60,314 nt of DNA from Bilabrum cf. latius (taxonomy: Eukaryota). Below the pieces are notes generated by a model that saw only the letters and a program-made list of their open reading frames with translations, was not told where the DNA came from and searched no databases. The translations under genes were made by a program, and so were the position numbers. Position 1 is the stretch's first letter. The number at the start of each line of letters is the position of its first letter. Shown here piece by piece: positions 1 to 60,314 of the stretch. Location of the stretch: positions 868,001 through 928,314 of the forward strand of contig OZ237760.1 of the NCBI GenBank assembly GCA_965178125.1, written 5' to 3'.

Positions 1-709
1 GTGCATAGATCCATGACAAGGTATGCATTTTCTCTGTCTTGGAACGCGAAATGGAGGTTCACGACAGAAGTGCTTCGGCTCGTTGCCTGAAGCTCCCTCT
101 CCAAGACAAGGCGCCGAACCCGCTTTGGCGAGAGAGTTGACTTGTCAATTACTTTCATGGCATACACGATATTGTTTCGGAGCCATTTGACGGCATACAC
201 GGACCCGAATCCGCCCTGCGATACCAAAAAGAAGTTATGCTGAGGAGCGTGCTAAGGCGCACAGGGAACTCTGCATGGCGAGCAGAGCGTCAGAGCGCCA
301 CTCACTGATCCAATACTGCATATTTGCTCAAATTCGTACAGCTTCTTTGCCGATAGTTGGGAGAGTGTGCGCCGATTTGGCTGATCCATGCGATGCGAGG
401 TCTGCCCTGTAGGGTTAGGGGGGTCTGGTCCGTCATACTAGCCTGCAGACGCACCAACACTACTCGTCCCGCACCCCATTACCGCAACTTCGTCGCAAGC
501 ACGAATTATTTTTAGATTCGATCAATAGTGCGTGCCTCTGCCGAAGTTCAGGTCTGCCCTTGAGTCGAGCGCGAAAAGCATCACCGCATCATCAGATCCG
601 GATTTGTGGCCCCGGGCCGAAGGTTCGGTTCAACAACGAAGTTCCGCCATGCGGCTTGATCATGGATCCCGAACCTGTATTTCGGATACTATCTCGTTGG
701 TTGTTTCAA

Positions 710-3069
710 ATGGAGGAGGAGTATGACTACGATGATGATGAAAACTACGACTATATGGCAGAATATGAGGATAATGCATCGGAGCTTGCCGGAGAAGATG
801 ATCTTGGAGAAGATGATCTTGATGGCGGCGAGGAGGACTCCCCCGGCGTAGTGACGACCCAAGCCAGCGCGTCTGGGTCCGATGGCGTGGCACTATCTGA
901 TGATACCGTGCAGGTAGCGCAGACGTGCGCAGCTCGGAGGTCTGACAGCGACCAGCCTACTATCGACCGTGCCAACGGCACGCCCGCAATCAAGACAAAT
1001 GCAACTCCCGAGTCCCCGCGCACGTGGCAGCAGTATATACTACGTGTTCACGGAACCAATCCATAGGCCGCGAGGGTGATCGGAGCCAGCCCGGACGCTG
1101 CCAGCAGGCCGAGACATCAGCGCGGAATCCCGTTCTTGAAGCACGTCTCGTTTATTGAATCCCAGGCCTCCCGCCGGCGAGACATGTTCAAGGCTCGGGC
1201 CCGATTGGGATACTTGGCTGGCCTCGCCCGGATGGTTGCACGCCACGATCTAGGCAAGCTGCCGTCGCATGGAGCCCGCCACGCTTCCTCTCGAGCCGGA
1301 GCCCACGGCACCCACGGGGCCGGCGGCGGGTCAGGCGCGAGCGACCGCCAGCCCACCTCTGGCCAGGTGGCCCGCTGCGTGAGCCAGCTGCGGGAGCACC
1401 GCGAGTCCTCTCAGATGGTGGCCCGTCTGCTGTCGAGGCCGCTGCCCGAGTGCCTTGTGGCCCTCCGGCACACGGGCTGGGACGAGAACAGGGCCGTGCA
1501 GTGGCTGCTGGACAAGGCGGAGGGTATTGGGAGGGGCTCTGCCTTCTACAGGGAACTACAGGCATTCAGGGCTGCGGTGCGGCAGGACCAGCTGCACCCC
1601 CCGAGGGAGGACACGGTGAGGAGGCACAGGCCCGAGGCGGTGAGGCTCATGGAGTTCTTCGGGAGGAGCGAGGTGGACGCGATCGTGGCGCTGGACAACA
1701 ACGCGGGCAGCGTGGAAAGGTGAGAAGCCAACGATCCCAGCCCCAGTTGGCGACGGTGGTGCAGACGCCCCCGCCAGCTCTCGCCCCTGCTGCCACCCGC
1801 CCATGCAAGTGCCATTGCCTTCCAACTCTCGCCCCTGCTGCCACCCGCCCATGCAAGTGCCATTGCCTTCCAACTCTCGCCCCTGCTGCCACCCGCCCAT
1901 GCAAGTGCCATTGCCTTCCAACTCTCGCCCCTGCTGCCACCCGCCCATGCAAGTGCCATTGCCTTCCAACTCTCGCCCCTGCTGCCACCCGCCCATGCAA
2001 GTGCCATTGCCTTCCAACGTCACCTCCGCACACGCACCTGTGTTTTCCCAACCGCAGAGCGGGAGCATGGCTGTTGTCTAATCCGCAGCTGCCAGCCAGC
2101 GATGCCTCCAAAGCTGCCGAGATCCGGGCTGCCATCCGGGCCATGGACGCACCCGCCCCTCCTGGCTCAGGGTCATCTTCGGACGGCGAGCCCGAGCCCG
2201 AGCCCGCGGCAGGGGCCGGGTCAGGGGCCGGTGCCTCCGCTCCATCGGCCGCCGCGGGGTCCGACGGCGAGGACTGCCCCGAGGTACCCCCCGGAGACAG
2301 GGCCCTCGAGTCCACTCGCAACGAGCTGGACTCGGTGCGCATGGACCTGCTGTGCGACCACCCGGCCAAGGGCCTGGCGGAGTTTGCGGCCCCCACCGTG
2401 GCCAAGGGGGCGATGTGCGCGTGGGCCCGCAGTGCCCGTCCCGAGCTGACCGAGGTCGAGGTGAGGGACGCGGGGCACGGGACAGGGCTAGGGGTGGCGC
2501 ACGTGGGCCAGTGGATGCACGCGCCGGAGAGCGGCACCAGGACGTGCGCGGCCCGGCGGTTCGCTTGGCTTCCGAGACGGCTAAGGGGGGGCGTGAGCGT
2601 GCAGCTGCAGGCCGGCCACGCGCGCATGGGTCGCGGGTGCCCCGATGACGCGGAGCCCGTGGCGCAGTTCTGCACCAAGGGTGACTGCTCCGTATTCGTG
2701 CTCTTGCCGCAGGCCATCGCGGCCCAGGGGTATCTGCCCCCGTGGCTGGAGGCCCAGGGTTTTGAGCTGCAGCCCGACTGCGTGGTGGTGGCCTCGCAGG
2801 GACGCGACCTGCCCGCCGCTGTGGCTGCCGGCGGGGTCTTCCGCGGGAGCTCGTTGGATGCGAGCGCATAGGACGTATTTTTGGTGTTCGAGTGCGCGCA
2901 CGTGGGGCCGCGGGCTGGGGTGCCGGCGGGGCCGAGGGCTTGGGTGATGGGCAAGAGTGGGACTGGGATCCCACCGAAGTGCTCGCACGACGAGGTCATT
3001 GGAAAGGCGAGCATGTACGGTGTGGTGGTGGCGCCGCCATCTTCCGGGCGGTTGCGGAAGGAGGTTTGA
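710..3069 (+). CDS. UBA-like domain protein with acidic N-terminus (spliced; 2 in-frame TAG)
   Basis: ATG at 710 (MEEEYDY...). TAG at 1064 and 2869 are read through in frame; stop is TGA 3067-3069. Intron 1720-2057 (GTGAGA...CCGCAG) restores ALDNNAGSVER|AGAWLLSNP, a UBA-like helix; a second UBA-like segment is CLVALRHTGWDENRAVQWLLD. A further intron 2461-2712 is possible. Confidence 0.65.
1778..2017. repeat. 48-bp minisatellite x5, intronic
   Basis: Unit CTCTCGCCCCTGCTGCCACCCGCCCATGCAAGTGCCATTGCCTTCCAA repeated five times inside the 1720-2057 intron. Confidence 0.95.
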
Positions 3070-3254
3070 TCTTGAATCACCGAATGGAGCCCCGCTCTCC
3101 AGCAAATCAAATGTCAGAGGGAAATTGTGGCATAATATGAGCCTCAATCGAATGTACAAAGTCCAGGAGTCAGCCCACTCGTCAACCAATTTCAAGACGC
3201 AGCGGCAGCGGTAGGGCGCTGACCTGGACGGTTCATCGACCCCACAGCTGCGAT

Positions 3255-5920
3255 TCACTTGGGCACGCATGCGATGGATCCGTCCCTGTCCTTGTAGCTT
3301 GCGACCGCCTTGAGGTGGCAGTACATCTTGGCCTGCCCCGCCTCATCTTTGGCGGTGTACCCTCCCATCAACGAGTTGTAGTCAGCGGCGGCGCAGCCCT
3401 GCGTGGCCTTGCAAGCCCCGCAGCAGTCATCCTCCGAAGTGACAATGTAGGTGGCCATGTCGGAGCCATCAAGGCCTGTGTTGGCCTTCCACTCGCAGTC
3501 GCTGCTGGGGTCGAACGGCGAGGGCTTCGGCCCTGGCTTGGGCGAACTGGAGCACTCGGACTCGTTCTGCATCGAGTGCAGGATGGACGCATGCCAGGCC
3601 TCGAACTCGGCCGCCATCTCTTGCAGCATGGCCGGGTGCTCCTTGGACAGGTCATTCCTCTCGCCCAGGTCCTCGTCCAGGTTGTACAGCTGCGGCTGCC
3701 TGCACACGTCCTGCGTGCAGCTCTTGGACCCCACCACGTACTTCCACGGGCCCTTGCGCAGGCCGAACCCGTGCACGGGGTCTGCGTCAGGCGTGTCGAA
3801 CATCCAGCCCACGGTGCGGTTGGGCGGCATACCCTGCCCGGTGAGCAGCGGCATCATGCTGACACCGTCAAAGGCCCAGCCGGACTGGTCCTTCGGGCGC
3901 TGCACCCCGTACGCCTCCATGATGGTCGGCAAGATGTCCGTGGTCACCAGCAGGTCCCAGCTCTCTGCCCCCTGGCCCTGCCTGACTACCCTGGGCCACG
4001 AGATCACGCTGGGCACGCGGTGCCCGCCCTCGTAGATGTCGCGCTTGCGGCCCCTCAGGGGTCCCGCGCTGCCGGGTCCCTCCTCGGGCCGGTGCTCAGT
4101 GCCCTAGCAGATGCCCAGCGGCGGGCAGTTCTCCTCGGGGCCGTTGTCAGTGGCGAGCACTGTCATGGTGTTGTCGCTGTAACCACGCTTGTCCAGCGCG
4201 CGCATCACCCTGCCGATCGCCGAGTCCAGCTCCGTGAGGCAGGCGTAGAAGTCCAGCTCCGTGTCCGTGTACGGCTCCCCGACGGGCGGCTTGCACGTCT
4301 TGTTGGCGGCGCAGTCTGCCCTGGCCTGGGTGGTTCCGATGAATGGGATGTGGCAGTTGTGGAAGGAGATCTGCGCCACGAAGGGAGCCCCCTCCCGGCG
4401 GTCCAAGAACCTCTCGAAGCTGTCCGTGAGGTACTCGGTGTCGTCGATGGGAGTGGGCCACGTCAGGTTGGTCACCCCGTGCTCGGACTGCTCGTCGTCC
4501 CACCAGTAGTTGAAGCAGCAGCCGCGGGGGAGGTTGGGGCCACCCGGGTTCGTGCCGCCGTTGCAGTGGGTGGGCTTGCCGTAGTGCCCGTAGTCCACGT
4601 TCTTGATCCACTCCTCGTTGCACTGGTAGTTGAGGGTGGCGGTGGGCGCCACCTCCACTGTGGCGTTCATGTGATCGAAGCCGTGCGAGATAGGGGAGGA
4701 GACGCGGCCCCCGTACCGAGCCGAGTCGTTGTAGAAGCTGCCGAGGTGCCACCTGCGTAGTATTATAAAGCCAGGAGATGCTTTGGGTAGCAGGGACACG
4801 CTGCGGCACAGGTGGGGCAGGTGAGAGACGAGTGCACGATACATTCACACTGACTCACTTGCCCTGGAAGAAAGATTCAATGCCCAGCCCCGCAGCACGG
4901 GCAGCGTCCCCGATGGTGTACGTGTGCTGTGGCGCAAACTCGAAGTCTGGGACGCACTCGGTCATATCACTGCGAGAGGTGTTGCAGCTAGCTCTTGGCG
5001 TCTGACGGATGCATCCCTACGGAATCGAGGCAGCGCGCGCATGATGCCTTCCATGTAAGGTCTCACGAGCAGCCGTAAACATAATCTACGCAATCTCTGA
5101 AATGGTTGCGGCCCTGCGAAGAGCGACTTGGGTTTGGAATCCCGCGAGCTCTGAGAGTGTGTAGACAATCTACTAGCAAAGTGCGCAGGGTCGTGCCGCA
5201 ATGCTGAAGACGAGAGATTCTTACGGTTAGAATGGTTGCTCTGGTCGGACTACATACTGTCCCACCACTGTGCATATCTTCCAGAATAATGGAGCCTTCT
5301 CGCCTCGCCCATGCGTCGATATTAGGCGTGGCAGCGGTGCTGCGGCACAGGCTTACGGATTATCAGGATTATACTCAAAAGGTGAACATACAACTGCTTG
5401 CTCGCATAGATGCCACGAATGCTGTAAAGACTGCAGACAGAACCTCGCGCGTTGTGGTAGATCCAGTTGCGCGTGTGGGTGCTCTCACCCGTTGTTGAAC
5501 CCAAAGTCAGCCCTGCGCAGTGTGTCGCAATAGTATGTTGAAGGGTTGCGTGAGTGCATGTTGCGGGGGGCGCATCACAAGTATGCAGGGAGGCGCTGCC
5601 GTCCCACCGCGAAAGCTACCGAAGCAACTAGTATTTTGGACAGCCAAGGGCATTTTCAAGCAGGTTGCGCAGTGCAAGTGCGCCTCACCAGCCAATATCA
5701 TCCCCGAGAAGTACCTGCAACCGAATGGATTAACATTGACTTAGAATGCAGCGTGTGCTTCGTGTTTCTGCGAGCGAAGCCGTCCCGTCGGCTAAGGTCC
5801 GGTCCTTCAGTCAACACGTGCTCTTACCAGGAAACTGGGGGTATCGCTGGCAGATGCAGCAGATGTAGAAAACGGTAGATGCGCCAAGCATAGCGCCGCT
5901 GGTACGATAAGGCTGCGCAT
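3255..5920 (-). CDS. Secreted formylglycine-type sulfatase with C-terminal PAN/Apple-like domain
   Basis: Spliced exons (six GT-AG introns in the 5' part) give signal peptide [23 protein letters not shown], catalytic CSPTR, GKWHLG, TDNGP and [18 protein letters not shown]; the last motif lies just after in-frame TAG 4104-4106. Cys-patterned C-terminus [12 protein letters not shown]...CHLK. Stop TGA 3255-3257. Confidence 0.92.
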
Positions 5921-6142
5921 GGTCCCAATGCAGCGTACTACTGAAGCATTTGGCGAACGACGGTTGGTGAACTTGTGCGATATAATCAACTTTGGCACCT
6001 TACAGGATCCAAGTGCGCGACGAACCCAGGCTTGGCCCAGGCCTGCTTCGAGTCCAGCGATGGCGAAGCTGTGCACGTTGGGTCGAATCAATCAGCGCGG
6101 CAACGTCCACGAGCCGCAGCATGCGCTACTAGAAGCCCCTGG

Positions 6143-9100
6143 TCAGCAGCAGCAGTAGCAGCTGCCAAAGCAGCAGGAGCCTCTCCCGCTTGCCCCTTTG
6201 GCCACCCCCGGTAGCCCGTGCTCGCTCGTCTCCTGCCGCGCCGCGATCACCCTCACTCCTCTCCTCAGCGGCGTCACCACGTCCTGCACCTCCTCGGGCA
6301 CCAGGGTCAGTAGCTCCCGAGCGGACTGCAGGGACTCTTGCAGGGTGCTAGCCTGCGGCCAGTAGTAGAGAGCTACGGCCAGGGCGAAAGCAGAGGCAAA
6401 TACCCAGGTGACTGCGGTCACAACGCGGTCTGTCTGCGCCAGTATGTCCTCCACGTCGCTGTTCATCGCCAGGAAGGAGAGAATGAAGGCGTCCCGCATG
6501 TGGGGATGCTCAAGCTGACCCATGGCCAGCAGCCTCTCCCTGTTCTCCACAGTGTCCATGTCCACGCCCTCGATGACAAGCCCATCCACCGTGCCCCCAT
6601 CCACCTCAGCAGCCCCCTCGTCCGCCACCACCTGTGACCTCAGCTCCCTGGCGATGGACTGCAGAGAGGCCACTCCCGTCAGGAGCCCTCGAGACAGCGC
6701 GCCGCTGTCCACCACCACGCAGGCCGCCAGCTGCATCTGCGGGTCGTTGGAGTACGAGTCGTAGATACTCGTGATGTTGGCCTCCCGCAGCAGCAGCGGC
6801 AGCCGCTCGTCGCCGACCCCCGCGAGCTCCGTGCCCCCGACCTGCTCCCCCACATCCAGCCTGAGGTTGGCGGGATCCAGCCACCTCTGCTTCGAGTGCC
6901 CCGAGGTATACACCTCCGTGCACGCGTCCTCCCTAAGGAGCTTGAAGGCAGAGGAGGACTCGTCCAGCGGGGGCAGGTAGATGGACACCGACGTGTACTC
7001 AGTGCTGGCAGTGCCTCCGAACTGCACCAGCCGCGCCTGGCTCGTGAGGCTGGCATCCCTTTCGACCAAATCCATGACAGCCTGCTCCTGATCGGAACTG
7101 CCTGCCTCCTGCAGCACCACCTCGATGCTGTCTCGGACCAGAACCATGGCATCCAGTGCAGTGCTGGTGACAGCCTGCATCCGGCGAGTAGTCAGCTCGG
7201 CCGCCAATATCTGCGCCCGGAGATACAGCACGTTGAACAGCAGCAGCCCCACCACCAGGATCACAGGAGACATGAACATAGACACCTTGTTACACACAAA
7301 GTTTGAAGAGGTCGAATGAGGCCGTCCCGCCGGCGGGATGGGTCCATCCCCAAACGCATACCCCTACCTCAACCTGCCTCCCCCCAGCGAATTCGGGACA
7401 CCTGCGCTGCCTCCTCTGATCGGCATCTCCGGTTCTACCTGGCTCAGATGGTGTGCATGTCGAGCCGCTTCATCTTCGGGCTTGTCGTGGCGCTCCACCC
7501 CAGACACATCCGCAGATCCCGCACCCTCCCCCTTGGGATCATCCATCTGGCCCAGCTCAACGAAATGAACATGGCCGCTGACGGCCTTCCTCTCGGAATG
7601 CTTCCACTCTAAGTTGCCCCCACCATTGTGTTGCCTCCCTGCAGCGTGTGCAGCCACACGTCGATTGACCTGCTTCTCGGCCGCCCGCAGCACGGCGCGA
7701 TATTCCTCGTCCTCGTCCTGTTGCTGCACAAACATTTGCTTCTCCCTCTCTTCGTCCTGCAGACCCACGCCCCGCTGACCCATGAGCATGCCGCCCTGCT
7801 GACCGTTTCCGCCGAGCCCCTCCACTCCGATCAGATCCATCGCCGCCTCGGCATCATCGGTGGCGGCCAGCAGCCGCTCCAGCCCGGCCTGCGAACGGTC
7901 TCTCAAAGTCTTTGCCAGACGCCGCGGGATGTGCAGCAGCAGCATGGTAACGGCCTAGGTGCGCTCCGATACGTTACGAACCGCCAAATAGAAGATAGGC
8001 ATGGCCACCAGCACACATAGAGAGAATGCCACGCAACCCGCGATAATGAGTTCCAGCTGCACGCGCGGCATCATGTCGACAAGGTCCTGGTTGCGGAGGG
8101 CCTGCGAGTGCAGCATGCTGTCCCGGAATGCCACATAGTTGAGCGCGAGGAACCGCATCTGGACCGAGTTCACCTCATTCATCTCTTCGATCGGCAACTG
8201 GGCCAATCTCTCCACGGCCGCGTACATGTCGATGGCCAGGTCGTTGAGGCTGGCGAGCCGCTCGGTGGTGTGGTTGGAGCGCCCCGATGCCGCTGGCTGC
8301 TGCACCACGATCCTGTCTTCCAGTTCAAAGGCAAATGCAGACTCTCCTCCGTCCTTCTGGAGCTCGAAGAGAATGTCGTGGTGGTAGATCATGTGCCCAA
8401 TGTACGACACCATGTGAGCCACATCGTACGTGGGCTGGTTTGGCTGCACCCCAGCCTTGATACGGTCGTACATCTGGAGAGGAAAGGAGGTATTCGGGTC
8501 GTAGTGGTCGCACTAGGAGCACGTGTAGTCGCTGTACCTGTCTAGCTCGGCAACATACGTCATGGCATGCTCGTAGTCCAGGCTACGGGCAGCTGACTGC
8601 ATCAGTCCATTGGTGTGGTTGCCAACCCTCCTGATGGCATCGTCCAGCCACACCATCTGCACCACGCCAATCATGAACACGGCGATAGTCAGACCCAGTA
8701 ATGTATACCTTGTATTTACAACTTCCGGTTCAGTCTTTGTAGCCAGCTGGTGGATGTGTCTCCGCACCGCGATGCTCGCCTAGGACCCCATGCTGGCCAG
8801 CGACTCGGCGCCCCTGGGCCTAGAGGCACCTCCGACGGAGGGCATAGAGTTCCGTCGAAGAGGTTGCTAGCTCGCGCGCGACTGTCCTGGCCAAGCACGC
8901 GCCATACCTCCGGTAGGCGACTGCTGCACCGTCAGTGCAGCTAGAGCGGTCCCACCGAACCGGCTTGCTGGGGCGGCATGGTTGTCGCTGATGCTGCCTC
9001 TCCTGTGACCGCGTAAGCGGTGCTTGTCGGTGCGGGCCGGTCGATCGCGCGCGTCGTGCTGCAAACTGCTGCGTCTACCGCGCCCATGCGGGTGGCGCAG

Positions 9101-12100
9101 GATGCCGTGCAGGTCGTTCTGGCCGACTGCTTCCTGTGGAGGACTCTTGCCCACCGGTAGCGGCGAGACCATGTGATGGGCTAGCGGCTGCCGGTCATCT
9201 GGATGCTGGGACCAGCTGGAGTTGTTGCGTCGTGCCGCCGCCAGAATGGCTGCGGCAGGAGACCCGTGGGTCTGCTCGCCAACAGATGGCTGCGACTTGC
9301 TGCCGTTCTGGTCGTTCTTGTGCTCCGACGTGGTGTCGGCATCCGCCGTACTACTCGCTTCATCGTGCGTGCTGCTCTCGTGCCGTTCGATGTTGCCGTG
9401 CTCATGGAGGTCGACATGCCCAGCAGCGGTGCTGGAAGCAGACGAGTGTCTTCCGCCCAGTCCGTCGCTGTCCTCCTCGACCTTGGATCCATGCACCCCG
9501 TCTGCCTCTGATGCAATTTGTAAGTGGCGCCGCACTCCGACTGGACCGCTTTGTCCACCTTCGCTGGGGCTACCTGGCGCCGAGTCCTGCACTAGAGCTT
9601 GACTAGAGCTTGCCGCTGCTGGAAGTTCACCGCTGTCTCCCGCTGCCTGATCACGGAGGGGGGCACTTTCGGCGCCTCGATCAAGCTGCTCCCAGGACCC
9701 CGTCCTCTTGGCACGTAGGCCAGCCACACCATTGCCTGCAGCTACTGCCCGAGAGAGTATACCGATTGGCTCTCGGTGCCGGCGAGCGTCATTGTCGCTG
9801 TCGGAGCCCGTGCCGGGTTCCACTCCGTCGCTACTCACGGCAACCTCGGCACCAAACGATGACGACTCACTGCCTCCAGCATCTACCTGGTGCATACCGG
9901 CCTGCAGCCTAGACTCGACTCTCTTGTCCGCAAGCTTCCACCTTAGCACGAAAAACGAGCTGGCGCCTGCAGGCAACTCTACAAACTGCAAGCTGCCCAG
10001 CAGCAGAACGTCTCCGTACGGAGTGCCGACCACCGGAACCAGTCCGATGGACTCCCCCATCAGCGCTGTCATGGGCTTGATATCAGCTAACCTGTCTCCG
10101 GGGAGGTGCTTCCACCTTTGCATCGCCGGCTGAAGCCCCTCGGCACCGGCCTTGTCCTCCACCCCACCTGAGGCTGTCGATCCAATCGTCAGCCGCGACT
10201 AGTGCCGCCGCAGCATGGCGCTCTCCGGGTCCACTCTAGTGTTCCATTCTCCCATTGCGAGGAAGCTCTTGCCACGTGACATCCCGGGTTTGCTTGAGCC
10301 TGGGACAAGCCCGCCACCGTACGGTGTATACTTGCTGCCTGATGCGCTGGAACCAGAGTTGGACCCAGCCGAATGCCGTCGTGATCTGCGCTCGTGCCCG
10401 TTGCGTGCCATTTCTGGGCTGGTTGCACCGTCGCTGTCTCCTCCCGCAATGCTGAGCAGGTCAACATCGGTCAGCTCAGAACCCGGTGCCGTCGTGGGGC
10501 CATCTGACCTGCTCTGTCGCCGCGCCCTTCGTGCCGTGGAGGGCTGCCCGCGCTTGACTGCGCCCGCGCCGGGTATGATGGTCTAGCCGTGGGCATTGGC
10601 ACTGCTTCCTCCTTCTGTTCTCTGGATGCGCCTCAGCCCGAACTGAAGCTTGACATCGTGCACAGCTGGTTGTGTCTTCAGTTGCCTCACCTGCTCCTTG
10701 CTGAGCCGGACAGAGGCAGACTTGAATGATCTGGCCATGGTCGGAAAGAAGGCCAGCATGGAGGCCCTCCCGTCCGCGACCTGCTCTTGGCTGATCCCCA
10801 GAAGATCCACTGATTGCGGGGAGGCCGCATGAATGCGGAACTCTTCCTTTGCGGGGGCAAAGAGGATGTACGAATCCTCCGACTAGATCTCACGAATGAC
10901 CGCAGTGAACCTGGGCTCAAAGGTGCGCTCATCCGGTGGCGATTCGATGATAGTCTGCCACGCCGGGACCAGAGAGCCGTTCTGCCGCTGGTAAAACACG
11001 GCCCTCTCGCGGTTAAGTACGCGGCTACTCTGCCTGGGGGAAGCCGCGAATCTGTTCATGAAAAGGTTGTGCCCGGATCGGATCGGCTCGGGCAGGATCT
11101 GATTGATATCCCGGCCCAGCAGGGCCGACTGCGTGAAACCAAGGAATCGACAGGCAGCCGGCGAGACTGCCACAATCTCGCCCATGGAGGAACCCGACCC
11201 CGAGATGGAGATGACGGCGCTGCTCTCGTCCAAAAGAGACAGCTGCGCGGCCTTCACGTCGTTCATGTAGTCCGTCGACACGCCCAGCATGCCCTTAGAA
11301 GCCAACTCTCGACGGCGAGCGGCCGCAGCAGTTGCGTTGTGCAGGCCGGCAGGGGCGAGGTGTCCGAAGCGTCCCTCGTGCTCCCTCATATCCTGGTTAG
11401 AGCCCTTGGCCGGCTTCAGCAGAGTCACCGTCCGGATGGCAGTCATCTTGTCGGCTCTGTGCACCTCTTCCAGCCGGTCCGCCTTGTTGAGGAGCTCCTG
11501 CGCCCGCTCTGGGTCCTGCCCAAGGTCCAGCAGGTGCGTGGCGTATGCCCTAAGCGCACTGGTGCTGTCGCTGTTGAGGTCCAGCATGGCCTTGTGCAGG
11601 TGGTCGGCTTGCTTGAGAGTGCGCTGCAGCTGCACACCCAGCTGCCACAGCTTGTCCAGGTCCGGGGATGACGAGGCGAGCGCTTGCCAGAGCTGTGAGA
11701 GTAGCCGGAACCCCATGGAGCGGGCCTCCTGGGCCTGGTTGAACATCTGGTCGAAGAGCACCCTGTCCACGGGGGATTTCTGTTCGGAGCCGTTCTGCCT
11801 TAGCTGGGTGGACCGCTCGTAGATGTGGAATAGGACGTCGAGGGACGGAGACAGTGCCCTCGCGCGGGCAAGGGCGACGGCCTCGTGAAGCAGCCACGGG
11901 CTGTGGTCCTTGAATCCGATCGAGGCCAACATGCAGGCGATGTCAGACTGAGGGAACTGGGACAGCAGGAACTGCATCCCTCTGAATGCCTCGCGAAGCA
12001 GCCGGCGCTGCTCGGTGTGCCTCGCCCGAGCCGCGCGATCCACGGCGGCCGTCACGGACCCGCCTGCCTTCCCTGCTGTCGGTGCGCTGATCGATGCACC

Positions 12101-13566
12101 CTCGCCCCCGCCACCCAGGCTGTCAGGGCTGTCTGCCCCTCCCGCAAGCCCGCCCTGCCCCTGCTCGGCGCGTCCCATTGCAACCAGAGCATCGGAGGCG
12201 CGCTGTCGCTGCTCGGCGGCCTCATCGTGCCTCTCTTCCTCTTCGTCCTCGGCGGTGGCAGCAGACGCGTACGCTTGGGCCGTGGTTGCATCTGCCAGAG
12301 ATTCGATGCTGGCGATAAGGCGGAGACGATGGCGCACCCATGCATTGACGTCGTACACCGAGGCGGATGATCCTGCGAATTGCTCCAGACGCATCGCCAC
12401 CACCGTCGTGTGCCTGACGTACGCAACCATGCCGCCCGCTGCCCCGGCCAGCATGCCGCCCAGTATGACCAGGGCTGAATAATCCGAGTCGCCGCCCTGC
12501 ACTTGTGCAATGGCAAGGCATACACCAAACCAGAGGTACGCTGCAGCCAGACCCGCCAGGAAGCCGTTCATCGCGGGCTTTGGATGAACCAGCATGGTGG
12601 TTTGCAGGTAGTACCACAGCAGGCCGGAGGCAATCAGTACCATGGACATGTAGACGGTGCCGTCGAGCTACTTTGCGAACAGGTTGCTCAGAAGAGACAA
12701 GATCAGCATGATCAGCAGGATGACTAGGTCTAGCCTGCCGGTGGCTTTGGCGGCCCACGAGTCCGACGTGGGCTCCTTGTTGTGAAACACGCTTGCGACG
12801 AGAAGTGACATGGCTGCGGTAGCGAGAGAAAAAATGATGGCGGAGTGTGGATGACATACCTTGGGCCGATCATTGAGTGACCTTATTTTTTGGAACGCCA
12901 GAGTTGCTGACCGGGTTGCCCCTGCAGCCAAATCCAGTCATGCTCACCAGCAAGTATCACGAGAAGAAGTACAGCAAGCACGGCAACAATGATCCTTGAG
13001 GCTGAGGAGCAGCTTACGCCTTGATGCAGCCAGTCATCGTTGCTGCACGAGAGACCCCTGAAAAGGAGACCGGCCAAGGGCTGGAATAGCACGCCGGCGG
13101 TAAGACTCCCGGCCCATCGAAAGGTACGAAGTAGAAGTCCGTTCTACGGCCAGTCGAATAGAAAACTAATACCTACAAGGCATGCAATGCAACAGACAGC
13201 CAGAGTCCAGAGCGCTGCCAATGCAAAAAGCCAGACGAAAGCAGCCGTCTCGGCAGTTGCACTAGCTAAGGCTAGGTACTGAATTCCTTCGCCAATTGCT
13301 AGAGTCCATGGTGAGTTTTTCCATGGCAACTAATCCGTTGGCTTGAGTACAATGGATGACAGCTAAGCCCAGGCTATCAGCTGACCAGCAATAAAAGACA
13401 CTTTAAGGTCATGCTGCGTCCGGGTGAGCAGACTCATGGTGCCAAAAACAGACCTGTTTATCTGCAGACCAACCCGATCGAGCCATGTTGTTGCCTTTGA
13501 TTCGTCGAAGAAACCCTGGCCTCGAGCCAGTTGTGATGCGGATACACCAGCGCCATTCCCGTCCAT
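6143..13566 (-). CDS. Giant (~2,430 aa) multi-pass membrane PAS-domain sensor (TmcB/TmcC-like)
   Basis: Adjacent minus-strand track ORFs join in one frame through 12 TAG codons (13363, 13330, 13144, 12668, 10883, 10583, 10199, 8867, 8780, 8513, 7955, 7364) plus intron 12947-12814. Order: N-terminal TM helices, TPR-like helical region, PAS (IVAVSPAACRFLGFTQSALLGRDINQILPEPIRSGHNLFMNRF), C-terminal TM helices. Stop TGA 6143-6145. Confidence 0.85.
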
Positions 13567-14113
13567 TTCCCTCTTTGCCAGATCAAAAGAGGCTAACTTC
13601 TGCTTGAAACGTACTGATTGCTTCGGAGGTATGTTTCAAGGAGGTGTGTGATCGTTGTGCGTGGATGATGCCCAGCTGATGTGGATTGCTCCGATCGACG
13701 ATCGCAACCAGACCAGTTGGTCGCAATCATGATATGCCATTTACGGCCCGGTCACGGAACGCTATGCATAATGAGCTGTGGCTGTGTATCTAGTTTCGTA
13801 ATTTGGTGCGGGAATTGTCGGTAGCTCGGGGTGTCGTAGGGTGTCACCATTCGCAATCAGCCGACCAGTGGGCGACCACCCGCGTGCCTGGCATCCATTT
13901 GGGGCGCCTCAATCCCCAGAGAGTTGCAAGACGCTATCATTTGGCATACATACGCGGCAAGGTACTAATATCCTTCTTGCCTTGGCCACATGGTGGCTTC
14001 GCTTGCTAAACAAGATCTGTTTCAAAATAACACTTTACATTAATGACGAACATTCATGAACAGAGTAGAAACTTCGCAAATGTGAAGGACAGAAACCAGC
14101 AGTTGTTGCCATC

Positions 14114-15870
14114 ATGGCAGCTTTTGGGGCGGCCACAAGCGGTGGAGCTGGTGGATCAAGTGAGGCAGCACATGATAAGGCGGGGAACACGGGATCATCA
14201 GGAGGCAGCGGATCGGCTGCAGGCTCTGGAGCCTCGAGCCTGTGGTATAAGCCGAAGGTGGGCAGCAGTTCTGGAGTGATGCCAGGCCCAAGGGCGGCGC
14301 ATTCGTGCAGCATGGTTGGGGATAAAATGGTGAGTTGCTCTGCTCGCGCTGAGATGCTCGTGTGTTGTGGCACGTAGGATGTATTGGCATGCAGTCCCAC
14401 TGGTTCATTATCCCAACCTGGAAGCCCATGTCTTATTGTGCTGTCAAACAACTGCGTGAATTTATTGTGCTGCAGGTTGTCTTTGGCGGATGGAATGGGA
14501 AGCGTGGGCTTTCTGATGTGTATGTTCTGGATACATCCACCTGGACCTGGTCCAAGCCTTCCGTGACGGGATCAGGGCCTAGCGAGAGGAATAATCACGC
14601 TACATTCGTTCTTGGCGACAAGATGTACGTCCACGGTGGTCACGATGGCACCCAGTGGCTCTCTTGCATGTACTCGCTGGACACAACCAAGTGGTGCTGG
14701 GACGTCCCCTCGGTGAGCGGCACCCCCCCGAGCGCGCGAGCGTGCCACACGCTCTCTGTGGTGCGAAACAAGGTATTCTGCTTCGGAGGCTTTGACGGCA
14801 CCCAGTGCTTCAACGACGTGATCGTGCTGGACCTGGACACGTGGACCTACATGCAGCCGCGGGTGTCGGGCGTGCTGCCGCAGGCTCGCAATGCCCAAAC
14901 CGCCACGGTTGTGGACGACTCGATCTACGTGTTCGGTGGACACTCGGGGCAGAAACACCTGCGGGACCTTCATGTGCTAGACACGCGCACCATGTCCTGG
15001 AGCCAGCCCCGGGTCTCTGGCCTGCTCCCCCCCGGCCTGAGGGGCCACACCGCCAACCTCGTGGGCACCAACATCCTCATTTTCGCAGGGTACGACGGGA
15101 GGGGCCGCAGCAACGACCTGTACAAGCTGGACACCGCCTCGCACGTGTTCTCCCACATCCCCCCCTGCGAGAGCACGCCCGCAGGTAGGCAGCGGCACAC
15201 GTCCTGCCTGGTTGGGAGCAAGAGCATCGCCGTCACGGGGGGCTTCGACGGGCACCGGTGGCTGCCCCTGGCTGACGTGACCGTGCTGGACGTGGCCAAG
15301 CTCGAGGCCACTGCCATCACGAGCGCCGCGGTGTCTTCGCTGCTGGGCGACCTGCGCTCTCTGCTGGACAACGAGGACATGTTCCCCGACGTGACTTTCT
15401 TGGTGGGCGGGAAGAAGGTGCATGGACACAGGGCCATCCTGGCGGCGAGGTCGCCCCACTTCGCCGCCATGTTCTCCAGCGGGATGCGGGAATCGAGGGA
15501 GAAGGAAGTTCCCATCGAGGAGTGGTCCCACGGTGCGTTCCTGGGCCTCCTGGAGTTCCTGTACACGGGCAGCCTTGCGGAGCTCTCTCCCGAGGTGGCC
15601 GTGGAGCTCATGGGGCTGGCGGACCACTCGGGGGTGGACGGGCTCAAGGCCCTGTGCGAGGCCAAGCTGGTGCACGCGCTGGACACGGGTAACGTGGCGG
15701 CTCTCTTCTCGACGGCCCACCGGTACGGGGCCCTTGAGCTCAAGAAGCACTGCCTGGCCTTCATCCTGAGCAACACCAAGGACGTGTCCAAGCACCTGGA
15801 TGCCCTGCAGTCAGAGCCTGCGCTGCTCATGGAGATAACCAAGGAGTCGCTTGCCAGCAAGGGGCGCTAA
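14114..15870 (+). CDS. Kelch-repeat + BTB/POZ protein (LZTR1-like cullin-3 adaptor)
   Basis: Six kelch repeats (R..H...FGG..G) followed by BTB (FPDVTFLVGGKKVHGHRAILAARSPHFAAMFSSGMRES). Intron 14330-14475. Ends in TAA 15868-15870. Confidence 0.93.
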
Positions 15871-16469
15871 GGAAGAGCGTGCGCCCGCCAATAGATGGAC
15901 CAGGTGTGCCGGGGTCACGTCCGTCCCAGCAGCAGTTTTGGCATGATTGTCGCTCACCATCAGCATGTGCCCTTGCTGGCACGGGGTAGTAATTGGTAGG
16001 GTCTGGTGATGCGGAGGGTGTCTCACGCATGCCATCGACTGCACCCACCTGGAGTCCACGGGGCCGACCCTCACCCATACCTAGGCCGCACTGCTGGCCG
16101 GGATGCAGGGGTCGGTATTCGTGTCTGACGACAAGGCGCAAACCACCAGACCAGTAGGACATGAATGAGTAGCAGCAAGCAACATCATGTGCCGAAAGAA
16201 GTCCCCGATTGATAGCGTGGTCCTCAAGCAGTCGGCCTAGAGATGCATGGGATGCATTGGTTAGAGAAGCCTCGGAAAACGCCGCCCGTGCCGGGGTAGG
16301 GGCGGCCGAGGATCTGATCTCGATACGGATCGCCTGCAGCCAACTTGCCTAGCCTGCTTCTGAGGACCAGCGCGGCGCTTTGTATACTGATACAGATCGA
16401 ATGCTTGTACTGCTGCACTTTTCAAGCAACCAACATGACCCAACACTCGGCACGCTCTACACACGTACA

Positions 16470-19400
16470 TTAGCCCGGGGTAGACATTCCGCCACCCCGC
16501 ACCACTTGCCTACTACCGGACCCATTGCCACCACCACTGCCGAGAATCCCGGCACTCGCGTGCCTGTTTCCACCCCCGATGGACACCCGCAGCGTCCCAG
16601 CCACCAGCTGCCTGGCTCGCACCAGCCGCCTCGCATCCTCGGGGGTCAGCGGGCTGTCCACAGAAGGCTACCTGCCGGTCGTGCGAGTCCCACGCGGCAA
16701 AGCACCCGTCTCCTAATGGGTGGCTGGGCTCAGTGAAAACAGCCCGCTGCCAGACTCGCCCCCAGCACTGCTGTTGCCTAAGCTTGATTCTGATCGGCTG
16801 GTGCCCCTCTCAGCAGCGGGCCGCTCTTCTCTTGCCGTGGACGCAACCCCATCGAGCACTCTACTCCCCCCTGCGAAGAAATCCACTTCCCCCGTCCCTT
16901 CCTCTGTGATAGTCCCCGAGTCCTCGTCGGAGCCGCCCTCGCTGGACTCGGACGCAGCTGTCGATGGTGCCGCACTACCTGCAGCTCGGTCCTTCCTGCT
17001 GCCCGCTCGCTTCTTGGGGCGTCTCTTCTTTAGTCGCCTCCTCCGCTTCACAATCTTCTTACTTCTCCTCGGCCTAGCCGCGCCGGAGGCCCCCTCCTTG
17101 GTGCCAAGCACGGTCCGAAGTGCGCTCGCCACTGCCACTGCTCTGGAGGCAGCAGACTCCTGCCTCCTACTACTGGCCGACCTCGATCTCGACCTCGATT
17201 GCCGCACCCGCTCCCGTGCAATGCCACGGGCAGCTCGAGCCACCACGCGCTTCCTGGAGGCGCCTGTCCGCCCTAGAGGCACCGCAGGAGGCGCAGCTCC
17301 GCCCAGCAGGGTGGAGATGACCCGGGCCCCCGATGAAGCCGTGTCCTTGAGCAGTCGCTTGGGCACGCGGGAAGGTGCAGGCCTAGACCGGCGACTGGCT
17401 CTAGAGGATGCCCGCGAGCGGACCGAGGAAGCTCTAGAAGAGGCCCTCGAGGAGGCCCTGGATCTCCTACTACTGGAGCGGGACACTCGTCTTACGCGGG
17501 GCCGGATCCTGGCTCGCCTGCCCTTCCTCAGCTTCTTCGGCTTCCCGGCTGCCCCGCTGCCCACCTTCTACCTACCGGCTGCATCCGGTTCGTGCCCTCG
17601 CGTAGGCAGGTCAAGCTCTCGCCTATCCAGCCCGTTCTGCGCGAAGGGAGACATCTCCGACAGCACGCGGTCCCCTGGTGTGGCACTGAATGCTAATCCC
17701 TGTCCCTTCCCATGGCTTGATGCTGACTCCTGCACAAGTCCACGGCCCTCGTGCCTGACCTCTTGCTCGGCGGCTCGGCGATCAACGCTCCACCTCGGCT
17801 TCCCACGCGGGCTGCCTCTGGCCCTGGGGCTGCTCGCTTTCCTGGGGCTATTCGAGGCCCGACCGCGCCTCCCTCGTGGGCTCCCTGGCTGCCCCTTCGA
17901 AGGTCGACTGCCCGCCAGCAGCGAATCCTTTAGCGCCATGCTGCGCTCCTAGGGGGAGGCTGCCCGCAGCAGGTCGGACCGACTGGGCGGCAGCGGAGGC
18001 TCTGTCGTGTACCCACCACCAACTCGGCGGGCAGGTGAGCGGGGTGCGATTCCACCGGCTCCGGGCGAAGATTTCACGCGCGGCTCTCTATGCTCCGCAC
18101 TGCCGGAATGCATACCAGCCCAGTCGCCGACCTGTGCCCCGGATCTCTCGCTGCGTCGCTCCACAGAGGCGAGGATGGACCGGACCCTGGACACAGCCGC
18201 AGGGGAGGCAGGGGGGCGGTGCCTCCTTCTCATGCCTGCAGAGATCGATCTGTCAAGAAGCGCATCACGGTCGCTGCTGGCCTCTCGGCTGCTGCTGCGG
18301 GCGTGGTTCCCGGCTGGCCTGGAGCCTCTGCCGCTGGGTCTCGGATCGACGGATCTGGACCTGGACCTGGACCTGCCCGGCGTCCGACTTGGCTTGCTCC
18401 TGGCACGACCCCCGCGCGCGGCAACGTCATCACTGTCGTGTATGCGGGAGTTCCCATGGGCATCGACGTGGTCTTGCTGGGCTGCCTTGTTCGACCGCCG
18501 GAGCCGCTTGATCTCGCGCACCATGGCTGCCCCGGCTGCCGCCACACCCGGCAGCAGCCTCCGCAGGCCCCGCAGGCGCACCCATCTCGGGTCCAACACG
18601 GTCCCTGGCTGGTCAGCGCCAGCACCAGCGCCTGCTGCTTGTTGGGGGTCCCCATGACCCCTCGGGCTCGCTTGGTTCGTGACATTCGCACTCAGTCCAC
18701 TCGCAGCGAGGCCCTCCTCGGCTCCCGACTCGCTCGCAGGCAGCTGGGGCGGCGGGATGTCGCCGTGTGAAGCACCCGACATCACAGCAGCGGCAGCGTT
18801 CACCCTCCGGAGCACCCGCATGGCCTCCTCCAAGGAGCCGAGCCGAGACCGCAGCTGGGCCGCCTCCTCAGACTCACGCCGCCTTTCCTCCTCTTCCCGC
18901 GCTTTCACCTGGGCCCGGAGCATGCCTTCGCTCTCTTGCAGCTGCTGCAGCCGAGGGGGCAGCTTGCCCTCGCCAACCTGCTGCAGGTCCAAGCCCCAGG
19001 CCCTCTCCGCAGTGACCACTTTCTCCTTGAGTTCCTTGAGCTCGCGGGTGGCATCCTTCCAACGGCGCTCGTCGTGCCGCGCCCGCTGCGACTGCTCTCC
19101 GGCCCGCTGCTCGGCCGCCTCTAGCCTCTCCTTCCTCTCCCTGTGCTGCTCGTGTAGCTCAGTGATGGTCCGCAGCAGCTCCTGCTGCACCCCCTGCTGC
19201 GTGACCAGCTCTGCCTACAACCGGACTGCCTCTGCCTTGGCCTCCTCAAGCCTCTCTGCCTTGCCCCTCCACTCGTCCCTCTCCGCGGCGGCCTGCTCGG
19301 CGCTTCGCATCGATGCCTCCACCTCTCGCCGGGCCTCCACGGCCGCCTACTCGGCCCGTTGCTGGGCCTCCCGCGCGCTCTCCACCTTCTTGCGGGCCTC

Positions 19401-20249
19401 GGCCTGCCCGTGCAGCCTGGCCCGCAGCCCCCCCAGCGCAGCCCTCCTGTCTTCCACGTCGCTGAGCAGGGCATCCCGCTCCTTGGCGCAGCGGTGCTCG
19501 GCCTCCCGCGCCTTGGCCGCCATCTGCCGGGCTGTGCGCGCGTCCGCCCGAGCCGCCTCGAGGGCCGCTGCTCCTCTGGCGTGCTGCTTCTCCTCCTCCC
19601 GCAGACCCCTCACCTGCGCCTCAAGGGCCTGTGCGCGATCCTGTGCCGCGGCATGCGCCCGCTTGGACTGCTCCAGCCGCTGCCGCAGCGAGGCTCGCTC
19701 AGCATCCCTGCGCCCGGCCTCCTCCCTGAGCCGAGCCAGTGCCGACCGAGCTTCTGCGGCCTCTCGCGACGCCTCTGCCAGACGAGACGCAGCGTCAGGT
19801 GCTGCTACGGGTTCACTTCCGTGGTGAAATGGCTCCTGGTGCGCAGTTGCCGATGTGCCAGACGTGCTCGGCTGGTGCGTGCTCAGTGCCTCCATTGCAG
19901 GACGACTCACTGCCAGAAAAGATGCGAGTTCTGCCCGAGTTCTGCGCAGCTCTGCCGCCAATTCTCCTGCGCCATGTCCAGAAACAACGTCTGCCTGCTT
20001 CCAACGCCCACCAGCGGCTGCGGGATGGCTAGAAGCTCCTATCGCTGTGGCAGCAGTTGGAGGCAGCCTGCGCCCCTCTTTCAAAGCTCCAGCAAGTGAG
20101 TCTACGCGTTCCAGTACTCTTGAAAGTGTCCGAATCAAAGCAGATCCGTGACTCTACGTCCTAGGATCGGCAGCGAAGCGTGAAGGTGCATCGCTACCGC
20201 GTTTCGACTGGGGCCTTCCTCGCGGCAGGGAAGGAGGTCGTCGTCGCAT
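16470..20249 (-). CDS. Large coiled-coil / Arg-Ser-rich protein of unknown function (~1,260 aa)
   Basis: Five track ORFs join in frame through seven TAG codons (20154, 19347, 19215, 17949, 17568, 16713, 16668). E/R/A/Q-rich heptad region, then a basic low-complexity tail. ATG 20249, stop TAA 16470-16472. Confidence 0.75.
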
Positions 20250-20567
20250 AAATCGCGCCGATCCTCGTACAAAGAACTTGTTTAAATCGAAGTACGAACT
20301 GCCTAAATGATTGATCCGCTCGTTGCTTCAATAGTAGGCCATTTTAATTTCGAGGCAAACGGTAGGAAGGCGGTTGCAACCGTTGCACGATGTGGGGGGA
20401 CGGGGCGCCCCACCTAAATGGACGGAACCGACACTAATGCCCCTTGCGGGGACGGTATAAACTCGAAAATCAAGATTCGTTCGTTCGTTCGGTATAATTC
20501 AATATACAGGGGCAGACAGCAGCTGATTGAGCTAAAACAGAAGATGATACCACCAGGAACTCATTTG

Positions 20568-21735
20568 TTATCTCCCCTCAAGATCTGCCGTGCCGTCCTT
20601 GCTACCTGCGTCCGCTCCGGTTGCAGAGGACCGCGACTCGCCGTCTCCTGCTCCACCCGCTGCAGCCCCACCCTCAGCCTTGCCCCCAGTGTCCTTCGAG
20701 GCACCCGCATCAGCAGGTGTCTCCTTAGCGGCAGCCTCCTTGGCCCCGTAGTCTCGTTTCCCGAAGATCAGCGAGCCTACCCTCACCGAGTCCGCCCCCT
20801 CCTCCACGGCCAGCTCAAAGTCGCCACTCATGCCCATAGACAGCTCCAGCGACAGACCGGCCGCTGGGACAGATTTTGCAGATGCCGCACCAGGGTCTGC
20901 ACTCGCGTCTGCACCAGCCCCAGTGCCTCGCCCGGCAGCCTCTGCTTCGCCTCCCGCCTCGCTCCCCTGCAGGCTATCGCGAAGGGCAGCCAGCTTGCGG
21001 AAGAAAGGCACAGGCTCAGCACCAGCCTATCCAATCGTCATCAGACCAGCTAACGTGAGAGTGCCGCACTTGCTCACAATGTGCTCGCACAGCGCAGCAG
21101 CGTCGTCTGGCGTGACGCCGCCTTTCTACGCTTCTGCCGACGTGTTTATTTGCACAAACACTCGCAACCCTTCGTGCCCTTCCTTGATGCATGCAGCATG
21201 CAGCTTGTTGGCAAGCTTCACGCTATCCACGCTTTCTATGGCCCAAAGCCCAGGCACCTCGCGTACTAGTAAAGCGGCTTTGTTGGACTGCAGCTGCCCG
21301 ATGTAATGCCAACGGATATCGGGGCATGCTCCAGATTCTTTCAATTCCTGAGCTTTTCTAACGAGTTCTTGTGCGTAGTTCTCTCCAAAGTGCCTCTGCC
21401 CTGCCTTGTAGCACTCAACTATCATATCCATGGGTTTGGTTTTCGACACAGCAACCAGCCGCGGTGCCTGTGGAGGTCATGGGTGCAAAATCAAGCGTGG
21501 GAGTAATGCAATCATATTGATGCAGAGCATACTCGTCCGGAACGACGAGGCTGCCGTGTATTCGAGATGACGTGGCAGAGCTATGCGGCGTCAATATGCC
21601 AGGCAGTCTCACTGTGCTTCGTCCACATCGTGAGGCTGCACTCTTAATACGAGCAAGTACAGACTCAAGGTTCTTGGCCACCTGCATACGTCGTGTTGTG
21701 TGTAGGAAGTTCTTGACCACCGCGGCGCCGCGCAT
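20568..21735 (-). CDS. PLPBP: Pyridoxal-phosphate homeostasis protein (YggS/PROSC family)
   Basis: [81 protein letters not shown]. Intron 21612-21468; TAG at 21126 and 21027; stop TAA 20568-20570. Start codon uncertain. Confidence 0.93.
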
Positions 21736-21876
21736 AGTAGCGGAACTCAATCCAACCGATCCGGGCGAGAGGCGTTGGACATAGCAGCGGCAAACCAGGA
21801 ATTCCCACAGTGCTTCTGGGCATAGAAATACGTTGGACTGCATACAGTCTGTAAGGTGTCTCGGTGCGGGCTTGGG

Positions 21877-24468
21877 ATGGGATTATTTGACCAGGCTAAC
21901 TCATCGGCCGCGTCCCGACCATCGCGGAGACCATCGCCTGTGCGGGTTCCTTCAGCGTGCGTCATAGCTGGTTTCGTAATATTGTGCGGACTGCAGGCTG
22001 CAAGTGGCTGGTAGCAGTGGACTTGGAACACGGATGGGCCCGGTCCCCGCGACGGGCACTCGCTGCGGCTGCTCGGGAGAAGTGTGTACCTGTTTGGTGG
22101 CCGAAGCGATGATGTACAAGCTTTCCATCGGCCCACAACGTACGAAATAGAGAATGTGAATGGGAGCCTTGGCTTTCGCTCGTATGACCAATAGCCCGTG
22201 CGAGAGTGCGCCGCTGGTTTGACGCAAGACGAGTGCTACAACACCACGATTGGGGTGTACTGGAATGATGTTTGGAGATATGACCTGGACTGCGATAGGT
22301 ATGCAGATCTCGGCTGCTCCAGCTAGGGCTGGACTCTCGTCAAACCTCACGCAAACCTTGGCGGCTGCCGGATTTTCAGGGAGGAGCTGGTGTGCTCGCA
22401 TCCATCCGAGCGGCACGACCACGGAGCTGCCCTGTTCCCGTCGGGGGAGCTGCTCGTGTGGGGGGGGTTCAGCTGGAAGTGCGATGACTATTGCGATGAC
22501 GAGTGGATGCTAGATGTGCAGGCGTGTCGAGCGAACGCGTCCCTGTGCAACTGGCAGGAGGAGGTGGGGTTGGGGGGCAGGCCGGAGCCAGCCGATGCCC
22601 CGGGGCCCACCGAGGGGGGCTTGGCGCCGGGCAAGCGCTGGCGATTTGCAACAGCCGAAGACGGGCAAGGCAAGGTGTATTAGTTCGGCGGTCAGCGACT
22701 GTGGCACGGCTTCGCCACGGCCAACAGCGCCGCCAACCGGTGGGCCAACACAGACTCGATTCCGTTCGGCGGACTGCTGGACGACCTGTGGTCCTACGAC
22801 CGCAGCACGCGGGAGTGGACGCAGGTCCTGCCGAAGGAGAGCTGCTACGAGGCACCGGGCCGGGACTGGGAGCACCGCAACGACCGGCGCTGCACGATCA
22901 CGTGGCCCTCTCCCCGAGCCAGCGCTGCCCTCGCCTTCCAGGACGGCAAGCTGTACCTGCACGGGGGGTTCAATGCGCCGCTGCCGTACCCGCACGTGGA
23001 CGGGAGGGGCGCCAGCACGGGCACGGGCAGGGCAGCGTCGGACGGACCTGCTCCCCACCCGTCGCACCCGTACTACCTGCAAGACCTTTGGGAGCTGGAC
23101 CTGCAGACAGGGCTGTGGAAGCTGGTCGAGCCTGAGCTAGGAGAGGCCTACCCTGCCCCGCGGCGGGACCACATGATGCTGGCCACTTCACACGCGCTGC
23201 TGCTGTTCGGTGGATACGGAGACAACTTCCATTTCGGGGACACGTGGCTGTTCAACGCGAGCACACGGCGGTGGCTGCAGAAGGAGACCTTCGTGCACGC
23301 CCTCTTCCCCTCCAACTGCACCTCGGACGTGCTCAAACTGCCCAGCGGGGAGGACTTCGTGCTGCAGCAGTCCGTGAGGGGCGAGCCCACTCGTCACACG
23401 CTGCTGGACGGCAAGAACGGGAGGGCCTCGGAGGCAGTGCAGGTGCTGCAGCCGAGGAGGCAGGCACCGGGCTGGGACGGCTGCAGGGACCGCTTGGACG
23501 GGAGGGAGGACCTGCCTGCCCAGCTGCAGTGGTTGCAGCCGTCCCAGAGATACGGATACGCGGCGGTGTTTGCGCCCGACCTGCCGGTGGCCTCTCGAGA
23601 CAACCCATTTGGGTTGGACGGGATCGCGCTGCTGTACGGGGGCGTGTCTCTGCTGCGGGAGGACCTGGCGGGCGTGGCTGTGACTCGCCCGTCCGCGGTG
23701 GTCGGCGATTTCTGGCAGCTGGACGTGACATCGTGCCCGAACAACTGCAGCGGGTCCGGCGACTGCTGGTACGGGTTTTGCTACTGTCACGATGGCTACT
23801 ACGGTCTGGACTGCAGCAACGCGAGCTGTCCGGGGGACTACTGCTACTACGACCCGCACACGCACGAGCAGATCTGCTCGCACTGCTGCCACGCGGTGCA
23901 CGAGCACAGCGAAGAGGCGCCAGGGGACTACGTGCTCAGGGAGCGCAAGGTGGCATGTGACGCGAGGCACCCGGGGGAGTCGCACGGCATCTGCGACGGG
24001 TTCGGGCAGTGCCAGTGCGCGCCCCCGTACGTGGGTCACGACTGCAGCATCAGGGACTGCCCGGAGGGGTGCTCGGGGCGCGGGGCATGCAGCCTCGAGT
24101 TTCCGGTGGCCAGGTGCATGTGCGACCCGGGGTGGGCGGGGGACAGCTGCCAGGAGCAGCTGTGCCTGAACAACTGCAGCTGGCCCAACGGGTACTGTGA
24201 CAGCGGCACCTGCGTGTGCACCATGAACCCGAACCCGTTCAACAGGAGCATCGACTTTGAGCCGTTCGCGGGGGAGGACTGCTCCTTCCTGGTGCCTTTC
24301 GCTGGCGCGGCTCGAGGGGCGGTGGCGCCGAATGCTGGTCGGGCGGCGTTTGCTGTCCTAGCTGCGGCAGCGCTGGCGGTGCTTGTTGCAGTGGGGAGCC
24401 GGGGTGACGGGGGCGAGGCCTCGAATTGCTTGTCGCGCGCATCGCGGCGCGGTCGCCTCGTTAGTTGA
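21877..24468 (+). CDS. Surface protein: kelch/galactose-oxidase-like propeller + EGF (tenascin-like) repeats + C-terminal TM
   Basis: One frame from ATG 21877 through TAG 22012, 22192, 22324, 22681 to TGA 24466-24468. Hydrophobic leader, kelch motifs (VYLFGG, LYLHGG, LLLFGG), EGF units (CPNNCSGSGDC...C.CHDGYYGLDCS), C-terminal hydrophobic helix. Confidence 0.88.
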
Positions 24469-24710
24469 AAACAATAATTGTAATTGCCTCAAGATGGACT
24501 TGTCCTTAGGCCTGCCAGTCAGATGAAGAAATGAACAAAATCTTGTGCAAATCGTCACTCTGCAGAGCACCAGCAACGCCGCAATCTATTAGACTGTCAT
24601 TGAACTCTTCCCGCCCTGGACGATACGGAACATATTTCAGTGCTTGTATATCGTTTGATTTTTCCTCAGTTTTTCTGCTTGAGTGCGCCCAAGTCTTCTG
24701 AGAGTAGTTC

Positions 24711-26594
24711 ATGGCAAAGGTGGACACACACAGAGCCGATTTGGCCGAGTGTTGGCTAGCTTCCATGGTCACCGGCAGCGATCATGCCTCCGGTCGCCAT
24801 TTGGTGTTGCGTCCAACTTCAAAGGGCGATTCGCTCTGGGGCGACCGCCTGGCATCTCCAGGATCTTCGAGACAGTCTGTTGGTCTGGGCTTGGTGCGGG
24901 CTGTCTCGACCCCCCCAGTTCTCGACAAGGTTGTTGGTGCACCACTGTACGAAATCCAAGTAGTTGGTGGGCATCCAGGTGTGCTATCTGATGGGAATTC
25001 TGTCTTGAAGCCCCTGCAAATCGGGATCAGAGCGAGGCGCGAGGTGTGCTTCTACCGGTGGTCTGCTCTTGAGCAAGCAAACGGCAGAGACACTGCTGGC
25101 GTTATCCCACCATGCAAAGGTGTTGTTCGTGCAGTTCCTGCACCGCATCGCGTAACAGGTGCAGCTTGTAGGGCACGAAGCCAGGGCAGAGCTGCTGGCA
25201 TGGCAGCCAGCCAGGCGCAACGCCAGGGGATTGGATCCGCCAAGTCTAGCTCATCGAAGGAAACAGCGGTGCAGCTTTGGTATCGTTTAGGGCCACCGCT
25301 ACCAATCGCTCCGGATGCCTCTGCTCGATCAATGAAGGCGCCTTCGACCGCCATTTCCAGATTGCCAGCAGCTCCCACGTCACTCCCGGCGTGGCTCGAG
25401 AAAGAGCTGCCGATGCCTCCCGGAGAAGCCACCGGGGCAGCGACTCGCAGCCTTGCCCCATCTCCCGGCCGGACAGTCCGCGTGGGGTTCGGTACCCAGG
25501 CAGCTGCCTCATCAGCAGCAGCGGGACCTGGCTCGGGCGCTTGCGGGGGAGCTGCAGCAGATGCCGCGGCAGGACGGAAACCGGGTGCGGAAACAAAACC
25601 AACTGCAGGATCAAAGGAATAGCTTGAGACAGTAACTATAGCAGGATCAGACGTCGAGCTGGAGGCTCCTACGGCTGGTTCTGGGCCGGTGCGCGCCGCT
25701 CCCCCCGGCTCTGCGTTGCCCCTCTGCATCGAGATGGAAGACGTGACGAGTGGCATGCACCGCCCGTGCCTGGCCGACCTCAAGGTGGGTCTGCTAACTA
25801 GCGGTCCCGACGCCTCTCTGGCCAAGCAGAAGCGCAGTCTGGCGAGGTATCCCCCCTAGGTGCGGTCGGGGTACAGGGTCACTGGGCTGCGCGTGTGGAG
25901 GGGGGCCAGGGCGGGGGCGGGATCAGGGACAGGGGGTGGAGATGGAGGGGGCTGGGACAGCTTTGGCAGGGACTTTGGCAAGCGATTAGACGCGAGTGAG
26001 CTCGCGGTCGGACTCGGCAGGTTATTCGTAGCTGGGGATGGCACTGGATCGGGTCTGCGCATCCAGCATGCGGCCGCTGGGCAGCTGCTCTCCGAGGTGC
26101 GTCGGCTGGTCCTGTGGAGTGCGCGGCAGACGACGTGGCGGTTGTTTGGAACGAGCGTCCTCCTGGCCTTTGAGGGCCAGCCGCAAGCCCGCGCTCTCGA
26201 GAGGGGTGAGGCTGCGGAGGAGGCGGGGGAGGAGCAGGAGGCAGGTGGCCCTGGCGCTCTGAGTTGCAAAGCTCGCCTGATTGATTTCGCGAACGCGTGG
26301 CCTGCCTCTGCCTGCCGGTCGCTAGACCCTGATCAGTTGGCCGGGGCTCGCGTGTGCAAAGAGCAGGTGCGGTGGCTGGTGGAGCAGCCGGGGGTGTTGG
26401 AAAGTGCGGGTCAGATTGACGTGGCTGCCCTGGAGGCAGACAAAAACGGCTGCGTGCCTGGAAGCTACTTGGCCGGTCTGACCGATGCAGGAGTCGTGGT
26501 GGGTCTTCTGAACATATGTTGTGCTCTGGATGCCATCTCCACCAAGGGGGTGGATGCGGCGATTCTAGAGAGAGCCAGGGGCGAGGTGCGGTGA
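24711..26594 (+). CDS. Inositol polyphosphate kinase (IPK/IPMK family)
   Basis: QVVGGH, REVCFY, MEDVTSGMHRPCLADLKVG (PxxxDxKxG), RYPP*VRSGYRVTGL, GTSVLL, ARLIDFA. TAG at 25620 and 25857 read through; stop TGA 26592-26594. Confidence 0.88.
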
Positions 26595-26682
26595 GCGAGC
26601 TGGGGCTTCCATCGAGTGCCAGTGGCTAATGTATTATTTTCTTACCATTCATTCACTTGGAGAGAGCCTAACCAAATTGAGA

Positions 26683-28362
26683 TCAGCCCTGCATGACCCT
26701 GCAGCCGCTTCCATCCACGGTGATGCTCAGCTCTGGATCGCCGCTGCCGCCGCTATCATGCGGCCCTGGCCCCCCTCCCACCGCAACGGAGGGCTGTGCG
26801 TGCTTTCGCTTGCCCCTGGTCTTCGGCAGAGCGGCCTCAAATACTACGGTCCGCTTGTGCTTCCTGCCCCTCGAGTCCATGACCATGGCCGTGGCAGCGT
26901 ATTCTCCTGGAGCCAGCCCCCCGATGCGCATGTCCACCGCGCATGCCTCGGAGGGAGGCAGCTCGTCCAGCTCAGCCTGTGCACTGCCAAGGGACTGCTT
27001 CAGGGTAATCGCCCGGCCCACTGCATCGCCGCTGTCCCCGCTGCTGCAAACATCCGCACCGCTGCAAGTGGACTCACCGCCAGCTTCGATCCCTCCCGCT
27101 GCTGCCTCATCCATGTCCAGGATCGCCTCTGCTCCTGGTAGTAGGGACAGCCAGCTCACTTCCTAAGCAGCATCTTCCCCGGCACTGTCGTCCATGTCGG
27201 CGTCCAAGACTCCCTGCCCATCCCTCTGCCACTCCTCCCGGGCTTGTTGCACCTCTGCTATCAGCTCACGCTCCACCTGAGTCCGCTTGCCCGCTGCCAT
27301 CGCCGCTGCAAATGTGTCACTACCCTCTAAGCACTGCATGGCATACGATCCTTTCGGCAACTCGTTCTTCCCGCGCTTGCCAGCCCCTTGCTGCTTCTGC
27401 TGGTGTCCCCGGTTGGTCAACGCCCGGGCCTCCCCCGGAGACACGCTCGCGACCGTCAGACACAGCCGGGAGTGCTTCGGGTGCAGCCGAGGCAGTCCCT
27501 GCATGTCGATATGCGCATCGAATACCATGGTGGGAGGCGCGTTCGCCCCTTCCTCCACGAAGGGTCCCCGCACCCAGAGCTGCAGTCCGGCGGCAGCGAG
27601 AGGGTCGGTGCCGGGCGATGCTGGAAATTCATGCGCAGTTGCCAGCAGCTGATCATCCAGAGTCGTACCTTCGGCCGAGATGGTGGCTCCGGTCCTGCCT
27701 GATCGCACAATGGTCGCTCGCTTGCTCTGCCCAAGGGCTGTCGGCGGTGGGACGTCCAACTCATCATGCATCCAAGCAAATTGCTGCTCTAGCCCGACAA
27801 ATCCACCCAATGCAAGCAGTCCAAGAGCAAAGAATACAGCATGCAAACTTGTTGATGGCCGGTACTGCTTTGGGTTTTCGACCATTTCGAGTTGGCTAGA
27901 GCTAGTCTGTAGCGGCTTTGGTGACAGGACCAGTTCAGCACTGGTTTGCGGTCTGCAGCGTCGCCTGGCGATGGGTGATATAATTATATCCATAGATTGG
28001 GCAGGTTCAAGGGTAGACTGCTCCACAGTATCGTCTGCAGCACCAATCATTGTGGCAGACTCGTTGCCGTGAGCAGATGCTGCGTCGCAGCTTGCCAGCG
28101 TTGCTGGACCAAAAATTGCTCTAGCAGTAGACCCTCCGTCGATGTAGCCAGAAACAGACACATCACTTAAAATCCCTCCTTCCGTTTCAGTGCTGTCGCC
28201 TTCGATGGGAGTGTCAGGCGAGATTGCTGCAGCTGGCCGAAAGACCAGAGATCTGTGCACATCTTTCTGAGGGGTCTTAATCGATGCTCCTTCGCTCTTC
28301 AGAGGCTTATTATTAAGACTAACGCCGTGTAGCGTGTTCTAGTCAACCTATGTCAGCGGCAT
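26683..28362 (-). CDS. Hypothetical single-pass membrane protein (~560 aa)
   Basis: ATG 28362 (MPLT*VD*NTL...), three TAG codons, one hydrophobic helix (LHAVFFALGLLALGGFVGL), stop TGA 26683-26685. No family recognised. Confidence 0.6.
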
Positions 28363-28508
28363 ACTGGCAGTAGGGGTTCGTCTGTCCACTCGCGCCGAAA
28401 TCCCGGCTTGACGAACGTTCGTTTTTGACAAGCGAACTTCGTGTCGGCGAACGCAACGTTTGAACGGCCGTACTCAACACAAGTCGCCCGTCATCACAGC
28501 GCCTCATA

Positions 28509-31500
28509 ATGCAAGCCCAAGGGTCTGGGGCGAATACTGATGTTGTTATAATATCTGTGGATTTATTTGAAGGGCGTGCGTTTCCGTACCGAAGGTCAGG
28601 CTCGAATCCCAGGGGGAGGCGAGGCAAAGTGGCTTCTGGAAGTGACACAGGTGGAGGAGGCATAGTTGCCTACGGCAGTCTAATTGGCTAGATGTAGCAA
28701 TCTCCTGAGTCGATACCAAGGAGTTCATCGCATACAAGCGACCCGCGATGGGGCACAACAGGAGCGAAGCTCCGTTGGTCCATGTCACCAAAACAGTGGT
28801 CGGACCTGAAGCGATCGTCGCCCTTTTTAAAGCTGTCTCTAGTTGATAAGAATGTTAAGCCTGTCATTGGTCGGGCGGCTGCTGCAGCTGCACGAGGGTC
28901 GGGCCAGAAAGGCTACGAAGATGGCAAGTCAATCGGCTGGGTCGTACTGGACCTTCGTCTGTGCGAGGCAGCTCTTGCGCAGACACAGCAAGCCTTCTAG
29001 GGGTGGCTTCGATTAGGTGGTATTGAAGAAGCCGCTCGAGGCGGGGCAGAGGTTCGGGTGCGCGCCAGCATGACCCATGTGTCCCGCCGGCCAGTGGCCG
29101 TGCCAACTTTGGCAGCTGGTGAGGCCTCCAGTGCAGCCGCCGAGGAAGGGGCAGGGCCCACGCAGATCCGAGGGGAAGATGCTTTGCTCAATCAAATTAC
29201 TGGGTCGGCCGCCCCTGCCGCCTTGTTGCCGCCCACGCAGGACCCTAGCTCTGGTTACGCACCTGCGCCTGTGCCTGCGACAGCAAACGCGCCTGCACCT
29301 GGCTCTCACACTGGCTCTGGACTGGCCCAAGCCGAAAGCTCCTTGCCTGGCAATACCGTGCCCAAAGACGGGCGCGTCGGTGATTGGGGTAGTGCTGCCA
29401 GCGGGGGCGCCCTGGAGCTGGGCGGGGGTCAGGCTGCGGCGCCAGCAGCCGCCTAGGGCACGTCTGCGTGGGAGGCGGAGCAGCGAGCGCCGCGCCGACT
29501 GTTCGAGCTATGCGTTGAGGTAGAGGCTGGGCAGGCCGCAGTCGGAGACAGGCCAGGGGAGATTCCCGCTGGCACGGCTGTATGGCTATCGTACCGCTTG
29601 TTCGGGGTCGTGGTCCAGTCCGCGGTGGTGTCTTCCAGTGCAGCCGAGGCAGGAGGGGAGGCCAGACTGGGCCTGGAGCCGCAGCGGGACAGGTTCCGCA
29701 TGAGGGGGCGCCGCGCCGAGATGGCTCGATTCATCCGCGCGGCTCCTGCCCTGCCCGTGTTCCTGTGCTCCAGCGGGAAGGTCTGGGGGGCGGCCAGGCT
29801 GCCGCTGTCCCGGCTGCTGGACGGCGTCCTGCTCGCAGAGGACGAGGCCCAGGGGGCCACTGGGGCGGCCGAGGACCGGCGGTGGGGCGAGGCGGGAGGC
29901 GGGCCCGGTACTGCCGCGGGCCCCGAGGGCGTGCTGGGGTGGCCGTCCACCGGGCTGGATGCCGCCGGTGGGTGGTTCCAGGTGATGTCCATGGGCGGGG
30001 CGCCCCGGAGGATCGGTGCGCTGCGGGCGCGGCTGTCGGTGCGGGAGGTGGGTGCGGGGGGCCAAGTGAGTCCCAGCCGCGCTTCTTCCGTCAGTGGAGG
30101 TGCCGCTGCTAGGGGCGAATCGGTCCCTTCCGCTGCTAGGGGCGAATCGGTCCCTTCCGCTGCTAGGGGCGAATCGGTCCCTTCCGCCAGGCCTCCCTCC
30201 GGGTAGCACGGTGGCGGTGGCGGTAGCGCGCCCCGTGATGACAAGCGAGAGAGGTCACCTGCTCGGCAGCATCTATCCGGTGAAAGCGAGCAATACCGCC
30301 ATTTACAGGCAGACGCCGGCGGTCCATCAGGCAATAGGTCCGCAGAGCCAGCAGGCCAGACGCGTCCAGAGGGTCGCCAGGCAACGCAAGCCTCGGGAAG
30401 CAGCGATGGCCGCGGGCCAGAGTCGGCCTCGCTCCCCCGCGCGGAGCTCAGTCTCGTCTCGCTGTCAGCGGCCCTGAGTGCGGGGGAGGTCGGCGCCGTG
30501 TCCTCGCTGGCGTCCACGAGCCTCTCGCAAGGGGTGCAGCTGGAGGTGGCCGTGGTGCCGCACCCAGATGACCCCGCGGGACGAGGCTCCGGCGCCGTGG
30601 CTGCTCGCGTCTCCGGCAAGCACGGCGCGGTGGTGGCACGGGCCGAGGACGGCAGAGGGGCCGCGGTGCACATGTCGAGGGCCGTGAGGCTGGCCTTCCC
30701 CCCGGACGCGTGCGGGTCCCGCCCGGAGCAGGCCGGCGTCAGGGTGCGGCTGCTCGCGGGCGGAGAGGCGGCGGAGCCTCTGCTGGAGGGGTGGGTGCAG
30801 CTGGAGCTGCTCAGGGTCGCGCAGCGCATGGGAGAAGCGGCAGAGGCCGGTGTTGCGGGGCAGCTCGAGGGCTGGGCGCGGGATGGCGGGGTCAAAGTGG
30901 CCCTGCAGCCACTGGGACAAGAGGACGAGGGCCCCGCGAGCGGGGCGGGAGGAAGGGGGCGTAGCGGTGGGGGTGTAGGCGGCGCCGACGAGTCGCAGGG
31001 GCACGTGGTGCTGCGACTGCACGTAGCAGAATCAGACGGAGCTTCCAGCGAGGAGGACAGGCCGCAGGGACAGAGCACAGAGCAGTCGAGTGGGACTGCT
31101 GGAGGTGTATCACCGGGGGATGCCGGGCCCCGGTCCAGCGATCAGCCCGTGGAGAGCGCCGGCCGCGCTCGCCCCGCCTTCACCACGCCGCGAGACGTAA
31201 GCGACGTGCACGGGGGACGGGGGACGGCCAGGCCACGCAGGTCCCGTGCCAGGCGAGGACAGCCCTGGCTTCCCTTATTCCCCGGGTCACCTTCGGACGC
31301 GGCCACGGCCACGTCAGTGCGCCGCTTCCGCTTCAGCCTGGAGGCTAGGGCAGTGCGAGGGCTGGGCAGGGCGGCCGCAGTGCAGGCGCGATTCGCCCTG
31401 CCAGAGCTGGACGGGGTCCCGCCCTCGGCAGCGGCAGCCGCTGCCCACGATGCCTCGGCGGCCGCGGAGGGCGCGATCGGTGAGGCGAGGTCCGCCTTGC

Positions 31501-33968
31501 CGTAGGTCCCGTGGTGCGTCTCCCGGCCCCCAGTGGTGGTGCCTCGGTCGTCTGAGCGGCTGCTGCCCGGGGGCTTCCGCTCGTGGGACGCATGCGTGCA
31601 CGGTGCCTCTTTGTGCGCGTGGGCGTCCTCGAGGGCGGCCGAAGTGGAAGTCACGGGCAAGGACCCGAGGGGCTACCGGGATGACGAGCGCATCGGGGCG
31701 GGGCGCCTACCGCTGTGGCCGCTGCTGGCGGGACAGCCGGCGGCGGGCAAGAACGGTGAAAACACGCGTGCTTCCAGAGCCGCGAGCGCCGGGGCGCAGC
31801 AGCCTGCCGGCGTCTCAGTGCACTACCGGTGCCCCCACACCCAGAGAGTCTTCCCCACCAGGGCCGCACTGCAGACACACACTTCGCAGCTCAAGCGCGC
31901 ATGGTCGCTGGGCCTGTGGGCGCCCGACGGAGTGCCCCCGCGGCGGCGAGGCGGCAGCGGCACTGGAGAGGACGGCGGAGCATCGCGCCAGGGGCCGGAC
32001 TGGAGCCTGCCGGCCGTGGTGGTGCGGTCGCTGGACTGCTGGGTGCCTGTGCTGGGGGGCGTGTCGGCGGAGCATGAGGAGGAGAGGCGCGAGCAGCAGG
32101 TGCAGCTGCGCGGGCAGCTGCGGCTGGTCGCAACCCTTGAGGATATGGGTCCTCTGGTTCCGCCTGGGCGCACGGCAGGACCCGCCGATCTCGGGGCGGA
32201 CAGCGGTGGAGATGAGGCAGCCACGGTGGAGGCCAGCCTGTACAGGGAGGTGGAGGCGGCCGCCGATCGCGCGCGACGCTCCGGCGTGGCCCAGCGTTTG
32301 GCTGCCCCGATGCCCGGCGGGAGCGCAAGGAGCACCCAGCTGCGAGCCACCATCGTGGACCCGCTGGCGGCGGCCAAGGCGTGGTACGGGGCCCGCTGGC
32401 GGTTGCTAGTGGCTGGGGCGCAGGAGGCGGCGCGGGCGCTCGGAATGGCTCCCGGCCTGGCGGTGCCACAGGACCTCAGCAGCGCCACTGCGGGCGCGGG
32501 CAGCAGTTCTCCAGATGGATCCACGGCGGGGCCGCGCTCGGTCGATGACTGGGAGGAGGGCGATGAGGAGGCCACAGAGCAGCCCCTCGATAGGCATGGG
32601 AGGGGCGGCCGATGGGGCGGTGGAGCTGCTCGAGGTGGATCGGCGGACGCTGCAATCGATGCGGCGGTATCTGCGGCGGTGGCAGATGCCGAGGCTGCGT
32701 TTCAGCGGTGGCGCGAAGGTGAGGAGGCCCGCTTCCAGGCGTCTCTGCGGGAGCGGGAGGCAGACGCGCGGGAAGCTTTGCAGCGCGAGTTCGAAGAGCG
32801 CGAGGAGGAGCGGCAGGCGGACGCTGCGGCTGCCAGCGGCGAGGTGGATGCCCTGGAGCGGAGGCTGCGGAAGGCACTGGTGGTGGCGGAGCGGAGGGCC
32901 TCGGAGGCAGCGGCGGCGCAGCGGGAGGCGGAGCGCACCGCGGAGGCCTCTGCCCGCGAGGCGGCCGCAGAGGCCAAGCGGGTGCGTGAGGAGGCTGCGC
33001 ACAGGACGCGCATGGAGCGGGAAAAGTCCGATGCTGCTCAGAAGCGCGCCCAGGAGGCGCAAGAGGAGGCCGACCGGGAGAGGGCGGGGAGGCGAGAGGC
33101 CGAGTCGCAGGCGGCGAGGGCAGAGGCGCGCGTGGCTGCGCTCGAGGAGAGGCTGGCAGGGTATGCGGGGAATGGTGAGAGCGAGGGAGGGGGCGGGGAC
33201 AGCGGGCCGGGGGCCCTGCGGCGGGCGCTGCGGGAGGCGGCCGAGGCGCAGGGGCGGGCAGCTTCTTCGGATGCGGCGCTGTCTGCGGAGCGGGAGAGGA
33301 GGGTGAGGGGCGAGGGTGACCTGAGGACGGCTCGGGCCCAGGGCCTGCGGCTGGCCCGGGAGGTGGTGCGGCTGAGAGAGGCGCTTCGGCGGCGGGAGCA
33401 GGCGGAGGTGTCTCGGCTGCGAGTGGAGTACTTGGCCCGAGAGGGCAGGTACGAGCTGGATGGGGATCGGGCGCGGCTGGCAGAGCTGAGGGGTCGGCTG
33501 GAGCAGGTGAGGGCAGGGGGTGTGAGGCTGGGACTGGGGCTGGGCAATGATGCAAGTGGTAGGGGTGTCGCCGGTGGGCGCAGTGGGGTGCAGGAGAGCA
33601 AAGAGATGGAGGGACAGGCGCGCCCAGGGGACTCGGTCTCCCCCCCTCGTCTGCCTCCCAGTGGAGGACAAGAGATGCCTGAGAGCAGCGAGCCACCTGC
33701 TCAGTCTGAGGCATCGCCGGGGCATGTGTAGGAGGTGGACCAGCCCGGCGACAATGTGGGAATGGAGGAGGCAGGGGTTGACGAGCCGAGCTTCAGCAGC
33801 GAGGCGGAGGCACGGGCGCAAGCAGAGAGGCTTGAGGGGGAGCTGGCAGAGCTGACGGCGGCGTGCGGGCTGCCGAGGTCCAACCCCCTGGTGAAGGACC
33901 TTGAGAGGATGCTCGGAGTTGCCAGGGAAGCGGCGAGCAGGCTGGCATCGAGCAAGTCTACTGAATGA
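28509..33968 (+). CDS. CEP120: Centrosomal/basal-body protein CEP120 homolog (~1,820 aa)
   Basis: C2A (VDLFEGRAFP, IGWVVLDLR), C2B (WLSYRLFGVVVQS, LEPQRDRFRMRG, LPVFLCSSGKVWGAARLPL), C2C (RFRFSLEARAV) and coiled coil (FQRWREGEEARFQASLRERE). Seven TAG codons (28689, 28695, 28998, 29454, 30204, 31503, 33729); stop TGA 33966-33968. Confidence 0.85.
30103..30187 (+). repeat. 27-bp coding tandem repeat x3 (AARGESVPS) inside CEP120
   Basis: CCGCTGCTAGGGGCGAATCGGTCCCTT repeated three times. Confidence 0.9.
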
Positions 33969-34109
33969 CTTGGCAGTATATCAATGTGTGTTGTATCGAA
34001 CGGTCTATTGCGGCCGACTCGTTCGGAACGTCTAGTGTTGCGCTTCCGGTTTTCGGTGCCACACCTCGGTGAAAAACAAGCAAGTGCCGCGGGCACCTCA
34101 ATTGCTACG

Positions 34110-36698
34110 ATGCGCTCTCAGTTCGCGAACTTGGCATCTCGATTCCATCGCTTTGCTCTGTTTTCTCGGCGTCAATTCTCGTCACGCGCTGCTCCTTCAC
34201 AAACGCCGAGAAAGGTACGCACAAGGTTTGCCCCCTCGCCAACAGGCTCGCTACATATTGGCGGTCTTCGAACGGCGCTCTTTAACTTCATGTTGGCAAA
34301 ACAGAGCGGTGGTGAGTTTCTGTTGCGGGTCGAAGATACAGATAGGACACGATTTGTGCCAGGGGCGACGGAAGGAATCTTACTTGAATTGCAACTGTGT
34401 GGAATCAAACCGGACCATGGCCCAAGCAAGAACGATGTGCAGCACAGTATAGAAATGCACGGCGGTTCGTAGCAAGCACGGGCGCATGCAACTGATGAAT
34501 CTGGTGGCCCATTCCTCCAGTCCCTGCGGCTCAGGCTGTACCATGCGATTGCAGCCAGGCTACTGGCATCCGGGGCAGCATACAGGTGCTTTTGCTCATC
34601 AGATAGATTGAATACTCTCCGAGAAGACCAGGCTCGCCGGGGTGTCCCAGTCATGTACGACGGTCGTTGCTCCGCGGTACCTGCTCAGGAGGCCGAGTAG
34701 CGGGCTGCGAGCGGTGAGCCGCACGTGATTCGCCTGAGGGTGCCGCGATTGGGCTCCATGGGTACCGGTCAGGGTAGCAATGACGCATCCCCTGCATCTC
34801 TAGCCGGTCTCAACCAGCCCTTTGCCCCGCGAGTGGGACACTCCGGGCTGAGCGTGGACGTGAGCGAGGGCCAGGCAGCACTCCGGGCCAGCGACACGGT
34901 GCTGGGGACGACCCGCTTCCCGCTGGTGGCAGTGGACGACGGGGTGCTGCTCAAGAGCGACGGATGGCCCACGTACCACCTCGCTTCCGTTGCGGATGAC
35001 GCGTGCATGGGCATCTCGCACGTGATCCGGGGGCAGGAATGGCTGGCCTCCTTGCCCAAGCACGGGCTGCTGTACAGGGCCCTTGGCTGGGACCGCAAGG
35101 GCACAGGGGGCGAGGGGAGCCAGGAGAACAGTAGCAGTGGCCAGTGGTTAGAGGGCGGTCCCGCTGGCCCGGGGGATGGGTTCGACAAGGCGGCTGCAGG
35201 CACCATCGGGCTGGCTCCCATGCCGGGTGCGGCCTCCATGCCCTGGATGTTCCCCCAAGGTGGGGACGAGGATCCCCTGGGGGACTGGCTGGACCTGCAA
35301 CCATGGGCCGGGTGGAATGAAGCCGATGATGCGTTCGACCTGCCGAGCTTCACGCACCTTCCTCTGCTGCTGGGCGAGGACCGGAGCAAGCTGAGCAAGC
35401 GGCACGGTGCTGCCAGCGTGCAGGAGTACAGAGAGAGGGGCGTGCTGCCCGAGGCGCTGCTGAACCACGTGGCGCTGTTGGGCTGGCACCCCGGTGGGGG
35501 GGACACCCGTGAGGTGTTTTCCCTGCCCCAGCTGTGCGCCGAGTTCAGACTGGACGAGGTGAGCAAGTCGGATGCGGTGGTGCTGGAGCACAAACGGAGG
35601 TGGATCGAGGGTAAGCACTTGAGGGCGGCTGTGCTGCACGGAGGTGTGCATTGCCAGCCGCATGAGGCCTCAGATGCAGATGCAGGGGCTGACACGGATG
35701 GCAAGGCCCCTGCGAGAGAGCCCGCCAGTCCCGAGAGGGTGCGCGCCATGGAGGAGGCCCTGGGGGGCCACTGGCCGGGGGGAGTCTCAGGGGTGCAGGG
35801 CGGCAAGCAACGGCTGTTGGGGCGCATCACCAGCGAGCTGGCTCGTGTGGTGCATGATCGCGCTACTTCCGTGGAGAGCGCCGTGCTGCAGGAGGAAAGG
35901 GCGGGCTGGCGCATGGACCGGCCCGAGGCAGTGTGGCTGGAGGGCTTCAAGGGAGAAGAGGCAGCCGAGGCCATGGGGCGGCAGCAGGGTATCGTCATGG
36001 ACGCAGCGCTGGCCAGAGCGTGCGTTCTGCTGCGGGCTGGCGGATACTACGAGCCCACGGTCAGTGTGCGCCCGTCACTCGCAATAGAGCCAGGGGACAG
36101 AGAGGAAGAAGTGTGCACCAATCTCGAGATGAAGCACGAGTGGAGAGGGGGTGTACCCGAGGAGAAGGTGTTGATAGACTAGCAGAAGCTGCTGCAGCTG
36201 CTGGAGATGGTCTTCGAGCGAGCCGAGGTGGCCGCAGACCTCCCGGGGGTGATGCTGCCGGTATTGCTGCCTCCCGACTGGGCGGGCAAGGAGTCACAGG
36301 CCTCCATGCCGACGGCTTGCGGGGACTCGCAGGATGGCAGAAGGATCAGCGCCGAGCTGCTGGACGCACTGGTGGATGAGCTTAGAGCTGCAGCATCGAC
36401 CATGCGAGACGAGTGCGAGGGATCACCTGAGGGGAAGGGCTGGGGCGCGACTGCGATGAAGGCCGCCAGGCGAGCAGCCAAGCGGATGGACAAGGCGAGG
36501 CGGGCCGGTGGGGAGGAGGAGCGGCGGTTCGAGGGATGGCCTGAGCGGGTCAAGCTTCCCATGGTTCTTTTGCCATTGAGGTGGTGCCTCACTGGCAGCG
36601 ATAGCGGGGCGCCCATCGGCAACCTGCTGGATGCCATGGGCCCGGTGGTCACACTGGCGAGGCTGCAAGCCGGAATCAAAGTGCTTCAGTCAGGTTGA
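34110..36698 (+). CDS. EARS2: Glutamate--tRNA ligase, bacterial type, probably mitochondrial (EARS2-like)
   Basis: Transit-like leader [94 protein letters not shown]; anticodon-binding domain [11 protein letters not shown] at 34470, 34698, 36180; stop TGA 36696-36698. Confidence 0.93.
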
Positions 36699-37403
36699 GC
36701 CGCTCCATGGATTGGATCAGAGAGAGTCATATTGAACAGTACTATTCGTATCATGTAATTGCTTCAATCTTCCCCGTCTAGCTTCCTCTTGATTGCCCTC
36801 AGATGCCTGCGATGCGAGCAAGTACAAAGGCATGGCGGCAGATTAAGTCGTACTACCATGCGCAAGCCCGAATAATGAGCTCATTTGTATTCTCACTCAA
36901 CGTAGCGGCACTTCTCGAAGGCATGCCTCTCTGTGTCGCATTCGTACCAAGCAAACTTTGTCTTCCGCCGACACTGATTCAACGGAATCAGCAAGTGAGC
37001 ACAGAAGTCTCGCGCATGAATTGGAATACTATGGTGTCGTAACTGATCAGGGTGTGCGAAATGCTGCCGCTCCTTGTTGAAGGTATACCCTGCGGTTGAA
37101 AGTCGCAGAGAGGCTTGGGACGGCTAGTGAAATCCGAAAATGGCAGCAACAAGGGCCGCAAATCGGCAGGATGCAACGGCTCACTTTTGGCACCACGAAC
37201 ATAACCCAAGTCCTCAGACTTCATGTCTGATTTACTTGCCATGGTAGAGAAGATTGGGGTGCCCGTCCGCCTCTCCAATTAAATATGGTTTTGGGGTATT
37301 TATACCGTGTTGTTATCTCAAGTGCAAGTCCACGCATTCATTCTTCGATCTAGCGCTCAGGTGGTTGCCAAGCTTCATGTTAGTCGGCTGAAGCAATATC
37401 ACA

Positions 37404-38915
37404 ATGGAGGCAGCTGCGTCTGTGGATTTGGTTGGTTCACTAGACTGTGACAATCAGGTATAGAATGGGCTCGAACGGTGCGTAGATGCCGCTGTGTAGC
37501 ATTGCATGTCAAGACGATTTGCCTCCGCCGCTTCTCCTGAGATCCGAGCAATCTCGCATTTTTTGGCGCTAGCGTTACCGCTGTTGGCCTTTCGCCGCTC
37601 AGTTGGGGAGGCATGCTTTGGAATTGTTCGGGCAGCCCGAGTGGGGAAAGCTCACAAGCAGTCTGTGCAGGCAAGGGACCTTCGCAAACTTGGCAATGCA
37701 GAAGCTATTGGCTTGGCTGCGCTATTATCCATTGTACCATACGTCGGCCAGCGCTTCATAACTAAGACGCCATCGTTCGAGACGAGCGCCGCGGCCAGTA
37801 GCGGGGGTCCGACTCCAGATATTGGTGCTTTGCAAAGCGCTGCACGGCACGATGTTCAATAGTGGATGGCAATTGGTTAGGACGGTGAGAATGGTGCTGA
37901 GGCTGATGTAGTTCGGATTGGAACCCCGGATGCGAGCACAACGGGGCCACCCCGCACAGTAGCACAGGCGCTTGCCCGGCTGCTCGTGGCTGTGCGACGG
38001 GCAGGGAGCTAGCTGGCATCGATGGTGCTCCGGCTGGGTATATCAATCGCACGGCCTTTTGTCGTCGGCGTGTATGCAGCTGTCATCAGGCCTGTTTTGC
38101 GGGCCGTGAGCGCCATCCGCTCTCTAGCAGTGGCTCGGATGGGGTACCTGCTGCCCCTTGCCGTGGCATCGGCGGCCAGGGCGGGGGCGGGCACGTTCGC
38201 CAGGGCGCACCGCATCTCTCTCCTGGTCCGTGGGGAGCATTCCACTTGGGCGGATCGACTGGTGCAGGTGCTATCGGTGAGGAGGGCACCGCCACCATCG
38301 ACGATCCACGCGCCAGGGACGGACGCAAGCAGCGGGAGCGGAGCAGGAGCTGCCGTGGCTCCGCAGGCGGCGCTACGCGGCGTGGCGTTGCTGGAGTCTG
38401 CCTCGTCTGCGATCGATGTCGTGGGATCCGCTGCACGGGCGGTTGCGCGGGGGGCGGCCCGTGTGCAGGAGCGGGAGAGCAGGCGGGAAGCGGCAGTGAG
38501 AGGGCAGCGGGCCGGGGGGCTTGAGGGGGGTGCTGGCGGTGCGGGGATGGGAATTCAAGGAGTCGAGTCGAGTGCCTCAATGCAGCGGGCCGCACTACAT
38601 AGTGCGCCGTGCGTGCTTCCAGACGTGCCCAGTTGCAGCCCGCTACGCCAAGCCTCGGCTGGGTCCGCTAGGTCATCTTGTAGTGACTTGGGCGGGGCCA
38701 AGTGCCCCGTGTGCTTCGAGTCGATCTGCGCGGGAAGGAGCAGGGGCGGGCGTGGGAGTATTGAGAACGACGAAGAGGAGCAGCCTGCGTGCGCCTACCC
38801 GTGCGGGCACGTCCTGTGCTGGGAGTGCGGCGTGCAGTGGGTGTCGCAGAAGGGCAGCTGCCCGATGTGCAGGCAGACGGCCACAACGCAAGAGCTGCTC
38901 GCCCTGTAGCAGTGA
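37404..38915 (+). CDS. PEX10: Peroxin PEX10-like RING E3 ligase
   Basis: Pex2/Pex12-type N-terminal region (EIRAISHFLALALPLLAFRRSVGEACFGIV; HRISLLVRGEHSTWADRL) and C3HC4 RING (CPVC...PCGHVLCWEC...W..QKGSCPMCRQ). Six TAG codons (37461, 37497, 37860, 37878, 38010, 38907); stop TGA 38913-38915. Confidence 0.75.
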
Positions 38916-38993
38916 TGCATGATGCGAATCACAAAATATGAGTATCGTCACTCGTGCATGCGCAATCATCCGAGCAGTGTATGTGCAGGAGCA

Positions 38994-39740
38994 TCACGTC
39001 CCCGCTCCAGAGGCAGGATCGGCGCTTCGCCCGGCACCTGCATCCGCGGATTTGCCCTAGCTTCCTGACAGCTTGTCCAAAGCTCCCTTAGCCCTGCGCA
39101 GGCCGGCCACCAGAGTGCCAAGACTCCTCGCGTCCAGCTCGACCTGCACCGTTTCGCGGGGCGGGATCACACCAGATCGAGCTGGCTGAGCTCTCAGAGC
39201 TAATTCAACTAGTGCAGACGGCACGCCAACTCGAGCAGCACTGCTCGCAGATGCGCGCAAATCCACTCTCCAGCGAAGCGCTTCAAGGCGCGGCAGCGAA
39301 GGCCTCTGGAGAGCACTTGCACTTCTCCAAACGGGTATTCTCTTCTGCAGTGTGGCTGCAAGTGCCCTCGCAACGTCTTTATACGTCCCTGCATTCTCCC
39401 ATGTGCTTGCGATGATCAGTAAGGCGTCTTTCTTGGACGGTGCAGGCGACAGCTCTCGCAAAGCCTCGCAAACCAGTCCAATGCCAGCGCTGAGCACCTG
39501 GGCAGTAGCGTCCTCAGACTCAAGACCAAACTTGGTCGTCAATATCCCAAGCGGTGCCTGCGGTCGGAGCGGGACAAATTATAGTTAGTTGATGCAGGCT
39601 AGCCTTGCAACAGCGAGCATCCATTCGAAGAAGCAGCACCATCTTACCCGAGACTAATCGTGGCGGTACCGGAAGCACGCGTTCATGCATGACCCAATAG
39701 CATCTTGACCTTTTCCAGCAAGCAAGGAGAGGCTTTCCAT
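38994..39740 (-). CDS. COMMD9: COMM-domain protein, COMMD9-like
   Basis: SLPRLEALRWRVDLRASASSAARVGVPSALVEL...TVQVELDARSLGTLVAGL matches the COMMD9 COMM domain as recalled. Intron 39647-39558; TAG at 39654 and 39057; stop TGA 38994-38996. Confidence 0.82.
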
Positions 39741-39922
39741 CGCTCTTATTCGACAGAGCACGTTTCCAAGATCCGAAAGGGGGGTTGCGTGTCGTTTTGA
39801 AGACCGACTTTGGGCCCATGCCACTCGAATACTCGACCTTAGCATGGCGCAATCCAACCAGAACTAGTCGAGTGTCAAGTCTGTGCCAGCCAGAGAAGAT
39901 CGCGCAGTAGTCAGTAGGGCCG

Positions 39923-40635
39923 ATGGGGGGCCGCGGCAACATGCACACCCTGTTGCTGAGTGGTAAGACAATTTTGCGGACCCAAAGTCGCGAGCCGTAC
40001 GCGTGCAGGGCATGCATTCGTGTGGTACATATCCAGAGAAGCATCAATTCCGCAGGAGGGGGAGATTTCTCGTGTATCCAGAGAACCAGATGCCGTACCA
40101 TGCGTGGCAGTCCATATTGGACCCGCCGCCGTCTTGGGAACCAGCTCTAGCCGCTGGCAGCATGCGACCACCCACGCTGCCACACACTTTATCAGACGGT
40201 ACAGCTGCAGACAGCGGGGGCGGCCCAATAGCGGATGTTGCTGCTGTGGTTAGCGGCGTGGACAGTGGTGCTGCAGTGCCTACCACTGACGTGCGGCGAG
40301 GCCTGCAAGCCGTCGAGGAGTTGCGCGAAGTCCTAATCCGACTTGGGTAGCAAACTAGCTCGGCCGTGGCTGGCGGTAGCAGAGCGAGCGATGGGGCTGG
40401 GCTACCCGGTGGGACCAGTGCACCTGGGGCGGCTCTGGCCCAAGGACAACAGGCTTCTGCAGGCACCCGGGCGGCGGCATCAACACGGCATCAAGCTATG
40501 GTTGCGGGTCCATCGACTGACGGTGGTACTGGTGGTGGGGGTGGAGGCAACTCGGAGGACCAGCTCGGAGATGCCAGTGGTACGGCGGGAACCCCAGTGC
40601 ATGGTCATCGCGGGCTGGGCGCGGAAGGTGATTGA
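39923..40635 (+). CDS. Hypothetical protein, 5' structure unresolved
   Basis: Track ORFs 40003-40350 and 40366-40635 join through TAG 40348 and end in TGA; GC-rich coding-like composition. Start and splicing not resolved. Confidence 0.35.
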
Positions 40636-40807
40636 TTGAGTGCGGAGTTGCATGTTCATTCGTCCCATACTTATCCATTGCACGTGGGCCTAAGACGTTG
40701 TTGCATTGCACGTCACGTTGGACGCCTGTAGAGGTGCAACCCGGAGCCCAGCCGGTTTTGCAGGCGATCCGACGTCAAACATCCTGAGTACTATTCGACT
40801 CAAAGCC

Positions 40808-42034
40808 ATGCTTAGCCTCGCAGCGGCTATATTTTTTGCGTCGAGCTTGCTGGCTCGTGGAAGCAGCCTTCCGTTGAAGCTCGTCCTTCTCGACGAGGCC
40901 GCGAAATCAGCAGGGGCCAAGTGCCTGGATGGCAGCCCTGGCGGCTACTACTGGCGCCAGGCTACTTCGCAAGCAAATGCTACCAAGTACTTGCTAGTGT
41001 TCAACGGTGGAGGTTGGTGCCGGTCCCTTGAAGATTGCGCCGCCAGATCACACACGAAACTGGGATCCTCAACAAAGTGGTCCTCCTCGATCAATGGCGA
41101 AGGCATCACGTCGACGGATCCAGGGCTCAACCCAGGGTTCAATGGGTGGAATGTGGCCTACCTGTACTATTGCGATGGAACCAGCTACTCCTCCAACAAC
41201 GATACGACGTCGTAGTACGGTTCCCAGCAGCTGTTTTTCAGGGGCCGACGCATCCTTGACGGGTTTCTCGAGGACCTCAAGGCGAATCGCGGCCTCGATA
41301 AAGCCACAGAAGTCCTTCTGTCGGGCCATAGCGCCGGCGGGCTGGGTGCCTATCTGCAGGGCGACCACGTGGGTGACTTTGTGAAGGCGAACGCGGCAGC
41401 CGGAGTAAAGTACGGCGTCGCTCCAGACGCGGGCTGGTTCATGCCGCTGCCACAGGCCACAACTGGTAACAATTACTACCACGACTACATAGTGGAGGTG
41501 CTCGGTGTGCTCGGAAACTCGTCTGGCTGGGTGAACGAGGGCTGTGTGGCAGCCCAGGCTGGGCCCGGGGGGGACCCGCACCAGTGCCTGTTCGCGGAGA
41601 ACGTCTTCCAGTACACCAAGTACGACTACATGCCCGTGCAGTCCTCGTACGATTCCTGGCAGTTGCCAAACATCATCGATCTCAAGTGCCTGCCCCCCAA
41701 GTGCAACGCCACGGAGCTGGGCATCGCGCAGGGCTTCCACTAGGCCCTCGTCGCGAGCATGGCCAAGGCGGGCGCGCTGCCTCCTGGGGTGACCAGACCG
41801 CCGGGGGCCTCCAGGCGGGGCAGCTCTGCCTGGGTCATTTCCTGCGTGTCCCACTCGGAGATGTACTACGGGGACTACTTTTAGAACTCGCGCTGGGAGG
41901 CCAACTCCACGTCGGGCAGGCACTCGCTCAGTGACACCGTGGCGGGCTGGTGGCATGGGGCTTCCAACACGGGCGAGCGGTACGGGTGGGACGAGTGTGA
42001 GTGGCCCTGCAACACCGCATGCTAGGACATCTGA
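40808..42034 (+). CDS. Secreted pectin-acetylesterase/Notum-family esterase
   Basis: Signal peptide, AKCLDGSPGGYY, FNGGGWC, WNVAYLYYCDG, LFFRGRRI, VLLSGHSAGGLG (GxSxG), YDSWQ, SCVSH, terminal ECEWPCNTAC. TAG at 41213, 41741, 41882, 42023; stop TGA 42032-42034. Confidence 0.92.
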
Positions 42035-42231
42035 GCGGGAGCTGCATCTGAGCGGGAGCTGCATCTGAGCGGGAGCTGCATCTGAGCGGGAGCTGCATCT
42101 GAGCGGGAGCTGCATCTGAGCTGGAGCTGCATCTGAGCGGGAGCTGCATCTGAGCGGGAGCTGCATCTGAGCGGGAGCTGCATCTGAGCGGGAGCTGCAT
42201 CTGAGCGGGAGCTGCATCTGAGCGGGAGCTG
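42028..42231. repeat. 17-bp minisatellite x12
   Basis: Unit CATCTGAGCGGGAGCTG, one variant copy near 42121; lies between two convergent genes. Confidence 0.95.
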
Positions 42232-42436
42232 CCTTCTCTCTCAGGAGGCGCTTTTCACTTCTTCGAGACTCGTATGCCAGTCACACACAAATTGCGAGAT
42301 AAGACCGAAGAGCCTGCCAGAGGATGGCAACAAGAATTTCTTTGCAAAAAGATTGCCAGAAGATGGCTGGGTGGCAACAAGGATTTCTTTTGTGTCTGGA
42401 ACGACCGCAAGCATGCACGACCAATCGACCTCATCT

Positions 42437-44204
42437 TCAGCTTCCCCCAAACAGCGCATTTGCCACCCCGTCGCTCCTTCCGCCCCCCGCTGCCGCCCCC
42501 CGCGGACCTCCGCGCGCTCCCCGCCCCCCTGCTCTCGGCTGTTCTCGGCTATCCTGCTCCCAAGGGGCCGATGGGCCCCTCCCGCCGCTGCCATCACCGC
42601 CCCTCCGCTGGCCTCCCGCAGGATCGGCCGCCCGCCCCGCGGAGGAGCCACCTCCCCCCACCACCTCAGCGTGCGCCCGCTGCGCCTCCCCCGAGTCCAG
42701 CACACCGTCCCTGTCCGCGTCATAGCTCATCAGCTTGCTCTCGGCGGCATCCATCTCACCTTGGCTCAGCCGGCCGTCCCCGTCCCTGTCGAATTTGCGG
42801 AGCAGCTCCAGCTCTTCAGGCCCCCGCAGAGTACCCCTCGGCAGGAACTCCCTGAGCTTGGCCGCGTGTTCCTGCAGCAGCTGCTGCCTCGCGGCCTCCA
42901 CCACCCGCTTCCGGAACGCATCCCTCGCCTCTGCCTCCGCCTGCGCCCTGGCCTCCATCTCGCGCTGTTCCTCAAAGAGCCGCTTCTTGTGGTCCTGCAG
43001 GGACTCGATCTCCTTCTTGTACTCCACCATGGCCCGCGCCCGGGCCACCTGCGCCTCCTTGTCCTGCCTCTCGTCCTCCTCCATGCGGGCCTTGAACGCG
43101 GCGATGTCCCGGGCCTCCCTCTCCGCCTCCTCCTGCCTGACCTTCTCCTGCACCTCCCTCTGCCTATCGATGCCCTCCATCAGGGCCTTGCGCGCCTCCA
43201 CGCGCTTGCGCTTGTCCGCCTCCAGCGCGTCCATCCGCTTGCGCTCCTCCTCCTCCTCCACCAGCAGCCACCGGAGGTGCTCCTCCTCCTCCTTCTCCCG
43301 CCGCTTGCGCTCCTCCTCCTCCACGATGCTCTGGTAGGCAGAGTCCCGAGCTGCTTGTTCCCTGGCCTTCTGCTCCTTGGCCGCCTCCTCGCGAGCCGCC
43401 TGCTCCCTCGCGAACCGCGCCGCCTCGGCCTCCATGCGCCGCTCCTCCTCCCGCTTGGCAAGCAACTCCCGCTCGCGCTCGGCCTGGAACTTGCGCAGCT
43501 CTCGAGTTGCTCTCTCCCTAGCTTCACGCTGCTCCCTCTACCTGCGGGAGTCCTCCTCCTGCACCTTGGCCACCACCTGCTCCACCTGCTCCCGGTCCCT
43601 CTTGGCCTGCTCCTCGCTCGCGATGAAGATGAAGGCCTCCATCTCGCGACGGAGCCGCTGCTCCTTCACAAGCTCTGCGTCTGCCCTGCGGTCCGCTTCC
43701 AGCTGTGCCTGCTTCTGCGCCTCTGCATGCTCCGCCCTGATCCTCGCCTCCTCCATGGCAGCCTCCAGCCGCTCCTGGCGCTCCCTCTCGGAGCGAGCCA
43801 GGGCCTCGCGCTCCTCTCGCTGGCGCTTCCTCTCCGCGTTTACAGCTGCCAACTTCAGCTTGCTTTGCAGGTCTCTCAACTCGGGGTCGTCCATACAGAT
43901 TCGCTGGACCTCCCTGCGGCGCTGCTCGTCCTCCCTCTTACGTCGCTCGATTTCCAGGGCAAGAGCTGCATCCTGCTCGGCCTATCGAGCCTGCTTTCTC
44001 TGATGGTCCCGAGCTGCTGCAGTCTACTGTGCAAGTACCATCTCAGAGGCTCTCTATGCATGCATGTTTGCTCGGCGCCTCGCTTCGACGGCTGTGTCTC
44101 TGCGAATTGAACGAATGTCGGTAGCAACTCCTATCGATTGGAGGCATGCACTACGCCAGAAACGGGCTGTGCGTTGATTAAGATTACTTGCTTGCGTGCA
44201 CCAT
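42437..44204 (-). CDS. MNS1: MNS1 (TPH-domain axonemal coiled-coil protein) with C-terminal EF-hand pair
   Basis: DDPELRDLQSKLKLAAVNAERKRQ and VVEAARQQLLQEHAAKLREFLPRGTL match the MNS1 N- and C-terminal signatures as recalled. Intron 44187-44100; TAG at 44054, 44024, 43982, 43538; EF loops DRDGDGRLSQGE and DADRDGVLDSGE; stop TGA 42437-42439. Confidence 0.85.
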
Positions 44205-44982
44205 GTAAACTACGGATCAGCCTTACCGAGACAGCGCAGCACCGCCAGTTGACATCTGCGCGCTGAATTTTTTCAGCTCATTAATCTTGGCCTCTTGCTC
44301 GCGCTAGCGGTACACGGCACGATCCCTGGAACTCATAAAGGCTCCACTAGCCTAACGTTGAGCATACCTCGACGAGGACATCTGTTGACCAGTGCTTCCT
44401 TCTCGCTGTTTCACAACGGATTTTACGAAATAAATGCTCGTTTCAATAGAAAATCCGGTATAATAAATGGCCTGATTTCAGCCTACAAGCATGGTAGTCT
44501 TGCGTATTTGATGGAATTGATGTAAGTGAATCATATTTTGGCTCGATACGTGGCATTCTTTGTCTTGGTTGTTAATTCCCTTGTCAAGACAACTTTGAAA
44601 AACCCTGCTGCAACTGAAAATAGCGACCCAACGCACTCAAGCTACACGATGTATTAACTTAAACGGTTATCCATACACTTGCAGAATGATTTTATGTCGA
44701 TTATGATACAGAGGTACTCTTTGGGGACCATATGATACAGTGGACGGCCCCTCAATGCGACTTCAGACATGTCACTATTCAATCAAAACTGTTATTTTGT
44801 CATCTTCTATATTTGCCTGCTTTCCAAAATCAAATATTGAGCTGGTTCCATTTGATAGAACATGATAGGTTGATTGCAACAAAAGGCGCGCTGAGCCACC
44901 ATTCCAAAGCGCTGTCCTGTGACAGAGGGCTACCCTAACCTTAACCATAAAGGCCGCGCAACTAAGCTCTGTCCTACCACTA

Positions 44983-45226
44983 CCCGCGCATCCACACCTC
45001 CCATCCACCGCGCTGTCCCACCACTGCCCGCGCATCCACACCCCCCATCCACCGCGCTGTCCCGCCACTGCCCGCGCATCCACACCCCCCATCCACCGCG
45101 CTGTCCCGCCACTGCCCGCGCATCCCACCTCCCATCCACCGCGCTGTCCCGTCACTTCCCACGCATCCACACCTCCCATCCACCGCGCTGTCCCGTCACT
45201 GCCCGCTCATCCACACCTCCCATCCA
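44983..45226. repeat. C-rich 44-bp subtelomeric minisatellite, ~5.5 copies
   Basis: Unit ~CCCGCGCATCCACACCTCCCATCCACCGCGCTGTCCCGCCACTG at 44983, 45027, 45071, 45115, 45158, 45202; directly abuts telomere array 1. Confidence 0.92.
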
Positions 45227-45229
45227 TTT

Positions 45230-45955
45230 TTAGGGTTAGGGTTAGGGTTAGGGTTAGGGTTAGGGTTAGGGTTAGGGTTAGGGTTAGGGTTAGGGTTAGG
45301 GTTAGGGTTAGGGTTAGGGTTAGGGTTAGGGTTAGGGTTAGGGTTAGGGTTAGGGTTAGGGTTAGGGTTAGGGTTAGGGTTAGGGTTAGGGTTAGGGTTA
45401 GGGTTAGGGTTAGGGTTAGGGTTAGGGTTAGGGTTAGGGTTAGGGTTAGGGTTAGGGTTAGGGTTAGGGTTAGGGTTAGGATTAGGGTTAGGGTTAGGGT
45501 TAGGGTTAGGGTTAGGGTTAGGGTTAGGGTTAGGGTTAGGGTTAGGGTTAGGGTTAGGGTTAGGGTTAGGGTTAGGGTTAGGGTTAGGGTTAGGGTTAGG
45601 GTTAGGGTTAGGGTTAGGGTTAGGGTTAGGGTTAGGGTTAGGGTTAGGGTTAGGGTTAGGGTTAGGGTTAGGGTTAGGGTTAGGGTTAGGGTTAGGGTTA
45701 GGGTTAGGGTTAGGGTTAGGGTTAGGGTTAGGGTTAGGGTTAGGGTTAGGGTTAGGGTTAGGGTTAGGGTTAGGGTTAGGGTTAGGGTTAGGGTTAGGGT
45801 TAGGGTTAGGGTTAGGGTTAGGGTTAGGGTTAGGGTTAGGGTTAGGGTTAGGGTTAGGGTTAGGGTTAGGGTTAGGGTTAGGGTTAGGGTTAGGGTTAGG
45901 GTTAGGGTTAGGGTTAGGGTTAGGGTTAGGGTTAGGGTTAGGGTTAGGGTTAGGG
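45230..45955 (+). repeat. Interstitial telomeric array 1, (TTAGGG) x~121
   Basis: Read directly; one TTAGGA variant near 45481. Confidence 0.99.
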
Positions 45956-47100
45956 TATCTAATATAAAGTCAGGGACAGGGTCGGGGAAAAAATATTTTC
46001 ATCTTCATTTTTTTGTCGAAAATGTGCCCTCTGCGATCTCAGCAACTAGAATAGGTATGAAGATGATTCAAACTGTTTTGGGATGGCCTAGGGCCATATC
46101 ATGGGGCAAATGTTCCCCAGGTTCCGTTTTGACCGCGCGGCGACGATACTGGCTGATGAAGATTTACATGCCGAAAATGTGCCCTCTGCGATCTCAGCAA
46201 CTAGAATAGGTATGAAGATGATTCAAACTGTTTTGGGATGGCCTAGGGCCATATCATGGGGCAAATGTTCCCCAGGTTCCGTTTTGACCGTGCGGCGACG
46301 ATACTGGCTGATGAAGATTTACATGCCGAAAATGTGCCCTCTGCGATCTCAGCAACTAGAATAGGTATGAAGATGATTCAAACTGTTTTGGGACGGCCTA
46401 GGGCCATATCATGGGGCAAATGTTCCCCAGGTTCCGTTTTGACCGCGCGGCGACGATACTGGCTGATGAAGATTTACATGCCGAAAATGTGCCCTCTGCG
46501 ATCTCAGCAACTAGAATAGGTATGAAGATGATTCAAACTGTTTTGGGACGGCCTAGGGCCATATCATGGGGCAAATGTTCCCCAGGTTCCGTTTTGACCG
46601 CGCGGCGACGATACTGGCTGATGAAGATTTACATGCCGAAAATGTGCCCTCTGCGATCTCAGCAACTAGAATAGGTATGAAGATGATTCAAACTGTTTTG
46701 GGACGGCCTAGGGCCATATCATGGGGCAAATGTTCCCCAGGTTCCGTTTTGACCGCGCGGCGACGATACTGGCTGATGAAGATTTACATGCCGAAAATGT
46801 GCCCTCTGCGATCTCAGCAACTAGAATAGGTATGAAGATGATTCAAACTGTTTTGGGACGGCCTAGGGCCATATCATGGGGCAAATGTTCCCCAGGTTCC
46901 ATTTTGACCGCGCGGCGACGATACTGGCTGATGAAGATTTACATGCCGAAAATGTGCCCTCTGCGATCTCAGCAACTAGAATAGGTATGAAGATGATTCA
47001 AACTATTTTGGGACGGCCTAGGGCCATATCATGGGGCAAATGTTTGCCAGGGTTTGTTTACATCATGCAGCGGAAGTATGGAGTTTTCAAACTCACCCGG
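45956..47100. mobile_element. Telomere-associated unit A (short truncated copy of unit B)
   Basis: Starts TATCTAATATAAAGTCAGGGACAGGGTCGGGG, then 155-bp satellite, ends at ...AAACTCACCCGG where unit B continues. Mobility is inferred from the architecture only. Confidence 0.6.
46018..47044. repeat. 155-bp satellite family 1, ~6.6 copies
   Basis: Period of 155 bp, seen directly and in the identical spurious ORFs at 46101, 46256, 46411, 46566, 46721, 46876. Confidence 0.97.
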
Positions 47101-47573
47101 TAGGGTAGGGGTTAGGGTTAGGGTTAGGGTTAGGGTTAGGGTTAGGGTTAGGGTTAGGGTTAGGGTTAGGGTTAGGGTTAGGGTTAGGGTTAGGGTTAGG
47201 GTTAGGGTTAGGGTTAGGGTTAGGGTTAGGGTTAGGGTTAGGGTTAGGGCTAGGGTTAGGGTTAGGGTTAGGGTTAGGGTTAGGGTTAGGGTTAGGGTTA
47301 GGGTTAGGGTTAGGGTTAGGGTTAGGGTTAGGGTTAGGGTTAGGGTTAGGGTTAGGGTTAGGGTTAGGGTTAGGGTTAGGGTTAGGGTTAGGGTTAGGGT
47401 TAGGGTTAGGGTTAGGGTTAGGGTTAGGGTTAGGGTTAGGGTTAGGGTTAGGGTTAGGGTTAGGGTTAGGGTTAGGGTTAGGGTTAGGGTTAGGGTTAGG
47501 GTTAGGGTTAGGGTTAGGGTTAGGGTTAGGGTTAGGGTTAGGGTTAGGGTTAGGGTTAGGGTTAGGGTTAGGG
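47101..47573 (+). repeat. Interstitial telomeric array 2
   Basis: Begins with irregular TAGGGTAGGGG, then (TTAGGG)n; one CTAGGG variant at 47250. Confidence 0.99.
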
Positions 47574-47635
47574 TATCTAATATAAAGTCAGGGACAGGGT
47601 CGGGGAAAAAATATTTTCATCTTCATTTTTTTGTC

Positions 47636-49126
47636 GAAAATGTGCCCTCTGCGATCTCAGCAACTAGAATAGGTATGAAGATGATTCAAACTGTTTTGGG
47701 ATGGCCTAGGGCCATATCATGGGGCAAATGTTCCCCAGGTTCCGTTTTGACCGCGCGGCGACGATACTGGCTGATGAAGATTTACATGCCGAAAATGTGC
47801 CCTCTGCGATCTCAGCAACTAGAATAGGTATGAAGATGATTCAAACTGTTTTGGGATGGCCTAGGGCCATATCATGGGGCAAATGTTCCCCAGGTTCCGT
47901 TTTGACCGTGCGGCGACGATACTGGCTGATGAAGATTTACATGCCGAAAATGTGCCCTCTGCGATCTCAGCAACTAGAATAGGTATGAAGATGATTCAAA
48001 CTGTTTTGGGACGGCCTAGGGCCATATCATGGGGCAAATGTTCCCCAGGTTCCGTTTTGACCGCGCGGCGACGATACTGGCTGATGAAGATTTACATGCC
48101 GAAAATGTGCCCTCTGCGATCTCAGCAACTAGAATAGGTATGAAGATGATTCAAACTGTTTTGGGACGGCCTAGGGCCATATCATGGGGCAAATGTTCCC
48201 CAGGTTCCGTTTTGACCGCGCGGCGACGATACTGGCTGATGAAGATTTACATGCCGAAAATGTGCCCTCTGCGATCTCAGCAACTAGAATAGGTATGAAG
48301 ATGATTCAAACTGTTTTGGGATGGCCTAGGGCCATATCATGGGGCAAATGTTCCCCAGGTTCCGTTTTGACCGCGCGGCGACGATACTGGCTGATGAAGA
48401 TTTACATGCCGAAAATGTGCCCTCTGCGATCTCAGCAACTAGAATAGGTATGAAGATGATTCAAACTGTTTTGGGACGGCCTAGGGCCATATCATGGGGC
48501 AAATGTTCCCCAGGTTCCGTTTTGACCGCGCGGCGACGATACTGGCTGATGAAGATTTACATGCCGAAAATGTGCCCTCTGCGATCTCAGCAACTAGAAT
48601 AGGTATGAAGATGATTCAAACTGTTTTGGGACGGCCTAGGGCCATATCATGGGGCAAATGTTCCCCAGGTTCCGTTTTGACCGCGCGGCGACGATACTGG
48701 CTGATGAAGATTTACATGCCGAAAATGTGCCCTCTGCGATCTCAGCAACTAGAATAGGTATGAAGATGATTCAAACTGTTTTGGGATGGCCTAGGGCCAT
48801 ATCATGGGGCAAATGTTCCCCAGGTTCCGTTTTGACCGCGCGGCGACGATACTGGCTGATGAAGATTTACATGCCGAAAATGTGCCCTCTGCGATCTCAG
48901 CAACTAGAATAGGTATGAAGATGATTCAAACTGTTTTGGGACGGCCTAGGGCCATATCATGGGGCAAATGTTCCCCAGGTTCCGTTTTGACCGCGCGGCG
49001 ACGATACTGGCTGATGAAGATTTACATGCCGAAAATGTGCCCTCTGCGATCTCAGCAACTAGAATAGGTATGAAGATGATTCAAACTGTTTTGGGACGGC
49101 CTAGGGCCATATCATGGGGCAAATGT
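47636..49126. repeat. 155-bp satellite family 1, ~9.6 copies
   Basis: Period of 155 bp; the first two copies carry the same variants as in unit A. Confidence 0.97.
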
Positions 49127-49493
49127 TTGCCAGGGTTTGTTTACATCATGCAGCGGAAGTATGGAGTTTTCAAACTCACCCGGTGGGGGTTTGCAAACCT
49201 ACCCAAGGGGGTCTACAAACCTACACTGCTTGGTTCGAGAAGCTAGCGGTTATTGACCGATGTTAGATGCCATGGCTCGTTCTACCTAGCTATTTGTATG
49301 CGTTAAACCCACTTTGCTAGATACATTGCTTTGATATCAGGCTTCCATTGGGTGATGGTCAAGACTAAACAGAATGCCTCCTGGCTCGTACAAATGCGTC
49401 CTAAATTGGATCACTGGCAGGCACTTTGGCAAACTCCTCTCACAAGCTGGCCCAGCTGCCACTGACCGCAATTGCCATCCGATTGGCTGCTTT

Positions 49494-51026
49494 TCACTCG
49501 TCATCGGAGGAGGGTTCCGCACCGACAGCTGCCAGGAGCGCCTCCACAGCGTCCACGTCTGCCGCATTGAGATCTCCTTCCGCCGTCTTCTCGAGGGCCG
49601 TCATCAGGTCTGCGAGCATGCCCAATCCGTGGTCCCTCTCTTGAATTGTTTCCTGCACGTCCTCGACCATGTCGTCGAGAGTCCGGCTGACGCCCAGCGC
49701 GGTGTCATCGCAGGCAGTGAGGATGCGGTCCACCAGGTGCCGCTGCTAGTCGGTGAAGCCGTTGTCCTCCACTCCACCGTCGTTCTCAGAGTCGTCTTGC
49801 TGGTTCTGGGCCTCGTTCTCTTCTTCCTCATCCAGCTCGTCCCCATCCTCCTCGTCCTGCTGCACGAGCCCTATCGGAGCCTCATCCTCGTCCTGCTCTT
49901 CGGCTGCGTCTACGTGGTACCGACCACCGATGTCCTCTTCATCTTCCTCAGAGTCCTGTCGAGGCAGTGATGCTGCTGCTCCACTCCTTGCGCCACTTGC
50001 TCCCCTCTTCTCCTGTTCAACGGCGTGGCGAGCTCCTCCGCCATAGGCCGGTTGGAGAACGGGCGATCGCTTGGGTTGCATCTTAGCCGGAGGCGCGGCT
50101 TCAGCGTGCCTGCCCTATGGCTCTGCTGATCGGGCACCCTTGTTCTTCGCCTTGCCCTTCGACTTGCTCTTCGACTTGCCCGCGGCCTTGGTCCTGGCCT
50201 TAAGTTTGGCCTTTGCCTTTTCCTTTCTCTCGGCCTCCGCCACTCGCTTGGCTCTGAGAAGATCGTGGAGTGCTTGCTCGGTCTATGAGTCGCTGGACTC
50301 TGAGTCGTCCAGATCCATCCCGCCTTGCTCCCTCCGGGCCGTGGTGGCGCTGTGCTCCGCGACATCCTCGTCGTCGTCGTCGTCGTCGTCGTCCATGGCA
50401 CTCCGCTTGCCCTTTCGCGTACGGGGTGCACTACTAGGTGCGGCAGCAGCGGCTCCCGAAGAACCACCTTGATCTCCTGCTGAATCCTCGGCAGAGTCGT
50501 CAGCCGGCAACTCGAATACGTCCTGGAAGACAGCCTGCATGCCTCCGCGACCACGCACAGAGGCCTTCCCAGCTCCGTAGTCGCAGATGAACTTGATCGC
50601 TTCGTTGTAGGTGTTCTTCCTCAGGCCTTTCATGCCTGCCTTGAACCACTGGTTCTTGGTCACCGAGTAGTCGCACTCGCGCAGGCCCATGAGCAGCTGC
50701 TTCATCCTCCGAAAGCCTGGCGAGCTGGAGCCGCTGGTTGATGCAGCCGGGTACAGGCGACGGTTCAGCGACTCGAGCACGCCAGACGGCAGCTTGGACT
50801 CATCCAGCGCCAGGATGGCATCCACACAGGCCTTGATGCCCGCCTTCTTGGTCCCTTCGTAGTGCTCCGTAGACCCGCAGAGCAGCCCACAGTCTTGGTG
50901 GAGGCCCACGAGGGAGATCAGCAGGACCTGCTTGGCCGCGGACGTGGCGACGCCTGAAGCCAGGGCGGCCACGACAGGGCGAGACTTGCTGGTGTGCTTG
51001 ACGCTGTAGCTCTTTGCGGCGGCCAT
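49494..51026 (-). CDS. Orphan element protein, paralog B (~510 aa)
   Basis: ATG 51026 (MAAAKSYSVKHT), TAG at 50283, 50115, 49746, stop TGA 49494-49496; colinear with the paralog at 52841-54421. Confidence 0.78.
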
Positions 51027-51238
51027 GGTACTCTGCGGTGACAGGGGAACACGGGTGAGGTCACGAACAGGCGCTTGGATGCGGCAGGGAACACGGACAT
51101 GAGACCCAGGGATATTCCAGGGCAAGCTCGAGGGGCAAAAAAAAAAAGGACACAACCCCGCCCACTCGGTCTCAGACCCGGGACCCATGATGTTGGGTCG
51201 GTTCTCCAGTCGTGGGGGCCCGGGCCCCAGCCCAGAAT

Positions 51239-51747
51239 TTAGGGTAGGGTTAGGGTTAGGGTTAGGGTTAGGGTTAGGGTTAGGGTTAGGGTTAGGGTTA
51301 GGGTTAGGGTTAGGGTTAGGGTTAGGGTTAGGGTTAGGGTTAGGGTTAGGGTTAGGGTTAGGGTTAGGGTTAGGGTTAGGGTTAGGGTTAGGGTTAGGGT
51401 TAGGGTTAGGGTTAGGGTTAGGGTTAGGGTTAGGGTTAGGGTTAGGGTTAGGGTTAGGGTTAGGGTTAGGGTTAGGGTTAGGGTTAGGGTTAGGGTTAGG
51501 GTTAGGGTTAGGGTTAGGGTTAGGGTTAGGGTTAGGGTTAGGGTTAGGGTTAGGGTTAGGGTTAGGGTTAGGGTTAGGGTTAGGGTTAGGGTTAGGGTTA
51601 GGGTTAGGGTTAGGGTTAGGGTTAGGGTTAGGGTTAGGGTTAGGGTTAGGGTTAGGGTTAGGGTTAGGGTTAGGGTTAGGGTTAGGGTTAGGGTTAGGGT
51701 TAGGGTTAGGGTTAGGGTTAGGGTTAGGGTTAGGGTTAGGGTTAGGG
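51239..51747 (+). repeat. Interstitial telomeric array 3
   Basis: Begins TTAGGGTAGGG, then (TTAGGG)n. Confidence 0.99.
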
Positions 51748-51805
51748 TATCTAATATAAAGTCAGGGACAGGGTCGGGGAAAAAATATTTTCATCTTCAA
51801 TATTT

Positions 51806-52562
51806 GTCGAAAAAATACGACATAGGATCTCGGCAACCACATGAGATATGAAGACCGTTGAAACGGCATTGGGACGGCCTGGGGGCACAGCATGGGGCAA
51901 ATGTTCCCCAGGTTCCGTTTTGGTCGCGCGGCGCCGATATGGCTCGATGAAGATTTACATGCTGCAAAAGTACGACATAGGATCTCGACAACCACAGGAG
52001 ATATGAAGACCGTTGAAACGGCATTGGGACGGCCTGGGGGCACAACATGGGGCAAATGTTCCCCAGGTTCCGTTTTGCTCGCGCGGCGCCGATATGGCTC
52101 GATGAAGATTTACATGCTGCAAAAGTACGACATAGGATCTCGACAACCACAGGAGATATGAAGACCGTTGAAACGGCATTGGGACGGCCTGGGGGCACAA
52201 CATGGGGCAAATGTTCCCCAGGTTCCGTTTTGGTCGCGCGGCGCCGATATGGCTCGATGAAGATTTACATGCTGCAAAAATACGACATAGGATCTCGGCA
52301 ACCACAGGAGATATGAAGACCGTTGAAACGGCATTGGGACGGCCTGGGGGCACAACATGGGGCAAATGTTCCCCAGGTTCCGTTTTGCTCGCGCGGCGCC
52401 GATATGGCTCGATGAAGATTTACATGCTGCAAAAATACAACATAGGATCTCGGCAACCACAGGAGATATGAAGACCGTTGAAACGGCATTGGGACGGCCT
52501 GGGGGCACAACATGGGGCAAATGTTCCCCAGGTTCCGTTTTGGTCGCGCGGCGCCGATATGG
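51806..52562. repeat. 155-bp satellite family 2, ~5 copies
   Basis: Period of 155 bp (51892, 52047, 52202, 52357, 52512); shares ATGGGGCAAATGTTCCCCAGGTTCCGTTTTG and GATGAAGATTTACATGC with family 1. Confidence 0.95.
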
Positions 52563-52840
52563 ACCAATGGTGAAGTTCATATCTTCAGAATTGTGTTGTT
52601 CATGTGTCCATAGTATGGGTATGGTGAAGACGGCAATGTATTTGCTTGATGGACCGCTTTGATATGTGGGTATTGATGGGTTTACAGTCAAGACTAATCA
52701 GAATGCCTCCTGGCTCCTAACACTTCGTCTTAACGGGTCACTGGCCGACACATTGGCAAACTCCTCTCACAAGCTGGCCCAGTAGCCACTGACCTCATTT
52801 GCCATCCTCCTGGCTGGCTCTCACTCCCCCTGACTGCCTC

Positions 52841-54421
52841 TCACTCGTCATCGGAGGAAGGCTCCGCTCCGACAGCTGCTAGGATCGCCTCCACAGCGTC
52901 CACGGCTTCCGCATTGAGATCTCCTTTCACCGTCTGCTCGAGGGCCGTCATCAGGTCTGCGAGCGTGCTCAACCCGTGGTCCCTCTCTGCAATTGTTTCC
53001 TCCACGTCCTCGACCATGTCTTCGATGGTCCGGCCGACGCCCATCGCGGTGTCATCGCAGGCAGCGAGGATGCGGTCCACCAGATTCCGCTGCTAGGGGG
53101 TGAAGCCGGGCTCCTCCATTCCACTGTTGTTGTCAGAGTCGTCCTGCTGGTTCTGGGCCTCGTTCTCTTCTTCCTCGTCCAGCTGCACCTCCTCGTCTTG
53201 CTGCATAAGCCCCATCGGAGCCTCGTCGTCGTCCTGCTCTCCAGCTGCTTGGTACCGACCACCGGTCTCCTCTTCATCTTCCTCAGAGTCCTGTCGATGC
53301 AGTGATGCTGCTGCTCCACTCCTTGCGCCACTTGCTCCCCTCTTCTCCTGTTCAACGGCGCGGCGAGCTCTTCCGGCATTGCCCAGATGGACGACAGGCG
53401 ATCGCTCGGGCTGCCTCTTAGCCCGAGGCGCGGCTCCAGCCGCCTTCTTGCCCTTCGGTTCTGCCGGTTGGGTACCTGTATCCCTCGACTTGCCCTTAGA
53501 CGTGCCCTTGGACTTGCCCGTCGACTTGCCCGCAGCCTTTGCCCAAGCCTTGGCCTTGGCCTTAGCCTTTTTCCTCTCCTTGGCTTCCGCCGCACGCTTG
53601 GCTCTGAGAAGATCGTTGAATGCTTGATCGGTCGAAGAGTCGCTGGACTCGCCAGAGGCACCCTCATGCTCGCTTTCCCCCGCTCCACTGGACTCTGAGT
53701 CGTCTGGTACCGTTCTGCTCTGGTCCCCCCGGGTCGTGTAGGCACTGTACTCCGCGGCATCCTTCTCGTCGTCGTCGTCGTCGTCGTCGTCCATGATACT
53801 GCGCATGCCCTTCCGCGTACGGGACGTGCCACTCGGCGCGGCAGCAGTGGCTCCCGAAGAACTACTTTGATCTCCTGCTGAAGCCCCGGCATGCTTATAA
53901 GCAGGCGTCTCAAGTACGTCTATGAAGAGAGCGTCCATGCCTCCGCGAGCACGCATTGTCGCCATGCCGGTTCCATAGTCACAGACGAGCTTCACTGTGT
54001 CCTTGTAGTACTTCCGGAGACCGTCCATGCCTGCCCTTAGCCACGAGTTCTTGGTGACAGAGTAACCGCTCTCGCGCAGGCCTGTGAGGAGCTCCCGCAT
54101 CTTCTGGAAGCCTGGTGAGCTGGAGCTCCTGGCTGATGGGCCAGGTGCTAGCCTGCTGTCAAGCGCGGTCAGTAAAACGATGGGCAGCTTCGACTCATCC
54201 AGCGCCAGGATGGCATCCACGCAGGCCTTGATGCCCGCCTTCTTGGTCCCTTTGTAGTGCTCGGTAGACCCGCAGAGCAACCCGCAGTCTTGGTGGAGGC
54301 CCACGAGAGAGATCAGTAGGACCTGCTTGGCCGCGGACGTGTCGACGCCTGAAGCCAGGGCGGCCACGACAGGGCGAGACTTGCTGGTGTGCTTGACGCT
54401 GTAGCTCTTTGCGGCGGCCAT
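52841..54421 (-). CDS. Orphan element protein, paralog C (~526 aa)
   Basis: ATG 54421 (MAAAKSYSVKHT), one TAG at 53093 at the same aligned position as paralog B, stop TGA 52841-52843. Globular-looking N-terminus, acidic and Lys-rich linkers, helical C-terminus. Confidence 0.8.
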
Positions 54422-54628
54422 GGTACTCTGCGGTGACAGGGGAACACAGGTGAGGTCACGAACAGACGCTTGAGTGCGGCAGGGAACACGGACACGAGAC
54501 CTAGAGGTACTCCAGGGCAAGCTCGAGGACACAAAAAAAGGGCCACGACCCCGCCCACTCGGTCTCAGACCCGGGACCCATGATGTTGGGTCGGCTCTCC
54601 AGTCGTGGGGGGCCGGACTCCAGCCCAG

Positions 54629-54728
54629 AAAAAAATAAAAAAAAAGATCGCCCCAACGGGAATCGAACCTCGGGGGTAGGCCGGGGTGCGATTACCAACC
54701 GTACGCAATACCACTCCACCACCACAGC
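54629..54728 (-). promoter_or_regulatory. Degenerate tRNA-like RNA polymerase III cassette (A box, B box, oligo-T)
   Basis: Minus strand: TGGTGGAGTGG (54721-54711, A-box-like), GGTTCGATTCCC (54669-54658, B box), then a T-run at 54645-54629. Acceptor and T stems pair poorly, so not called a tRNA. Confidence 0.55.
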
Positions 54729-55302
54729 AACCCACGCGAAACCGAAAAAAAAATACAGATTCGCATCAAAAGTGCACGCAACTTGCACTTGTCACGCCGA
54801 AACCTACCCGTTCACCCAACGAGCAGCGCGAAATCAGAAACAGTCATATTGCGCTCCTTGTATTCAATTGCAGAGGCGCATACTTGGCATATAGCTACTA
54901 TAGCATATTGTGCATACAACCCTAAAGCAAACGTGAGTCAAATCGATGGGGTATGCGTGGGGATTGCCTCGCGCAATGCGCTTGCTGCAACGTGGTTCAG
55001 ACGTTTGGCTCAATTGCGCGACAGCTAGCAATCGTTGGAACTAATCTCGCGCATATTATCAAATAATATAACATACTGCAAACAATTGCGCGGCGATATA
55101 TAGGCTGCGCGCCCAATGCTCACTTTGCGTGGTGTGGATGTGCTGCGACAACATTTGTGGTGGCCCGGATCAGGTTGCGGAACCCGATGCGCGGCACCGC
55201 CGTGACGAGTGCGCCACCAGGGAACAACGCATCGTACCATCATACTAATCACATCCCAAGTATATTATATATCCTTGTGGCATCTCTGTCCGCAGTCTGG
55301 TC

Positions 55303-58300
55303 ATGGCGCAGTCCACGTACGACGCCACCAAGCATGTGAAGGCTCTCGATTACCTCCGGGCCTTCCTGGACCGCCGCGCGAAGGGCTACGCTCAGAACCC
55401 GCATCGCGTGCGCATCGGAGTCCCAGGGCCACTTCAACCAGGAGGTGCCGCCCTGCCTGGCCCGCCGGCCGGCGAGGCGCAGGCCCAGATCCCGGCCCAG
55501 GTGGGGCCAGCGCCAGGCGGCCATGCCGCCGGGGGGGGCGATGCGGCAGGCCTGCCGGCCCCCGTCCCAGCTATCGGCGAGCATGCTCCGGAGCCCCAGC
55601 TCCAGCAGCAAGAGGGCGCCCAACAACCACCACCGGGTGCAGCTCTTGCTGCTGGCCAGCAGGCGATGCCCGCCGCCCCGCCCCAGCACCCCGCTGGTCC
55701 GGGTGCCAACCTGCCGGTCCCAGGAGGCCTGCAGCCCGAGCCGCCAGCTGGCGAGGCCGACGCCTTCCTCCCGATCCCGGAGCCCCAGCAGGAGCCTGCA
55801 GGTGGGCCAGCCGGTGTCGGTCCGGCCCCTCCAGCAGCCGAGCAGCAGCCAGCTGCCCAGGCTGCCCAGCACCAACTCGTCCCTGGGCCCGTGCCTCTCG
55901 CCGAGGTGCCCGTCCTGGCCGGGGTCGGCGCAGGGGAGGACGCGATGGGCAACGACGAGCCCCCAGAAGCGGTCCAGGCCATCTTCCTCGGGCGCCAAGC
56001 CGCCCACGCGGCCACCCTGGCAGCTCGGCAGGCCATGGTCTGGGATGCTCAGGGCCAGCAGCCGCTCTTCGGGGCAGAGGGAGGAGCGCCCGAGCTGCCC
56101 GTCCCTGGAGTCGTGTTCGCTGCCGGTGCAGAGGCAGCCGGCGCCCAAGGCGGTGGCGCAGGCCCAGACGCCGGAGGGGAGGTCGGTGCACCACCCGTGC
56201 AGGCATGGAACCTGGTCGTCGGCGACCCTGGGGGAGCGCAGGGAGAGGAGGCCCTGGCCGTCAACCTCCCGCCCGAGTACCGGTTCGGCATGCACGAGGC
56301 GACAGACGACCTCGCGCAGCACCCCATGCTGGCCTACCACATATGGGAGGTGGACGACGAGGCGGTGCAGGCCCTGCAGGGCCTGCTGACCTGCGTTGGC
56401 AGGCAGGAGCTGCCTCCCGAGGTGTGGAGGGCGCTCGCACCTCCAGTGATGGAGACGGTGACCATGCAAGGCATGCGGCGCTGGTGGGCGTACCAGAGGC
56501 GCGCCGTTGTCGTCGTGGACAGCCTCCTGCATGCCGAGACTGATGCTGCCGGCGTGGAGCAGCGCGCGCAGAGGCGCGGCCGCTTTCTCGTGCAGCTCGT
56601 TGGCTGGACTGACATCACCAAGATGCTGGAGAGCGAAGACCTGAACGAGGAAGGGGCTGCCTTCATTCGGAGCAAGCTGGCTTCGGTGGCGGTCAGCTTC
56701 TGGCCGTCTCCGATGCTGGCGGAGCCCGGGCTGCACAGCCACAAGCTCTCTCCGCTCCGCACGGAGTGGGATCACTACATCGAGTACAACCGCGTGGACG
56801 AGACGGTCTTTGACGCGGTCGGGCTCTCCGAGCAGCCTCCAGCGTTCATGTACGAGGACGAGGACGAGGACGAGATGGAGGAGGGGCCGGCGGCGCAGCC
56901 GGCTGGGGCGGAGGAGCATGCAGAGGGCGACGAAGATGCCGGGTATGAGGCTGGGGAAGGCGAGTGGGGTGGGGAAGGCCAGTGGGACTCGGACGGAGAC
57001 CAAGGTGGCGACGAGGAAGCGGATGGTGGAGATCCTGCCGCGGAGGCTTTCGGAGCTGCGGATGCCGAGCTGGAAGGCGAGCCTGAAGAGGAGCAGGAGG
57101 CCGCCCCGGATGTGCTGCGGAACCCACCAGACGGCATGGCGGCCCCCGTGGCGGTCCGCTCTGAGCTCTCCGATGTCGACGCCATGGAGGTGGTCGGGAT
57201 CCTATCCGGCGCCGGAGCCTCCCAGGAGGTGCAGACCAGCCCGTTCATGCTGGCGCTTGGGGGGCCGGTGTCACGGCTCCTGCTGGACGAGCCGCTGGAC
57301 CAAGCCTACGGCCTCATCGACGTGCTGATTGGAGCCGACTCGGCGACGCAGGATGGGGTCCTCTGCGGGCGCAGGGGTCTGCAGAGGGACGGGGGGCAGA
57401 TCAGGGTGCAGTCGGCCACGCAGCAGCACCAGCGCACCGAGGTGGACACGAGCGGCTCATCCAGGCCCCGGCTCGGCTACAGCATCGTCTTCAACCGGCA
57501 CATCCCCACGTAGGAGCGGGACAATCCCGGCACGCCGAGGAGTCACGGCGCGTACTACTCACCCCGCATCGACGTCGCGTACCTTGGACCGATGGGGATC
57601 CAGAACATGGGTGTGGATTCGGAGCCGCTGCGGCTGCACCGCATCCATCACGCTCTCCCTGCACCAGCAGGGGACCACGTGACCGTCCAATCCCTGACAT
57701 CGGACGTTCGAAGTGCAGCTCGTCGCTTCCACCAGAGCAGCGAGGAGGTTGGGGTGCTAGAGGAAGCTGAAGCGATCCTGGAGGGAAGCACCGGCACAGT
57801 GCGAGGCAATGCCAGGGCCGTGAAATCCGCACGTGCCACGCTCCGCAAGTACCTCACGATGATGCCCAAACAGCGCGGGGTCGGATCTGGCGACGTCTCG
57901 GTCTCTGTCCTCCTGGCGGGGGCGGCTGAGGTGCGAGTCGTGCTACCGGAGGGCGGTGTGGCTCGGGTGTTTGGCGTTGCTCACGCAGGGTCTGAGGAAG
58001 AGCAGGCCTCCTTGCGCACACTCGCGAGGCGCTGGAACATCCGGCGACTGGAGGGAATGCGCCTCGTTGGAACGCCGTTCGACCAGGCCGTGCAGTCGCT
58101 CCTGATTGGCATCGCAGGTGCCATCAACTACGTGAGAGAGAAGGAGGGGTACCGCGGGCCCGAGTTCATGGTGCAGTCGACCCCGAGGACTGCCACGACG
58201 GCGCAGGGACTCTCCGCATCGTACGCGATTGTAGCAACCGACTCGCCCGTCGGTGTCTCTCGCGGAAGCACCCACACCGAGACTTTGAGTCCTGGAGACC

Positions 58301-59697
58301 GTCACATGGGCGTGCGTGGGACTGCTGAGCCTGATGGCGGGCATCGCATCAGGCCCGGGTACTTCCTGTGCGAAGTGCTCCGGGTTCTGAGCGAGGACGC
58401 GGCCCTGCATCCCACCCAGGTCAGCCATCTGCCCCACAGGCTGAGATATCCTGACGGACTGAAGATCCAAGGGGTCCTGGCGTGCTCGATCTACCGAATC
58501 CTGGTCGTCGGGGGCCAGAACCAGGCGGCGGTTGCTGTGATGCGATCCCTGATGCTGCGACAGGCTCCGGCCGCTGGTGAGCCTGAGGAGGACCCTCCGG
58601 ACCACGGCGGGCACCCTGTAGTGTTTGTCGACCCTCTTGCCGCCGGGAGGGACGCCATCCGCATGGCGACGGAGCTCGGGCAACATCGACCAGAGATCCA
58701 GTGCCAGGACCCCGTGTTGCTCTCCATGGACCTGGGCTTCATGGCAGGTGGCGGCGACATGCACGCTGCGTTTCCGAGCGTGCTGGGCCTGCGTCATGCC
58801 ATGGCACTTGCGGGTGATGCCGTGGCCGACATCTCCTCCGTACCGGGCTTCGGACAGGTGGGGAGCTAGTTCGTCTTCCCAATGCAAGTGGATGAAGAGA
58901 ACGTGAACTGCCTGCTCATGAGCCCATCTCTGGGCAGTGTGCAGTTCAGGGCTCGTGCCAGAGGCGATACGCAAGCTGCCATGACTAAGCATGACTTTCA
59001 GCACGTGGCTGAGCTGGTATCGCAGGCCACCCGCGAGCGGGACGACGAGTTTGTTCGTAAGCTCTTGCCCGCGATGCTGAGCGTATCTCACGGGGTGCAG
59101 ATGTACGTCGAGCAGGCGTTCCGCTCCACGAGGCTCAGCGGCGACAGTCACCAACGGCTTGGGTCTCGGCTGTATGGTGAGCTGGAGCGATGCAGGCAGC
59201 AGGTTCCAAAGGTGGGGCGGGCTGCTGCGGCCACCATGGCAAGGGTTGCGCACGACGAGGCCACCGAGATCGCGTGTCGCAGGTTGCAGGCTATAGGTGA
59301 CGCTCGAGCATCGCTTCGCGTCGAATTCAGCATGGCAGGGCCCGGTCTTCTGATGGGACTAGCAATGGCGCTGGGACTTGAGGACGGACACGCCAGTCTC
59401 GTGGATGCCCTGGCGGAAGGAACGTCGACAGTTCGAGCGCCCTTCTTTGACACAGTTGCTGCCATGGTGCAGCGGGAGGTGGCGCATGCCGTCACGCGGG
59501 ACTTGGAGGAGGCGGTCCGAGGGGCCATGGCTACGGCGGCCAGTATCGAGATAAAGGCTATGGCGGCTGAGCAGGTGTCGGACGGTTTAGCTGTTCAGCA
59601 GGCAGTCGCAGGGGAGCTGCGCATGCTTGCGCTGGATGTGTCGCAGATGGTGGCCCCCACCCAGACTGGGCAAGCCATGACCCGGTCCATCATGGGT
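55303..59697 (+). CDS. Long orphan ORF (>1,460 codons), 3'-truncated by telomere array 4
   Basis: Track ORFs 55303-57513, 57592-58869 and 58882 onward are one frame joined through TAG 57511 and 58867; no TAA or TGA before the G-run/TTAGGG junction. No family recognised. Confidence 0.75.
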
Positions 59698-60019
59698 TTA
59701 GGGGGGGGGGGGGGGGGGGTTTGGGTTAGGGTTAGGGTTAGGGTTAGGGTTAGGGTTAGGGTTAGGGTTAGGGTTAGGGTTAGGGTTAGGGTTAGGGTTA
59801 GGGTTAGGGTTAGGGTTAGGGTTAGGGTTAGGGTTAGGGTTAGGGTTAGGGTTAGGGTTAGGGTTAGGGTTAGGGTTAGGGTTAGGGTTAGGGTTAGGGT
59901 TAGGGTTAGGGTTAGGGTTAGGGTTAGGGTTAGGGTTAGGGTTAGGGTTAGGGTTAGGGTTAGGGTTAGGGTTAGGGTTAGGGTTAGGGTTAGGGTTAGG
60001 GTTAGGGTTAGGGTTAGGG
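59698..60019 (+). repeat. Interstitial telomeric array 4
   Basis: TTTA-G19-TTTGGG, then (TTAGGG)n to 60019. Confidence 0.99.
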
Positions 60020-60300
60020 TATCTGGGGGTCATGTTAGGATCGGGGCACGCCCTTTTTTTGACCAAAAAAAAAAACGCCGCACATTATATATATTTAGAT
60101 AGCCCTTGATCAGTAGAGCTGATTTATGGTTGGTTGGCGGCACTCATTTCCAATATTGAGTGAGATATGGGGAGGTTTAGGGTCACCAGTTGAGCGGATG
60201 ATTTTGGCAGGTCGTTTTAGGCATGTTCAAAGACGAATGGCCATTTGATTGTCTATGTTGTTATCAGAAATGGCCAACAATATGGTATGCATAGCTTGTG
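60020..60300. other. Unit D: short unrelated AT-richer segment that also starts with TATCT
   Basis: Starts TATCTGGGGGTC after array 4. The window ends TTTAGGGGGGGTTA, resembling the start of another array. Confidence 0.45.
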
Positions 60301-60314
60301 TTTAGGGGGGGTTA

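Follow-up and report, generated by a model that had tools for sequence, protein, structure and literature searches.

In genetic codes of the code 6 type, found in ciliates, hexamitin diplomonads and some green algae, both UAA and UAG encode glutamine. NCBI translation table 15 assigns TAG to glutamine. The first record of a reassignment confined to UAG, with UAA retained as a stop, dates from 2017, and only a handful of lineages are known to have one. In Iotanema spirale (Fornicata), UAG is reported to encode glutamine, and UAA and UGA to terminate translation (Panek et al. 2017, PMC5304391). UAG is also putatively read as glutamine in the phyllopharyngean ciliates Hartmannula sinica and Trochilia petrani (McGowan et al. 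2024, PMC11687900). Published accounts further describe UAG as leucine in the rhizarian exLh and in an uncultivated phyllopharyngean ciliate lineage.

A nuclear code with UAG as glutamine, UGA (mainly) and UAA as stops, and a putative tRNA-Gln(CUA) together with a putatively altered eRF1, very probably operates in the window analysed here, a stretch of 60,314 nucleotides. Reassignment of UAG alone to glutamine is rare but already known, as Iotanema and the two phyllopharyngeans illustrate. The window resembles Iotanema, as described, in that UAG alone is reassigned, and to glutamine, that UAA still terminates, and that UAG and UAA no longer share a meaning. Unlike this anaerobic metamonad, whose primary stop is given as UAA, the genome here has 62% G+C and uses UGA as its main stop (13 TGA against three to four TAA at the ends of 16 full-length genes and the PLPBP gene, counted in this one window). 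Among named proteins, its best matches come from oomycetes and choanoflagellates. Stop usage and protein matches therefore indicate a different lineage, with a presumably independent origin of the code.

As in the published account of Hartmannula and Trochilia, only UAG has become glutamine and it is widely used as a sense codon. Those organisms, however, are ciliates with UAA as the fixed preferred stop, whereas the window, long and multi-gene, carries (TTAGGG)n arrays and mainly TGA stops. The leucine codes share the reassignment of UAG alone, and one column of a kelch protein (22681) hints at leucine; yet leucine is the partner at none of 19 orthologue sites, and no other column is hydrophobic. 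Codes of the code 6 type share the change from stop to glutamine, presumably through a suppressor tRNA-Gln, but here TAA does not encode an amino acid, with none in frame in 14,447 codons. In ambiguous stop/sense codes of the Condylostoma and karyorelict type, one codon serves both as sense and as the regular terminator, depending on its position. A dedicated TGA or TAA stop ends every gene in the window, and termination at TAGs close to the 3' end may nevertheless occur. Table 15 holds the same codon assignments as those proposed here, although it describes a code and not a lineage.

In-frame TAG codons across the window

The in-frame TAG codons are real. The coding frames of 18 ORF segments (14,447 codons) contain 65 TAG, no TAA and no TGA, while the two other frames of the same segments contain 87 and 134 TAG, 26 and 32 TAA, and 206 and 238 TGA. 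The zero counts are partly circular, because the ORFs were delimited by TAA and TGA stops. Independently of ORF definition, homology continues through the TAGs, both in Pfam domains and in orthologue alignments, which show no gaps there. Pfam matches cross TAGs in the PAE, tRNA-synt_1c, IPK, kelch and TPH families; the PAE match alone extends over residues 60-420 of 446 and three TAGs. Under the standard code the longest stop-to-stop frame has 754 aa; reading TAG as sense extends it to 2264 aa. When TAA was read as sense, no ORFs merged and long frames gained only a few codons. The genes are listed in Table 1. The TAGs that the sequence-only reading had cited are in frame in PLPBP (21126-21128, minus), IPK (25857-25859, plus), the membrane protein (13363-13365, minus), kelch (22681-22683, plus) and the MNS1-like protein (44054-44056, 44024-44026 and 43982-43984, minus).

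Table 1. Genes of the window and their in-frame TAG codons.
Feature	Position	Strand	In-frame TAG	Stop	Basis or remark
Sulfatase with PAN domain	3255..4844	-	1 (4104-4106)		Pfam Sulfatase 3.3e-19; outside the range of the finding
TmcB-like/PAS protein, 2222 aa	6143..12811	-	9 (12668-12670, 10883-10885, 10583-10585, 10199-10201, 8867-8869, 8780-8782, 8513-8515, 7955-7957, 7364-7366)	TGA	Pfam TPR_TmcB 9.8e-18
TmcB-like membrane/PAS protein, upstream ORF or exon	12883..13566	-	13363-13365, 13330-13332, 13144-13146
Protein without family match, 1259 aa	16470..20249	-	7	TAA
PLPBP/YggS gene	20568..21687	-	21126-21128, 21027-21029	TAA	PDB 4e-31 to 8e-17; exon 1 21613-21687, GT..AG intron 21468-21612, exon 2 20568-21467, from spliced joint and splice-site sequence
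Kelch/teneurin-EGF protein, 863 aa	21877..24468	+	22012-22014, 22192-22194, 22324-22326, 22681-22683 (discordant)	TGA	Pfam kelch and EGF
Inositol polyphosphate kinase (IPK), 627 aa	24711..26594	+	25620-25622, 25857-25859	TGA	Pfam IPK 1.8e-20
Protein without family match, 559 aa	26683..28362	-	3	TGA
Low-complexity protein, 1819 aa	28509..33968	+	7	TGA
Glutamyl-tRNA synthetase (GluRS), bacterial/mitochondrial-type, 904 aa	33984..36698	+	34470-34472, 34698-34700, 36180-36182	TGA	Pfam tRNA-synt_1c 9.7e-74
Pex10-like RING peroxin, 503 aa	37404..38915	+	6		Pfam Pex2_Pex12 and RING
Pectinacetylesterase (PAE)/Notum-family protein, 408 aa	40808..42034	+	41213-41215, 41741-41743, 41882-41884, 42023-42025	TGA	Pfam PAE 1.1e-68
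MNS1/CFAP127-like protein (TPH domain and EF-hand), 542 aa	42437..44065	-	4	TGA	Pfam TPH 3.2e-27

TAG makes up about 0.45% of codons and about 9% of all glutamine-type codons, dispersed over ordinary genes. Single proteins carry up to nine, or 12 if the upstream exon of the TmcB-like/PAS protein is included. No gene examined in the window needs TAG as a terminator. In two genes, a TAG lies one or two sense codons ahead of the TGA stop; the last TAG of the Pex10-like gene (38907-38909) is separated from it by one, and the other such TAG is that of PAE at 42023. The base at +4 is G after 26, C after 19, A after 13 and T after 10 of 68 TAGs, a tally that includes five from a mis-framed PLPBP row instead of the real two, against background frequencies of 0.42, 0.25, 0.19 and 0.14, respectively. 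This agreement with background leaves no read-through context. Programmed read-through would involve few sites, set in a special 3' context, and would yield a partial product; it does not describe these 65 sites.

Contigs from three other sequencing runs, belonging to other studies and including spliced, transcript-like ones, are identical to the window over TAGs. The X5 and X8 contigs have the size of genes, match the window at 100% over at least 16 TAG sites, differ in depth about 35-fold between adjacent genes, and contain the PLPBP joint that skips 145 bases (GT..AG). From this joint and the depth pattern we infer that X5 and X8 derive from RNA, although none of the runs listed is recorded as such. 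One X5 contig (16877-20319) agrees with the window at every base and includes five of the seven TAGs of the 1259-aa protein, and another (21878-24490) shows no differences over the kelch/EGF gene. The spliced contigs carry the TAGs unchanged; therefore, neither editing nor splicing removes the codons. In the listed pieces, sequence from a relative in run X11 diverges from the window at about 7-11% of bases; it shows 1224 differences in all, and none of the 40 listed falls at a TAG.

Residue identity from orthologues of relatives

The relatives compared were two metagenome contigs, L001 and L002, together with fragments of proteins that share 77-97% identity with the window. Both contigs were found in a metagenome scan with protein P0018 as query; a metagenome scan with a window protein as query gave no match, as did scans of genome-contig and viral-contig collections with alignment A2. 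In-frame TAG occurs at four per 500 codons in L001 and 15 per 1784 in L002, which indicates that the code is common to a clade. Relatives at 56-97% identity have their own in-frame TAGs within the same genes, and no fewer than four related lineages use UAG as a sense codon.

Glutamine is by far the best reading of UAG, supported mainly by these relatives, which use the same code. Nineteen TAG sites had a usable orthologue partner, 10 in the window and nine in relatives. The partner is glutamine at 11 of them, serine and alanine at two each, and histidine, glycine, threonine and asparagine at one each. Leucine, glutamate, tyrosine, tryptophan and lysine are absent from all 19; predominance of any of the first four in genome-wide alignments had been named as grounds for abandoning the glutamine reading. 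The log-likelihood over these sites is +23.6 bits for glutamine, followed by glutamate (+5.3), with +3.1 for serine and +0.7 for lysine. The same alignments also served to build an empirical model, which gives -51.9 for glutamine and -89.1 for lysine, the next best, 37 bits behind. These values draw on three genes (TmcB, kelch-EGF and PAE), and neither the two partners at a site nor the three related species count as independent.

The codon spectrum points in the same direction. Among 13 ordered comparisons between L001, L002 and the window in which the partner is glutamine, its codon is CAG in 12 and CAA in one. In the three-species alignments, 13 of 27 TAG partners are glutamine and six are again TAG. 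Partners that are glutamine or TAG thus account for 70% at TAG columns and for 62% at glutamine columns (55% glutamine plus 6.8% TAG), whereas glutamine is the partner of every other residue in at most 7.1% of cases. Six protein fragments of relatives end within a gene, four opposite a glutamine codon of the window and two opposite the PAE TAG at 41882; these ends are known from the proteins alone, and the codon itself was not read.

Individual sites illustrate this pattern. The upstream TmcB-like segment is homologous to L001 3-608 and L002 4468-5340. Within it, 13144-13146 faces glutamine in both relatives (CAG and CAA), 13330-13332 faces alanine in both, in a weak flank of the alignment, and all three species have TAG at 13363-13365. 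In the adjoining 2222-aa protein, the partners are two glutamines at 12668-12670, threonine at 10883-10885, glutamine at 10199-10201 and alanine at 8780-8782; 7955-7957 faces TAG in L002 and glutamine in P0017. The kelch/EGF codons at 22012 and 22324 face glutamine in P0099 (80% identical) and P0072 (92%), respectively. In PAE alignment A1, the partners are serine and methionine at the first TAG and serine and threonine at the second. The closest relative has serine rather than glutamine at both of these (41213 and 41741, in protein P0001) and probably also at 8867-8869. The serine, alanine and threonine partners fall at positions that vary among other homologues as well. Serine was initially favoured as the general meaning of UAG on the strength of the two PAE sites in this 97%-identical relative and, in part, of a serine that we took to be present in PLPBP. 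It was set aside, with two of 19 sites and +3.1 bits.

Distant families discriminate little. Summed over 12 columns of distant homologues, glutamine scores +2.6, threonine 0.0 and arginine -7.3 bits, and alone these columns would not settle the residue. The GluRS column at 34698 has alanine 29, glutamate 25, arginine 23, lysine 16 and glutamine 5 times among 120 sequences, and the other two TAGs of that gene (34470-34472 and 36180-36182) lie within unalignable insertions. Lysine occupies 36 of 84 positions in the kelch column at 22192. PDB alignments of PLPBP, GluRS, IPK, MNS1 and Pex10 were rejected as an arbiter, being too distant, with varying residues opposite the TAGs. The C-terminus of the Pex10-like protein matches Peroxin-10 (PDB 7t92), and the MNS1-like protein matches MNS1/FAP127 chains at 1e-12 to 1e-6, where the residues opposite its four TAGs are R, Q, R; Y, K, M; E; and S.

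The proposal of the sequence-only reading that UAG encodes glutamine is supported by the orthologues of close and moderately distant relatives (11 of 19), not by the consensus motifs it had cited. These motifs hold only in part: at PLPBP 21126, three distinct solved proteins carry Q, Q and S, and at IPK 25857 human IPMK, the only solved homologue, carries methionine. Its expectation of a discordant kelch site was borne out: the 22681 column has leucine 49, isoleucine 21, valine 20 and methionine 17 times (107 of 120 together) and glutamine once. It had counted this site as the only one, however, and missed PAE 41882, a column occupied by N, N, N, N and D in more distant homologues; the columns at 42023 and 21027 likewise disfavour glutamine. 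The claimed adjacency of TAG to glutamine is present but weak, with glutamine at 11 of 130 flanking residues against a background of 4.4% (one-sided p = 0.027). The element paralogues indeed align TAG with TCG and with AAG, and in one case with TAG.

Decoding of UAG and competing explanations

In the proposed mechanism, CAG and TAG would interconvert by single C/T transitions in both directions. The codon would be read by a tRNA-Gln of its own, whose CUA anticodon lies a single change away from that of tRNA-Gln CUG, and eRF1 would have lost efficient recognition of UAG. Decoding has to be efficient, as up to 12 TAGs must be read in a single protein. The tRNA and Rfam scans found no tRNA genes and no Rfam RNAs in the window, including the CUA tRNA of which the earlier reading had spoken, and a relaxed ARAGORN run on it returned implausible intron-containing calls only. 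L001 and L002 likewise hold no tRNA genes, and the window does not include eRF1.

It is unlikely that a suppressor is dispensable, with a normal tRNA-Gln (CUG or UUG) reading UAG by first-position mispairing and eRF1 competing weakly there. The CUA tRNA is unproven, given that neither the window nor the contigs of the two relatives contain a tRNA gene, and the excess of glutamine beside TAG fits this account, as does a yeast preprint describing glutamine insertion at premature stops favoured by flanking glutamine codons. Yet at least 54 of the 65 TAGs have no flanking glutamine codon, the +4 base is unbiased, and cognate suppressor tRNAs are described for other UAG reassignments. Moreover, 12 TAGs (nine plus three in the upstream exon) read at 50% each would leave about 0.02% full-length product. 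We also consider it quite unlikely that UAG has several meanings, being mostly glutamine and elsewhere another residue, such as serine or leucine, through a second CUA tRNA, or termination near the 3' end. Such a scheme would accommodate the serines of the closest relative at two to three window TAG sites, the hydrophobic column at 22681 and the asparagine column at 41882. It would also fit the TAG kept at 13363-13365 in three species and at 41882 across three lineages (relatives being known there from protein ends alone), and the two genes with TAG just before TGA, where our own estimate, based on 65 TAGs among 14.4k codons, gives about 0.2 such codons as expected. Against it, the partner spectrum of TAG is that of glutamine codons, the serine, alanine and threonine partners sit at generally variable positions, and all 16 full-length genes and PLPBP end in TGA or TAA. 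The PAE C-terminus, with its TAG read, also equals the Choanoeca homologue in length.

That UAG stands for one residue other than glutamine (leucine, serine, glutamate, tyrosine, lysine or tryptophan) is very improbable. The kelch column at 22681 hints at leucine, P0001 has serine at two sites, and lysine is frequent at 22192, but among the orthologue sites serine reaches two of 19, the other five none, and all score far below glutamine under both models. The idea that the TAGs are untranslated, as products of pseudogenes, assembly errors, missed introns or RNA editing, is already refuted, and no point was found in its favour. Contigs of three other runs, spliced ones included, are identical over the TAGs; 65 in-frame TAGs stand beside no TAA and no TGA; and relatives have TAGs of their own in frame within these genes, with gap-free alignments across them.

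Lineage and significance

The host is a GC-rich, intron-poor microbial eukaryote of a stramenopile-like lineage. Four or more lineages make up the clade, with protein identity as low as about 56%. The literature search found no report of such an organism among the papers covered. It is a tentative and rather doubtful proposal that the window represents an independent, unreported origin of UAG-only reassignment to glutamine in a G+C-rich, intron-poor, stramenopile-like clade of environmental protists with UGA as the main stop, combined with a second, position-dependent role of UAG. If true, the clade-wide TAGs at 13363-13365 and 41882, where glutamine is unexpected, and those just before the stop would hint at regulated decoding or leaky termination.

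A case at 62% G+C would offer a useful natural test, as one would not expect TAG to be rare in such a genome and the main stop is UGA rather than UAA. It bears on whether a stop codon must become rare before its capture, and on how eRF1 may lose recognition of UAG while retaining that of UAA. There are also practical consequences, as standard gene callers cut the proteins of this organism at every TAG. Database proteins of relatives are visibly truncated in this manner, those of both close relatives ending at PAE 41882; annotation and metagenome binning of the clade therefore require table 15.

Reading frames and stop codons

The window (60.3 kb, about 62% G+C) holds no stop-to-stop frame longer than 754 aa under the standard code; reading through TAG opens frames of 2264, 1834, 1636, and 1285 aa. 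Eighteen ORF segments with 14,447 codons (16 full-length genes, an upstream TmcB ORF, and exon 2 of PLPBP) contain 65 TAG, 0 TAA, and 0 TGA in the coding frame. The two non-coding frames of the same segments have 87 and 134 TAG, 26 and 32 TAA, and 206 and 238 TGA, and the zero counts are partly circular because TAA and TGA set the ORF limits. Unlike such counts, sequence homology running across TAGs is independent evidence. The Pfam PAE (pectinacetylesterase/Notum-family) match covers residues 60-420 of 446 and crosses three TAGs (E 1.1e-68). TAGs are also spanned by the tRNA-synt_1c, IPK, kelch/EGF, TPH, and Pex/RING matches, and orthologue alignments pass them without gaps. Thirteen genes end in TGA and three to four in TAA (kelch-BTB, a 1259-aa protein, PLPBP, and the upstream TmcB ORF), and UGA and UAA are shown to be stops. 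TAG makes up about 0.45% of codons, compared with 3.5% for CAG and 0.9% for CAA, and the base at +4 after TAG follows background composition.

Four other sequencing runs were compared with window positions 16470-36469. Three of them, from other studies (X5, X6, and X8), yield contigs that match the window without a single difference. The X5 and X8 contigs are gene-sized (16877-20319, 20479-21466, 21878-24490, 24618-25901, and others), with depths at adjacent genes about 35-fold apart (7.6, 126, 272, and 9.8). In both, a junction in PLPBP leaves out 145 bases, and across it a first exon of 25 codons continues in frame into the conserved 12-residue start of exon 2. From this splice and depth pattern we infer that X5 and X8 are transcript assemblies, the kind of library being a guess. 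At least 16 TAG sites, including all four kelch TAGs, are unchanged in these spliced, transcript-like contigs, which excludes editing, introns, and assembly error as sources of the TAGs.

The window shows a single intron, that of PLPBP, which follows codon 25. The remaining genes look intronless, except for a probable intron between the two TmcB ORFs. The TmcB-like gene (minus strand) appears divided into an upstream ORF (12883-13566) ending in TAA and an overlapping main ORF in another frame (region 12811-12937). The same layout in L002, a metagenome contig from a relative (4468-5343 and 5162-10513), points to a short conserved intron or to a frameshift.

Glutamine as the residue at UAG

Database searches returned close relatives for PAE (P0001, 97% identical; P0002, 69%), TmcB (P0016, 86%; P0017, 93%; P0018), and the kelch protein (P0072, 92%; P0083, 97%; P0099, 80%; P0050, 77%). 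Scanning metagenomes with P0018 as query added two contigs, L001 of 2.0 kb and L002 of 10.5 kb, that encode the orthologue of TmcB with roughly 56-75% protein identity. L001 itself has 4 in-frame TAGs and L002 has 15, and the code is therefore common to a clade.

For every TAG in any species, the residues that the other species have at the aligned position were tallied (49 ordered rows). A row was retained if it had no gap within five columns and if 4 or more of the 10 flanking residues were identical; TAG/TAG pairs were left out and five close-relative comparisons added. The weak-flank rows set aside include 13330-32, paired with Ala in both relatives. With one partner per site, 19 sites remain (10 window TAGs and 9 from relatives), opposite which stand Gln at 11, Ser and Ala at 2 each, and His, Gly, Thr, and Asn at 1 each. 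BLOSUM62 conditional probabilities give Gln +23.6 bits, followed by Glu (+5.3), Ser (+3.1), Arg (+2.8), and Lys (+0.7). Where DNA exists for the Gln partner (13 ordered comparisons), its codon is CAG 12 times and CAA once, and CAG is the partner expected from a single C/T transition to TAG.

The same alignments provide an empirical measure. TAG faces Gln 13 times, TAG 6 times, and other residues 8 times (n=27), while Gln faces Gln in 55% and TAG in 6.8% of cases; every non-Gln residue has a Gln partner in at most 7.1%. The resulting likelihood places Gln 37 bits above Lys, a figure that overstates significance because ordered pairs are not independent. The direction of the orthologue test toward Gln is nonetheless unambiguous. 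UAG is shown to be a sense codon for Gln, independent of context.

Intragenic ends of relatives' protein fragments point to Gln too, if TAG occupies those positions, as the proteins alone lead us to infer. P0017 ends just before window Q1791 (CAG), P0083 before Q264 (CAA), P0099 before Q105 (CAA), and P0016, given an ungapped alignment, before Q1316 (CAA). P0001 and P0002 both end exactly at window TAG 41882.

Some TAGs are shared: L001 and L002 both have TAG where the window has it at 13363-13365, and at 7955-7957 the window's TAG recurs in L002 but faces Gln in P0017. TAGs kept across divergent relatives (13363, 7955, and 41882) are too few to separate chance from constraint.

Discordant sites and decoding

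The sequence-only reading had proposed glutamine partly from family consensus, with one discordant kelch site. Its quoted coordinates are all correct, and the discordance at 22681 is real: a HMMER search of the whole library with the kelch portion gave 150 homologues, and this column (n=120) holds L 49, I 21, V 20, M 17, and Q 1. At the other kelch TAGs, Gln is commonest at 22012 (12/39), Lys leads at 22192 (36/84), and 22324 shows a mixture of polar residues, the 92%-identical relative having Gln there. PAE 41882 is a second discordant site, with N, N, N, N, and D in more distant homologues and TAG kept in three lineages. Twelve distant-homologue columns summed put Gln ahead of Thr by only 2.6 bits, so family consensus is insufficient as proof of Gln. 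The proposed motifs held partly for PLPBP (Q, Q, S) and found no support for IPK (Met in human IPMK), and PDB alignments were uninformative on the residue.

The closest relative prompted a serine reading. It carries Ser at two PAE positions, 41213 and 41741, and probably also at 8867-69, which is above expectation for a 93-97% identical relative; TAG/TCG pairs also occur in element paralogues. Serine was rejected, with 2 of 19 orthologue sites and +3.1 bits against +23.6 for Gln. Other homologues show V, D, Q, P, T, S, M and T, A, R, S, Q, H, L in the two PAE columns, and this variability makes an S/Q replacement through one transversion (TCG/TAG) plausible. Such exchange may be unusually frequent here.

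As one protein requires the reading of 12 TAGs, UAG decoding must be efficient. A tRNA-Gln(CUA) would be its likely basis, probably partnered by an eRF1 with weakened UAG recognition; excerpts of PMC5304391 and PMC11687900 report this basis for other UAG reassignments. No tRNA genes were found in the window, L001, or L002. The main mechanistic rival is near-cognate reading of UAG by normal tRNA-Gln. Gln is weakly enriched next to TAG (11/130 neighbours, p = 0.027), as would be expected either of Gln-rich sequence or of the QXQ effect that a preprint describes in yeast.

The Pex10-like gene (38907-38909) and PAE (42023-42025) each have a TAG separated from their TGA stop by only one to two sense codons; given 65 TAGs in 14.4k codons, we estimate about 0.2 such cases. 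They may result from relaxed constraint at the C-terminus or from some residual role in termination.

Known codes and genomic setting

The assignments found here equal NCBI table 15. They also equal those given for Iotanema spirale in excerpts of PMC5304391 and for Hartmannula sinica and Trochilia petrani in excerpts of PMC11687900. Unlike these three, the present lineage has a G+C-rich, intron-poor genome, (TTAGGG)n arrays, and UGA as main stop. The literature listings searched contain no earlier report of this lineage. GluRS and kelch-EGF find their best named matches in oomycetes, PAE in choanoflagellates.

Positions 44900-60314, the rightmost quarter of the window, look like a telomere-associated array in which (TTAGGG)n blocks alternate with satellites, two paralogous ORFs, and a 1618-aa ORF; these ORFs have no Pfam match.

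Intron and repeat features of the window
Feature	Position	Strand	Remarks
PLPBP intron	21468-21612	-	GT..AG, 145 bases, GTGAGA...CACAG on coding strand; joints in two runs
(TTAGGG)n block, internal	45230-45956		121 copies
(TTAGGG)n block, internal	47101-47574		79 copies
(TTAGGG)n block, internal	51239-51748		85 copies
(TTAGGG)n block, internal	59717-60020		51 copies
155-bp satellites	46017-47051, 47635-49134, 51811-52562		alternate with (TTAGGG)n blocks
Two paralogous ORFs	49494-51188, 52841-54421		identical at 370/505 aligned residues
1618-aa ORF	55303-60159		extends into telomere block
17-nt repeat	42028-42232		12 copies; begins at PAE stop codon (42032-42034), continues downstream
48-nt repeat	1774-2018		5 copies

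Sequence 100% identical to window 16470-36469 occurs in runs under four organism codes from four studies. It may come from an organism that commonly accompanies or contaminates other cultures, or from one filed under several labels.

What the first reader, a model, noticed from the sequence alone, without database searches (positions are those of the whole stretch)
47040..59730. Nested truncations with de novo telomere-healing scars
Seen: unit A stops at AAACTCACCCGG (47100) and goes into TAGGGTAGGGG(TTAGGG)n, while unit B has the same sequence continuing TGGGGGTTTGC (~49183). Unit B stops at CAGCCCAGAA (51237) and goes into TTTAGGGTAGGG, while unit C continues AAAAATAAAA (~54631). Unit C stops mid-ORF at ATGGGTTTA-G19. 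Left edges of arrays 2-4 are irregular; right edges are exact. Inference: left edges are telomerase additions onto broken or incompletely copied ends, right edges are precise attachments. The region would then record repeated cycles of add element, truncate, heal, with age decreasing left to right.
Basis: partly seen in the sequence, partly recalled or inferred. Interest (0 to 1): 0.72.

Follow-up and report, generated by a model that had tools for sequence, protein, structure and literature searches.

The report
Telomere-stacking gene cassettes without reverse transcriptase
In this microbial eukaryote nearly every chromosome end is a stack of the same few gene-carrying DNA elements, each joined exactly to a telomere at one end and cut off and re-capped with new telomere at the other, much like known telomere retrotransposons but carrying orphan genes and no recognisable copying enzyme.

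Summary
The window is a chromosome end of a 48.6-Mb eukaryote that reads TAG as a sense codon and has telomerase. Units A-C are distally truncated copies of one element family (F1); a fourth unit (F2) and its scar lie just beyond the finding. In 50 fetched end stretches, 192 of 204 array right edges start one of four family termini; 85 distinct truncation points were mapped; left edges are irregular in 94 of 172 arrays, right edges in 8. Fixed attachment, variable truncation and telomerase healing are supported. The left-to-right age series is not: 8.6 kb of this stack, scars included, recurs at another chromosome end, and unit lengths are not nested elsewhere. The architecture matches Terminon, MoTeR and Y-prime arrays. 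However, the elements carry two divergent orphan genes (a 2,328-aa ORF under purifying selection) with no reverse transcriptase, endonuclease or C-strand hammerhead found, even in apparently complete 10-kb copies of family F4. Best model: telomere-primed copying from DNA templates, then healing (0.5). Rival: an RNA template with an RT not yet found (0.3).

The parts
44969..45226 (.). C-rich 44-bp minisatellite at the native chromosome end (CCATCCA core)
   Evidence: a chromosome-specific C-rich minisatellite precedes the first array in 37 of 45 flanks
45230..45955 (+). TTAGGG array 1 (original telomere, now interstitial)
45956..47101 (+). unit A: F1 terminus TATCTAATATAAAG, 155-bp repeats (46017-47051), truncated
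   Evidence: same breakpoint with a different scar in C36R x3
47102..47573 (+). scar (AGGGTAGGGG) and TTAGGG array 2
47574..51237 (+). unit B: F1 copy with 155-bp repeats (47635-49134) and ORF1, truncated upstream of ORF1
49494..51026 (-). ORF1 of unit B, 510 aa with TAG read as sense; orphan helical N-terminal domain plus low-complexity acidic/basic tail
51238..51747 (+). scar (TTTAGGGTAGGG) and TTAGGG array 3
   Evidence: identical at C32L
51748..59695 (+). unit C: F1 copy of another subfamily (about 80% identical to B over repeats and ORF1), truncated inside ORF2
52841..54421 (-). ORF1 of unit C, 526 aa; predicted 5'-UTR intron acceptor (C(C/A)GCAG|AGTAC(C/T)-ATG) present in 22 of 22 copies examined
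54933..55295 (+). 363-nt GT-AG intron in the 5' UTR of ORF2, retained in genomic copies
   Evidence: skipped in one contig of run X7 (depth 4.9; RNA status of the run is a guess); splice sites read
55303..59695 (+). ORF2, 5' part (about 1,465 codons) of a 2,328-aa orphan protein that is complete in C25L, C36R, C25R and C23L
   Evidence: codon-position differences 0.006/0.007/0.026 between two full copies
59696..60019 (+). scar (GTTTA-G19-TTTGGG) and TTAGGG array 4
60020..60301 (+). unit D: F2 family terminus TATCTGGGGGTCA, truncated after 282 nt
60302..60314 (+). start of a fourth scar/telomere at the contig end

Best explanation
These are telomere-resident, gene-bearing mobile elements (four related families, F1-F4) that spread by telomere-primed templated DNA synthesis. 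Step 1 (inferred): the G-rich 3' overhang of a chromosome end pairs with the CCCTAA strand of an interstitial array that precedes an element on another end, on a sister or on itself, and is extended by break-induced-replication-like synthesis; this fixes the phase, the orientation and the exact right edge. Step 2 (outcome shown, cause inferred): copying stops, or the end later breaks, at a near-random point in the element. Step 3 (inferred): telomerase caps the non-telomeric end, slipping on T and G runs for the first repeats before settling into TTAGGG. Copying through several units gives tandem and cross-chromosome block duplications (shown). The element proteins are under selection (shown for ORF2) and probably promote this process or maintain the ends (inferred; function not shown).
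For: Fixed terminus and single orientation. Block copies that include interstitial arrays and scars: 8.6 kb at C32L; 683-bp unit x6 at C1R and 12.2-kb block x3 at C36R; one terminal series shared by C19R, C22R, C4R and C85L. Six right edges join telomere repeats to the middle of an F1 element. No RT, endonuclease, helicase or other family in any element ORF by Pfam, PHROGs, NCBIfam or PDB sequence search, including apparently complete 10-kb F4 copies at C15L, C8R and C20R. RVT_1 matches are not in the arrays. Predicted intron acceptors on both strands are retained. The two-gene cassette is inverted in F4 relative to F1/F2. One F3 copy carries a Polinton-like insertion and was cut and healed inside its polymerase gene. 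Precedents: D-loop/BIR expansion and truncation-healing of MoTeR arrays (10.1101/845669, passages); BIR terminating at interstitial telomere tracts with telomerase capping (PMC7736798, abstract).
Against: Recombination alone does not explain why families whose proteins are only 24-36% identical keep intact, selected ORFs and similar first bases (TATCT/TATCA in F1-F3), nor why the first ~52 nt of F1 are near-invariant across subfamilies. Still, the wider F1-F2 and F1-F3 terminal likeness was not significant against shuffles (P 0.2 and 0.5). The mid-element joins share only 1-2 nt with the telomere, too little for ordinary BIR. No F1-F3 copy with a defined distal end was seen, so an RT gene could lie beyond the 839-bp repeats where contigs break. 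The architecture is exactly that of RT-driven Terminons, which can also retain introns.
Confidence: 0.5

Rival explanations
1. Terminon/HeT-A-like retroelements: a C-strand RNA ending in CCCUAA repeats pairs with the overhang and is reverse-transcribed by an RT that is either distal in unassembled full-length F1-F3 copies or supplied in trans; 5' truncations are capped by telomerase; recombination only reshuffles the arrays afterwards.
For: Same polarity and head-to-tail arrays of 5'-truncated copies capped by telomeric repeats as described for Terminons (PMC6431247, passages) and MoTeR/FoTeR; length distribution skewed to short copies (quartiles 620/1129/2065 nt); near-invariant terminal 52 nt in F1; tandem repeats next to the attached end; the genome holds many RT families. 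Y-prime RNA can be mobilised in trans by Ty1 (PMC4700185, passage).
Against: No RT in the element ORFs or in complete-looking F4. No hammerhead core on the C strand in any of 7 terminal or repeat segments, and no significant terminal fold; no Rfam family above threshold. The 23 RT loci inspected look LINE-, CRE- or DIRS-like by motif (motif classes recalled); a TERT query found only TERT and two weak unexamined hits. The larger gene would be antisense in F1/F2 but sense in F4.
Confidence: 0.3
2. A new transposition chemistry: the orphan 2,100-2,300-aa protein is an unrecognised nickase, strand transferase or polymerase that recognises the terminus and joins or copies it onto the telomere end in a one-ended reaction, leaving random distal ends for telomerase.
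For: The big ORF is the one gene detectably shared by F1, F2 and F4 (F1-F2 E 6e-13; F2-F4 E 4e-5), is under purifying selection, appears to be spliced, and has only 14 matches, all within these families, among 1.84 billion representatives. Termini are fixed to the base.
Against: No conserved HUH, Walker A or RT-type motif across the families. The AlphaFold model is uninformative (pLDDT 33.6). A fixed phase is more simply given by base pairing with a template.
Confidence: 0.13
3. Artefact: arrays, truncations or scars are produced by chimeric reads and consensus errors in telomere repeats.
For: Bacterial-looking DNA follows the last array at C14L, C15L, C8R, C27R, C40L and C20R, which shows that chimeric joins at telomere repeats reached this assembly. 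Reads could not test a scar.
Against: Irregularity is strand-position specific (94 vs 8 of 172). The same scars recur on different contigs behind different native ends. The element is multi-copy in independent public runs from three studies. None of the bacterial tails was seen followed by another array.
Confidence: 0.07

Closest known systems
Terminons / Athena (endonuclease-deficient Penelope-like elements)
   Same: Telomere-attached, one polarity, head-to-tail arrays, most copies truncated and capped by telomeric repeats, giant units with accessory ORFs (PMC6431247 and PMC8557442, passages).
   Different: No PLE-type RT found; no hammerhead on the would-be RNA strand; two divergent genes whose orientation flips between families; host telomerase repeat tracts of median 361 bp between units.
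MoTeR1/MoTeR2 (Magnaporthe) and FoTeR (Fusarium)
   Same: Arrays inside TTAGGG telomeres, 5' end toward the terminus, truncation with de novo telomere addition, D-loop/BIR tandem amplification, exchange between ends, secondary insertions (10.1101/845669 and PMC12857005, passages).
   Different: MoTeR1/FoTeR encode RT plus a REL endonuclease; here no element encodes either, and the CRE-like RTs of the genome lie outside the arrays. Interstitial tracts are much longer here.
Yeast Y-prime elements
   Same: Gene-bearing subtelomeric units in tandem arrays, amplified by recombination and occasionally by a borrowed RT (PMC4700185, passage; separation by telomeric tracts and the helicase gene are recalled).
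   Different: Y-prime units are mostly full length and encode a helicase (recalled); here most copies are randomly truncated and healed, four deeply diverged families coexist, telomerase is intact, and the proteins have no known family.
Drosophila HeT-A
   Same: RT-less, single-polarity, frequently truncated elements stacked at chromosome ends (recalled; PMC5537684 seen only as a search listing).
   Different: HeT-A has a gag gene, a poly(A) join and partners with RT in the same arrays, in a host without telomerase (recalled); none of these applies here.

Membership tests
Terminon/Athena PLE | Telomere attachment in one polarity, head-to-tail arrays, truncated ends capped by telomeric repeats | tested here: met
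Terminon/Athena PLE | PLE-type reverse transcriptase in the element | tested here: inconclusive
   None in any assembled copy, absent from complete-looking F4; but F1-F3 distal ends are not assembled and a highly diverged RT could escape PF00078
Terminon/Athena PLE | Hammerhead ribozyme next to reverse-complement telomere repeats at the RNA 3' end | tested here: not met
   0 CUGA-N-GA...GAAA cores on the C strand in 7 segments; G-strand hits only in one F1 subfamily; no Rfam hit
Terminon/Athena PLE | RNA intermediate | not testable with these tools
   No stranded RNA reads available
MoTeR/FoTeR non-LTR telomeric retrotransposons | ORF with RT and REL endonuclease inside the telomeric element | tested here: not met
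   No RVT_1 in element ORFs; the one RT near an end (C37) lies inward of the first array
MoTeR/FoTeR non-LTR telomeric retrotransposons | Truncation, healing and BIR-type array amplification | tested here: met
Y-prime-like elements | Encoded helicase | tested here: not met
   No Walker A motif and no Pfam helicase in element ORFs
Y-prime-like elements | Recombinational spread between ends | tested here: met
   Cross-chromosome block identity
Helitron/HUH transposons | Rep/HUH domain in the element | tested here: inconclusive
   No conserved HUH motif; the two Helitron_like_N matches are internal; fold model too poor to exclude a diverged domain
Polinton-like linear DNA elements | pPolB, integrase and terminal inverted repeats belong to the element | tested here: not met
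   The pPolB/rve/helicase genes at C28L are a secondary insertion with many internal copies; no inverted terminus found

The most novel reading that the evidence does not exclude
A previously undescribed class of telomere-parasitic elements that encode no reverse transcriptase: an orphan protein family actively drives copying or joining of the element onto the telomere 3' end and relies on host telomerase to finish every insertion, so that almost all chromosome ends of this lineage are rebuilt by element addition plus healing.
Probability: 0.25. Interest if true: 0.85.

Novelty: new variant of a known kind. Interest (0 to 1): 0.66.

Why it matters
It extends telomere-stacking mobile elements to a lineage and a gene set with no known relatives, alongside an intact telomerase, and does so without the RT that defines Terminons, MoTeRs and TART. 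If the orphan 2,300-aa protein drives the process, it is a new mobilisation enzyme. If not, this is a natural, genome-wide case of recombination-driven telomere cassettes kept under selection. Separately, the 85 mapped de novo telomere junctions are a ready data set on how a telomerase starts on non-telomeric DNA: little template pairing and T-run/G-run slippage in the first repeats.

Tried and rejected
Protein identity: no hit for element ORFs in Pfam, PHROGs, NCBIfam, PDB sequences (77, 78) or phage genomes. Word-index searches gave nothing or only six near-identical fragments from one 12.8-kb contig. The profile search gave 14 close relatives only. Metagenome and viral contig scans found no relative. 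AlphaFold of the big-ORF core had pLDDT 33.6 and was not fold-searched; the ORF1 N-terminal model (pLDDT 50.4) gave no match above background, which excludes nothing. The language-model atlas was not searched, so that route is open. Polinton hypothesis: rejected, it is a nested insertion. Hammerhead in the 155-bp repeat: CTGATGA...GAAA occurs only on the G strand of one subfamily. Terminal inverted repeats: no inverted terminus; only the 22-bp repeat is inverted distally in one C25L copy. Shared 40-nt terminal motif across F1-F3: seen by eye, not significant for F1 versus F2 or F3. Microhomology at breaks: P about 0.07-0.08 (75; 11 of 85 junctions dropped because the mapped break was followed by non-telomeric letters). 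No RNA holder listed. Earlier findings of the scan: three look-ups, nothing. Literature searches found no description of these elements; the library lacks most subscription papers, and the Terminon paper itself (PMC5850863) is not held.

Full report
Setting. The window is the last 60,314 bases of contig C26 of a 48.6-Mb, 111-contig eukaryotic assembly. TAG is read as a sense codon: TERT carries 8 in-frame TAG, and ORF2 has 11 TAG and no TAA. Gln is the likeliest meaning but is not proven (6 of 28 residues aligned opposite TAG). A single TERT with an intact catalytic region is present.

Observation. A fourth unit, D (60020-60301), is a truncated copy of a second family, with its own scar at the contig end.

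Genome-wide picture. A pattern for three telomere repeats followed by T and a non-T base has 281 matches; of the 100 listed, 97 continue TA and 98 lie within about 32 kb of a contig end. I analysed 50 end stretches (684 kb, 228 arrays; some may be duplicate haplotigs, such as C85). Of the 204 arrays with a right flank, 192 start a family terminus: F1 TATCTA(A/T)TATAAAG 160 plus 2 variants, F2 TATCTGGGGGTCA 15, F3 TATCAGGGGGTCA 9, F4 TTACAGTACC 6. Six join the middle of an F1 element, 5 join bacterial-looking DNA and 1 is a short internal tract. All 190 exact termini follow TTAGGG and none is inverted; 49 of 50 stretches hold at least one. Left edges are irregular in 94 of 172 arrays and right edges in 8. 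I mapped 85 distinct breakpoints against longer copies. Of 74 clean ones, 55 begin with variant repeats that differ in T-run or G-run length; overlap with the telomere template was only weakly above the null (P about 0.08).

Anatomy. F1 runs, from the telomere join outward: a near-invariant ~52-nt terminus, 155-bp repeats, ORF1 on the C strand (510-526 aa), a divergent promoter region, ORF2 on the G strand (2,328 aa, complete at four ends), then 839-bp or 22-bp repeats where copies are cut or contigs break. ORF1 has homologues in F2 and F3 (24-36%); the big ORF has homologues in F2 (E 6e-13) and, through F2, in F4 (E 4e-5). F4 copies of about 10 kb look complete: terminus, big ORF on the C strand, a small orphan ORF on the G strand, then C-rich sequence like that found at native chromosome ends. 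The cassette is thus inverted relative to F1/F2. ORF2 differs between full copies mostly at third codon positions (0.006/0.007/0.026). One public contig skips a canonical 363-nt intron just upstream of ORF2 (the run's RNA status is a guess). The element is multi-copy in runs from three studies. No element protein matched any family, structure or distant relative; the fold predictions were too poor to decide.

The RT question. PF00078 gives 84 matches, none inside an array that I fetched; the only one within 15 kb of an end (C37) lies inward of the first array. I inspected 23 of these loci; by recalled motifs they are LINE-, CRE- or DIRS-like. A TERT query found no clear Penelope-type RT (two weak hits not examined). 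No hammerhead core lies on the C strand. An RT beyond the assembled part of F1-F3 is not excluded.

Dynamics. Whole blocks are copied. Window 46232-54834 recurs at C32L with no mismatch, behind a different native end and starting in mid-repeat. One terminal series is shared by four contigs, and units are repeated up to six times in tandem. Unit length has no trend along arrays (51 vs 54). One F3 copy was cut and healed inside a Polinton-like insertion. So add-truncate-heal happens, but position in a stack is not a clock of local events.

Mechanism. Shown: fixed polarity and terminus, random distal breaks, variant-repeat scars, block copying, selection on ORF2. Inferred: the telomere overhang primes templated synthesis and telomerase caps the product. 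I favour a DNA template (BIR-like, 0.5) because no RT was found even in complete-looking F4, introns on both strands appear retained, the cassette flips, and blocks with interstitial telomeres move as units. An RNA template with an unfound RT (0.3) fits the architecture equally well. An element-encoded novel enzyme (0.13) would explain selection and terminal conservation. An artefact (0.07) is unlikely for internal junctions but likely for the bacterial tails.

Comparison. It works like Terminon arrays (PMC6431247 and PMC8557442, passages read), MoTeR and FoTeR arrays (10.1101/845669 and PMC12857005, passages) and Y-prime arrays (PMC4700185, passage; BIR ending at interstitial telomeres, PMC7736798, abstract only). 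It cannot be filed in any of them: hammerhead, RT plus REL, and helicase were each tested and not met, and the PLE RT test is inconclusive. PMC9498494 (passages) added nothing. Seven literature searches found no account of these elements, within a library that lacks most subscription papers; no supplements were read.

Verdict. A real, genome-wide telomere-stacking element system with orphan genes; a new variant of a known kind of architecture, with a 25% chance of being a new class of RT-less telomere-targeting element. Interest 0.66.

Noticed in passing
window 44969-45226 and the flank of the first array at other ends: 37 of 45 first-array flanks end in a chromosome-specific C-rich minisatellite (period 32-75 bp, CCATCCA core); full-length F4 ends in the same kind of sequence. 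It may be a telomere-seeding or promoter signal.
   Followed up: partly
ends of C14L (L056), C15L (L054), C8R (L101), C27R (L126), C40L (L124), C20R (L129): Bacterial-looking DNA of differing GC content follows the last TTAGGG array; probably chimeric reads at contig ends, though real capture was not excluded.
   Followed up: partly
L123 (C28:14301-24300): AT-rich Polinton/virophage-like insertion (rve integrase with chromodomain, primase-helicase, pPolB) inside F3 ORF1; about twenty related internal copies with ~1-kb terminal repeats; its genes also read through TAG.
   Followed up: partly
G000:C14:701393-703830 (L066): A telomere-array and element block in mid-contig, in left-end orientation; either a chromosome fusion or a misjoin.
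   Followed up: no
whole genome; window 34701-36700, L122: TAG is a sense codon while TGA stops genes; no in-frame TAA was seen in the two element ORFs counted.
   Followed up: partly
C25L distal to ORF2 (L036): The 22-bp quasi-palindromic repeat found near the proximal end of one F1 subfamily recurs inverted beyond ORF2 in this one copy, hinting at subterminal protein-binding sites.
   Followed up: partly
L103 (C37:10455-13742): CRE-like non-LTR retrotransposon ORF (1,095 aa) in the subtelomere, next to an opposed fragment of another CRE-like family.
   Followed up: no
window 42028-42232: 17-bp tandem repeat (12 copies) between two genes.
   Followed up: no
C14R (L068): A 102-bp telomere tract interrupts an F1 copy, and the element resumes about 110 bp further on: a healed end that was rejoined to the same element.
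   Followed up: partly
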